Translations under genes and position numbers: made by a program
Notes under the pieces: generated by a model
What the model saw: only the letters and a program-made list of their open reading frames with translations
What the model was told of the DNA's origin: nothing
Databases searched by the model: none
Shown: piece after piece, positions 1-64,000 of the stretch
Layout: every line of letters begins with the position of its first letter
Position numbering within the stretch: position 1 is the stretch's first letter
Source of the DNA: Azolla caroliniana
Lineage: Eukaryota; Plantae; Polypodiophyta
Direction of reading: 5' to 3'
DNA: 64,000 nt
NCBI GenBank assembly: GCA_043228905.1
Contig: JBHGNT010000006.1
Coordinates: 15,314,001-15,378,000 of the forward strand

Positions 1-13
1 AGGGTGTAGAACT

Positions 14-292
14 TGTTGGCATAAAAGGACGACTCCTTCCAAATTGTATCCGTCTGAGTGTGAACTCGTTAAAAAGTTTGGGCTTAGTATATAAGCGAAT
101 ACCTAACATTGTAATGAGTGCTGATGAGTAGAGTATCGAATCTTTGAGAAAGAATGAAGTAATAAGAAGCTTTCCATTAAAGCTCCATTTGTGTAAGTCT
201 CCACGCCTATTCTATTTTCTGTATGTGTTGTTTGCTGTCTAGTACCGACTAGAGATCCATACACGTTTCCGCACATAACATTCGTACCCACA
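14..292 (+). repeat. 5' LTR of Copia A
   Basis: Direct repeat of 23129-23407, followed by the PBS. Confidence 0.95.
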
Positions 293-392
293 ATTGGTAT
301 CAGAGTCGAATCTTTGTTGTTCGGCAGCAACAGACAACAGAAGAACCTGAAAGAAAAAACCAGGTCAAAAAACTCAAGTTCACAAACAGAAT

Positions 393-1531
393 ATGGTTTC
401 AACATCCGGAACAGGAGTTGAAATCAGAAAATTTGACGACAAAAACTTTGCCTTGTGGAAGGAGGTGATGCAGGATGTGCTAATCATTCGAAGATAGGTT
501 AAAGCCATTCGGCATAGTGAAAAACTTGCTTCAATGACAACCGAGGAGTGGAGATCAACGGACGAAATCGCACGCTCCACCATTCGAATGCATCTGGCCA
601 AAAACGTCTATTTCAGCATGTCGAAAGAGACGACATCGTTCTTATTGTGGGAGACACTACAAACCGTCTATGAGAAGAAGTCCTCATCTTCGAAATTGAT
701 CTTGATCAAACAATTGTTCAACATGAAGATGAAAGAGACTGATCCGGTAACCTCCAAGATCAACACCTTTAGCCGGGTGTTGTTAGAGCTCTCGTCACAA
801 GGGATCAACTTCGAAGAAGAAGTGAAAGCCCTTGCCCTCCTATCGAGCTTGCCAGCGAGTTGGGGGGTATTCTGTACGACTTACGCCAATAGTCGACCGA
901 TCCTAAATCTGGACAAAACAACGGGCCAAGTCCTCACAGAGGACATCAGATGAAAATCGATGGAACTAACCATCGATGAGTTGGTAGAAGCCCATCACTT
1001 GACTAAGTCGTTCGATCAACAGAGTCGAACGAAAGAACAAACCGACAGAATTAGTCGATGCCACAACCGATCGAAAACTAGGGGTGACTGACAATGGTCG
1101 AAGACGAGAACGGGTCAAACAAGTGAGTATCGCACACACTGCAGGAAAGCTGGCCACAATGTTTCCGACTGCTCAATAAAAAGAAAAGAGAGTGGTCGGA
1201 GATCCGAGCGGAATCAGGGACGTTTCGACTTGGACCACTCTCTAGTTGGCAACCGGATCAATGTTGCCGACACCTGATCCGGAGAAATCCTCTCCCTAGA
1301 GGACTCGATGATCGGAGAAGTCCTCTACAATGCACAAGTTGCACACACATGGCTACTAGAATCTGGTGCCACATTCCACGTGACCCCCAACATTGAATGG
1401 TTCTCGAACTATTCAGCCGACGCCAGCGACACATTCCGACTAGGAAATGGGCAGGAGTGCAAGATAGCTAGAACCGGGGAGGTTCGCATCAGATTGCCAA
1501 ATGGCAACACAATAACCCTGCACCAAGTTGG
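393..1531 (+). pseudogene. gag: Copia A gag / zinc knuckle / protease, with stops and frameshifts
   Basis: MVSTSG..IRKFDDKNFALWKE; UBN2-like gag ORF 534-953; degenerate CCHC (CRKAGHNVSDC); protease motif WLLESGATFH in ORF 1308-1547. Confidence 0.9.
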
Positions 1532-2239
1532 TGTTATGTACACATAATGTTGGTGAGGGTAGGTCACCAATATTTACATTAGTGAAGGGTATGTTCACTA
1601 ATGTTAAAAAGGGGACTAATGATTGGATAGAAGGAATGATAGGTGCATGCACTATCATTATTTGGGCAACCAATGAATGGAGAGCCTTTTACAAAGGCAC
1701 AACTATTCAAGGGGCCTAGGAAAAGGTATAAATATGAGGCTTAGCTACCCTCATAATCACATTACATCGGAAGGCTGATGTCTTAGACACCGGTGGTGCG
1801 GGCTAGGCTTTCGTCTCAATGATCGTGTTTATCTCTTCCAAGGTATTAGTTATCCTAATATCCGATGGTATGGGACGTCGGTGGTAGGTTGGCTATGTCT
1901 AGATCATAGCTCGGGGGTGGTCGGGTGGACTAGGTTCTTCTATCCATTCTATTTTCCTTCTTTTACTTTAGTTTGGTCAATTGATTAGTAATAGACTCTG
2001 AACAATGGTATCAGAGCATTTACTAACAATTTTTTTTGTGTGTGAGCGATGGGGATCTAACAAGGCTCGTCATGCTCTTCATAGGATCAAAACAACATTC
2101 TTAACCCGGTATTCTTCTTTCGCGATCTCTCTTTTCTTTTCTATGATGCTTTCTTCTTGGTCATATAGAAGTGGTATTACATTTTCTTTTCTTTTCTTTC
2201 TTCTTTCTACCATCATACGATGTTAATCTACTTATGCAT

Positions 2240-2680
2240 CGGGTTGAGCGTGTTTGAACTAATCGCACACGCTCAACTCATGGCCCTTTTGCATATTGCG
2301 ATGTAGATCCCACTCTCCCTTCTCTTGAGCCTGCTCTTACGATATTAATTATTGTTGTGCATTGGATCGATCGTGTTTGCCCTAATCGCACACGCTCACC
2401 TCATGGCCCTTTTGCATACGATGTTGAATAGGCCACTCTTCCCTCTATTGAGCCATCACTTGGCCGAGTCTATGGGATGTTGTGGCCATGAAGAAGTGTA
2501 TGTCTCCTACCTATGCCACTCTACTCTCTATTGAGCCATCACTTGGCCGATTTTATGTGATGTTGTGGCCTTAACGAGGTATATGTCACTTACCTATGCC
2601 ACTTTACTCTTTATTGAGCCATCAATTGGCCGATTCTAGGGAGATGTGGTGGTCTTGAGGAGGAGGTGCATGTCGACTAC
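2240..2680 (+). repeat. Tandem repeats in the long 5' leader of B: two ~120-bp copies and three ~83-bp copies
   Basis: ctaatcgcacacgctca..tcatggcccttttgcata at ~2259 and ~2382; tattgagccatca..ttggccga at ~2446, ~2529 and ~2612. Confidence 0.8.
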
Positions 2681-3749
2681 CTTAGGGTTTCATACCTTAA
2701 GGCATGCTTAATGATTCATACACCTAATTGATTATTATTCTAATTAATTTCTAATTAGACAAATTTTCGTTTCAGTTTTGTATGATTTTCTAGTAATTGT
2801 CATTTACCCACCCACAATTAACTCTCTTTCTTGCCCTTCTTTTAAGTTCATCTACACTATTTACATACGTTTAATGGCGTAACGGTTCATGTAGACCATT
2901 TTTTAATATTGAGTGGGCATCATGCCATTTTTTGAATGATTTTTTCCAACGTCTCATCTAGGTTTAACTCATATTATTGAGCCTTAGAACTCGAGTAAAA
3001 CCACATGAGTTCCCCTATTGATGTTTTACTCATAGATTTGAGTTCTACATCTTTGCACACAACACCACCGCCACTTATATCAATTTGTGGCTTATGTCAC
3101 AATTGTGCAAATTACAACCACCATATTGGCATGTATATGTGCATATCTCGCACCATCCATTTATTTGCGACATTTTTTTTTAGTAGGTAACACATGGGTT
3201 TTTTGACCCTTGTTTTCGTCACTGCTTGATTCTTATGGATAGTGCCTTATTTTATCGTTTTTTGTCATAACATTTGCTTGTTACTTGCAAGACTACAATA
3301 TTACTTGTGAGTGCACTTGTTTTTTCATGTAATACACTTTCTCGACCATATCAATACATGTTGGGTTGGCATTCTAATATAAGGCTAACTAGGAAACTAC
3401 GTTGATGTTAGAACCATGGTTGAGCCTCGGGGAGCTGCCATGATTATTCATGATAGAGATCCGAGAAAGACATCTTAGCTATGTTTTCCTCCATGGTTTT
3501 TAAAACACCATAGTGTTACCATAGTTATCGAATCTCGAATCACATCTCATATGTCTAGAGGGGTAAAGACGTGAGATGCTTTCTTGGTAAAGTTCTTACA
3601 ATCAAAATTTCAAGCATTCATTTTGCTTGTGTATTTTTTGAACCTCCTTATTTATATTGCATAACCATAGCTTGCATCATTGAACAAGTTTTGAACGCTG
3701 TTGGAGCAATCTCTCCGACTAAGACCTCTCGACTCCAATCCGCATCTCG

Positions 3750-6700
3750 CACATAAGCTGAGATCACTATTGAGCAATTGCTCAATACTACCTTGAATCA
3801 ATTGGCCAAAATGAGGCAGGCCAATACGACATTGGAAAAGAAATTCCAAGAATTGACCATTGAGTCCAAGAAAGAAGGTGAGCCTTCTTTCGTAGTAACG
3901 CCATTCAAGGGAGATAAGAAAGAAAGAACCAAGGAGGCCATTAGCACTTGGCTTGGTCGTTGGGAGTCTCACTTTGAGCTCCACCCCAAGTCCGATGCTG
4001 TAGAAATTGGTTACGTCGGTCGTGAGTTAGGTGGCTAAGCTGCTACTTGGTGGCACGGCCTAAGGACTGTAAAGAATTTACCCACAACTTGGGAAGGTTT
4101 CGTTGATGTTTTAAGAAACAGTTTTTGCAGCCACCTTCTCAAACTGAACAAGCGCAACACTTGCTCACGTTGTCAAGTAAGCCATTTACCTCTCTCAAGG
4201 ATTATGTGCATCATGCTCGGACCCAGATTCAAAAATCAGGACTTACGGGTGAGAAATGGTTTGTTGCTTGCTTTTTGAATGGTATTCCTAATGGGGATTA
4301 CCATTGGATTGTCCATGATAAGGACCCCACAACTTTTGAGAAAGCCGTCAACATTGTACTTCGGTACCATAGGACTTCCAAGAAAGACCACAATAAACCT
4401 AAGTTCGCCAAAACTCTAAATGTCAAGTTGATTGGGAAACGTAAGCAATTCAATGACACTCTTGACCGCGACTCCAAGAAACCTAACCTCTTCGGTGCAT
4501 ATTGCAGGAAACGGGGCCATACAAAGGATACTTGTCGTTGTCTTCAAAGGAAGTCAATGAACGCCCCTCCTTAAGACAAATCCATGAGTCACACAGGTGA
4601 GTCTTTTGATGTTGTTGAAGTTCATACCAACCACTTAAGTTCATGTGAATGCAGTTTTCCTTCATATTTACTTGGACCTAATGATTTACTCCGAGCAGTC
4701 GGGTATATCAATGGAACACAAGCACATTTCTTGTTTGATTCCGGTAGTTCTCACAATTTTCTTAATGATCACTTTGTGCAATAAATGGAACTCCACATAA
4801 ACGCAAGTGATCATATCTATCAAGTTCACATGGCAAATGGAAGTGTTCAATACATCAGTGGCATTGTTTGTCAACTGCCAATTCAAATATATACCTATTT
4901 GGAGAAGCTTGACTTTCATGTTATGAAACTACAATCCACATATGTCATTTTAGGATACCCTTGGTTTTTTAATAAAAAACCCTTCTTTGTCCATTGATTG
5001 GGTTAATCACTCAATCACATTTGAACTTAATAGTTGTAAACATTTTATTCAATGTTCCAAACTTCCTTCTCGTTCACTTGTGTCTTCTAAATCTTTAAGT
5101 GAGTATTCAAGTTCATTAATTTATTCATGTGTAATTGATCCTGTGCTTCAATTTTATTATTTTAATATTGACACCACACAATTACCACACTATGAACAAC
5201 GATTACTCGACTCTATTTTAGATGATTTTAAAGACGTGTTTCCTAATGAATTGCCACTTACTTTACCACCAAAACGTAATGTGGACCATCAAATCGAACT
5301 CATTCCTAGTGCTGCTCATGTGAGCATTCCACCTTACCGACTTAGTCGATTAGAAGAGGATGAAATTAGTAAACAACTTAAGGAATACTTGAGTATGGGC
5401 CACATTCGGTATAGTAAATCAGCTTGGGGTGCGCTAGTTCTATTGTTTAAGAAGGAAGGTTCATGGCGAATGTGTATCAATTATTGCCGTTTGAATAAAA
5501 TGACAATTAAAAATGGATATCCGTTACCTTGTGCCAATGATTTGATTGATCCTTTGCATATTTTATGAAAATTGACTTACGAACAAGTTATCATCATATT
5601 CGCATTGCCGAGGATGATATTCCTAATACCGCTTTTCGTACACACTATGGCCATTATGAGTTTTTAGTCATGCCCTAATGCTCCAGCCACATTCCAACAA
5701 GCGATGAATGACGTTTTCCGAGATCAACTCAGTGATTTTGTTGTCGTCTTCTTGGATGATATTTTGATATATAGTTGTACCTTGCAAGATCATGTTCAAC
5801 ATGTTCGATTTTATTTGAAAAAGTTGCGTGACAACTCTTTCTATGCAAAACATTCAAAATGTGATTTTTTCCAAAAATCTATTGTGTACCTAGGTCATTT
5901 AATTACGGAAAATGATGTTGAAATTGAACCTTCTCGTATTGAAAAGGTTAAACTTTGGCCCATTCCTCGTAATATTCGTGAACTGCGATCATTCTTAGGG
6001 TTTGTTGGATTTTTACGAAATTCAATTCGTAACTATTCTAAATTGACTATGCCATTAACTGAACTTTTAAAAAGTCATCCACGTAAGTCTGTCAAACCAA
6101 TTGCATGGAATGAACAATTTGACAAATCATTTGAGACACTCAAAGAGCATGTGTGTCTGGCTCCCACTCTTCTATTACTAGACCCTTCTAAGCCTTTCTC
6201 AATCGAAACCGATGCCAGTGATTTTTCTATTGGGGTCGTTCTTTATCAAGGCAGTCACCCTATTGATTTTGAAAGTAAGATGCTTGATGCTGCTCAATCT
6301 TGGTATTCAGTTCAAGAGAAAGAGTTGTTTGCGGCAATACATGCACTTAAAACATGGAGGCACTATCTCTATGGAAATAAATTTGTGGTTACAACAGATC
6401 ATCAATCATTGAAGTATTTTTGTGACTAGCCAGATCTTGTTGGTCATAAAGGTTGTTGGGCTGACCTTATGCAAGATTTTAATTTTTCCATACGATATCG
6501 CAAGGGTTCTATGAACACTGTTGAGGATGCTCTTACTGGCATTAAAGAAGTTAACATGCTTAGCTTCACGGAAATAAAATTTGATCTTTTAGATCACCTT
6601 CGAGGGAAATACCTTGATGATAGTTATTTTTCAAAATACTGGACAAAAGCCGAATCTGGTTTAGATGCCGATACTAGCACCCTACCCTTGAAGGCGACCT

Positions 6701-7765
6701 TTCACATTACAAATGGTTGGCTCTACCGTAGTGGAAAGGTTTGTGTTCCATTTTTACCAAATGTAAAATAGAAAATTCTTCATGAATGTCATGATGCACC
6801 ATCTGCTGGTCACCCAGGAATGCAATGCACACTCGTTCTCATCTCGAGTACTTTTTTCTAGCCGAAGATGTGCTCTAACGTGCATAAATACGTATCTCAA
6901 TGCTTCCAATGTCAGATTAATAAGTTGGAACGACTTAAAGCTGCTGGTCTTTTACATCCCTTAGATATTCCCAACAACAAATGGGAAAGTATCTCGATGG
7001 ATTTTATTGTTAGTTTATCTCGTACACAGAGGGGTCATGATGCCATTTGGGTTGTCGTTGACAGACTAACAAAATTGGCTAGATTTATTCCTACAAAAAC
7101 CACGGTAACTGCTCAACAATTGGCTTATCAAGATGTTGATGAGTTATTTCGTTTTTATGGATTACCGATGGATATTGTTAGTGATCGAGATTCCAAGTTT
7201 ACTAGTGACTTTTGGACTCAAGTCTTTGAGAAACTAGAAACTACGTTCAGCATGAGTTCCGCAGATCATCCTCAGTCTGATGGACAAACTGAACAGGTTA
7301 ATCAAATTATTGACGACATGCTTCGAGCTTATGTAGCAAAAACCCCTTCTATGTGGGAGCAATACCTTCCTATCTTAGAATTTGCCTATAATAGCTCTAA
7401 ACATACATCCACTGGATATAGTCCTTTTATGTTGATGTATGGTTTTTAGCCACGTGCCCTAGTTGATGTCACGATTCATCGTGATACATTAGACAATACA
7501 CACAATTCTTTGCAAGACATGAACCAAATGTTGCATATTACCAAAGAGAATGTCAAGACAACTCAAGATCATGCTCGATTTTATGCTAATAAGGATAAAA
7601 GTCCTTGTGCATTTACTATTGGTCAAAAAGTTTTTTTGCATGTCCCTACTGACTCTACATCATTGTCTACAGGCAAGTGCGCTAAGTTAGCCCCACGATA
7701 TTGTGGCCCATTTGAAATCCTTAAGCAGGTTGGGTCATCTGCTTATCACCTTGCCTTAACCCCGT
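3750..7765 (+). pseudogene. pol: B gag-pol (Gag, CCHC, PR, RT, RNase H, integrase), fragmented
   Basis: YCRKRGHTKDTC; FLFDSGSSHNF; VVFLDDILIYS; IETDASD; WESISMDF; IVSDRDSKF; APRYCGPF. Many stops and frameshifts. Confidence 0.92.
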
Positions 7766-8213
7766 TGTCGTGAAGATCCATCACTACGCGCGGATCGTGA
7801 GGTGGAACCATCGGGGTTTTGGACCGGAAGGATTCAAAGTCGGTACAAGCTTTAGCGAGAAAGTACTTAAGATAGATTGGGAAAGAGAGAAGTTAAGATT
7901 AAACGATTGAGACGGATTGATTGAACTTTTAACTTTAGATTTAAGAAACAAGTTACACGATCAATTTGATAACAAATTTCTTCCCCTTAATTTTCATAAA
8001 AAAAACCGTGTTTTTTCTCCTCCCCCTTCCTTCTTTTATAGATGCTCTCATGCATATGATGCATGTGAGGGTACAAGACATGCATAAATTGCATGTTTGC
8101 CATTTGGCGCTTATGTATTACATGTGGTGCATGATAACCATATCACTCATTTTAGCTCTCATGTATGAGAATTTACATGTAAAAGTACGATGATAGAAAT
8201 ATAATTTCAACTA

Positions 8214-8285
8214 AATAGCATGGCTTAATGGTAAGCCAATTGATTCCTAACTTGGAGGTGCAAGGTTCGAATCCTTCCTTGCCCT
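8214..8285 (+). ncRNA. tRNA-like (Pol III A/B box) cassette in the 3' LTR of C, antisense to the element
   Basis: A-box TGGCTTAATGG 8221-8231; anticodon-loop-like TTCCTAA; B-box GGTTCGAATCC 8264-8274 in a paired T-stem (AAGG/CCTT). The acceptor stem does not pair. Confidence 0.7.
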
Positions 8286-8845
8286 CCTTGTATATGTATA
8301 TATATTTATATATTTATTTATCTAGTTGCCGGACGCCGGTTCGGTTTTGGTTGGCCAAAACCCTTTACAAGTAGCTAGCCCACCTCCACTCTTAGTTCAA
8401 GTTACCTTGAACTCTCTATGCTCCACACATAGACACAAAGATAATATCTTTTGCTCCACCTTATATATGATGAGAGTTGTATTTGTCATGCCTATGTGGG
8501 ATATCTCACAATTTTCTCTTTTCCTTTCACAAACTTTATACCCTCATATCTTGATATTTAGTTGTCCGTTTCTCGTGTAATAAAGTGCATTCGAAACCTC
8601 CATCATTTTGTACTTAGATATTAAATTTATTTAAAATGTTATCTTCACAATTATTGTACTATGTGATTCATACTCGATTTCGTACGTTTTATGGGATTTT
8701 CACACTATTGCCGAAAATCTTCACGACATCCACCCCCACCAAACCGCACGTCCTCCGGTACGTGCCAAGGAGAGAGAAAGTGAGATTTCGGCTACGATGA
8801 TCAATTAGATTCCTCCATGTCTTCATTTTCATCCGCCCTGTTATG

Positions 8846-11800
8846 TTAATCGTCGAGGTAATCGAGGTCAGGATCCTTGTCTTGTCTTTTCTTGAAAATC
8901 TTTACTCTTTTTCCCGCAATGGGTACTGCTAACCTTGATCCGTCTAATTCTGCAAGGTGGTATGTGGCATTATCGTTGGCACTTGTCACCACATACGGCT
9001 CGAACCATCTTCTTGCGAACTTCCTTGTTGTACTGTGTTGATTGTCAAGAGTGTTGTCGTAAACCAAAACCCAATCCCCTTCTTCAATCTTCTTGGGACG
9101 AAGTCGATGCGTGTTGTCGAACCGAACCTTGTTCTTTACTCGGGCTGCCTTCATCATCTTTCGCGCTTTTTCTAAATCTTCAGGTCTTCTTTCAAGTTGC
9201 CTTATCCGCGCCGCTAATAACTCTTCTCGGCTCATTTCGTTCTCCCACGGTATCGCTACCCATGAGGCGATCATCCTTTCAATGGGCATAATCGGCTTTT
9301 GTCCATACATAAGCTCCGTCGGCATATACCCTGTCACCGAGCTATGTGTCGTTCTATTGGCCCACAAGGCATAGGGTAATAGTCGTGGCCAATTCCCGAC
9401 TCGACCGTTGCATGCCCGTACGATGGCTTTAACGATAGGTCCATGCCCTCGCTCGATCTTCCCATTTGCTTCCGGATTGTAGGCAATCGTGAGGGAGAGC
9501 TTCACTCCTAGTCTTTCGAAGAGCTCTGTCGCTTCGTGCGTGTCCAACTCCCCTCGGTCGGCCACTATCTTCCCTACACATCCATATCGGCAAACAACAT
9601 CTTCAAGTAGAAATTTGCAAACGGCTGAAGTCGTCTTATTTGTCAAGGCTCGTCCTTCCACTTGATTTGTCAAGTCTTCCCTTGCCAGCGCTAAGTACTT
9701 CATTTGTCCCACTCCCATTGGCATTGAGACCAGATCCACCATCCATTTGAAGTGTATGGTGAGTGGGTATGTCGGCTTTAACTCATCACGATGACGTATA
9801 TTTGAATATACTTGGCAAGTTTCGCATGTGGACACGAAATGGAGTACATCTTTGTACATGCTTGGCCACCAGTACTTCTCCTTCAACTTTTCGAACGTTG
9901 CCCATGTTCCTCTATGACCTGCCCAAGCACTCTCGTGGAATTCGGTCATCAGCGTCTCTTGCTCTTCTTTCTTTACCACCACTCGACGTGGTATTCCTGT
10001 CCTTCTTTTTGGATGTCGCCAAAGGAATCCTCCCTTCAAGAAGTATCGGTAAGCTTTCTTTCAGATTCGTAGGGCCTCCTCCTTTGTCAACGAAGCATCT
10101 GTCGCCAATGTTCTTAGGAATCTACCGATGAGTAACCACTCTCCTTCGTACTCATTCTCGTTGAAGGCGTGGAGGGTTTGCGTGTCCTGGTCTTCCACCA
10201 ACAATTGAGCCATCTTGAAGAAGTCGAGGGCGACATCTTCATCTTCCGAAACCATGTTACTTCCATTTGAAAATCTTGCCCTCGACAGCATGTCAGCCAT
10301 GGCGTTCTTCTTCCCTGCAATGTGACGGATCTCTGGGTTTAAAGACTTGATGTAGGCGATCCACCTTAGCATAGCAAGATCTGGGGTCGCACATCCCGAG
10401 ACCATTCCGAGAATTGGGAGACAATCTGTCTCTATTATCACTTCCGACCCGATCAGGTAATATTTGTCCGTCTTCACTGCTGACACAATACCCCAAAGTT
10501 ATTGCTTGACTTGGGCATATCTTTGTTGCCGTTCGCTGAGAACCTTTGCTCCGAACCGGACGGCATATCGCGCATTATCTTCACCTTCTTCATTGATGAC
10601 CCACCCGATTCCGGCTGGGCTCGTATCTACGGTCACGTAAATTGGTTTCCCTTCGGCATAGTCGGCCTTCCTTAGTGCCGGAGCTTCAAGAAGCAGTTTC
10701 TTTAATCTTTGCATCGCCTTTGTGTGCTCGTCTCGCCATTCGAACTTTATTCTTTTCTTTAGTAGTCCATATAATGGTTCGGCGACATGAGCATAGTGAG
10801 GAATCCATATATGATAAAACGTGCATGCTCCAAGGAACCTTCGAACCTCCGTTTGGTTTTCGCATTCTTCTTTCATGTCTTGGATTGCGTTCACTTTGGA
10901 TGGCGAGGGCTTCCGGCCGTATGCTCCACACAAGTGACCTACCACCAAGATCTCCGGTTGCCCGAATGCGGATTTTTCTCCCGAAAATGTCAAATTCGCA
11001 TCTTTGAGCCTTTGAAGCACCTTTTCGCAAGCTTTCATATGATCCACAATGAACTTTCTACAACCTTCCTTATCTTTCGATTCATCTTTCTCCTCATCCG
11101 AACATCATCCAACAATGGCATCGTGATGTCCGGAATGCAATCCTTCAAGACTTTATTCATGGCATTCACCATATGAGCCACCGAGTTCGTTGCGCCTTGG
11201 GGTAAGGTACACATCCGCACAAGCCCGATCGGAGTCCTCATGGTTGTAATGTCCCGACTGTCGATCGCCAATTGGAATTGGTCATATCCGGAGTAGAGAT
11301 CGCCAATGGAGTAGATGGACCGGCCCGCAAACGCTTCGGCAAATTCGTCCACGCTCGGACCGATTCCAGCATTTCGAATTGTCACCTTCTTGACGGGTTG
11401 AAGATCTTGGATGAATCGCAATGATCCATTCTTCTTCGGCACCGTGAACCACCTATTGGAATAAGGAGCAATCGACGGTTCTAGAATTCCCATACTCACC
11501 TTCTCCTTTAAGAGCTCGATCAGCTTTGGAAGGTGTGCTCTCGGAACCGGTATCGGTTTCAAGTTCCAAGGCACATGAGGCACCGTGAAGATCACCATCG
11601 GCTCTATAACCTTTGGGTCGGCACATCCGATTTCTCGTGGGAAGAATGCGAAAGCCTTCCCATGTCTCTCAAGCATATCGCGAAACATTCGGTCCTCTTC
11701 AAGGAGAAGGAAATCCTCCTTTCCAACTCGTAGCTTCCCCTTCGTCTCTTTGGTGAAGACATGACCTATCTTCTTCTGATCTCTTAAGCTTGGATCGTTA

Positions 11801-12269
11801 GCGACTTCCTTCATCTTTTGCCAGCTATCTTCCGGTAGCGGAACCGCAACTGGCTTGATCTTCTTATCCACCGTTTTATATGTCATGTTGATGTCAGCTT
11901 CCTTCATCAAGATGCCACGACGCTATTCATCGATAATAGCGTACATGTTGACGGAGTTAACCGAAATCACGCGTTGGTTGTGAAGATAGCTCAAGTCCAC
12001 GACGTCCTCGATTTCGCCAATGGTGTCGTTAAATGAGGCTTCTTCCATAATATGAGTCACGAACTCTCCTTCTTCTATTATGTTCTCTTCTTTCAGCATC
12101 TTCTCGAATTCTTGTATCAGGCGCTTGTGCTTCTTGTTGGGTAGTACTAGTTTACATGCGCCACTAGGTGTGACACATGTTGCTTCTCCTTGCAATCCAC
12201 GCACTCTTCTTTCTTGTGGGGTCTTGTGATTGCTCGGACTATTCGTGCCCCATGCTTCAATAGTCCGCT
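8846..12269 (-). pseudogene. pol: C pol (RT, RNase H, integrase), few disruptions
   Basis: RFIQDLQPV, DLYSGYDQF, LPQGATNS, LLDDV (RT); VTVDTSP (RH); H-GH..CETC zinc finger, WMVDL, IVADRGE, ANGKIERGH (IN). Confidence 0.92.
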
Positions 12270-12279
12270 CTAAAAATCC
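12217..12279 (-). promoter_or_regulatory. Putative -1 programmed ribosomal frameshift signal (G GAU UUU plus stem-loop/pseudoknot) between PR and RT of C
   Basis: Heptamer 12279-12273 directly before the gag-PR stop; 5-nt spacer; perfect 9-bp stem cggactatt/aatagtccg; loop tgggg complementary to downstream cccca; the -1 frame is open and leads into the pol frame. Confidence 0.75.
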
Positions 12280-14330
12280 GAGGATTCGCCTCCGAGACTA
12301 TCTCGATTCCTTTCATGATTGGCTCGCACCATTAGGAATTGGACTGAGCTTTGGTTGTCAAGACTCTTTATTCGTGCGAAGGCTGCTCCATTATCGAACA
12401 CTTTGGTCTCCATCCGAGATGATGTGATATAAGGTTGCCCTAGGATGACAGGATGCGATGCCGATTCTTGTACGAAGAAGTGTTGATCCATCTCCACATC
12501 CCCGATGGTGACTTTGACATTGGGACAAGCTCCGTACAAATCCTCCGTAGACTTTGTTGCCACGCGAATCTTCCATCCATGGTTTGTATTGATTGGCCAT
12601 CTTCCTTTTTTGTAGAAGTCGGTTGACATGAGGTTGATCTCCGAGCCGTGGTCGATCAAGGCTACCACGGTCTCTTTCTTCTCCCCGATCTTCACCGGCG
12701 TCTCCGTTGTCGCTCGTGCCCAATGAGGTCGAGTGTAGTGGCTGTCCACCATATCTTCATCGATTTCGTCTCTTGCCATCGTTATGGCATTCGTTTTTGC
12801 TTTTTGCGGCTTCTCTTCTTCCTCGTCCGATTGTTGTCTCTTTCTCTTTACAAGGTCCACGATCGTGTCATGGAACTCCTTCTTCGTAATGCCAAGCAAT
12901 TCCCTCAAGGACAAAGTTACGTGGCTATCAAGAACTCGTTCTTCGAGAATCTTCTTTAGGTCCGTCGTCTGCTCTATGTCCGACCTTAGCTTATAGGTAG
13001 GTATAGTCCTTGTCCTCCGAGCGGGGTCTTCGACACCAACCTTCACGGGCCGCACCGTTTCTTCAACTCGTATGCTCGACTCCCCTTTTTTGCTTGATTC
13101 TCGTTCCTCCGATTGTAAAGGTCGACTCGTCTCTGCATCGTCCTTCTTTTTTGCATTCCTTGTTTTGTGTCTTTTAGATGGGCCTTGCTCTTCTATTCTC
13201 TTTCTCTTTTCTTCGACGAACACCTCGTGGTTGTCGCACATCACCTCTGCGAGTATGGTTTTGTCGTCCACCGGATCCGACCACCCGGTTATGCTTTGCA
13301 CGCTTCGGTCCGCAAGGTCTACCTCGTTCGATGTGACTTTTCCCTTCTTCTCATATTCGAGAACGGAAGTCCAAAACTTTGCTCCCGCTCTAGCAGCTTC
13401 AGTCTTGTCTTTCCCGACTCTTATTCCGACCGACGCAAGATATTGCATCGCATCCACATGAGTCGCATCGGCATCCTCCATAGATTTCTTCATTCCTCCT
13501 CTTCCGAAATTCACCCATAGGGGTCTTCTAGTCTCGCTTGAGCAGATCATGTTGTCCTCTATGTATACGATATTTTGTCGAATCGCCTCTCGAAGGCTCG
13601 CAGAATCCCTTCTCATGTGGTCCATGCTATCGCACCACACGCATCTAAAGGGTTCTTTTCCTTTAGGGCCCCGACAATTCATGTTGGCTAGCGTGACCTT
13701 CTCGAACTTCTTCGCTAGCTCTTCAATGATGTCGTCATCAATCTTCTTTTCTTCCACGTTACTTTGTCTTTGGCGGCTCATCTACTTTCGGCGGTCTTGC
13801 TTTCTCCGTGGTAGTCGATCCCATCAAGTCGGTGTCATCAACCCATTGGCGACGCTTGTCGAGCCTATTGCATGCCCGCTTCACCGCGATCTAGTCCGCT
13901 ACGAGCCCATTTGCTTGGGTATCATCTTCGAGAAGAGTCCCCAACTCCCGTCTATCCTTTATGTCCACGGCCTTCAAGAAGTACAAAGTCTTCTCCTCTT
14001 CAAGCAACACTTGGTCCGTATTGGGGAGACAACTAAACATCTGGTCGAATTCGTCGTACACCCTCGAGACGCTCATCTTCTTATTCTTCTTCTCTATCCA
14101 CTTCATCAAGGCATGTCGAGTCATCCTCGTTGAGTCTTCAGTCACGAACTCCGCTAGTATCATTTTCTCGAACTCGGACCATGTTGTTACCTTCTTGAAG
14201 CTCGATGACGCGTCTTTGGATGTTGTTGGCGACAACTCTCTTGAAGCTTGCAATTTGACGTGCCTCGGATACGTCCCTCTCATTCATCTCCCTTCTTTAT
14301 GCATCAAGGAACTTCGTAACGTTCCTTCCA
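12270..14330 (-). pseudogene. gag: C gag plus protease
   Basis: ORFs 13891-14283 (TWSEFEKMIL) and 12270-13781 (CVWCDSMDHMRRD knuckle; ALIDHGSEIN protease; VILGQPY). Confidence 0.88.
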
Positions 14331-14508
14331 TCGAATTGGCCCTCGACCTCTACGACACGATCAATAGCCTTCTCCACGCTCGCGTCGTTGGGCCGAGATC
14401 TCATCATTTGCTCGACGATTAGCATCATCCTTTCGAGCTCTCCCGCTTGGTTGCTTGAGGACGCCATCTCCAAGTATTAATCTCGACTTGATCCTTCCTA
14501 CCGCCTCT

Positions 14509-14526
14509 TTCACGTCGGGTTCACCA
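14509..14526 (-). promoter_or_regulatory. Primer-binding site of C, complementary to the tRNA-Trp 3' end
   Basis: Plus strand ttcacgtcgggttcacca matches the 3' end of plant cytosolic tRNA-Trp (recalled, not searched); 8 nt from the LTR. Confidence 0.8.
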
Positions 14527-14982
14527 CTTAATTATGTCGTGAAGATCCGTCACTACACGCGGATCGTGAGGCGGAACCGCCGGGGTTCTGGACCGGAAGG
14601 ATTCAAAGTCGGTACAAGCTTTGGCGAGAAAGTACTTAAGATAGATTGGGAAAGAGAGAAGTTGAGATTAAACGATTGAGACAGATTGATTGAACTTTTA
14701 ACTTTAGATTTAAGAAACAAGTTACATGATCAATTTGATAACAAATTTCTTCCCCTTAATTTTCATAAAAAATACCGTGTTTTTTCTCCTCCCCCTTCTT
14801 TCTTTTATAGATGCTCTCATGCATATGATGCATGTGAGGGTACAAGACATGCATAAATTGCATGTTTGCCATTTGGCGCTTATGTATTACATGTGGTGCA
14901 TGATAACCATATCACTCATTTTAGCTCTCATGTATGAGAATTTACATGTAAAAGTACAATGATAGAAATATAATTTCAACTA

Positions 14983-15054
14983 AATAGCATGGTTTAATGG
15001 TAAGCCAATTGATTCCTAACTTGGAGGTGCAAGGTTCGAATCCTTCCTTGCCCT
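14983..15054 (+). ncRNA. tRNA-like cassette in the 5' LTR of C
   Basis: Copy of 8214-8285: TGGTTTAATGG 14990-15000, GGTTCGAATCC 15033-15043. Confidence 0.7.
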
Positions 15055-15526
15055 CCTTGTATATGTATATATATTTATATATTTATTTATCTAGTTGCCG
15101 GTTCGTCGGATGCCGTCAGTTACCGGTGCGTCGTCGGATCACCGGCTCCATCGCCGGTCCAGTTTTGGTTAGCCAAAACCCTTTACGAGTAGCTAGCCCA
15201 CCTCCACTCTTAGTTCAAGTTACCTTGAACTCTCTACGCTCCACACATAGACACAAACTTATATATGATGAGAGCCGTATTTGTCGTGCCTATGTGGGAT
15301 ATCTCACAATTTTCTCTTTTCCTTTCACAAACTTTATACCCTCATATCTTGATATTTGGTTGTCCATTTCTCGTGTAATAAAGTGCATTCGAAACCTCCA
15401 TCATTTTGTACTTAGATATTAAATTTATTTAAAATGTTATCTTCACAATTATTGTACTATGTGATTCATACTCGATTTCGTACGTTTTATGGGATTTTCA
15501 CACTATTGCCGAAAATCTTCACGACA

Positions 15527-15800
15527 TCGTAACGTTGGTATTCATGTTGTTTTTCACGTTAGTCGTCTAAAACCATTTTTAGGCTCTAATAATAACACCA
15601 TCACAATCCAAGATCTTGTAACATTAAAGGATTTTTCTTACAAACCTCATGTTCCTGAATGAATTCTTGAATCTCGTACTGAACATTTACGTTCTAAAGA
15701 GATCCAACTATTCAAGATAAGATGGATAGATAAACCTATTGATGATGCCACATGGGAACACGAGCATACTCTTAAGGCACAATTTCCTCACTTTATATTG
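15527..15800 (+). pseudogene. B integrase C-terminus and chromodomain
   Basis: IHVVFHVSRLKP ... ILESR..FKIRWIDKPIDDATWEHE..LKAQFP. Confidence 0.85.
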
Positions 15801-16288
15801 CAAGATTGCAATCTTTTAAAGTAGGGGAGTATGTTATGTGAGGGTAGGTCACCAATATGTATATTAGTGAAGGGTATGTTCACTAATGTTAAAAAGGGGG
15901 CTAACGTTTGGATAAAAGGAATGATAGGTGCATGCACTATCATGATTTGGACAACCAATGAATGGAAGCCTTTTAGAAAGGCACATCTATTCAAGGGGCC
16001 TAGGAAAAGGTATAAATATGAGGCTTAGCTACCCTCATAATCACATTACGTCGGAAGGCTGATGTCTTAGACACCGGTGGTGTGGGCTAGGATTTTGTCT
16101 CGACGATCATGTTTATCTCTTCCAAGGTATTAGTCATCCTAATATCCGGCGATATGGGACATTGGTGGTAGGTTGGCTATGTCTAGATCATAGCTCGGGG
16201 GTGGTCGGGTGGAACGGGTTCTTCTATCCATTCTATTTTCCTTCTTTTACTTTAGTTTGGTCTATTGATTGGTAATAGACTCTTAACA

Positions 16289-18817
16289 GTTCGACACATA
16301 CCCGATCTAAAGAGGAGTCTACTTTCCATCAACATGTTAGCCGAAGACAGGTATCGAATGACTCTACACGAGTCGACATGGGTGATCAGCCGAGGAAACC
16401 TCAAAGTCGGTAGTGGGCATAAGTATAATAATCTATACCCATTGATGGCGATCAACCTTGAAGGGGCTGTGAACGTAGCCGAGAAAACTGACCCGAACTT
16501 ATGGCATGGCTGACTTGGCCACATGTCTCAAGCCGGACTTGATTGGCTGATGTCAATCGGCTACATCCCGAAACTCCAAGCAAAGATGGACTTCTGCGAG
16601 CATTGTCAATACGGGAAACAGACCTGAAGTCCGCACTCTCTCCAGTACGAGACGGTATGACAACCCCTAGAGCTCATGCACACAGACATATGTGGGCCCA
16701 TGCCAGAGCGATAACTAGGAGGCACCCAGTACTTCATCACATTCGTAGATGATTGTACACGGGAAGTTTGGGCATACTACATCAAGTCCAACGATGAAGC
16801 GGTCGGGGTCTTCACTCGATGGATATCTGAAGTGGAGAACCGGTCGGGATACAGAGTGAAGACACTCCTCCGATCCGACAACGGAGGTGAGTACGCCTCT
16901 AGAGCCTTCAAATAGTACTTGTCCCAAAAAGGGATCCAGCATCAAAAGATTGTTCCTTACACACCCATGCTGAATGGATCAACCGAACGATCCAGGAGAG
17001 GGTGACGGCAATGCTCCAACAAGGTGGACTGAAGGTGGAATTTTGGGCCGAGGTATTGTAGACGGTAGTGTACCTGATAAATCTGGCACCATCAAGAGCA
17101 ATTAGGATCGAAGTGCCATAGGCACCATGGTCAGGCAAACAACTGACCTACAATAGGCTCCATATATTCAGATGCGAAGCCTACGCATTCATCCTCAGGA
17201 ACTAAAGGAAGAAGTTGGCACCCCATGAAATAAAGTGCATATTTCTCGGTTATGGAACCGGTGGGGACTTCGGCGACCGACTATGGGACCTTGAGAACCG
17301 GAAATTGATCCGGAGCAGCGACGTAGTCTTCAATGAAGACTCTATCTTCTCTCAACGGAACCAACATAAAACAGTTGGTAAGAAGGTATCCTTCAAAGAT
17401 GACAACACTATCGTAGAAGGACCGACCCACCGGGCCGAATCGGAGACTCGACAATCAGTCAAACTCCAACACCAAATTAGCAACAAGTCCTAACGTCGAA
17501 CTCACAAACCAAGCAATCAAAGACATAGCCGAATCGACAAGAGTTGACAAAGGTAGAGCTACTAAGAGGCCAGTAAGAAGCGAGTCGACAACAACGACAG
17601 GAGAGAACAATCCGACACCGCCGAAATCCCAAACCGAGGGCGAGACACCTAGCAAGACTCCTGACACAACTGGTTTAACAAATACCGATCGTCAATTTGA
17701 ATCGATCGAAGAATCCGAACCAAATATTACAGAACCCAGGAGATCTAGACGAGCTCGAAGGCAAACAAAGTTTTATCAACTGGGCCTCGACTATGTCCAC
17801 TACACGGATGCAAGCGAACCACGCACGTATGACGAAGCTATAGTCGCACGGGACGCCGAAACATGGGTATAGGCCATGAAATCCGAAATGGACTCGATTC
17901 ATCAGAATCAGACATTGGAGCTGGTCAACTACCAGCAGGAAGAAAGCCGCTACCTTGCAAATGGGTGTTCCGATACAAGTATGTATCCGACTTAGAGAAA
18001 CCCAAGTACAAAGCTCAGCTTGTCGCGAAAGGATTCAAACAGGAATACGGGGTCTACTACGACGAGATATTCTCACCAGTACGCAAGATGACCACCCTCC
18101 GACTCCTACTAGGAGTCGTGGCAACAGAATACCTAGAGCTCGAGCAGATGGACATAAAGACAACATTCCTACATGGAGATCTGGAAGAAGACATATACAT
18201 GTCTCAACCGGCAAGCTTCACGGCGATGGGGGAGGACAATCACCTCGTATGTCGACTAAAGAAAAGTCTATATAGGCTAAAACAAGCGCTGAGAATGTGG
18301 TACCAGAAGTTTGACTCCTACATACGACAACTTGGATACAACAGATTAGACTCCGACCTATGCATGTATGTTCGGCAATTGGCCGACGAGTCAAGGATCT
18401 ATCTGATCCTATACGTCGATGACATGTTGATTGTAGGGAGCAATCAAACGGAGATCGGTAAGCTGAAGCGGAGCCTTCATGCAAAGTTCACGATGAAGGA
18501 ACTCGGACAAGCCCAACACATACTGGGCATGAGGATAGAGCAAAATCAGATGACGAAAACTCTCTGACACTCCCAATCTGAATACATCTGCAAGGTGCTG
18601 AAGCGCTTCAACATGGAGAATGCGAAGCCAACATCGTCACCGCTTCCGACGTTGATCAGACTATCGGATAGAGACTCTCTTGCAACGGACAAGGAGAGAG
18701 AGCTTAATGGGAAGATACCCTACACATCGGCAGTAGGAAGTATCATGTACACAATGGTGGCGACCCGATCCGACCTAGCCTATGTCGTAGGGGTGGTCAG
18801 CCGGTACATGTCAAACC
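16289..18817 (+). pseudogene. pol: Copia A pol (PR end, GAG-pre-integrase, integrase, RT)
   Basis: IPDLKRSLLS, NLWHG*LGH, KCIFLGYG, IRSSDVVFNE, CKWVFRYK, QMDIKTTFLHG, LILYVDDML. Confidence 0.92.
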
Positions 18818-18865
18818 TGTCATGATAACAGTCACATCATGCATCGAAAGGATCATGACACTCAC

Positions 18866-18935
18866 ATTATGACTTGAAAGGATTTGAACCCACGACCTTG
18901 TTGTACACATGTCAAATCCTTAACCATTGTATTAA
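18866..18935 (-). ncRNA. tRNA-like cassette in the D LTR U3, antisense (second copy ~21982-22051)
   Basis: Minus strand TAATACAATGGTTAAGGATTTGACATGTGTACAACAAGGTCGTGGGTTCAAATCC, with tRNA-like A-to-B spacing and a typical AAGGTC variable region. Confidence 0.62.
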
Positions 18936-18979
18936 TATTCTTATATGTATAGTCTCTAGAATATGAAATCTAATATCAT

Positions 18980-19140
18980 AGGAATATTCTATATTACTCT
19001 ACATTCTAGAATGACCTAGAATATTCTAGAGTGTTCTATACCACTAGAACCTTCTAGAATACTCTAGAGATCTTCTAGATTACTCTACATTCTAGGATAA
19101 CCTAGAATATTCTAGAGAGTTCTCTATTACTTATAAATAG
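18980..19140 (+). promoter_or_regulatory. Heat-shock-element array plus TATA box in the D LTR (copy ~22096-22256)
   Basis: CTAGAATATTCTAG at 19016-19029 and 19102-19115; CTAGAACCTTCTAGAA from 19044; TATAAA 19132-19137. Confidence 0.75.
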
Positions 19141-19193
19141 GGATCTACCACCCATCCCAAACCTAAATTGGTTCAAAGAATGGGACTCTTCGG

Positions 19194-21941
19194 TTGGTCG
19201 TGGATTATCGAGGGCTAAACAAAGTGACTATCCGAAATAGATATGCTCTACCATTAATCCCGAATCTTTTGGAACGTCTCAGTGGTGCAAAATATTTCAC
19301 GAAGTTGGACCTTCGCGGAGCATATAATCTAGTTCGGATTCGCCCGGGGGATGAATGGAAGACAACTTTCCGCACTCGCTATGGACATTTTGAGTATACA
19401 GTGATGCCATTTGGTCTCACGAATGCACCTGCTGTTTTCCAACATATGGCGAACGATATTTTTCGAGATTTTCTTGATATCTTCACTATAGTTTACCTAG
19501 ATGATATTTTAATCTACTCAAAGACCCAAGAGGAGCATGATGCACATGTTCGTCAAGTACTATGCCGACTCCGAGAATATGGTCTCTACGCAAAATTAGA
19601 AAAGTGTAGTTTCGGCCAGAATCAAGTGGAATTTTTGGGGTATGTTGTATCGTCAAATGGTATTGCTATGAACCCCATGAAGGTACAGGCAATTTTAGAA
19701 TGGCAAACGCCCCTTTCAGTGCGTGATGTGCAATGTTTTCTCGGGTTTGCAAATTTTTATCGAAAATTTATTAAAGATTATTCCAAGGTTGTGATTCTGC
19801 TTACTCAGCTCACACATAAAGATCAACCATTTATATGGAGTTCAGATGCATCCGAGGCATTCGAAAGCTTAAAACGAGCATTTACAACGGCACCTATCTT
19901 AGCACATGTCGACCCAACAAAACGCTTCATCCTCGAAGCCGATGCATCCGATTTTGCACTAGGGAGTGTCCTCTCGCAGACTGGAGATGATGGACAACTA
20001 CACCCTGTCGCCTTTCATTCACGAAAGTTTGAAGCTGCAGAGATCAACTACGAGATCCATGACAAAGAGCTTCTTGCAATCGTGGATTCGTTTCAACAAT
20101 GGCGACATTTCCTAGAAGGTTCTTCTCAGCAGATCATTGTCTACAATGATCATAAGAACCTGACTTATTTCCAAAATGCTCGAGTCTTGAGTCGGCGACA
20201 AGCCCGGTGGGCGCAATTTTTGACTCACTTCGACTTTATCATCATATATCGCCCTGGGATGCAGCAAGGCAAAGCAGATGCTCTTTCTCGGCGCTCTTAT
20301 ATGGAACTTCGTCCAGGGGAACCTGCTTTTGAGCATCAAAAACAAATCCTTTTGGGTCCTAATCGATTACGATTAATGGTAGTTAACGCCATAACAGCTC
20401 TTGAAAATTCCACTCTTCTTGATTCCATTCGAGATCATATGGCCACTGATGATTTCGCCAAGGATGTTTTGGATCATATCGTCCCGGATCGTGCTTCTTG
20501 CTCACAGTCGAAAAATCCTCGTAATGACTATTGTCAGTTCTATTGGCATGATGGTTTTCTATTTCGACAAAATTTATTGTATGTTCCTGATGGTCCCCCA
20601 CGGCTACAAGTTTTGCAACATTGCCATGACTCACCAATGGCTGGTCATTTTGGAGTTCACAAGACTCTAGAATTAATTTCTCGACGCTATTGGTGGCCTC
20701 GCCTTCGTCATTTTGTTGAGGAGTATGTTCGGAGTTGTGATATATGTTGTCGATCAAAGAATCCTCGTCACCGACCCTATGGCTTACTACAACCACTTCC
20801 CGTTCCGGAAACACCTTGGAAGTCTATATCCTTGGACTTCATTACTGATCTCCCAGTTTCAAAAGGTTTTGATGCAATTCTCACAGTGGTTGATCGATTT
20901 ACCAAAATGGCACATTTCTTGCCATGTACAAAGTCGATTACTAGTCAAGAGACGGCTGATCTCGTTATGCGGGAGGTATTTAAGCATCATGGTCTGCCAG
21001 ATGATATTATTAGTGATCGTGGTCCACAATTCATCTCAAAGTTTTGGAAGCACCTGTTCAAACTTCTCCACATTTCAGTTAAGCTTTCTTCGGGCTATCA
21101 TCCTGAAACAAATGGCCAAACAGAGCGTACCAACCAGACATTGGAACAATATCTTCGTTGTTTCATCAACTATCAACAAGATGATTGGGTTGCATTTTTG
21201 CACTTGGCGGAATTCGCTTACAACAACTCAGCCCATTCTTCTACAGGATATTCCCCATTTTTCGCAAATACGGGCTGTCATCCTCGATGGACGATGAATG
21301 CGCATCCAGAAGTTCCTACCAACCCTGCTGCCGAGGATCGTCTTAGTCGCCTCCAAGAAATTCAAGCTAACATTCTCCACAATTTGCACGATGCTCAATT
21401 TACACACAAGAGGCTTGCCGATCGTCATCGTCTAGACTTCTCAAAAAAGTTCCGCATTGGGGATCATGTATGGCTTCTCCAACACAACATCAAGACCACT
21501 CGACCTTGTAGTAAATTGGATTACCAACGTTTTGGCCCTTACATGATCACTGGTAAGATAAGTGATGTTGCATTTCGTCTTGACCTTCCTCCGCACATGC
21601 ATCTTCATCCGGTGTTTCATGTATCCCTTTTGGAACCTTATACTACAAGTTCAATTCCGGGCCGTCTTACGACACCCCCACCACCTGTCGAGTTCTTGGA
21701 CGGGCCTGAATTTGAAGTTGCTGCCGTTCTCGATTCTAAAATCGTGCGCAACAAGTTGTATTACTTGGTCGATTGGCTAGGCTATACCCCCAATGATCGA
21801 ACTTGGGAACCTGCCACAAATCTTTCCAATGCTGCAAAACTCGTCAATGCATTTCATCGCCAATATCCTTGTAAACCAGGTCCTAATACAAACCCTACGA
21901 CCCGTGAGACGTGTCGTCGAAGAAGGGGGATAGTGTCATGA
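19194..21941 (+). CDS. pol: D pol: uninterrupted RT-RNase H-integrase-chromodomain (915 aa, N-terminally truncated)
   Basis: VVDYRGLN, MPFGLTNAP, YLDDILIYS, EADASD, SISLDFI, GPY, EFEVAAVLDSK..YLVDWLGY..RTWEP. The ORF runs through the PPT into the LTR. Confidence 0.95.
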   Translation: MVVDYRGLNKVTIRNRYALPLIPNLLERLSGAKYFTKLDLRGAYNLVRIRPGDEWKTTFRTRYGHFEYTVMPFGLTNAPAVFQHMANDIFRDFLDIFTIVYLDDILIYSKTQEEHDAHVRQVLCRLREYGLYAKLEKCSFGQNQVEFLGYVVSSNGIAMNPMKVQAILEWQTPLSVRDVQCFLGFANFYRKFIKDYSKVVILLTQLTHKDQPFIWSSDASEAFESLKRAFTTAPILAHVDPTKRFILEADASDFALGSVLSQTGDDGQLHPVAFHSRKFEAAEINYEIHDKELLAIVDSFQQWRHFLEGSSQQIIVYNDHKNLTYFQNARVLSRRQARWAQFLTHFDFIIIYRPGMQQGKADALSRRSYMELRPGEPAFEHQKQILLGPNRLRLMVVNAITALENSTLLDSIRDHMATDDFAKDVLDHIVPDRASCSQSKNPRNDYCQFYWHDGFLFRQNLLYVPDGPPRLQVLQHCHDSPMAGHFGVHKTLELISRRYWWPRLRHFVEEYVRSCDICCRSKNPRHRPYGLLQPLPVPETPWKSISLDFITDLPVSKGFDAILTVVDRFTKMAHFLPCTKSITSQETADLVMREVFKHHGLPDDIISDRGPQFISKFWKHLFKLLHISVKLSSGYHPETNGQTERTNQTLEQYLRCFINYQQDDWVAFLHLAEFAYNNSAHSSTGYSPFFANTGCHPRWTMNAHPEVPTNPAAEDRLSRLQEIQANILHNLHDAQFTHKRLADRHRLDFSKKFRIGDHVWLLQHNIKTTRPCSKLDYQRFGPYMITGKISDVAFRLDLPPHMHLHPVFHVSLLEPYTTSSIPGRLTTPPPPVEFLDGPEFEVAAVLDSKIVRNKLYYLVDWLGYTPNDRTWEPATNLSNAAKLVNAFHRQYPCKPGPNTNPTTRETCRRRRGIVS

Positions 21942-22404
21942 TAACAGTCACATCATGCATCGAAAGGATCATGACACTCACATTATGACTTGAAAGGATT
22001 TGAACCCACGACCTTGTTGTACACATGTCAAATCCTTAACCATTGTATTAATATTCCTATATGTATAGTCTCTAGAATATGAAATCTAATATCATAGGAA
22101 TATTCTATATTACTCTACATTCTAGAATGACCTAGAATATTCTAGAGTGTTCTATACCACTAGAACCTTCTAGAATACTCTAGAGATCTTCTAGATTACT
22201 CTACATTCTAGGATAACCTAGAATATTCTAGAGAGTTCTCTATTACTTATAAATAGGGATCTACCACCCATCCCAAACCTAAATTGGTTCAACGCCATTT
22301 TGTAGCCTACTCTTTGTAATCCATTTTACGCTTCAATATAATAATTCTCTTTCAATTATCTCTCTATCTCTTTTTCTATCTCTTTTTCTCTCTCAGTCTT
22401 GACA

Positions 22405-22978
22405 AAACATAGGAAAGAAGCATTGGGAGGCCGTCAAGCACATCCTTAGGTATCTAAAAGGAAGCACAAATGCACAACTGACAATCTCAGCCGAAATCAA
22501 AGGCTACACCGACTCCGATCGGAAATCAACATCAGGCTATATCTTCACCTATGGTGGCGGTGCAATATCATGGAGATCGAAACTTCAAGAGTGCATGACT
22601 TTGTCTACCACAGAAGCTGAGTATATAGCAGCATCAGAAGCAGCGAAGGAAGCGATCTGGCTGCATCGATTGACTGCCGACTTCGGAACTGCAAACCAAA
22701 TAGACCGACCAGTGTTGATGATCTATTGCGACTCACATAGCGCAATACACCTTATCAACAATCCCGTCTACCATGCGAAGATGAAGCACATTGAGGTGCG
22801 GTATCATCATATCCGGGAGCTCGTGACCGAGAAGAAACTCGACACCGAGGTGAACATGGCCGATAGCCTGACGAAGGCACTCCCAGATCAATGCTTCGAA
22901 ATGCTAAGGACAAAGATGGGACTACAACAAGCGACTGAGCAGAAGAAAGCCGAACGAGGAGCAGAAGGTAAGAGCTGA
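22405..22978 (+). pseudogene. pol: Copia A RNase H
   Basis: GKKHWEAVKHILRYLKG; LSTTEAEY; IYCD; NPVYHAKMKHIEVRYH. Confidence 0.9.
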
Positions 22979-23128
22979 CCAACACTTATACTATACCTCT
23001 GCCGACTCGGCTACTTGCCGTTAGACTTGTAATATAAGATCTAGATAAATTTGTAATCTAGGTTTACGGGGGAGATAACCCCAAGCACTTGTACATGCAA
23101 GAAAGAGTAGTCCTTTTACGGGGGAGTT

Positions 23129-23407
23129 TGTTGGCATAAAAGGCCGACTCCTTTCAAATTGTATCCGTTTGAGTGTGAACTCGTTAATAAGTTAGGGCTT
23201 AGTATATTAGCGAATACCTAACATTGTAATGAGTGATGACGAGCAGAGTATCGAATCTCTAAGAAAGAACGAAGTAATGAGAAGCTTTCCATTAAAGCTC
23301 CATCTGTATAAGTCTCCACGCCTATTCTATTTTCTGTATGTGTTGTTTGCTGTCTAGTACCGATTACAGATCCATACATGTTTCCGCACATAGCACTCGT
23401 AGCCACA
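23129..23407 (+). repeat. 3' LTR of Copia A
   Basis: Direct repeat of 14-292. Confidence 0.95.
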
Positions 23408-23701
23408 AAACTCATGAGAGAAGGAGAGAGAAAGAGAGAGGGAGAAAGAGAGGAGAGATCGAGAGAGAGGGGGAATGGTGATAACAAAAGATATATTATA
23501 TTATGAAGAGTAAGTACAAGAATAACTATGAGGCTTAAGACTGACGTTGAACTGATTTGGTTCGAAATAATGCCTTGTGCCTCCTTTTATAGTGTTCTCA
23601 GGAGTACTCATGAAGTTTTTAGAATGTTCTAGAGAAATATGGAATATAAATCAATTTTCTATATTAAAACTTAAATGAAAATAATATCTTTCATATTACA
23701 A

Positions 23702-23768
23702 CATATAGTCTAATGGTCAAGAGCTCGACCCATGTAACATAAGGTCATGGGTTCGATTCTTGCCATAT
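23702..23768 (+). ncRNA. tRNA-like cassette at the start of the E LTR U3, antisense
   Basis: TAGTCTAATGG 23706-23716 ... AAGGTCATGGGTTCGATTCT, B-box 23750-23760. Confidence 0.65.
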
Positions 23769-23851
23769 CATGACACTATCCCCCGTTTAAAACGACGAGT
23801 GTCACGAGTTCTTTTGGATTGAGGACCCGGTTTGTCTAGATATTGACGATA

Positions 23852-24861
23852 GAAGTCTTCAAGAAGAGCACGAGCATTGGTCACATTCTCTATTGGTTCC
23901 CAAGTACGCTTGCTGGGACTATATCCTAGCCAGTCGACTAAATAGTAGAGCTTATTGCGAACAATCTTGGAATTGAGGATGGCGGCAACCTCGTACTCAG
24001 GTCCATCTTCAAGTTCGATCGGGGGTGGAGGCTGTTTAATATGACCTGGGATTGTGCTGTCTTGATAGGGTTCGAGGAGAGAACTATGAAACACCGGATG
24101 TATCCTAAGTTGTGGAGGTAGATCGAGATGAAAAGCGATATCATTAATTTTTCCGAGAATACGGAAAGGACCTAATCGCCGATAATCCAACTTCTCGCAT
24201 GGGCGAGTAGTCTTGATGTGTCGTCGAAGTAGTCATACCTGATCTCCAATGTTAAAACTGGATGGAAGCCGATGACGATCCGCGTAAACCTTGTGTGTTT
24301 GTTGAGCTTGTTGTAGATGAGTAGATAAATCCACTTGTATCTTGTGTAACTACTCCGAAGTCTTCAAGAAGAGCACGAGCATTGGTCACATTCTCTATTG
24401 GTTCCCAAGTACGCTTGCTGGGACTATATCCTAGCCAGTCGACTAAATAGTAGAGCTTATTGCGAACAATCTTGGAATTGAGGATGGCGGCAACCTCGTA
24501 CTCAGGTCCATCTTCAAGTTCGATCGGGGGTGGAGGCTGTTTAATATGACCTGGGATTGTGCTGTCTTGATAGGGTTCGAGGAGAGAACTATGAAACACC
24601 GGATGTATCCTAAGTTGTGGAGGTAGATCGAGATGAAAAGCGATATCATTAATTTTTCCGAGAATACGGAAAGGACCTAATCGCCGATAATCCAACTTCT
24701 CGCATGGGCGAGTAGTCTTGATGTGTCGTCGAAGTAGTCATACCTGATCTCCAATGTTAAAACTGGATGGAAGCCGATGACGATCCGCGTAAACCTTGTG
24801 TGTTTGTTGAGCTTGTTGTAGATGAGTAGATAAATCCACTTGTATCTTGTGTAACTACTCC
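23852..24861. repeat. 505-bp tandem duplication covering the E integrase C-terminus and chromodomain
   Basis: 23852-24356 equals 24357-24861; the ORF track gives identical translations. Confidence 0.92.
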
Positions 24862-25572
24862 AAACGATCCTCTGCGCAAGGATTTGTGGGTAACTCTGGG
24901 GTTTCAAATACACACCACCTAGGGTGACATCTCGTATAAGCATAAAATGGTGTAACCTTTGTCGATGAGTGGACAGAGTTATTATAAGAAAATTAGGCGA
25001 AGTGGAGAATATCCGCCCAATCATCTTGATGATAGCTTAGAAAGCACCGAAGACTGCTCCAATGTTTGATTTGTTCATTCTGCTTGGCCGTCTATTTGCG
25101 GGTGGTAGCCGCAGGAGAGGTTACAAGTGACATTGAGCATTTTAAAGAAGTGCTTCCAGAATTTCGAGACGAATTGGGGTCCACAATCGCTGATGATACT
25201 ATCGGGAAGGCCATGATGCCGACATACTTCATGCATGACAGTTTCGGCGGTTTCCTCATTGGAGATTTCCTTCATACATGGCAGAAAATGGGCCATCTTT
25301 GTATATTGATCTACTACTGTTAAGATCATATCGAATCCCTTAGAGACTGGAAGATCTGTGATGCAATCTAGAGCAATGGATTGCCACGGCTTGCTTGGAA
25401 TTGGTAATGGTTCTAATAAACCATATAGATGATGCCTTGGCATTTTTGCTCTGCAAAATGTATCACAAGTCCGAACAAAATCTTCGACAAATTGTCGCAT
25501 ATGGGGCCACTAGAATGATCGCTGTACTAAATCTAATGTTTTTGTACTACCAAAATGCCCAACTGTATATGT

Positions 25573-28500
25573 TGTTGAGCGGCAAGCTCAACTGGAGCCG
25601 AATCGGCTGAATAAGCTTGATCCAGCAAGCGAGACGGATCAGTAAGCTGTGAGCAACCGAGCCGGCAAGCAACAAAGCTGGTGAGCTGGGGAGCCGGTTA
25701 GTCGGATCCAATCAGTAATTGGAAGCCTAGTATTAGTGTAGACTACTAGGCAATTATAGTCTCATAGTAAGTGTCAGATGCTCGTGTGAGCATTGAAGTA
25801 CGCGGTACTTCTATCAGTCCCACGAGGACTTGTATAAATAATGCTACAGAGCATAGTTGTATTTACAGAGTGAATATATTGTTTTGAATATAACCTTTAA
25901 ATTCTGCTCTCTCTCTGACTCTCCTATGTACTCTGTGTATTCCCTACCTTCTCTGTTTTCTAACGCTTCCGCAAGTAATCGTTTACATGGTATCAGAGCG
26001 TGAGGGTTGAGAACCTCTGCAACCGACAAACGCTTGAAAGCAAACCCTAACAGGTCGTAAAACAGCACACAGAGAAGTGATGGATAGAGGGATGGCTAGC
26101 TTGCTCCTTGTGGAGAAACTCGACAGATCCAACTATGCATCTTGGTCGTATAAGATGCACCAGTACCTGCGTGGGCATGGCTATTGGAGTTTCGTCGAAG
26201 GAGCCAACGAAACAGCACCTGATGCGGCACATAAGAACTTCCCAGTGTGGGAACAATCGGCAAGCAGAGTGATGTACTGCTTCGCGTCCAGTGTCGGAGA
26301 CCAGCTACTGAGCCACATCCGAGACGCCAAGACGCTGAAGGAGGCTTGGGGGAACCTGAAGAAGGTTTTCGTCATGAGCACTACAACCCGGAAGTTGCAA
26401 CTATGAAAGGAGTTGAGCAATGTTCGACAAAAGGACATGTCAGTGGCGGATTACACGGCCCGGATCAAAGAGATTTGTGACTCGCTTGCCTCTATCAATG
26501 TTACCATAGAGGAAGACGAGATGGTACATGTCTGTCTTGGGGGCCTGGCGTCTAAGTTCAGAGCGTTCCGAACGGCGGTGTGTACAAGGGAGAATACGTT
26601 GTCATTTTTCGACTTACAGTCGATGCTCCTTGTAGAGGAGAACCACGTTGGTGCGTCAACTAGCGCACCCACTGATAGCCGGATGTTGTACACGGAGGCA
26701 AATCGGTCCCGTGGGCGTGGTGGACGAGGCGGGTCGGCACGCAATGGAGGTGGCCGGCGACACGGTAACGGGCCAGCCTTGGTAATGAAGCATGAGGTGA
26801 ACTCGATGAAGAAGACCACTTCCAAATCAGAGGAAGTGTGGTATGTTGATCCCGGTGCGTCGAACCACATGATGAGCCACAAAGAGTGGTTCTCCTTTTT
26901 GGAAAAACCGGATCAACCAAGAGTAGTCGAAACTGGAGACGACACTCCTCACCCAATCGTGCACGTCGGAGAAGTCCCTTTGAGCCATGTCGGACAGAAA
27001 GGGAAGCTGATGAACGTATTACACGTTTCAACAATCACGAAGAACCAAGTGTCGATCGGACAGATCGTCGACTAGGGGATGCTGGTGCGGTTTACGCACC
27101 TCGGGTGCTTCATCGAGGGAGAGGGCCAAATTATTGCGCAAGGGCGCAGAGACGGGAGGATGTTTATCCTCGACACCAATGAAGTCGACATCGCTCTATT
27201 TGCAAAAGGACAGAAGGTTGAATCGAACATCGACCTGTGGCACAAGCGGATAGGCCACAACAATTACCGGAGGCTTCAAGACCTACAAACGAAACAAATT
27301 GTTTTCGATTTGCCGAAGTTTAGCGGCCAGAAAGCCCAAGTATGTGAAGCCTGCCAACTCGGGAAGCAACACCAGCTTCAATTCCCTACCAAACGTAACC
27401 AGAGCCGTAACAAGCTCGACCTAATCCATTCGGATGTGTGGGGACCGGCACAGAATGTTAGTCTTGACAGGAGTCGATATTTCGTCTCCTTCATCGACGA
27501 CAATACGCGGCACACATGGATCTACCTCATTGAGCGTAAGAGTGAAGTCTTCGAGTGTTTCCAGAGTCTTGAAAGCATGGTGGAATGGGAATCGGAGAGG
27601 AAGATCAAATGCTTGCGGTCGGATGGCGGGAAAGAATACTTTTCCGGCCAATTCAACAGTTATCTACAGCAAACGGGAATTCAGCGAGAGTTCAGCTGCA
27701 GATACACACCGCAACAGAACGGTGTTTCTGAGAGGAAGAACCGGTCGCTTATCGATGCGGCAAGAGCAATACTGGAGGAGAAGAGCATGCCCAAATCCTA
27801 CTGGGCGGAGGCAGTCAGAACGGCTGTCTACATCCAGAACCGGATCGGTGACAAGGTGTCAGCTCACGAGCTGTATTTCGAGCGAAAGCCGAATTTGAGA
27901 CACCTTATGATCTTCAGTAGCATTGTATATGTGCATGTACCAGATGAGAAGTGGAGGAAGCTGGATGCAAAATCGGAAAAATGCATCCCAGTTGGCTATG
28001 CTCAAGAGCAAAAGGGTTATAAGTGTTATAACCCCCAGACAAAGCTGGTTAGAGTTAGTCAAGATGTCGAGTTTGATGAATCGGCATCGTGGTACTCCCT
28101 ACCGACTCCGACTTCCAAATCTGACTCGATGTTGGAGGATGAGGCTAGTGAGCCTGAACCGGACCAGGTAGAGGATGATGAGGCGTGGACTCAGGATGAG
28201 AGTCCGGAATCGTTCCGGTTGAGCAGGCCGAATGAGAGACTGACTCAATTTGAGCATTTGGATGAGGAACCGGCGAGTAGTGGAGACTCTGCTGTGCACT
28301 CCCTGTGCAAGGAACCGAGGAGACGGTTCACGCGCAAAGAGAAGGGGAAGAAGAAGATGCCGGAATTCGAAACCGGCAACAATGACTTGGATCGGTGTGC
28401 ATCCGACTCCGGCAAGGACAAAGGTGGATCTTCGGCAACGAAGACCGAATTGGCCAAGAAAGGCCTTAAGCCGGGTACCTGTGAGTTACATCGGTCCACC

Positions 28501-31030
28501 CGCCTGAAGGAACCCGTCAAGCGGTACGGGTACAATGAGTACATGGCGCATCACTATGCATACATGACTAAGGTGGCGGAAGTGCGTGAGCTGGAGAGCT
28601 ACGCAAAAGCGGCCAAGGACGCAAATTGGCGTGCCACTATGGAGGAAGAAATGCGGGCACTTGATGTCAACAAGACATGGGACCTGGTTGACAGTCCTCG
28701 TCACTGTAAACCGATCGGATGCAAGTGGATATACAAGGTAAAGTACAACGCTGACGATTCTGTTAACTGGTATAAAGCCCGATTAATGGCAAAGGGATAC
28801 GCGCAGACCCACGGAATCGACTACGACGAGAGCTTCGCTCCTGTAGCGAAGATGATGACGGTTTGAGTGGTGCTGGCAGTTGTTGCGGCAAGGGGGTGGC
28901 ATCTTCAACAGATGGATGTGAAGAAGAAGTCTTTATGACTCAGCCTCCCAATTTCAATCGGAGATGAACAAGTCGTTGGTATGCCGGCTGAAGAAGTCGT
29001 TGTACGGCCTGAAGCAAGCCCGTCGGACTTGGAATGTGAAGATCACGCACTGGTTGCGTAAGATGGGGTTTGTGGCCTCCAAATCCGACTCTTCATTGTT
29101 CATCCGGTCCGGTATGTATACTGTTGTATGTTGATGATCTAGTCATCACCGGACCGGGTGTTCCAGAAATCAACCGCGTCAAGTCCTAGTTGTTAGACGC
29201 ATTTGAGACGAAGAATCTAGGGGACCTTCATTATTTTCTTGGGATTGAGGTGATTCGAGCCCCCGACGGCATATTTCTCTCACAACGACATTACGCCTTA
29301 AATATGCTATACAAGTTCGGCATGACCGGATGCCGACCTATCTCCACACCCTTGGACCGGAACCAAAAGCTTCGTCCCAACTCCAGACCGGCCTGCAATG
29401 AGAAACGGTTCTGACAAATCGTCGGAAGCCTTATTTACTTGACTATCACGCGACCTGACATCAGCTATCCGGTCGGAATGATAAGTTAGTTCATGCAGAA
29501 GCCGACCCTGGAGCACCTTCAGTGAGCGCAACGAATAATGCGGTATGTCAGCGGCACCAAGGACCGGGGACTGTTATACCGGCGAGGTATAACCGAAGAG
29601 CTCGTCGGTTACACGGATGCAGACTAGGCCAACGATGCATCAGATCGCCGATCAACCTCTAGTTACATGTTTTCCCTAGGTAGCGCGGTTGTTGCGTGGA
29701 GCGGCAAAAAGCAGCCAACAGTTGTTCTGTCGAGCACTGAGGCTAAGTATCGGGGCACTACCATTGCCACCTGTGACGCCATTTGGCTTCGGCGACTGCT
29801 GCAAGACTTACGGATTGAGGTATCGACCCCGATTCTGGTCTACTGCGACAACATAAGTAGCATGCAACTCGCCAAGAACCCCGTATTCCATGCTCGCACA
29901 AAACACATAGAAGTGCACTATCACTTCGTGCGTGAGCATGTCATGAGCGATGAGGTTGAACTTCGGTATGTTCACACAGATCGGCAAGTTGCCGACATCT
30001 TCACCAAAGCACTCGGCTCGGACAAGTTGCAGCACTTCACCGAAATGCTTGGTGTTCAGCATCTCGACGTGCGACACTTGAGGGGGAGAACGAGCAAAGA
30101 CACCGGAATGGGAAAAGGGAAAGAGACTGCCGATTGCGCCAGTGAGGGAAGAATAGAAGGCGGCAGAGTCAAGAAGGATAGAGCCGACCGAAGGAAGAAG
30201 GCCAAGACCCGGACATGGTCCGATGTGGTGAAGGGCTTGGAACCAGAAGGAGAGTCCAGAGCAACCGATTTGGACAAGAGTTGGAACGAATCAGAGACAG
30301 TCGATTCGGTTCAAAAGACAGATTCGGAAGAATCGGATCAATTCAAGGCCAAGCAAACATGGATGCAGCGGAAGTCGATGCCTTCGCGGAGAAACCGATG
30401 GATCGATAAGCACCGGAGTCATAGCAGCGAAGGAGCTGAGAGGGGCCTATTGAGCAGACATACCGACCGAGAAGGTCGAGGCGCGCACAACAAAAGGGGT
30501 CGTGGCAAATAGAACTGGACCGGACAAGGAGCGCGAACAAGGCGAAGCGACACCAGGAGAAGTTGGTTGGAAGAGCCGGCTGCGACAGAGACTGACATTA
30601 AGATCCAACCTCAAGTTGAGCTTGAGGGGGAGTGTTGAGCGGCAAGCTCAAATGGAGCCGGATCGGCTGAATAAGCCTGAGCCGGCAAGCAAGACGGATC
30701 GGTAAGCTATGAACAACCGAGCCGGCAAGCAATAGAGCCAGTGAGCTGGGGAGCCGATTAGCCGGAAGCCTAGTATTAGTGTAGTCTACTAGGCAATTAT
30801 AGTCTCATAGTAAGTGTCAGATGCTCGTGTGAGCATTGAAGTACGCGGTACTTCTGTTAGTCCCACGAGGACTTGTATAAATAATGCTAATGAGCATAGT
30901 TGTATGTACAGAGTGAATATATCGTTTTGAATATAGCCTTTACGTTCTGCTCTCTCTCTGACTCTCCCGTGTACTCTGTGTATTCCCTACCTTCTCTGTT
31001 TTCTAATGCTTCCGCAAGTAATCGTTTACA
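25573..31030 (+). mobile_element. Element F: full-length Ty1/Copia inserted in the E integrase
   Basis: LTRs 25573-25987 and 30633-31030; PBS tggtatcagagc 25988-25999; PPT ttgagggggag; perfect TSD tatgt. Confidence 0.95.
26077..30512 (+). pseudogene. pol: F gag-pol polyprotein with stops and frameshifts, plus a C-terminal extension
   Basis: EKLDRSNYASWS; WYVDPGASNHM; LWHKRIGH, LIHSDVWGP, LRSDGGKEY; GCKWIYKVK; LSSTEAKY, NPVFHARTKHIEVHYHFVRE. Confidence 0.92.
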
Positions 31031-31284
31031 TATGTGTCATGACCGTTTTGGACTACTCTAAGGCGACAAGAACCATTAGGAACATACAAGAGTTTCTTAA
31101 AGAATAGTAATCCATCATGACATTCGAATTGTTGATAGTCCGTACCTGGTTGTTGCGACTGTGAACAAGATGCTCGAGAGCGATCAATTTGTGCTAGAAT
31201 GTCTTGGGTGAAAGCATCTGTCTTCAAGTCCTCACGTATGGTATCGATAATGTGGGAATCCAAGGGTATTCTGAAGACTTGCAT

Positions 31285-32184
31285 TGTCAAGAAGATTGTG
31301 GTTGTGTGTCACAACCGTTGGGGTTTTGTGACTCGGGGATGATCGGGGTGACAAGGCGTAATTGCAGATGGTGCAATGACAAGAAGTCGAGAATGACGAC
31401 AGAAAGAATTTATTTGTAAAACAACCACTTACAATATTTATTTGCCAAAAGTTACTTGAACTCACGAACTCTATTTGAGAAGAAGCGTTTGAGATAAACC
31501 ACTTCAATCTCTTTGGTTTCTATTTGTATGTCTTTCTCTTTCACTTTATATATACTAAATTTATATTACAAAACTTGATTACCAATAGAAGTGGTTCTAA
31601 GAGGATTCAAACTCATGACCTTTTGTTTACAAAGAGGTGTTTGAGATACACCACTTCAACTTCTTCCTTTTCTTGCGTTTCTTTTCTTTTCTTTAATTGT
31701 TATCTTGATTTCTGCAGGCCACCATCTTCTTTGGCGAGCTCTGCATCCCATAGCCACGCGAGCTTCTTCACTCGCTTTTCCTTCCTCTTCTTCTCCTTCT
31801 TCCCCCTGTCTTTAGCCACCATGGGCGTTGCTTATATAGGGTGGTCAACCACCCTACCACCCTCTTGAGGCAGTTGGTATTTATTATTTTTATTTTATTT
31901 TATTATTTTTATTTACTATTATTTTATTTATTGATTTTACAATTTTGATTTTGTAGTTGTACATTTGAGAAATTATAGAAATAGCCCTCATTTAATTTTG
32001 ACTCCCCCTTTTGACATAATTACATTTGTGTCTTGAGTAACATTAATCCTTCCGAAGCTTGTATGTTGGGCTCCTAAACTCCGATTCATGAACTGAAAAT
32101 TTGCATATGCTCCTCTTCACAAGTTCCACATGGGAAATTTCTTTCTATAGATTTTTGACATCGTGAAACAATAACTTCATGATA
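31285..32184. mobile_element. Solo LTR with C-family-like termini, in E pol
   Basis: Ends tgtcaagaag / cttcatgata; 4-bp TSD gcat/gcgt; E reads RLQAT|QVFRIP across it. Confidence 0.8.
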
Positions 32185-33880
32185 GCGTTGCTTGCAATCG
32201 TGCTGGTCCTAGGATTACTTGCTTTTGGTTATTGAAAGCTGGCTTGCCATCACGTGGTCCTAGATACAAGCGCCATGATAATGCATTTGCCTTCTCTTGT
32301 TGCTTCCCAGACGATATGTAATTTTGAAGTTGAAACGAATGAGGAATTGGGACCACCGAGCTTGACGTCGATTTAACACACGAGCATTCTAAAAGTAGGC
32401 AAGGTTTTTGTGGTCATTGAATACGGTGACTTGATGAGAAGATCCCTCTAAAAAATGTCTGCATTGCGTAAAAGAGTTCACTATTGCAAATAGCTCCTTA
32501 TCATGAATTTCATAGTTGATTTCGGCGGTGTCAAACTTGCGTAAGTGGAAAGCCACAAAATGGAGCTTTTCATCATCGCCTTGTTGTGACAGAATGGTAC
32601 CCAACGTGAAATCCGACGCATCTGCTTCGATGATGAATGGTTTTTCCGGGTCAATATGAGCCAAAATAGGAGCTGATGTAAATGCCTTCTTAAGACCCTC
32701 AAAAGCCATGTCTGCTTCTTCAGACCAAACGAATTGTCCCTTCCTAGTGAGTTGTGTGAGAGGCAGAACAAGCTTTGAGTAATCCTATATAAACTTGCGG
32801 TAGGAATTGGCAAAGCCTAAAAAGCATTTCACATCTCGCAACGAACACAGAGTCTACCACTGTATCACCGTTTTGACCTTAGATCGATTCATGGAGATGC
32901 CTTCCGAGGAAATGACATAGCCCTGAAATTCTACTTGGTTGCACTCGAAACTACATTTTTCTAGTGCATAAAGACCATGTTCTCGAAGTCGTTTTAGTAC
33001 TAACAGTACATGAGAATCATGCTCTTCTTGGGTCTTTGAATAAACCAATAGATCATCCAAATAGATGATAAAAAAAACATCCAAGAGATCTCGGAATATA
33101 TCATTTGCCATGTGCTGGAAGACTGTTGCCGCATTAGTGAGGCCGAATGGCATGATTGTATAGTCGAAGTGCCCATATCTGGTGCGAAATGCGGTCTTCC
33201 ATTCATCTCCTGGTCGGATCCGTAGGAGGTTATATGCTCCTCATAAGTCGATCTTTGTGAAGAACCTTGCACCATTGATCCGTTCTAAAAGACTTGAGAT
33301 AAGGGGAAATGCGTACCTATTCTTGATGGTGACCTTATTCAAGGCACCGTAATCTACGACGAGACGAAGTGATCCATCCTTTTTCTTGATGAAAAAAATG
33401 GGTGCGCCTTCTAGAGATTTTGAATGTCAAATGAAACCATTTGCGAAATTCTCCTCTATATAAGCTCGTAGGACTTCTAGCTCGGTTGGTGACAAATTCT
33501 AGATTGGTCCCCATGGTGGCTCTTTTACCGGTTGTAAATTGATGGGGCATTCATACGGTCGATGGTGAGGAAGCGTATTGGCTTGTACTTTATCGAACAC
33601 ATCGGCATAATGATGATACTTCTCTAGAAGTTGAACGGTGGAATCCTCTTTAGTGATGTTGGAGGGTTTTACTGATACTGCGAAGAGAAACATTTCTTCC
33701 TTGCGTCCTTCCTCACGCAACTGATGTAGCGAAATGGTTGCAATCTTATCAGTAGATCCTCGGGTTTGTCGATACCGGATTTCTCTTGTCCTCCAATCTA
33801 TGTCTGGGTTATGTAATTTGAACCATGGTAATCCCAAAACAATGGGATGTTTTGGGATAATAATTATATTAAAGGATACT

Positions 33881-34378
33881 TGTTGTAGGTTTTAGGGTTA
33901 GGGTTACTAATAATGATAATGATAATTGATAATGAAGATAGACATGGTGTAATAGTGGAGATGATGAATGCTATGATGGTGAGAGAGATCATGAAGATGT
34001 TGACAAGCGATTGAGAAGCACTATGGGGTGGGGGGTGGTGCCTAGAATGGCTCCACCCCCCTCCCAAGGGGGCTCGATGTTAAGGGAGAGAGAGAGAGAG
34101 AGAGAGAAAGATGTCAAAGAGAGAGAGAGCCAGAGAAATGATCCTTGTATTCATTCATTCCCCATAAGGGGCCAAATAGGTACAAAGAGGTAGATACACA
34201 AGGGTGCAAGTCCCCTTGGGCATTCACACCTAGTCACTTAATCACACCTCTTTGTATCCACCACACTCACACTTGCATTCACACTCATAATCGTATAACA
34301 TTACACATACATATCAACGTATTACATCTTTCACCCTTATCACACTTATCAATCACCCGTACATCTCGTATGGTAACA
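33881..34378. mobile_element. Solo LTR in the E protease, containing TTAGGG motifs and a (GA)n tract
   Basis: TG..CA termini, perfect 5-bp TSD atact; E reads LACVV|SFNII across it. Confidence 0.85.
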
Positions 34379-34699
34379 ATACTACACATGCTAAATTATC
34401 TAGGACAATATTAACGGGCTCTGACTCTTCTATGATATTTCCGGAAGCAATGGGATGACCATCAATGACTACTACAGAGGCTGGACACGAGAGTTTTCTT
34501 AGGGATATCTAATGAGCTTGGGCAAAATTCCTATCCATTAAGCAATAATTAGCTTCAGAATCTAGGAGTGCTAAGACATGTACTCGAGAGGTACTTTTAG
34601 TACTAATTGTTACTTGGGCTAAGAACACATTGCTAACTTGCTTAGAGGGAATAGAACCACTAATGGGCTGCATAGATTTAGGGTTGTCCAACCAAATGC

Positions 34700-35500
34700 C
34701 TCCTTTTTTGGCTGGATTTAAATGTGGTTTTTATGAGTTTTGTTCTCTTCGAGCAAGTCCTGAACTTTCTTTACCATTTCCTTCTCGTGGATGATCATTC
34801 CTTGTTGCAACAACTTCATGTGGACTCTGAACTTTGAAGTCATCTCATCAATAAGAATTGAGAGTTTATCTTCATCATGCTCATGTTGTTGTAGTTTCTA
34901 AGATCTTCAATTCTTTCATATGTAGCTTCTCTTGTACACTAGCATTAAGGCTCGTTAGTGGAGTGATAGTAAATTCTGCTTCCCTTTGGGCTTCCAAAAG
35001 AGTTGAATGTTTTGCTTTTATACATGTCGTTAAGCATTAAGGCTCTTTAGTTAAGTTATGGTAAATTTTGTTTCGGACTTTTTTGGCTTCCAAAAGAGTT
35101 AAATTTTCTGTTTTTATGCATGTCCTTAACTGTAACATTTTTTGTATTTGCTTTCTATGGATAAAAGATACTCTTGAGTATCTTGTAGCTGCTTATTTAA
35201 AGCAGTATAATCCTCATCCTCCCTGAAGGTTGACCTATTCAAAGTTTTCTGTTCTTCAATTTGCTTTAATGCATTCATATAATCTTCCTCCGCTTTTATA
35301 GTCTTTGCTCTCAACCTTTTCAGCTGCCCTTTATGTGATGTAATCACAGACTCATACCCATTATTCTCTTTTTGCAACCTGATTTTATCTCATTCAAAAA
35401 GCCAAACATTTGTTGTTAGAAGCATTGAATCTCCTCTCTTTGTGCATTATTTTCCATTTTCAGTATCTCAATTTTATTGATTTGTAGAACATAAAGAAGG
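34700..35500 (-). pseudogene. Degraded coiled-coil-like ORF remnant of unknown origin
   Basis: K/E/Q/L-rich fragments such as ORF 35126-35377; an internal ~95-bp duplication at ~34940-35125. Confidence 0.35.
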
Positions 35501-35599
35501 AAAATGCCACCCATTAAGAACAAATATTGGGATACATGTTGTCTCAATGCCACAAGAAGTCAAACAGGAAATAGGAGTTGGAATTGTAAATTTTGCAAC

Positions 35600-37355
35600 T
35601 GAAAAAGATTATGTGCGGAAGCAATAGAAAACTTAACATAGAAAATACGCAGGTTTAATGGAGAGCTTGAATTTACACAGTACGCGGGAGAGACAAAGAG
35701 AGAGAACACACATAAATTCAATTCAAAATAATACTCAATCTGTACATACACCGTGCTCAGTGAGCACCTTTTATACGAGCCCTAACAATAGGGCTGACAC
35801 AAGTACTGACAATACTTGACCGCTCATAAATGAGCATACTACAGTAACTCCCAAAATTATTCCTTACGGGGAAAATCTTCCCAACAGCCTCGCGGCTTTC
35901 ACACCGATACGGCCATGTTATGCGTACTGATTTACGCACCCAGTCTACGCATTGGGTTATGCATCATATTGTGCACTAATGTTGAGCTTGTCTTTCAACA
36001 CTCCCCCTCAAGCTCAACTTGAGGTTACACTTGCTCCGCCAGATCTACGCTCCAGTTCCTTCTGGCTTCACGCCTCGCTCGTGCTCCTCAACCCGTTCGA
36101 TTCCGTGCGCCTCGACCCTTCCGGTCGGCTTGTCTACTTACACGACCCTTCTCAGTTTCCTTGTTGTTGCGGTGTTGGCGCCTCTTCTGCTGCCTTCTCT
36201 TCCGCTTGGCCCTTGGTTGATTCAACATATCCGAATCAAACATCCGAACCGACTCGGCTTCCTCCGATCGGTTTTCGCTGTCGTCCGAGTTGGTTGTCTC
36301 CAACTTGTCTTCGGTCTTCTCGCCCTTGATGGCTTCGTCTCCCCCACGCTTGGTTGGCTTCGGCTCTTCCTTTCGATTGCTCCCCTTATGTCTACTTCCG
36401 ATGGATCCGCCCTCGGCTTCTTCAGCCAATCCGAAATCGAATTCGTCATTTGACTCGGCGTCACAGTCTTTTCCGCTCCTTTCCTGATCCCTTCCGTGAT
36501 CATCATGGATGTCTCTCCCCCTCAAGTTCGGCATGTCGAGGTGACGCAAGCCAAGCACACCCGAGAATTGCCGCAACTTGTCCAGACCAAGAGGGTTGGT
36601 GAAGATGTCGGTGTTCACCCGATTCGTCGGAACATACTGAAGTTCGACATATCCGGAGAGGACACGCTCACGAACGAAATGTTAGTGCACCTCAATGTGC
36701 TTAGTCCGGGTGTGGAAGACGGGGTTCTGAGCTAGCTGGATGTTGTTGAAGTTGTTGCAGTTTATTGTCGTTGGATCGGATACGTCCACCTGAAGATCCT
36801 TAAGTAGCCGCTTCAGCTATATGGCTTCGCATGTCATCACAACCGCTCCTCTATACTCGGATTCGGTGCCGGACAACGCAACTATCGGTTGCTTCTTGCT
36901 ACTCCACGCGATTGTGGCACTCCCAAGAGAGAACGCAAAACCGGACGTGGATCGATGATCGCCAACGTTTTTGGCCCAATTAGCATCGGTGTAACCGACC
37001 AATTGCGTGACAGTATCAGTTTGAGATAGTAGGCCCCGGTCATTAGTGCCACCGACGTACCGGAGTACGCGTTGTGCGCATTGAAGATACTCCTCAGTCG
37101 GTCGTGCCATGAACTGACTAATCACCCCGATCGGGTAGTTGAGATCTGGTCAAGTGATGGTCAAGTATATAAGGCTTCCGACTATCTGTCAGAACCTCGT
37201 CGAGTCGCATTCCTTTCTGGAATCAGGGCAAAGCTTGACGGTTCTATCCAGAGGATTCTAGACGGACTTACAGTCGGCCATCCCGAATTTGAAGAACATA
37301 TTCAGCACGTAATACCGTTGGCTGATCAGTATGCCTTTGAGGGTGCGGATCACTT
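35600..37355 (-). mobile_element. Element G: 3' fragment of an F-family Copia (RT end, RNase H, extension, PPT, 3' LTR 35600-36000)
   Basis: LVGYTDANW, IAWSSKKQP; ctccccctcaag PPT at 36001; LTR similar to the F and I LTRs. Confidence 0.88.
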
Positions 37356-37488
37356 TTAGGTGTTTCTACCTCATGCTCATCTACCTTTGTTGGTGAAAGT
37401 CAAAGCATGTCATATATGGGTGGTGGTAGTTGCCAACCATATCCACTAGCAATTATAGTGAAACAACAACCATTGTGTAAAGGACATT

Positions 37489-40400
37489 GTGCTCAGTTAT
37501 GAGTATTGAAGTATGTGTCAGTACTTCTGTCAATTCGTATGGGCTTGTATAAAAGTGCTCCTTGAGCACATCCTATGTACAGAGAGTTTTTACACATTAT
37601 TTTGAATTCAGTTTCTTCTGTGTGTTATTTACCTCCCCGTCTTTCCCACGTGCATCGTGTCTTAAGCTCCCCAGTTGTGTCCTCTTGTTGGTATTCTGTG
37701 TGTCATATAGCTTCCGCACGTTACGTTTTATATGCTATCAAAGCGTGAGGGTTGAGAACCTCTGCAACCGATTTCAGCTCTAAACACACACACAAGAAAA
37801 ACCTAATCTCGGTGAAGAAGAGAAAGGAAAAAATGGATAGAGGTATGGCTAGCTTGCTTCCAAGTGAGAAGCTCTACAGAAGTAACTACACATCTTGGTC
37901 ATACAAGATGCACTAATACCTGCTCGGATATGGATACTGGAGCTATGTCAATGGAGCGAATGATGCAGCACCCGAATCGACACATAGAGACTTCCCAGCC
38001 TGGGAACAGTCGGCAAGCAGAGTTCTCTACTGCTTCATGTCCTATGTGAGCGAACAACTCTTGAGCTACGGATGCAAGAACGCCGAAGGATGCTTGGGGA
38101 AATCTGAAAAAGATTTTTGCCGTGATAAAGTATACTTGAGACTCCCTCGCCTCCATCAATGTGAATGTTGAGGAGGGTGAAATGGTGCAGATCTGCCTCG
38201 GATTATTGGCGTCGAAGTTCGGAGAATTCCGAACTGCTATTTGTACAAGGGAGAATACGCCGTCGTTTTTCAACTTGTAGTCGATGTTCCTTGTAGAAGA
38301 GAATCACGTGGGTGCGTCGATGAGTACGCACACCGAAAACAAGATGTTGTACACGGAGGAAGATAGGCCCCGTGGTCATGGTGGAAGCGGCGGGCAATGG
38401 AGGCGGACGAAAAGAGCAAGGAAAAAGGTATCGTGGGGATGTCGACAGCAATTCTGGACCTTCCGGAAGCAGGGGGGAGTCGAGGAGGCGACGAGAACCG
38501 GCAAGGGAAACACATCGTGGAATGTTGGTATTGTGGCAAGAAAGGCCACAAGGAGAGCGAGTGCTGGAAGAAGCGTGCCAATTCGGAGAAAACCGGATCC
38601 GGATCTGGATGGACCGAAGAAGGAAATTGGTAGTGGACGTACTACGCCGAAGGATCCGAAAAAATCGGAATGGGGGCAGCCTTCGTGACAAGACATGAAG
38701 TGAACTAGATGAATAAGACCACCCCTAAATCGAATGAAGTGTGGTACGTTGACTCCGAAGTGTCAAACCATATGACAAACCATAAAGAGTGGTTCTCATA
38801 TCTGGAAAAACCGAGAGTAGTCGCAACAGGAGACGACACTTAGCATCCGATCGTACATGTCGGTGAAGTTCACCTTAGCCACGTCGGGAAAAAGGGGAAG
38901 CTAATGAACGTGTTACACATCCCAACAATTACGAAGAATCCGGTATTGGTTGGACAGATCATCGACCAAGGGATGCAAGTCCGGTTCACGCATCTCAACT
39001 GCTTCATCGAGGAAGAAGGCCAAGTTATTATGCGAGGGCGTAGAGATGGGAGGATGTTCATCCTTGACACCAATGATGTAGGCACCGCCATGTTCGTGAA
39101 AGGGCAAAAAGTCAAGTCGGATATGGACTTGTGGCATAAGCGAATAGGCCACGTCAACTACCAAAGGCTTCAGGTCTTGTAATCGAAACAAGTTGTGTTT
39201 GGATTCCCGAAATTCAGTGGTTGAAAGGCCCAGATTTGTGAAGCCTACTAGCTAGGGAAGCAACACCGACTTCCTTTCCCCAATGAGCATAATCGGAGCC
39301 AAAATAAACTCGACTTGATACATTCAGATGTATGGGGACTGGCACAGAATGTGAGTCTTGGTGGGAGTTGATATTTCGTCTCCTTCATCGACGACTACAC
39401 CTGACACACATGGATCTACCTCATCGAAACGAAGAGTGAAGTCTTCGACAGTTTCCGAAACCTCAAAAATCTTGTCAAAAGGGAAAATGGAGGAAGATCA
39501 AGTGCCTGCGGTCGGATGGCGGAAAATAGTACTTTCCCGGCCAATTCAACAGTTATCTGCTACAAATGGGAATTCGGCACGAATTCAGTTGTAGGTATAT
39601 GCCGGAGCAAAACAATGTAGCCAAAAGGAAGAATCGGTCGGTTGTGGAAGCGGCGCGGGTAATGCTGGAAGAAAAGAGCATGCCAAAGTTCTATTGGGCC
39701 GAAGCGGTTTGAACTGCGGTCTACATCTAGAATCGGATCGGCAAGAAAGTGTCGGCACATTAGCTGTATTTCGGAAGGAAGCCAAATCTACGACACTTGA
39801 GGGTTTTCAGTAGCATCGCGTATGTGCATGTGCCGAAGGAGAAGCGGAGGAAGCTGGACTCGAAAACTGAGAAGTGTATCTTGGTTGGCTACTCAGATGA
39901 ACAAAAGGGTTATAAGTGTTGTAACCCCTGAACCAAACAAGCTTGCATAAGTTGCGATGTTGTGTTTGATGAATCCGCGTCCTCGTATTTGCCTCCGACT
40001 CCGGACCCAAACTCCAATTCGAACTCTGAAGATGAGGTCAGCGAGGCTGAGATGCCTCCTCATGAACGTGAAGTTGGAACTCTTGAAGAGAGTCTGATCT
40101 CATTTCGGCTAAGTGGACTGAATGAGCGACTGAGTCGGTTTGACCAGTCAAATGAAGAGCCGGCGAGTAGAGGAGACTCGGTCGCGCATTCCCCACATAG
40201 AAAGCCGAAGAGATGGCTTACACACAAAGAAAAGGGAAAGAAAAAGATGTCAAAGTACCGCATGGATAGGGACGAGTCGGATCGACGCGAATCCGACTCC
40301 AAGAAGAGTGATGACGACGCTCACGGAAAAAGTGGTAGTGCAGCTGAATGTGCTTAGTCCAGGCGTGGAAGACGGGGTTCTGTGCAAGTTGGATGCTGCT

Positions 40401-43400
40401 GAGGTTGTTGTAGTAGATTTTCATTGGATCGGACACCTCCACCTGTAGATCCTTAAGTAGTCGCTTCAGCCATATGGCTTCGCAAGTTGCGACAGCCGCT
40501 CCTCGATACTCGGCTTCTATGCTTGATAGTGGAACTATTGACTGCCTCTTGCTACTCCACGCGATCGTGGCGCACCCAAGGGAGAACGTGAATACGGATG
40601 TGGGTTAGCGATCGCCGGCGTTTCCGGCCTAGTCCGCATCCGTATAGCCGACCAACTGCACGGCAGTACCGGTCCGATATAGTAGCCCCCGGTCCTTAGT
40701 GCCACTGACGTACCTAAGTATGTGTTCCGCGCACTAAAAGTGCTCCTCGGTTGGCCGCGCCATGTACTAACTAATGAAGGAAACCGGGTAGCTAAGGACT
40801 GGCCGGGTGATTCTCAAGTATATGAGGCTTCCGACAATCTGTCGGAACCGATTTGGGTCGTAGACCTTTCCGGAGTCGGGGCGAAGCTTCACGGTTCTGT
40901 CAAAAGGAGTTGAGACAGACTTACAGTACGCCATCCTGAACTTGAAGAGCATACTCAATGTGTAATGTCGTTGGCTTATCAGTATGCCTTCAAGGGTTCG
41001 GATCACTTTGATCCCGAGAAAGTAATGAAGGTCCCCCAGGTCCTTCATATCAAATGATGCTGCAAGCTGGAGCTTTACATGGTCAATTTCACCTAGGTCG
41101 ACGCCGGTGATGACCAAGTCATCAACATAAAGTAAAATACTAACCCGCCTAAGTCGACCTTGCCGGATGAACAATGAAGAGTCCGATTTGGATGTCGCAA
41201 ATCCCATCCGACGCAATCGTTGCGTGATCTTCGCGTTCTAGGCACGCCTAGCTTGCTTTAGTCCGTAAAGGGACTTCTTCACCCGGCATACTGCCGAAGT
41301 GTTCGTTCTGGAGTGAAATCCAGGGGGTTGTACCATGCACACTTGTTCCTCAAGCTCGCCTTGCAGGAAGGCATTCTTTACATCCATCTGATGTAGGTGC
41401 CACCCCTTCGTTGTAGCTACTACAAGCAAAACACAAACGGTCGTCATCTTCGCGACTAAGGCAAACGTCTCATCGTAATTGATGTCGTGTTGCTACGCGT
41501 AGCCTTTTGCTACTAATCGGGCCTTGTATCGGTTGACCGAGGCTTCAGTGTTGTACTTGACCTTGTACACCCACCTACATCCAATCGACTTTACACCCTT
41601 GACGGCATCAACCAGGTCCCATGTTTCATTATCCGCAAGTGCGTTCATCTCTTCCTCCATGGAAGCACGCCAAGTCACGTCCTTTGCCGCTTCTGCGTAG
41701 CTCTCCAGCTCACGTACTTCCGCTATGCGTGTCATGTATGCATAGTGATGCACCATGTACTCGTTGTATTTGAACCGCACAACAGGGTTCTTCTAACAGG
41801 TAGATCAGCGTAATTGCGCATTAGCCAATGTTGAGGCCGTTCTGGCCGACGCGGACTTTGCTCTTGAAGGCCATGGTGAAGTCAAACTTCGATATGTTCC
41901 GACAGATCGGCAGAACACCGACATCTTCACAAAGCCCCTTGGTCTAGACAAGTTGCGGCAATTCTTGGGTGCACTTGGGTTGCGGCACCTCGACGTGCCA
42001 AACTTGAGGGGGAGAGAAGTCCCACAAGACCACGGAAAGGAGCAAGAAAGGAGCGGAAGTGACCACTTTCATGAAAATCCGTCACTATGTGCGGATCGTG
42101 AGGCGCAACCGCCGGGGTTATTGATGGGAAGGAAACAGGGCTTACACACACAACACAAGGAATGCTTACACAAACAAGGCACGAGTATTAGAACGTGTTT
42201 GTGAAAAGGAGAGGTGCATGGGCAAGCCCGAATCAACCCCTAGTCACAAGGCAAACGAAGGCACGTGAGGAAGGCTTACACACAGACACACAAGGAAAAG
42301 GCTCGAATGCCTTTGTGAAAAGAGAAGTGCATGGGCAAGCCCGAACGCTCCCTTATTACAAAACACGCGAACACACAAGCAAGGTTTATACACGGGAGAC
42401 ACAATTTCGAACGCCTTTGTGAAAGGAGAGGTGCATGGGCAAGCTTGAACGCTCCCTTGCCACAAGTCGCACGAACACACAAGCAAGATTTACACTAACA
42501 CGCAAGACACGTAAGTTTGAATGCGTTTGTGAAAGGAGAGGTGCATGGGCAAGCCTGAAACGCTCCCTTGTCACAAGACACACAAACAAATAAGCACAAA
42601 TGACGATAACAAATAAGCACAATCAAGATTTACACATAAGACAAGTAGATGAAAGAAAACATTAGTTTATATCAATATAATAGATTCTTTTATAATATAA
42701 GAATCATGGTACAATGGGTTGGATGCGAATATGAAGGATTGTTCATAAATGAATGGGGGAAGAGAGGTGGAGGAAAGAAGAGAGTGGAGTATAGAAGGAG
42801 TTTCTTTGTTGATGATGCCTCTCGATGTTGTTGTTCCTTCTTCTTCCATTTTCCAATTGAGTAGAGCTTCCGCATTCCTTCTCCCTCCCCCCCTTCTTCA
42901 CTAGAATAGGCTCTTATTTATAGGTTTAGGATTGCTTGCCTTTTTCCCCTAAAAAAAAGCTTGTCTATATGAGTCAACTTTTCTTTTCCTCACTATTTCT
43001 GTTTTCTGCCCCAAATTTATATCCAAGATATGCTTGGAAAGCTCTTTGGGTTAGCTTTCTTATGCATCTTTTCTTTTCTAATTTGGACATCTAACGAGGA
43101 AATTATGAGCTTTTTTCTCTACTGTACTCCTCATATCCAGACGTGTTTTTTTTTCTTTCTCTCCATCTTTTTCTCTACTTTTGTCTACTTTTGAAAACCG
43201 CCTCTAACTTAATATTCATCATTATTTATTGTATGGTTCAATCCTTTGACCATTAATTATAAGGAAGTATCTTTGGAAAATGTAAAAGTATTTTTTCTAT
43301 CAATAAAGTTGACTTCACAATACTAGTTTATTTAAACTACTATTTTACTTCTTTTCGAGGGTGGTTTCACACTGTGTTAGAAACATCACAACACCGCGAC

Positions 43401-44251
43401 AACAAATCGGATGACGAATTCGATTTAGTGTCGGTTGAGGAAGCTGAAGGCGAATCCACAGAAGAGTCCGGAAGCGGATAAGAGGGCAGCAGTCGAAAGA
43501 AAGAGCCAGAGCCAACCAAACATGGGGAAGATGAAGCCAACAAGGGAGAGTAGGCCAAAATTGAGGACGAATTGGAGAAAGCCAATTCGGACAAAAGCAG
43601 AGATAGCCGATTCGGCTCAGATGTTTGACTGGGAGACATTGAATCAACTGAAGGCCAACCAGAAGAAAGGGCAGCAGAAGAGGCGCCAAAACCGTGACAG
43701 CAAGGGAGCTCGAAAAGGCCGCACGAGTAGACAAGCCGACCGTAAGGGTCGAGGCGCGCAGAATCGAATAGGTCGAGGAGCGTGAGCAAGGCAGGATGTC
43801 AAGAGAAACTGGAGCGAAGGACCAGAAGAGCCTCAAGTTGAGCTTGAGGGGGAGTGTTGAGATACAAGCTCAACATTGGTTGGAATGGTGCGCAAACCGA
43901 CGCGTAAACCAATGCGCAACAAGAGGCCGGATCAGTGCGGAAACCGGGAGGCCGTTGAACAGATATTCCGCGACGGAATATATTTGGCAGTTACTGTAGG
44001 TGCTCAGTTATGAGCATTGAAGTACGTGTCAGTACTTCTGTCAGTCCATATGGACTTGTATAAAAGTGCTCCCTGAGTACATCCTATGTACAGAGAGTTT
44101 TTACACATTATTTTGAATTCAGTTTCTTCTATGTGTTATTTCCCTCTCTGTCTCTCCCCCGTATATCGTGTCTTAAGCTCTCCATTAAACCTATTGTTTC
44201 CTCTTGTTGGTATTCTGTGTGTCATATAGCTTCCGCACGTTACGTTTTATA
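37489..44251 (+). mobile_element. Element I: F-family Copia with a truncated 5' LTR, an internal inversion and a nested solo LTR
   Basis: Partial 5' LTR 37489-37732, degenerate PBS tgctatcaaagc; gag with CWYCGKKGHKESEC; IN on plus; RT/RH on minus (40317-41875); 3' LTR 43855-44251. Confidence 0.9.
42067..43393. mobile_element. Solo LTR related to C, with four ~110-bp internal tandem repeats
   Basis: Starts tttcatgaaaatccgtcactatgtgcggatcgtgagg, like the C LTR; ends catcacaaca; TSD ccac/ccgc; repeat core gtgaaa.gagaggtgcatgggcaagc at ~42200, 42315, 42419 and 42529. Confidence 0.85.
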
Positions 44252-45832
44252 CCTTCCAAGACAAGGTTTGGTGTGATGTACCTTGTCATACAACGTTTGT
44301 TCAAAGTTTTGCATCCTCTTGAGCAAACAGTGGTGAGTGACATGTGGAGGTCTTGGTTAGATTGCAATAAGCCAGATGCCATGAATGTAAAGAACTACAT
44401 CCTTGATCCTACAACTGAGTCCTCGTTTCAAGTTGTTTTGACCCTAATGGCACCATTATATAGTGTTTTACGACTTAATGATAGGGAGGTATCCACTATT
44501 GGTTTGTTATATGAGTTTATGCGAAGAAGCAACGATGTTTTAGCAAAAGGAGTGGAAGAAAACATCCCCCACAAATCCAAGTAAGTTTCATATTTATTTA
44601 ATTTGTTATGGTTTCCTAGCATTAAACCTTCAAATGTTTGCTCATGTTTTAAGATCAGATCATTTTGTAATACCCTTTTAGGTATGAAGATGTTTTGAAG
44701 TTATTTGACATACGATGGAAATGGTTCAAGAGGCCAATCCACCTTGTAACTCATTTGTTGCATCCGATGTGGAGAGAGGAGGCTACATTTATTAACCCCG
44801 AGTTAATGGATACATGGATGAGCTATACAGAAAAATTGTACTCAACACTTGAATGTGATATCTTATTTCGTGAATTTCATGAATATCAAAATGGTACGGG
44901 GACATTTAGCTATGCATTAGCACGTCAGGAGATATCTATGATGACGCCAGTCATATGGTGGGAAAATTTTGGTGGAAGAACTCCAAAGCTCCAAGCATTA
45001 GTTGTCCGCATATTATCCCAAGTAAGTCTCAAGTGTTGAAAAAATGATCAATTTTATAGTTAAGACCTAAAATAGCGCACTTTTGTGTGTAACTGCATTT
45101 TATTTCATATTTTGTTTTTTTATTAGGATTGCTCTTTTGGGGCAGCGGAAAGGAATTGGAATCCACATGCTCTCGCACAAATAAAAAATAGAAACAGACT
45201 AAAGCTAGCACAACTTGAACGATTGGTATGTGCGAGAGAACTTAAGGCTAGTTCGCAAGTTTGAGACTGTGAATGCATCTCCAATGTAGGTATTGTTTTA
45301 TTCACTTTTTATAATTTATATTCCTCAAATTTCGTTAGTACTAGTAACTAGTTACTGCCATTAACACATTAGTTTGTGATACTTAGAAGTTAAAGCTTTT
45401 ATAAACTTGTTTGCAGGTGAATCCAAATGAGATAGATGTCTCTAAGACTCCTGATATTCCATCTATTAGGCATGACAATGATATGGATAGAGAATTGTAT
45501 GAAACTTATTTTAAAGAAACAATGAGCATGAGAAGCAGGACAAGGAGCATGACAAGATCACATACGACAACATCAAGCGATGGAGTCCCTACTAATCGAA
45601 TACGGTGACAGAGGCCAAGAAGAGAAGATGAGTGGTCTTCTTGTAATAGCAGAATAACACGATCAAGTACATTTGCTTCTTTACCACTAGATGATCAAGA
45701 TAATGTTAATGCAATAGAAGAAGTAGTTCATACTAATTATGATTATCTTACTGACGAAGAACCTGTGTTGATGTCATCAACTAACACTGAATCTAATGAT
45801 GAAGATGGTGATGGTGATGAGGATGAGATTTA
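44252..45832 (+). pseudogene. C-terminal part of a hAT transposase with spliceosomal introns
   Basis: PSKTRFG, APLYSVLRLND, DIRWKWFKRPIH, PVIWWENFG..P.LQ.L..RILSQ, CS..AAERNW, KNRNRL (hATC dimerisation). GT-AG introns 44581-44681 and 45022-45126 restore the frame; acidic tail. Confidence 0.88.
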
Positions 45833-46350
45833 ATGACTAATACTTCTAATTTCTATACGTTATTATTAAGCTCAATAGCCATATGTTACTTTTCTTTGAT
45901 CTAAGCTCCATTTTGATACATTGGACATAGTTCGAGTTATGTGTTCTTAGAAGTCAAATATCTGATGTTATTTGTTTTTAAGGTTTTTGTTCTAAATTTT
46001 GTTCCTAGAATGCATTCTATCTCTTTGACAAAATGCGATGTGAGGGTATCTCAAATATTTGACGTTATGTGTTCTTAAGGTTTCTTCCAAAACAAAAGAT
46101 GTGGTATTTTCTTCAGTAGGTATGTTGCACTTCTTGTTGTGTTGTTTTTGTCAAAAGTAAGATTTTTTCGTAGAATTTTAGCTTGTCATGACTCATCATG
46201 TGAGGGATATACAATATTTTCTTTGTGGCCTGGGCTGTTGTTTTAAATGCCCAACAAGTTTGGGTTGTTTTTACCTAACAAATATCTATTTGATTTCTTG
46301 ATTTGTATCGTTTTGATTCTCATATTTCCCATCTTTTCTTGGCATCATAG

Positions 46351-47165
46351 ATGGTATCTATCCAGCTGTCAAATATTTAGATTCAACATCTCGCATGCTT
46401 TCACCTCACATCCTGGGTGAAGGACATTATGACTGTGCTCGTGGAGTATAGAAGGTGTTGCAAAGCTACAAGAATCTTCAGGATATCGTTGCCATTTTGG
46501 GTATGGATGAGCTTAGTGAAGATCATGAGATAACAGTTGCTCGTGCCCGGAAAATCCAAGTATTTTTTAGTTAACCCTTCCATGTTGTTGAGGTTTTTAC
46601 TTGCTCACCTGGAAAGTATGTTGACTTGAAGGAGTGTGTTGCTGGTTTTAAGGTGAGTCCTTTATTTAACTTGATCTCAATGTGGGTTGTTTGGTACATA
46701 TGAATGATGATTAGCGGTGTTTGCTCCTGTCAAGCATTTTCTTATTACGATTAGGTTCATTTTGGTTGACATTATCTGGCACAACCCTAATGTAAAATTT
46801 GGTTTAAGTTTGATTGTCTCAAGGGTAAAATAACCATGTCTCAATTCGTTTCAAGTTTAAACCCACTAGAGTTGTATATGTTAATATCAATATATAAATA
46901 GATTTTTTAGGAGGGCAAATTGGTAGGATGTAAATATGCTTTCTTCATAGTGGGTGTTTTGAGAGTGTGAACTTCCTAATATTGTGGGTTCAACAATATC
47001 TGGCACCATCTTTGTAAACACTTTCATGTTCTAAAAATAAAATCCATGATAGGAACAAATGGTGTGCTATACACTAAATACTTTATGTATATTTGTAGAG
47101 TGTTTGGGAAGGCAAATTCGATGACTTTCCTGAATAATCATTCTTCATGGTTGGAGGTATTAAAG
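46351..47165 (+). pseudogene. ATP2: Fragment of the nuclear-encoded mitochondrial ATP synthase beta subunit (two exons plus intron), with stops
   Basis: [51 protein letters not shown]...[25 protein letters not shown]; intron 46653-47098 (GT..AG); then EGKFDDFPE*SFFMVGGI. Confidence 0.93.
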
Positions 47166-48317
47166 CTCTCTTAAGCAAGTATTTTCTTAAGAGATGGTTC
47201 ACACCATTCAAAATCTCACACTTTTTTGTCAATAGTTTGTCATAACTGATCATCAAACCATGACACAATGAAGAGGAATAAATTTGAGAGGGACTTGTTT
47301 GGAAGGACTTCTTTTCAAAAGAAGGGTTTTGCATGGATCCTATATGCATTGTGTAGAAGAAATGAGCTGCTACTATATATTAAAAAACTTAGCAAAGGTA
47401 GGATAATAATGATCCGTTCTTGTTGTTACTGCTACAGTGGATGATATTATGTATTGTCTTTTTACAACATGTGTTTTGATTAAAAACTTGGTAGTGTTAT
47501 GGATTTTACCTCAGGGATTGGACAATTCTACATTTTAGCTTGTTGATTTTCTTGTTGATTTTCTTGTTGATTTTCCTACATAGCCTTGCCTTGTAAAGTT
47601 CATTAGCCTAGCTCTACTAATGTTTCATGTGTGTTTGGTTTGATCCAAAGGGCTGAACACCACACAGTATTTGTCTGTGCTTTTAGAGAAATAGTGTTGT
47701 CTAGTGCTTCCAGACAAATAATGTTGTATGTGTTAATAATAAATGTTGTAAGTGAGGTGAAGTATATCTTGCTTCTTGACATCTTGGAAATATCCTACCA
47801 TTGCTAGAGAGGTGTTAGGAGGCCAACTCTCATACGAGCTCCTTGTAGTTCATTCATGTGGCTATATATTAGACCCACCTTTGAATCTGATACATTTTCT
47901 TTATTAAAAACTTTTATGAGCCACTTGTGATGTTGCAGTTATAACTGTAGATTGTAAATGGTTTCCCAACTTTACTGGTGTGGAAATTGTCATACCTCAA
48001 GTAACTAAGAAGTCGTGTACGTATTTTTGTACTAAAGTGATAGGCCTGCTCAATTTGCCCTTTAATACTTGGAAACTTTTAAGATGCAACTCCAGCTATG
48101 GAATCCTTCGTTACATTGCATACACGGTTACAATATTACAAATATTTTTTAGGAAGGTAAATAAATTTCAAATTTTAGAAGTATTTAATGTACTATACGT
48201 ATTTTATGTATTTTATAAGTATTTAACATATTAAAAAACGTATTTAACGTATTTTTAAATTGGGAGGTACTATACCCATATTATTCCGTACCGTACCTAA
48301 CGTACCTAACAACCATG

Positions 48318-49178
48318 GTTTCAACATAGCTCGCTACATCTTTGTAAACACCCGGCCACCAATACTTCTCCTTGAGCTTTACAAAAGTTGCCAATATAAC
48401 TCGATGACCTGCCCACACACTATCATGAAATTGAGCAATTAGCGTTTGTTGGTCTTGTTTCTTGCACACCACTCGAAGTGGAGTTCCATTCTTCCTCTTT
48501 GGAAACTTCCATAGATGTCCTTCTCTTGAGGAAGAACTTGTAGGCCTTCTTCCTAATTCGGTAGAAGTCTTCCTTTGACCATGATTCATCCTTTGTAAGA
48601 GAGTTTAAGTACTTGCCAATTTCGATGAATTCACCCTCATAATCTTCAACTTTAAACACCGCTAGCACCCGAGCACAAGAAACTGTAAAGAAGTTTAGGC
48701 CAACATCCTCTTCATTGGAGCGCGGATCTTCTTCACCCCCCTACCTTGCCCTTGACAACATATCGGTCACCACATTATGCTTCCCAGTTATATGTCGAAT
48801 CTCGGGGTTGAGTGACTTGATATAGGCAATCCATCGTAGCATAGCAATATCCGATGTAGCATAACCCGAGAATAGGTAGACAATTGGTTTAGATTATGAC
48901 TTCCGTTCTGATAAGGTAGTTGCGATCGGTTTTAACCGTGGATACTATCCCCCATAGCTCTCTTTACTTGGGCGTACTTTCTTTTGTCTTTGTCTTTTTG
49001 GTTAATCACCCATCCAATTCCGGTTGGACTCATATCCACTATCACATATATTGGGGTACCTTTGATGTAGTCAACTTTGCACAATGTTGGAGCTTCCAAT
49101 AATAGTTTCTTCAACTTTTGAACCGTGTAGGTATGCTTCTCTTTTTCAAACTTCTTCCTTTTCTTTAGTAGTCCATCC
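48318..49178 (-). pseudogene. pol: RNase H-integrase fragment of a C-family Gypsy
   Basis: KKLLLEAP, PIYVIVDMSPTGIGWVINQ, FHDSVWAGHR, KLKEKYWWPGVYKDV; colinear with C ~9820-10770. Confidence 0.88.
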
Positions 49179-49520
49179 TGTTGAATATGGGTTTCTAATG
49201 GACATATTCACATTGTCTCCTTTGAACACACTAGACTTAAGCTATTTATGTAAATAGTGAGAAGGGCAGTTGCCCTAAGTTAGTCAGTATATAAACTGAC
49301 TTTGTAACCCAGTTACAGGGTGGTTGCTCATTTTGTAAAAAGTTGTAATAAACTTCATTGAACTCTAACTCTCTCTCTCTTGCAAACTAGTTGTCTTTTA
49401 CTTTCTGTCTTTGTTGCCATTAGAGCTATGATCTTGCATCCATTTATGATCTTATCCTAGAAGAGTGTTGATCTTGTTCCGCATTAAAAGACGGCGTTCC
49501 CAACATTTGGTATCAGAGCC
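49179..49520 (+). mobile_element. Orphan LTR (49179-49505) plus tRNA-iMet PBS (49508-49520)
   Basis: tgttg...caaca termini, tatataa, then tggtatcagagcc. No matching second LTR in the window. Confidence 0.8.
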
Positions 49521-51548
49521 TGGTTTTTTGTTTGATTTTTCTCCTGCCTTTTATGTAGTCTCCATCGACAACTCTCCTTTGTGTATCATGAAGATCTTAG
49601 CTGATCTGGACAGGCAACCTACAACAAGATTGTTTACGCAAAGAGAAACGTGACGAGGTCTGGAATCTACTGTTCTAGGTCACTCTTGGTTATGTGATCA
49701 TAGCCACTCGGAGTGAGACGTCTATCCTAACTAGGCCAAATCATTGCTTCACTCGACTAGGTGGAAATCGAATAGGTCATGTAACACTTTTCTCCTACTG
49801 TTTCATTCAATTGAATGACATTCGGGAGGACCAGTCGGATCCGTCCCACTCATTGTTGCAGTTAACTGAAACATGATTGGCCTGGAGTACTGCACATAAT
49901 CTGTGTTGGAAAATGTCGAAAATAAAAAAACGATATTCGTAATTGACACGACTTGTGTTCAACTTCAGCTGGAACAACATCAAGTGAGCCAAGCTGCTAC
50001 ACTCCACCACAATTCGTAGCTAACTCTGGACTAAGTCTATTATACATACCAACACAGATGGCTTCAACATCCGGCGCGTTAGAGATGAGTCTACGGAAGT
50101 TTGAAGGATCGAACTTCAACTTCTGGAAGGAGCATATGCAAGACTATCTAATAGTCAAAGGGCAAATTGACCCCATTGAGAATGAAGAACCTCCATAACG
50201 ATACAAGTCGCTTGAATGGGAAAAGCTCGATAGAATCATCCGAGCCACCATTCGGATGCACCTATCAGAGTCTGTGTACTTCACAGTGCAATCGTGTTCG
50301 ACTGCCTTCCAACTCTAGAAGACACTTTCGGACACTTACAAAAAGAAGGTCACCGCCACCAAGATATACCGGATTCAACGCCTTTATAACCTTTGGATGA
50401 AAGAGTCCAACTCGGTCTGGGCACATATTCCTTAGTTACGGTGATGATGAGTTTGACTACTAAGTGTGGGACTTGGTTGACAGGAAGGTTTTCCGGAGTC
50501 GAGACATGGTCTTCATGGAAGACAAGACCATTGTCGACTGGGAGTCAGAGAAGAAGGTAGCGGACTCCGAGACGACCGACAGAGATCGGTCGGAAGATGG
50601 AAGGACCCATCTGGCTGGAAACCAGATGACACTCAAAGAACTGACCAGAGTCGGCCAAGTAACCGAACCAACCGAAGAAGAAGATTTGGACACCGGAATT
50701 GGACAAGAGCCCAAATCGGATTTGGATAAAGAACTGATGGAGGAACCATTAGTCAGAAACCAAGGATGCAGATACCCTCTAAGAGAGAGAAGGCCCCCCC
50801 GGAGATTTCTGGATGCAGAGCATGTGTTGCTAACCGATGAGGGGGAGCCGGAAAGCTTCGAAGAAGCGAAGAAAGACACCCACACCCACAAGTGGTTAAC
50901 TGCCATGTAGAATGAGATGGATTCCTTGCATGAGAACCATACATATGAGCTAACGGAGCTACCAAAGGGAAAGAATGCGCTCCGGAACAAGTGGTGTACA
51001 AGCTGAAATTGGGAGACGCCGGAAATCCACTGAGATACAAAGCTCGAATCGTGGTGAAGGGGTTTCAATAGAAGAAACTGTTACCGGCCGGCAAGGAGTC
51101 CAAGTTACGGAGTGAAGGAATTAATTAGATATGGTTGTAAATGAGCATAGTGTGGACAGACGGATTGGAAACGGTATGTCGTTCCAGATCCGGACGGATC
51201 CCGAATAGGTGCGAGAGGCACCGTTTTGTACTACGGGCCGGAAACCTATTTAAAGGCCCGGACCCCATTGTAATGACAGCGGATAATTAATAGAGCTTAT
51301 GATGTTTATACTTCTGTCTTGATTTCCGTTCTGTAATTACTGTTATATCTTACGCGTGCAATTAACCAAAGCATTCTAATCGTGTAACTTACGTAAGTCG
51401 GTGTAATCGTTGAATCTTAATCCTATGCCGTAATCACCCTTTGGTGAAGTGTCTCCGTGACACCTTGTGTTAGGCCTTGTCCGGCTAGCGAATAACACAG
51501 TTTTGGCGACCACGATTCCTGCTTTCTCGCAGCGAACGACGGTAATGG

Positions 51549-54500
51549 ATGACTAGACCAACGCACGACTTGGTTACAGACCGAGCTCGACGCCTCGCCG
51601 AACGGCAAAGACGGCGTGAGACTTTCCAGCAAGCAGCGCAGGAAATTCGCTCGGATCGTTCGTTCTCCAACGAGATCCGGAGAGTCGCGGAGGAATCTCT
51701 CCGGTTACGGCAAACTCGCGACCAGGACGACGGAAGCAGTCTAAGTAGTCTCCGGGAAACCGAACGACTCCTGGAGGCGCTGGCAAGCGGAGAAAACGAG
51801 GCAGAAGCCTTTTCAGCCTACGAATCGGATTCCGAAGGGGGATACAGCGTGCACACGAACTACCGGAGCAGCAACGATACCCCCGGCGGCCCGGAAGACG
51901 ACGGGTCGGATACCGTGCCGACTCCAGAACCGGAACCGCTCAACCAGGGCTATCCGGAACCGCAAACGGAAGCCGTCAACCCACCAACACCGGAAGTGGA
52001 AGAAGCAAAGCCACCAACACCAACGAAAGAGCCGGCAAAGGTACCGGAAGAAGAGCCGGTGAAGGAACCGGAAAAAGAACCGGAAAAAGCACCGGAAGTG
52101 GAACCGGAGAGAAAACCGGAAAGATATCAACGAACGCCACTAAACCGCGGCCTAAGACTGGACGACGACATGCCGTTCCAATACTCAAAGTATCGCGATG
52201 ATCCGGACGCGGAAGCGCATGTTCATGACTTCGAGCAGACATGGGAAGCAAATCACACGTCCCAGCGAATGACACCGGAGGAAGAAGAACGCTCGAAGAT
52301 AGCGGAATTCGGAGTCACGTTGGAGGGACCAGCGACACGATGGCGGCGGACGCAGGACCCGACGACCATCACAACCTTTGCAGAATTAAAAGCAAAATTC
52401 TTGCATTTTTTCCACAAGGAGGTCGACCAGACGACAATGGTGGGCCTGTTTTATACGATCCGACAGGAGGCAGGGGAAAGCATTCCCCAATTCGTCATCC
52501 GTTTCCAACAAATGCATAGCCAGCTTGCCCGTGCACCCCCGGAGGAGGAATTACGGACGATATTTTTAAACGCACTCCGGGAACCATTACGCACGGTGTG
52601 TACGGTGATCGACTTTCGAGGATGCACCATCGACCAGGTCATTGACCGGGTCAGAGAAATGGAAAAGACAAGCTCATGGCTTACGCTGGGAACACTGCAA
52701 CGGGCATTACCCACCGAGGAAGATCTCCGGTTCCGGCAGGCAATTCAATGCACAATCTGCTTGAATGCCGGACACTCGGCAGTAGAGTGCACCATGCGCA
52801 CTCAGTGTGTGATTTGTCAATCCAAGAGTCATACAATGGACCGGTGCGAGTACAACCTGTTAAATCGACAAGCACCACCCGTCCGATGGATCGAGCCAAG
52901 AAGCAGCCGAGACGAAGATGACGATCGTTGGCAAAGAATGAATCGGTACCCACCGGCACAGGATGTCCGGTACGGAGACAGGCAAGAGAATGATGGCCGG
53001 TACGGGAATCGGCGTGATAACTACGACCGGTATGAGCGATCGGACCGTTATCGGGAGCCCAACAGACGACACGAGCAATACGACAGAGACCATTCCCCGG
53101 GTTACCGAAGGCACCAGGAGGACTACGGCCGATTTTACGATCTACCACGACCGGACTACCGAAATAAAAATAAGAATAATAAGAAACGTAATTTCAAGAA
53201 AGGTGGTCACACTAGGGACCTGGAACAGGGAACCCCAAGGAGCCAACCGGCACAGAACGCACCACTCACTACGGGACCGACTCCGGCCACCAGCAATGCT
53301 GAATCCAGCAATACCCGTAAAGAGTACTGCTACTACTGCAGGCAAGAAGGCCACTACAGTAACCAGTGCCCGGTAAAGAGCTACGAGAAACGACCAGCAG
53401 TTAATATGGTGGTTCCGGAAGTGGCGGATTTACAGCAAGTAACCACACGGTCGAAAGGCATGGCCAAAGAATGGGAAACACAAGAGGCCATACGAAAACA
53501 GGCGACGGAATGGGTGAAGGAAGCCAATGAAAGGAACGTCGCGGACGCGGAACGGCAAAAGGCGAATACCATAGGGAGTGCCGGCGGTAGCCACCCAGAA
53601 AACGAGACATGGCAAACACTACAAGAATGTCAGATCACGTTACCATTAGGAAGACTCTTGCAGCTCGTGCCGCGATTCACAGAAGGACTAAAAACGGTCA
53701 TGACAGACGGTATAGCCCCACCGGCACCAGTCCTCTTCTCGAATCCGGAGGAGGGACCGAAGGTGGTGGACACTAGTAGTCCGGCGATTACTGCTATTGT
53801 CAAAGGGCACGAACTTCCCGGCACCGTAATCGATGGAGGTTCCGGGGTGAACGTAATAAGCCTCCGTACGTGTGATGCCTTGGGTATACATGAATGGGAG
53901 CCATGCCCGTTCTGGCTACGGATGGCGGATACGAGCTCGGTACGGCCGACGGGCTTAATACGGAAATTGGAAGTCACCATAGGAGGTCACACATTTCACA
54001 TCTCGGCTGTAGTGCTGCAGCTACAGGCGCAAGGCGCGTACCCTCTGTTGCTGGGCAGACCATGGTTGAAAACAGCACACATCAAGCAAAATTGGCGAAA
54101 AAATATGATTACCTTCCGGCGCGGAAAAGCCAAGGTCCGGGTACCGACACAACCACGGACGAGCAACGGTAAGGAATGCACACCGCTGTATGCGGAATGT
54201 GTGAACATGCTTGAAGGATTGGCAGACGACGAAGAAGCCCAGTACTTGGAGGAACACCCGAAGATCGTACCACTCTTCGAGATTGACGTAGCTGAAGCCG
54301 TAGCCCCATACTTGCCGCAGCGGGACGACACCGAAGCCGAACCAGACAAAGATGCGATTCGGGAATTACGGCAAGCACAGGAAGCGTTGGAACGGGAAAT
54401 GGCCGTTTCCCAACGGGTAAAAGCATCCCAGCTCGACGAAATGAACCTAGGAAGCAAGGACGAATCAAAGCCGGTACACATCGCCAAAGAAATGAAGCCG

Positions 54501-57395
54501 GAAGATAAAGCGGCGATGATCAAACTTCTCACGGAGTTTCGCGACGTATTCGCCTGGTTATACGAAGACATGCGAGGGCTGGACCCTCAATTATATCAGC
54601 ATCAGATCCACTTAGGCAAGGACGCGAAACCAGTGGCGCAAAGACGATACCGAATGAACCCCAACTACGCCGCCAAAGTGAAGGAGGAAATCGACAAACT
54701 CCTAAGAGTGGGCTTCATCCGGCCGGTAAAGAAAGCGACGTGGCTGAGCCCCATCGTCGTCATCCCAAAGAAGAACGGTAAAATCCGTGTGTGTGTAGAT
54801 TACAGGAAACTAAATGCCGCCACAATTACGGATGCATTCCCTCTTCCGTTCACGGATGGAGTACTGGATGCCGTCGCCGGCCATGAAGTTTATAGCTTTT
54901 TAGACGGCTTCAGCGGATACAATCAAATCCGGATGCACCCCGACGACTAGTAGAAGACAGCGTTCGTCACCGAATGGGGGGTGTTTGTGGCCGAAGTCAT
55001 GATGTTCGGCCTAAAAACGGCACCAGCAACGTTCCAGCGAATCATCATGGAGATCTTCGGCGAATACATTCCTGCTTTCATGCAAGTTTTCCTGGATGAT
55101 TTTGCAGTCTATAGCCGGGGAAAAGACCATTTGCAGCACCTACGGTTATGCCTTGAAAAGTGTAGGTTATACCGGCTAAGCTTAAACCCAGCAAAATGCA
55201 TCTTTGGGGTTTCAAGTGGAATATTGCTGGGACACATTGTAAGTAAGGAGGGCATTGCGGTCGACCCGGACAAAGTAAACGCCATACTAGGGGCACCGGC
55301 GCCGAAAACGGCCAAAGCACTAAGCTGATTCTTAGGACAGATCCGGTGGCACAGCCGGATGCTCCGTCACTTGGCTGACTTGGCTACACCATTACACACA
55401 GCGGTACATCGGACACCGTTCCAATGGACGGATACGGAGGATAAGGCATACAATGCCCTGAAGGTACTTTTATCGCAAGCACCCGTCGTGCAGCCTCCGG
55501 ATTGGAGCAAGGAATTTCATGTGTTCGTGGACGCTTCCGACATCGCTATTGGCAGCGCCTTAATGCAACTTACGGAGCCTAAATGGTACCGGCCGGTATA
55601 TTACGCCAGCTGGAAGCTGTCCCAAGCGGAAAAGAACTATTCGACGACGGAACGGGAGGCCCTGGGCATGATCTACAGTGTCACAAAGTTTCGGCATTAC
55701 CTATTGGGAAGGAAGTTCTCCTTTCATGTGGATCACTCGGCGCTCCTGTACTTAGTGTCCAAGGCGTCCTTGACCGGTAAGTTGGCCCGTTGGACCTTGC
55801 TGTTGCAGGAGTTCGAATTCGAGATCTTCCACCGGCCCGGTATCCAGCATGCCGTAGCAGACTACCTGAGCCGGTTAGAGTCCGGAGAAGCAGGCGACGG
55901 AGTACCGGATGAATTCCCAGACGCAGAGTTATTCCGTATCACCCCGGAAACGGCAGCGGACGACACGGTGGCATCGGAAGATAGGTGGCTGACAAACATG
56001 CACCAGTTCCTAAGCACGGGCCTGCCACCAGAGGAAATGAACCGGGACGAGAGGAAACGACTGGCGGTGCAGAGCCGCAATTTCTGCCTGTTACGGGACA
56101 CTCTCTACCACAAGGGAGCAGATGGAATATGGAGACGGGCAGTCCGTAGTGACGAGATAGAAGTAATCTTACGGGAAGCACACTGTGGGGTTGCCGGAGG
56201 ACATTACGCCGGGGAAGCGACGGCAAGGAAAGTATGGCAGAGCGGCTTATGGTGGCCCACGACGTTAAAAGACGCCGTCAAGTATGCTAAGGAATGTGAC
56301 CTATGCCAACGAATGGGCCAGCCTACGGAGCAAGCACGGATGCCACACCAACCGGTACTTCCACTAGAGCCATTCCAGAAGTGGGGGTTGGATTTTGTCG
56401 AACCGTTCAAGCCACCGGCAATGAGAACGGGTAACCGTTATGTCATCGTGGCAACGGATTATTGCACTAAATGGGTGGAGGCTAAGGCCTTGAGAGACAA
56501 TACCGCGTCATCCACAGCAAAATTCCTGTACGAAAACATTTGGTGCCGATATGGATGTCCGATTGAATTAATCAGCGACCAAGGAGGGCACTTCCTCAGC
56601 CAGGTAGTGGAAAGCTTAACAACGTTCTATGCCGTGGTTCATAAACGGAGCACACCGTACTACCCACAAGCGAACGGGTTAGCAGAGTCCACCAACAAAA
56701 CGCTGCAGAACATTCTCCGCAAAATTGTCAATGAAAACCGGACGGACTGGGACACAAAGCTCCATAGCGCGCTATGGGCGTATAGAACGGCATACAAAAC
56801 AAGTATCCGGACAACGCCGTTCCGGTTAGCATTCGGCTTAGAAGCGGTCATGCCGGTGGAATTTCAGGTACCAAGCTTACGGATCCAACTACGGGAACGG
56901 CTGAATGAAAAGAAGTCGGAGGAAATGCGGCTAGCAGCACTATGCGAACTGGAGGAGCAACGGCTGGCCAGCATCCTACACCTGGAACTGGAGCAACGAC
57001 GACGGAAAGCGTTCGTTGACCGTCACCGGAAAGGTAATGAAAAGATGTTCGAAATCGGAAAGCCGGTTCTAGTATTCCAAACAAGGATGGGCAAGATGCC
57101 GGGTAAACTCCGGTTCAGATGGACAGGCCCGTATTGGCTGACACGGGAATACAACGGGTCCTATCAGATAGGGACACTTGCCGGTGAAGTACTAGGCAAG
57201 TGGGTGAACGGATTTCGACTAAAGCCCTATAAAGGACCGATGCCAAAGAACCCGTTTATGCAGCTCACCGGCACTATACCGGGAACGGTACGGATGGAAG
57301 AAAAAGACGACGGGGAACCAGTGGCAGAGGCGAAGGAAGACACGGCAACCCGTAAGGAAAACGGTAAGGGTCCGAAGGGACCTATGGATGTGTAA
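51549..57395 (+). CDS. pol: J single-frame gag-pol with two premature stops (54948 TAG, 55326 TGA)
   Basis: ORFs 51549-54950, 54981-55328 and 55359-57395 share one frame; three CCHC knuckles; VIDGGSGVN; FLDGFSGYNQI, FLDDF; VFVDASD; EPFQKWGLDF; FRWTGPY. Confidence 0.93.
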
Positions 57396-57408
57396 GATCA
57401 CATACCGT

Positions 57409-57409
<1 letters not shown>

Positions 57410-57440
<31 letters not shown>
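57410..57440 (+). repeat. Poly(A)31 tract between pol and the extra ORF
   Basis: Run of 31 A. Confidence 0.95.
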
Positions 57441-57442
<2 letters not shown>

Positions 57443-57586
57443 GAGGTATGAACGGGTGTAAAAGCAAGGCGCGAAAAGGTACGTAGTGGGCATTTAAGAG
57501 CCGCCACGTACTTAATACTAAATCGGTACACGACGTGCGCATGCTCGAAAAAAGGCGCCAAGACGCACAGAGAAAAAGAAGAGCGC

Positions 57587-60457
57587 ATGGAGACCTTCTT
57601 TTTTCGCGAGCCAAGAAGCACAGAAGCACCAAGGCAGTGGAAGCTGAGCAAACGCGAACCTGCACACAGAGAACCCCTGCGCTCAGAACGCTCTCTCTCT
57701 CGCTCTCACTCTCATCACCACTCTACTTCGCCATCTTCCCTCGACCTTGAAGCAGACATGGAACCACAAACGCTGTCGGAAGCGGCCAGGAAATGGTTCA
57801 GGCAACACGGACTGGAGGGGTTCTTGGCCATCATGGAGGCACCGCCGCACAGAGAAGCCGACCGGGTCATCAAGGAGCTCGCCACAGAGGTCATCACCGA
57901 GGAAGCGATCCGCGCACTAACAGGCCTTCCGGAGGGAGGAATCTTTCAGATCGATAACCCAACCTCGGAGCAACTCATCCGATATTTCGGTGAGTACTCT
58001 GTTGCCGGCAAAGGCTATCGGATGCAGGGCGGCGAAGATCCGCTATTCAGGGAGATAGCTCAAGTGCTCCATGAGTACGGTCACGTGTACCCCCGACCCC
58101 CTGTCATGCCAAAAAATCGGGCAGGGATGATCATAGCCACCTATGAAGGGATCAAGGTGGACTGGCCGGTGTTGATTGCAGACGGTTTGTGCACGGCAAT
58201 CGACATGGTACGAGGAAAGGACGGCAAGGAGGGCCGGAAGCTGTGGCACGCCGTAGCTCAATGGATAACATTGCTCGTGCCGCCGGTCGAGACCGTCCAG
58301 CCAAAGAAGCGGCCAAGAGTATCGGAAGGAAGCACCTCGAAGCCGGCGTCCAAACGACAACAGCTGCTGGCGTCGAAGGCGACGAAAGGGAAGAAACGGG
58401 TCCCAGAACCGGAGGAGGTGTCACCGGTTCGACCCGTCAAGATAACCATACGGAGACCGGGACAGAAGGAACCGGAACCCTTGACGGCACAGAAACATGT
58501 CGTGACACAGGAAGAGGAAACGGAGGATCCAGAAGAGCACCTCCAACGACGGTCAAGAAGTAGGACCGCCGAGACAGGAGGGGAGCGGTCGTACCCGCGA
58601 GAGGCAGAAACGCCCCCAACTCAACCTGAGCAAACCACAAGGGAGGAACCGGAACCGGTGCGTAGGGAACCGGTCTTGTCGACTTCTATAGAAGAAGTCA
58701 TTCCAACGGCTCCGGAGACGGCGAGAACCGGAACTCAACAGCCGGCGAGCCCAGCCAGAACACACGGCGGCCAAGGAGTAGAACCAGAACGGCATATGCA
58801 GGCACTCAGGCCAGACAATTCCACAGTGAATGAGCCGACCCGACCAGTACAGCAACAAGGCACCAGTAGCATGTGGCTACGGTGGGTTGGCGAGCAAATC
58901 GCTGGAGTGGTCGAGTACATAGAGGCGGAGGAGAGAGCGCACCAGGAACGGTTGCTCGTCACAACCGTAGATCTAGAGACGGCCCGGTCCAGAATCCGGA
59001 GCCTTGAACAAGACTTGGACAGGGTCACAAGGGAAATGGCTCAAGTGGCTTTGACAACACAAGTCCAAGCACCGGTGACTCCGGGCAATGTACAGAATAA
59101 AGCGGCAGATCAACCTGTACATAGCAATCAGACCCCGGCAACGGAAACCGTTCCGGAGAGAAATGCGGCACAAGCCCAAGAGCTTGCGGATTTAAAGGAT
59201 GAGCTAGCTGCCCAAGAAGCGCTGAGGAGCCGCGAAAGAGAATTGAAGACGGCAGCGGAGGCAGAACTCAAAAAGACTGCTGAGAATCTACGCCGGGCCG
59301 AGGAGAGCTTACGGAAAGGCCACCAAGCATACAACCGGCTCAAGGAGGAGAAGGAGAAAATGCTGCAAGAGAAGGAGAGGCTCCGGAGGAACGCCGAAAC
59401 AGAAGTAGAGCGCCTGAAAGAGGAACTCCGGCAGGTAAAGGACCAGGAGGACCGGAACCATCGCCAGATCAACGGCAAGCTCAAACAAAAAACGAAGGAA
59501 TTGGAGCAATTACACCGGGAGTATAAACGGTTGCAAACGGAGCACAAGGAACGGACGGATGAGCTCCGGCAAGCAGTTGATCGGACCGCAACCGCATTCG
59601 CCAAGGAACAAGCGGAAAACAGAAGACGGTTGGAAGAGGCGGAGAAGGTTCGGACAGAGCTCCTCAGGCAACAGCAGGTGGAAAAAGAAAGAGCGGCGGA
59701 GGTACTGCAGAGGCTGCAAACGACATATCAAGGGCAGCTGACGCGCTACAAAGAGCAGGCGGAGGATACGGCAAATCTCATCAAGCAGTTGAAGGAGGAG
59801 CGACAAGTGGTGGAAAGCAGAGCACAAATGGGAGCAAGTCGCATCCAGGATATCATGCGGGCCTGGTTGAACCAGACCAAGAGCTTGATTGACAACGGTT
59901 CCGTCAAATGGTGGACCAAGTGGGCCACGAACGCGGCGGAACTCCAATTGCTCCGGCCCGACGTAGAGAACCGGCGGAAGGAGGGAGATGATTGCTATAT
60001 GCTGAATTCTGAAGATTTCACCGGCATAAGAGATGAGCTGGCCGAAGACTTTCAAGCCTTGGCAGAGGACCAACTAGAGCAAGTCCGGCAACTTGTAGCT
60101 CAGCTGGACGACGACAGGCTGGAGGCGCAGATCCAGTTTGAAAGCTACGAGAGGTCCCGGATCCGGGGAGAGAAAGAACGAGAACCAGTTACGGTCAACC
60201 TCAGTGATGAGGAACCGTTACTGGAAGGAGACCGGACCGGAAGCAATCAAACGGAGATGCCGGAGCCAGAGAGACAAACGGAGCAGCCGGAGTCAGCGAA
60301 ACAAACGGAGCAGCAGCAGCAAGCAGAGCAGCCGGAGCAGCCTCAGTCCCAACCGCAACCACAGCAGCAGCAGCAAGCACAGCCGCAGCAACCACAACCG
60401 GAAGAACAAGTGGAAATTCTTGAACAAAGTATTTTGGACAATTTGGGTGAACAATGA
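57587..60457 (+). CDS. J extra 3' ORF (up to 956 aa; likely start 57758): small globular N-domain, disordered linker, long coiled coil, Q/P-rich tail
   Basis: Uninterrupted 2.87-kb ORF between pol and the 3' LTR; ITEEAIRALTGLP and KVDWPVLI motifs; ~350 aa E/K/R/Q heptad-rich region. Confidence 0.88.
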   Translation: METFFFREPRSTEAPRQWKLSKREPAHREPLRSERSLSRSHSHHHSTSPSSLDLEADMEPQTLSEAARKWFRQHGLEGFLAIMEAPPHREADRVIKELATEVITEEAIRALTGLPEGGIFQIDNPTSEQLIRYFGEYSVAGKGYRMQGGEDPLFREIAQVLHEYGHVYPRPPVMPKNRAGMIIATYEGIKVDWPVLIADGLCTAIDMVRGKDGKEGRKLWHAVAQWITLLVPPVETVQPKKRPRVSEGSTSKPASKRQQLLASKATKGKKRVPEPEEVSPVRPVKITIRRPGQKEPEPLTAQKHVVTQEEETEDPEEHLQRRSRSRTAETGGERSYPREAETPPTQPEQTTREEPEPVRREPVLSTSIEEVIPTAPETARTGTQQPASPARTHGGQGVEPERHMQALRPDNSTVNEPTRPVQQQGTSSMWLRWVGEQIAGVVEYIEAEERAHQERLLVTTVDLETARSRIRSLEQDLDRVTREMAQVALTTQVQAPVTPGNVQNKAADQPVHSNQTPATETVPERNAAQAQELADLKDELAAQEALRSRERELKTAAEAELKKTAENLRRAEESLRKGHQAYNRLKEEKEKMLQEKERLRRNAETEVERLKEELRQVKDQEDRNHRQINGKLKQKTKELEQLHREYKRLQTEHKERTDELRQAVDRTATAFAKEQAENRRRLEEAEKVRTELLRQQQVEKERAAEVLQRLQTTYQGQLTRYKEQAEDTANLIKQLKEERQVVESRAQMGASRIQDIMRAWLNQTKSLIDNGSVKWWTKWATNAAELQLLRPDVENRRKEGDDCYMLNSEDFTGIRDELAEDFQALAEDQLEQVRQLVAQLDDDRLEAQIQFESYERSRIRGEKEREPVTVNLSDEEPLLEGDRTGSNQTEMPEPERQTEQPESAKQTEQQQQAEQPEQPQSQPQPQQQQQAQPQQPQPEEQVEILEQSILDNLGEQ

Positions 60458-62787
60458 AGGGGCCGAGAAGGGTTCGACGTACAAGGTACTGTCCCACGGG
60501 CGTGCCATGTGTTACCGGCCGGCAAGGAGTCCAAATTACGGAGTGAAGGAATTAATTAGATATGGTTGTAAATGAGCATAGTGTGGACAGACGGACTGGA
60601 AACGGTATGCCGTTCCAGATCCGGACGGATCCCGAATAGGTGCGAGAGGCACCGTTTTGTACTACGGGCCGGAAACCTATTTAAAGGCCCGGACCCCATT
60701 GTAATGACAGCGGATAATTAATAGAGCTTATGATGTTTATACTTTTGTCTTGATTTCCGTTCTGTAATTACTGTTATATCTTACGCGTGCAATTAACCAA
60801 AGCATTCTAATCGTGTAACTTACGTAAGTCGTTGTAATCGTTGAATCTTAATCCTATGCCGTAATCACCCTTTGGTGAAGTGTCTCCGTGACACCTTGTG
60901 TTAGGCCTTGTCCGGCTAGCAAATAACAGAAACGAGTGGATTTCGACGAGATCTTCGCCCCAGTAGTCAAGATGACATCCATCCGGACTATGTTTAGCAT
61001 TGCGGCAAGCATGGACCTCAAGGTAGAGCAACTAGAAGTCAAGACAATGTTTCAGCAACCTCGAAGAAGAGATCTACATGCAACAACCGGAGGGATTTAT
61101 TAAGAAAGGGAGCACCTGTTGTGCTAGTTGAAGAAGAACTTGTACGGATTGAAGCAAGATCCTCAGCAATGGCACCAGAAGTTTGACTCCTTCATGACCG
61201 ATCAAGGACACCACAAGACGTAGACCGACCACTGCGTGTCCGTGAATAAATTTGATGGAGGGAACTTTTGGATACTCCTACTGTATGTGGATGACATTCT
61301 GATCGTCGGACCGGACTAGATCAAATTCTGAAATCTGAAGAAGGCTTTGAATCGGACCTTCTCAATGAAAGATTTGGGCCTGACGAGACAAATATTGGGG
61401 ATGCACATAGTGTAGCACTGGATGAAGAAGCCTTTGTGGTTGTAATAGGAGAAGTATGTGATGAAGGTGCTCCAACGATTCAACATGTCGTATGCTAAGT
61501 CGATCGGGTTGACACTTCCGGCCAACTGCAAGTTGTCCGCGAAGCAGAGCCCGAAGACAAAGGTAGAGAAGTCGGAGATGATGAAGATACCATATGCCTC
61601 TGACGTCGGAAGCTTGATGTACGCAATGGTGTGTACACAGCCGGATATCGGATATGAAGTTGGAGTTGGAGTGGTCAACTGGACACTAGATCGCGGTAAA
61701 GTGGATACTCTGGTACTTGAAAGGCACCTCAAGTATGTGCCTCCGATTTAATTCAAGTAAACCCCAACTTGAAGGATTCATGGATTTGGATATGTCGTCT
61801 AATGCAGATACTAGCTGGTCTACATTCGGACACGTCATGACATGTGCAGGGGGAGCCATATTGTGGCAGTCGAGGTTGCAGAAGTTCGTTGCACTGTCGA
61901 CAATGGAACGGAGTATATGGCGTCATGGAAGCCGACAAAGAAGTAATCTGGATGAAGGACTTCATCGAGAGCTCGGGATCCAGCAGGAGGAATTCCGGCT
62001 CTACTGTGACAATCAAAGTGTTATCCACCTAGCGAAGAACGTAGCCTACCAGTCCCGGATAAAGCACATCCAGAGGAGATATCACTAGCTCTGGGAGAAG
62101 GTAGAAGATAAAGAGTTCTGGCTAATGAAGATCCATACAGAAGAGAACGGGTCAGACATGCTAACCAAGGTGTTGTCAGCCAACAAGGTAGATGTGTGCC
62201 AGAGACGGATCAGAATGACGGGATATCCCATGCGAGAGTGAAGGGGAATTGGTTGGGAAACAGTTCCCTCCAGATGGGACCCGGATGAGCCGAAGGAACC
62301 AGGCCGAATGGGTCCAGAAGGTACCCGGATATCGGATCGGATGGATCCGGAAGGAGTCCAACTAGATCCGGTATGAACCAGCAAGTAGGAACATATTTGT
62401 GAATATGTTTAGACGTGACCCTCGAGGTCATATTTGTAAATAGACCATAAGTTATATGAGTATATAAATATAACTAGTGCAAATAGTGTTTTATAGAGGT
62501 TTTATTATTATTAATGTTGTTCAGAGAGAGTGAGAGAGTGAGAGTGAAACAGAAAGTATTTTTTGTTGTAACCGCCAGTTGGCGAGGACATACAACTCAA
62601 GGTCATTGCCTCCTAGTCTTCTGTTGTATTCTCCCTCTTATAGTGGTAGTTGGAGTCTGTGGGCTCCCTTGGTTTTTCCCGTTTAGGGTTTTCCAAGTTA
62701 ATATCCTGTGTCGTCTCATTTTCTATTTTTTTGCTTTCTTCCTTTGAGTGATTTAGACTCAGTTGTGGCCGAGCACTATTCTGAACA

Positions 62788-62990
62788 AAACCATGGGGGT
62801 GACAAATGATTGTCTTTCCCTGATCTCTATATCACTTTTTTTATGGCGGCTCCCCGAGGCTCAACCATGTATGTTCATGTCATGAATAGTCTAGACACGA
62901 AAAAATGTTAACAATAAACTATGTCTTTGTGCCCACCCATATGGTTTCGGCTCTTTAAATCTTATTACGAGGACCCCAAAGTGCACTTAG
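62788..62990 (-). mobile_element. Fragment homologous to the 5' leader of B
   Basis: The reverse complement catggttgagcctcggggagccgccat...atagagatc..gaaagaca...ccatggtttt matches ~3415-3500. Confidence 0.7.
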
Positions 62991-63500
62991 ACCTAAAGTC
63001 TAAACATGTTTTATAGTCATATATATCAATAATGTTGTATGGTCATGATAATATTTGAACTCGAAACCTCGAGAACAAATACATTAAACACTTGAGCTAA
63101 CAAAATTGGAGCAAAGTTTATTCGTATGAGAGATATATGAAGGCATTTGCCTATATATGTTTTTTAAAAGAAAACATATGTGTCTAGAAACCTTATTTCC
63201 CCCTCGTTAACTAGACAACTATGTTGGTAACGTTACCCAACCTCAAGTCTCATAATTACGATGGCATATGCCAATGTGCAACCTAATGGTCAAGTCACAC
63301 TAGCCCTCTTTTTCGTAGTAGGCCTATGTGGCCCATCACATGGTTACGTCATTACGAATGCCTATCGTAATGATGATCTCATGTGGCATCATCATCATGT
63401 AATGAGTGAGGAATGTTGGATGTATGTGTCATATGATTGACACCCACATGAAGTGGTTCAAGCCCTTATGCTCACAACGCACAACATCATTGTGGCAATG

Positions 63501-63762
63501 TGTAAAAGATATTGTGCAGAAGCTAAAACGAAACCGGAGGGTCCGGTTAGTAGTAGAACACAGAACGGAGATTTTAATAGAAAGCTTGAATACACAGGAG
63601 AGACACAGAGAGAGCAGAACAATATAAACTCAATTTCAAAATAATAACACTTTGTACATATGAATGTGTTACAGAACACTTTTTATACAAGTCCTTAAAA
63701 GGACTGACATGTACTTCAATGCTCATGCGAGCGACTAACAGTAACTCCAAGGACTATGACTA
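63501..63762 (-). repeat. Partial LTR of the F/G/I Copia family
   Basis: ttttatacaagtcc...gactgac..gtacttcaatgctca is the reverse complement of the I/F LTR core; left end tgtaaaag. Confidence 0.8.
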
Positions 63763-63861
63763 TGTTGTCGTCATGTATTTCGTTCACTACGTGAAAAACG
63801 TATAAAGTACCTGATTCAATAAATATAAAGAAAAAGTAGGAAATATAATAATATGTATTAC

Positions 63862-63930
63862 ATGCATAGGACAAGATTTGAACCTTGTACCTCCATGTTA
63901 ATAATTTAAAGCTTTACCATTACACTAACA
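63862..63930 (-). ncRNA. tRNA-like cassette near the start of a probable new LTR (~63763 onward)
   Basis: Minus strand TAGTGTAATGGTAAAGC...ACATGGAGGTACAAGGTTCAAATCTTG; similar to the C cassette. Confidence 0.6.
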
Positions 63931-64000
63931 CATCATGAGTGCTAAAAAAGTAGATATCCCACATACAAAGGTTACTTCACGCATATTTTCTAGGAAAAAG

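Follow-up and report, generated by a model that had tools for sequence, protein, structure and literature searches.

The window, that is, the whole stretch of 64,000 nucleotides of Azolla caroliniana DNA analysed here, holds the Gypsy elements C, D, and E and, at its end, the 5' part of a C-like LTR, all of which carry a tRNA-gene-like unit in their LTRs (Table 1). Element C lies on the minus strand and is 7.8 kb in length. It lacks a chromodomain and any extra ORF, is short, and has a tRNA primer site and an interior spanned by coding sequence, which are Phygy non-chromovirus features; the primer site is presumably of the tRNA-Trp type. The named relatives of C are Riccia proteins (49-72%), and C is classified from its sequence as a non-chromovirus Gypsy element, for which "Phygy-like" serves as a working label. 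Elements D and E have a chromodomain (PF00385) at the integrase's C-terminal end (E-values of 4.8e-13 and 1.1e-13, respectively), with the aromatic residues F/Y, W, and Y at what we take to be the positions of the aromatic cage. The primer site of D itself has been deleted. Judged by sequence, D and E are members of one self-priming, Tcn1-like chromovirus clade (the D clade) with one gain of the unit.

Table 1. Positions, strands, and properties of the LTRs, tRNA-like units, and related features in the window.
Feature	Position	Strand	Remarks
C 3' LTR	7766..8728	-	TG..CA ends; polypurine tract 8729-8740; 918/943 aligned letters identical to 5' LTR
TATA box of C 3' LTR	8034..8040	-	predicted Pol II promoter, from sequence
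Unit in C 3' LTR	8214..8285	+	antisense; A box 8221-8232, AGGT 8256-8259, B box 8264-8274 (from alignment); 455 nt from LTR 5' edge; T8 181 nt upstream of TATA; 25.8 bits
C 5' LTR	14535..15526	-	tRNA-type primer site at 14509-14526
Unit in C 5' LTR	14983..15054	+	antisense; 25.1 bits
D 5' LTR (U3 and start of R only)	18818..19176	+	truncated at 19176 and fused directly to RT; 358/359 identical to 3' LTR; TATA 19132-19138
Unit in D 5' LTR	18870..18941	-	antisense; B box 62 nt from LTR edge; 46.1 bits
D pol frame (RT-RNase H-integrase-chromodomain)	19167..21941	+	924 aa open; gag and protease deleted
D 3' LTR	21934..22404	+	TATA 22248-22254; self-primer motif 22281-22293
Unit in D 3' LTR	21986..22057	-	antisense; 46.1 bits
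E 3' LTR (chromovirus fragment)	23409..23775	-	TATA 23585-23591; 3' end abuts LTR of Copia A
Unit in E LTR	23699..23770	+	antisense; B box 15 nt from LTR edge; 48.7 bits
Solo LTR	31307..32160	-	orientation inferred; flanks TTGTG/TCGTG; two AGGT + B-box halves; whole-unit score 9.3
Weak tRNA-like match	63045..63101	-	15.1 bits at 30-nt spacing; 0.5 such matches per shuffled window
C-like LTR, 5' part	63766..64000	+	ends at window end; start resembles that of C by eye; multicopy
C-type unit	63864..63934	-	antisense; 30.2 bits; 39/53 letters as in C

An A box, AGGT at tRNA positions 44-47, and a B box were found together in six of the eight units listed in the preliminary description. In these six, the distance from G19 to T54 is 35 or 36 nt, as in tRNAs, and the B box (G53 T T C R A N N C61) is complete. 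The scores in Table 1 were obtained with a two-box matrix trained exclusively on 16 metagenome LTRs, window units being excluded; the top score in 100 shuffled windows was 19.1 bits, with a matrix version that contained one mis-anchored training row. All six units are antisense to their own LTR, and those of C, D, and E lie upstream of the TATA box, as had been described. The two remaining candidates, at 31590 (a half-unit) and 63045 (at noise level), were not sustained, and the copy placed at 63862-63930, though a genuine unit, is not free-standing, since it sits in the C-like LTR. None of the 17 other LTRs scored in the window (15 Copia, B, and G copies or fragments and two solo LTRs) reached 10 bits; most of its Gypsy and Copia LTRs are devoid of the unit. 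Neither ARAGORN nor Rfam called a tRNA gene in the window, and ARAGORN called no unit a tRNA in the window or in 34 loci; the units do not show the cloverleaf stems and anticodon loop of a tRNA gene.

Relatives of D in metagenomes show how the unit is distributed. The D clade is a starred branch of a quick tree (SH-aLRT 100), and its loci, whose contig names are of one series, are mostly collapsed repeats with near-copies included; the host group is likely mosses. The unit is present in 23 of the 25 readable D-clade LTRs (23 metagenome loci) and in none of four sister-clade LTRs. The exceptions are one LTR in which it has been rearranged to a half (L016) and one without it in the 67 nt covered (L019). 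It is always antisense (23/23 locus LTRs), and its B box lies at a distance of 10-62 nt from the edge of the LTR. The unit travels with the LTR, as both LTRs of C and of D had suggested. Leave-one-out scores were 30-48 bits in all 16 training rows, and full-score D-type matches in 69 loci all fell in D-clade LTRs except for a tRNA-Pro-like gene in locus L037. The carriers retain a TATA box, a self-primer, gag frames, and open pol frames of 1044-1235 aa. Upstream of the unit, on the promoter side, lies an A+T tract (76-92% A+T vs. 48-71% in the remaining U3; 14 LTRs), 113-209 nt upstream of the TATA box.

Conservation within the unit is concentrated in the boxes. Among 11 families, mean box identity is 0.89 vs. 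0.39 at four-fold sites of the integrase, the boxes exceeding the four-fold sites in 55/55 family pairs, while the middle of the unit is at 0.38; silent sites are saturated across D-clade families, and the unit middle even within the clade. G18, G19, A44, G46, T47, G53, T55, and A58 are invariant in 16/16 families. Non-anchoring positions are conserved as well (44-47 at 96-97%, T8/9 at 75-77%), and AGGT at 44-47 is better conserved than the textbook boxes. The A box retains its 3' half and spacing, its 5' half being worn (G10 in 4/16), and a full B box including C56 and C61 is found in 10/16. Positions 15, 57, 59, and 60 vary, which is presumably what the tRNA-gene consensus allows. Within-unit pairing equals across-unit pairing, and no stem covariation was found, in a comparison whose positive control was void. 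Thus, the earlier statement that promoter boxes are kept and stems are not is borne out; what is under selection is promoter DNA, as neither the stems nor the anticodon nor the terminator has been retained. It is improbable that the units are selectively neutral remains of an old tRNA-derived SINE which entered an LTR and was copied along, the kind of insertion proposed as the origin of Helenus and Cassandra (PMC10886601). Neutrality is rejected, firmly only for D/E, by boxes at 89% against 38-39% at neutral sites, and the B-box CpG is intact in 11/16 families; the unit may well have originated from a SINE all the same. A dispersed SINE with random placement is not what D and E display, because box conservation, fixed position, and fixed orientation extend clade-wide.

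It is very improbable that some other host factor binds the conserved letters and activates the Pol II promoter, the tRNA shape being of origin only. The persistence of AGGT beyond the textbook boxes and the worn 5' half of the A box would fit such a factor; however, three separate motifs are held at tRNA spacing (35 nt in 5/16 families, 36 nt in 11/16), the pattern of constant and variable positions is that of tRNA genes, and the W-box core would need C48, which is kept in only 9/16. A role of the RNA itself, in which tRNA-loop complements in the genomic RNA would pair with a host tRNA and aid strand transfer, has the antisense placement in U3 in common with the HIV-1 U3-R case, as far as the cited account goes (PMC6468702). 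In the D clade, on the other hand, R is complementary to the primer site in 10 of the 12 loci listed, with compensatory changes that form three covarying types, the R motifs of the other two being visible as well; because the clade primes itself, it lacks a primer tRNA that could serve as a bridge. G-to-A changes, which G:U pairing would tolerate, occur in 0/16 families at positions 18, 19, 46, and 53, and no match to the primer site of C was seen at positions 59-72 of its unit, which makes this role highly improbable.

It is unlikely that the unit is a functional Pol III promoter producing an antisense RNA that tunes or limits expression of its own element, with no barrier role. The unit does have the components required for transcription from a tRNA-type promoter, namely both boxes, a fixed spacing, and the A+T tract, and foamy-virus LTRs contain Pol III miRNA genes that have an A and a B box, according to the cited report (PMC3993851); a transcript from the 3' LTR would run into the polypurine tract and the chromodomain frame. 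Against this, no product is conserved, with the middle at chance identity and stems absent, a T4 terminator lies inside the LTR in only 7/16 families and in neither D nor E, and the LTRs of L029 and L030 end 10 nt past the B box. It also seems improbable that the unit is a landing pad, by which an integrase targeting TFIIIB, as in Tj1 and Ty3, would draw new insertions into old copies rather than genes. The cited sections on Tj1, a self-priming relative of Tf1, describe insertion upstream of tRNA genes at a distance of no more than 12 bp (PMC4600332), but among the flanks at D-clade LTR ends, nine could be scored (one more was too short) and 0/9 contained a tRNA-like unit, with a best score of 5.3 bits. 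In addition, no element was seen by eye just upstream of a unit in the examined D-clade LTRs or the window, and the insertion sites of C, D, and E are coding DNA or else LTRs belonging to other elements.

Since the boxes are kept while the surrounding DNA has changed beyond recognition, recruitment of host tRNA-gene transcription factors is likely. Quite possibly, though still tentatively, the D-clade unit binds TFIIIC and TFIIIB and acts as a portable chromatin barrier between silent flanks and the Pol II promoter. The D-clade ancestor acquired a tRNA-derived head in U3, which the sister clade lacks; the A-box 3' half, AGGT, and the B box then remained fixed at tRNA spacing as the middle, stems, terminator, and remaining U3 were replaced. 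TFIIIC on the boxes would position TFIIIB on the promoter-side A+T tract, and the outward-pointing complex would keep the heterochromatin of the insertion site away, the chromodomain integrase being expected to place the element in heterochromatin. With this orientation, any Pol III run would exit the 5' LTR without crossing its promoter. It was reported for yeast, in the sections cited, that TFIIIC sites are barriers and insulators, stronger with TFIIIB (PMC3395662), and that tDNAs block Pol II (PMC4228148); no example of a plant TFIIIC or tDNA-type barrier was found in the literature searched. Several points speak against a barrier. TFIIIC assembled in the 3' LTR would be an obstacle to the Pol II that synthesizes genomic RNA, G10 and the full B box are retained in only 4/16 and 10/16 families, respectively, L016 and L019 have a half unit and none in the covered part, and most of the window's Gypsy and Copia LTRs, like those of the sister clade, manage without the unit.

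With regard to C, its unit and that of the C-like LTR likely represent a second, less well supported case in some Phygy-like LTRs. The only significant local match between the C-like LTR and the LTR of C is the unit with its A+T simple-repeat tail; the copy described at 63862-63930 lies 110-160 nt inside the 5' end. In this lineage the unit is patchy (2/6 LTR types, four related types being without it), and in Logan contigs the sequence upstream of it exists in several versions, with the break at T8. These features, together with a Logan depth over 63862-63898 above that alongside, favour a SINE relic. Depth over the unit of C itself, on the other hand, is not raised relative to its LTR flanks (depth not being equal to copy number), and the sole in-box variant among the 40 of 59 variants listed for C is a tolerated A/G at position 15. 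Also counting against the barrier reading, the unit of C lies 455 nt inside the LTR rather than at its edge, and the four related types lack it. The "several distinct Gypsy families" of the preliminary description reduce to two carrier lineages, because D and E form one clade with one gain; the data do not separate convergent co-option by the two from a common SINE origin or an exchange between families, the unit middle being saturated even inside the D clade. That autonomous plant retrotransposons have more than once made a tRNA-gene promoter into a portable, outward-pointing TFIIIC/TFIIIB barrier at the LTR edge, which would keep the promoter of a heterochromatin-seeking chromovirus open, is possible but rather doubtful.

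Helenus TRIMs (TRIMp3; Kojima 2024, PMC10886601), not considered in the preliminary description, have been published as carriers of Pol III promoters of tRNA origin in LTRs. These occur in fungi, animals, and one lycophyte, have conserved A and B boxes within tRNA-derived sequence of their two LTRs, as do the elements described here, form no working tRNA, and likely originated from a SINE. It was also stated there that "not a few LTRs" of Repbase contain tRNA-like parts, only TRIMs being studied, and argued that the autonomous partners of Helenus must use Pol II promoters. Helenus differs in being non-autonomous (311-1263 bp), with a unit proposed to make genomic RNA and sense in the three LTR sequences examined, whereas D- and C-type units are antisense (23/23 locus LTRs and 6/6 in the window). 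The carriers exceed the Helenus size range (non-coding, below ~1.3 kb) with pol frames of 1044-1235 aa and, in C, 7.8 kb, and those of the D clade are full gag-pol elements with a TATA box, a self-primer, and the unit at the U3 edge. Because it is antisense at that edge, the D-clade unit cannot make genomic RNA.

Other systems share single aspects, as described in the sections cited. Cassandra TRIMs of vascular plants likewise have the Pol III promoter of a small-RNA gene in both LTRs, but it is a 5S type 1 promoter with its terminator kept that transcribes the non-autonomous element itself (PMC10886601, PMC12786077). In yeast ETC sites and tDNA barriers, B-box DNA is also conserved without a conserved RNA, and barrier and insulator activity proceeds via TFIIIC, whereas such activity is predicted for the LTR units; the former are fixed host loci with an extended B box, and the latter lie in a mobile element with an A-box half at tRNA spacing (PMC3395662, PMC4228148). 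Foamy viruses, which are autonomous and reverse-transcribing, likewise have A/B-box Pol III units in U3, their miRNA genes, but these yield hairpin RNAs and have terminators, whereas neither hairpin, product, nor terminator is conserved here (PMC3993851). HIV-1 also has a tRNA-related (tRNA-Lys3-like) sequence in U3 of an autonomous element; it pairs with the primer tRNA, unlike the D clade, which uses no tRNA primer and keeps promoter positions rather than the sequence of one tRNA (PMC6468702). Tcn1 chromoviruses of mosses and clubmosses share with D and E the aromatic chromodomain, self-priming, and fungal-type relatives; the cited sections of that literature mention no tRNA-like LTR unit, and the sister clade here is without it (PMC6317226, PMC2864245).

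The findings widen the capture of Pol III promoters by LTRs beyond non-autonomous TRIMs, in which it provides the genome RNA, to autonomous elements, in which that use is ruled out by the orientation of the unit. The 55-nt element, maintained by selection at the edge of the LTR in families that are saturated at silent sites, is a precise target, and it bears on the question of how chromoviruses stay active after insertion into heterochromatin. No description of antisense tRNA-promoter units at an LTR edge as an anti-silencing shield was found in the literature searched. If the barrier reading is true, the unit would be a cis-acting anti-silencing device derived from Pol III machinery and natural evidence of tDNA-type insulation in plants; if it insulates, it would be a compact candidate insulator for plant transgenes.

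The two weak matches fared differently. The one at 63045-63101, located in a multicopy stretch that could not be assigned to an LTR, has a B half of 14.7 bits, for which 0.7 equal matches per shuffled window are expected by chance, and its membership in the same cassette type is not supported. In the solo LTR, the AGGT and B half at 31604-31621 scores 22.9 bits, with 0/100 shuffles reaching 20, and has a weaker twin at 31453-31470 (14.4 bits); an A box at tRNA spacing is absent from 31590-31660 and from the twin. These halves are probably a different capture, in sense orientation and downstream of the TATA box of the solo LTR.

Copia and Gypsy elements lie nested in one another in the window, and the tRNA-like units that the preliminary description had placed in the LTRs of C (a non-chromovirus Gypsy element) and of D and E (both Tcn1-like chromoviruses) are borne out by the scores of a two-box matrix, listed in the table below. 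The matrix comprises an A half of 17 columns and a half of 18 columns for AGGT plus the B box, at a spacing of 35-37 nt, and was trained on 16 metagenome LTRs, window sequences being excluded. All six scored window units lie on the strand opposite to their LTR. Local shuffling of the window (100 times) gave scores no higher than 19.1 bits, with a matrix version in which one training row (L031u) was mis-anchored. Scoring also covered 17 further LTR copies or fragments of the window, none of which reached 10 bits. Two B-box-like sites, at 43236 and 63456, scored below 11 bits and were discarded. No tRNA was called by ARAGORN or by Rfam (the whole window at E 5, and 301 nt at E 10), and the units are thus not tRNA genes.

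Coordinates of the tRNA-like units and of other features (window numbering, except for the two metagenome loci)
Feature	Position	Remark
Element B, leader	2429-2677	83-nt tandem repeats
C, units	8214-8285, 14983-15054	25.8 and 25.1 bits
C, primer site with gap to the LTR end	14509-14534	
D	18818-22404	
D, units	18870-18941, 21986-22057	46.1 bits twice
E, unit	23699-23770	48.7 bits
E, integrase end and chromodomain	23852-24864	505-nt tandem duplication (99.8%), recent or an assembly artefact
Solo LTR with half-units	31307-32160	
C-like solo LTR	42067-43393	
C-like solo LTR, U5	42153-42596	~110-nt tandem repeats
First gene fragment	44250-45850	
Second gene fragment	46330-47160	
Element G	51079-60928	
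G, extra ORF	57452-60457	1001 aa, no Pfam match
G, before 3′ LTR	60460-60509	
C-like LTR starting at 63766, unit	63864-63934	30.2 bits
L010 (metagenome locus)	128-201	tRNA-Asp gene and partial second copy, flanking a D-clade fragment
L037 (metagenome locus)	2370-3001	tandem array, period ~140 nt, of decaying tRNA-Pro-like copies, flanking a D-clade fragment

The further copy proposed at 63862 is a genuine unit but not a free-standing one, being located close to the 5′ end of a C-like LTR, whose sole significant local match to the C LTR consists of the unit and its A+T tail (39 of 53 letters equal). At 31590, where a weak further unit had been suspected, only a 3′ half was found, which scores 22.9 bits (above every shuffle), lacks an A box at tRNA spacing and has a second, weaker copy 150 nt off; it probably lies in sense orientation downstream of the TATA box of a solo LTR. 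A third suspected unit, at 63045, scores at chance level. The solo LTR contains two tandem AGGT plus B-box halves, probably sense in U5, has a short end motif in common with C-like LTRs, and may represent a third type of tRNA capture.

The distribution of the unit was followed in metagenome loci related to the D pol, for which the best 80 of 560 relatives, equal to 69 loci, were taken. In an integrase tree (56 rows, quick search), D and 24 loci occupy one starred branch, with a sister clade adjacent at 56-59% identity. Rows shorter than 200 aa were left out, among them L024 and L029, whose LTRs were placed in the D clade by RT identity and LTR motifs, and E was assigned to this clade via its LTR, which is 91% identical to that of L035 across the unit. 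The whole unit is present in 23 of the 25 D-clade LTRs with a readable 5′ end (from 23 loci), always antisense and at a distance of 10-62 nt between B box and LTR edge. The LTR of L016 has a duplicated B half and no A box, and that of L019 shows no unit within its 67 nt of sequence. Because these loci include near-copies (L014/L023, L033/L036/L042, and L008/L009), have contig names all of one series and are mostly collapsed repeats, the independent sample amounts to ~11-16 families. Leave-one-out matrix scores were 30-48 bits in 16/16 training rows; the four sister-clade LTRs (one just 108 nt) scored at most 6.1, and none of the loci from L039 onward that fall outside the D clade exceeded 8.4 bits. 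The simplest reading of this pattern is a single gain at the base of the D clade. Viral contigs scanned with the D pol and the C integrase gave no match.

The D-clade LTR is modular, with fixed ends. In the U3 of L005-L043, the slot between unit and TATA box is occupied by repeats of three or more unrelated kinds, among them TCTAGAA arrays, GCATG arrays, and, in L024, another type. In D itself, U5, primer site, gag, and protease are missing, and RT directly follows the 5′ LTR, which is joined to it at the self-primer motif; the two U3 copies of D are identical at 358/359 positions, the residual 924-aa frame is open, and the flanks read AAACC/AAACA.

Among 11 D-clade families (55 pairs), mean identity was 73% for the integrase, 39% at four-fold third positions, 38% in the middle of the unit, and 89% at the 19 box positions, with the B-box and A-box columns inflated because rows were anchored on the former and their spacing picked by the latter. 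Box identity exceeded silent-site identity in 55/55 pairs. In columns unused in anchoring, identity was 96-97% (positions 44-47) and 75-77% (positions 8-9), and both flanks stood at 37-40%. G18, G19, A44, G46, T47, G53, T55, and A58 are invariant in all 16 rows, positions 15 and 57 show nearly only purine-purine change, 59 is free, and 60 is a pyrimidine (16 rows), a fixed/free pattern that we take to be that of tRNA-gene promoters. Less well kept are G10 (in 4/16) and the complete B box (in 10/16). Next to the A box, toward the promoter, comes a stretch of 76-92% A+T and then family-specific U3 at 48-71% A+T, and T8 lies 113-209 nt from the TATA box (14 LTRs in each case). In build the carriers are autonomous: they have gag frames and pol frames (1044-1235 aa), a TATA box, and a site for self-priming, covarying with R.

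In all four stems, pairing within units equals pairing between units, a misnumbered tRNA-Asp control having been dropped from this test, and a T4 terminator occurs within the LTR in 7/16 cases, D and E both being without one. The comparison indicates that selection acts on DNA promoter letters and their spacing, not on an RNA product, and the unit is quite probably a selected TFIIIC-type element.

The antisense orientation means that the unit is not used for genomic RNA. Pairing of the unit with a primer tRNA at the RNA level, as reported for the U3-R sequence of HIV-1 (PMC6468702), does not suit the D clade, which is self-priming. No support was found for a landing pad for integration, modeled on the reported integration of Tj1 at tRNA genes (PMC4600332), since a tRNA-like unit occurs in 0/9 scorable flanks of D-clade LTR ends. 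Targeting is also not indicated by the tRNA genes of L010 and L037, none of which abuts an LTR end.

By analogy with yeast TFIIIC sites, which are described as barriers and insulators that are more effective with TFIIIB (PMC3395662), it is tentatively proposed that the unit serves as a chromatin barrier. In the D clade the unit occupies the outermost U3 edge, with host chromatin on one side and the Pol II promoter on the other, and it faces outward. The integrase chromodomain of D and E has aromatic residues, and chromodomains of this type are expected to target heterochromatin; a barrier would be useful to its carrier at such insertion sites. Its cost might be a roadblock to Pol II in the 3′ LTR, as the tDNA block reported in yeast would suggest (PMC4228148). 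The main rival to the barrier is that the unit would make a regulatory antisense RNA.

Pol III promoters in LTRs have been described before. The LTRs of Helenus TRIMs contain A/B boxes of tRNA origin, and other Repbase LTRs with tRNA-like parts are mentioned in passing (Kojima 2024, PMC10886601); in the three Helenus LTRs examined the unit is sense, whereas here it is antisense. Foamy viruses are reported to have Pol III miRNA genes within their LTRs (PMC3993851). Among plants, self-priming chromoviruses of D's type have been reported only from mosses and clubmosses (PMC6317226); together with the liverwort relatives of the C integrase, this would suggest a bryophyte as the likely host, probably a moss. 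The papers searched, mostly open-access and including PMC13570524, PMC12786077, and PMC2864245, gave no description of a tRNA-type promoter that is antisense, under selection, and shared by a whole clade in the LTRs of autonomous plant Gypsy elements; REXdb or Repbase may already contain these LTRs. The unit is real, and the barrier function proposed for it is putative.

Element C, a non-chromovirus of short length, has a primer site of tRNA type, and its integrase has liverwort proteins as named relatives. The C unit lies 455 nt in from the 5′ edge of the LTR, with the TATA box 181 nt downstream. The relatives with DNA compared were L003, L070, L071, and two window LTRs, the metagenome scan having been queried with D and not with C; the unit is present in 2/6 related LTR types (C and the LTR at 63766) and absent from L003, the C-like solo LTR, L070, and L071. 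L072 was discarded as a relative, its 18-residue match being spurious. In Logan contigs, where depth does not equal copy number, depth over the C unit is not above that of its flanks, and 17 contigs per run, in two runs, have a match starting exactly at T8. Depth over 63862-63898 is ~7x that of the preceding bin, with loose ends again at T8. One variant among the 40 of 59 listed falls in the C boxes, A/G at 15, an allowed change. Two Logan runs guessed to be RNA (5, 5 and 0 contigs) have no bearing on expression. The pattern would fit a unit outlasting its flanks among related LTR families and also dispersed copies; for this reason, the C-type unit is a probable second case, of an origin separate from or common with the D type.

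In C, 8 nt separate the primer site from the LTR (4 nt in L003), more than the usual few bases. L070 and L071 are contigs of a cyanobacterial genome bin, yet C-like plant retrotransposons (61-63% integrase identity), and are likely contamination of that bin. Elsewhere in the window, two broken, intron-bearing gene fragments were noted by eye, presumably derived from genes for a hAT-like transposase and for an ATP synthase beta subunit. In G, no purine tract precedes the 3′ LTR, and a tRNA-3′-end-like stretch ending in CCA, noted by eye, lies there.
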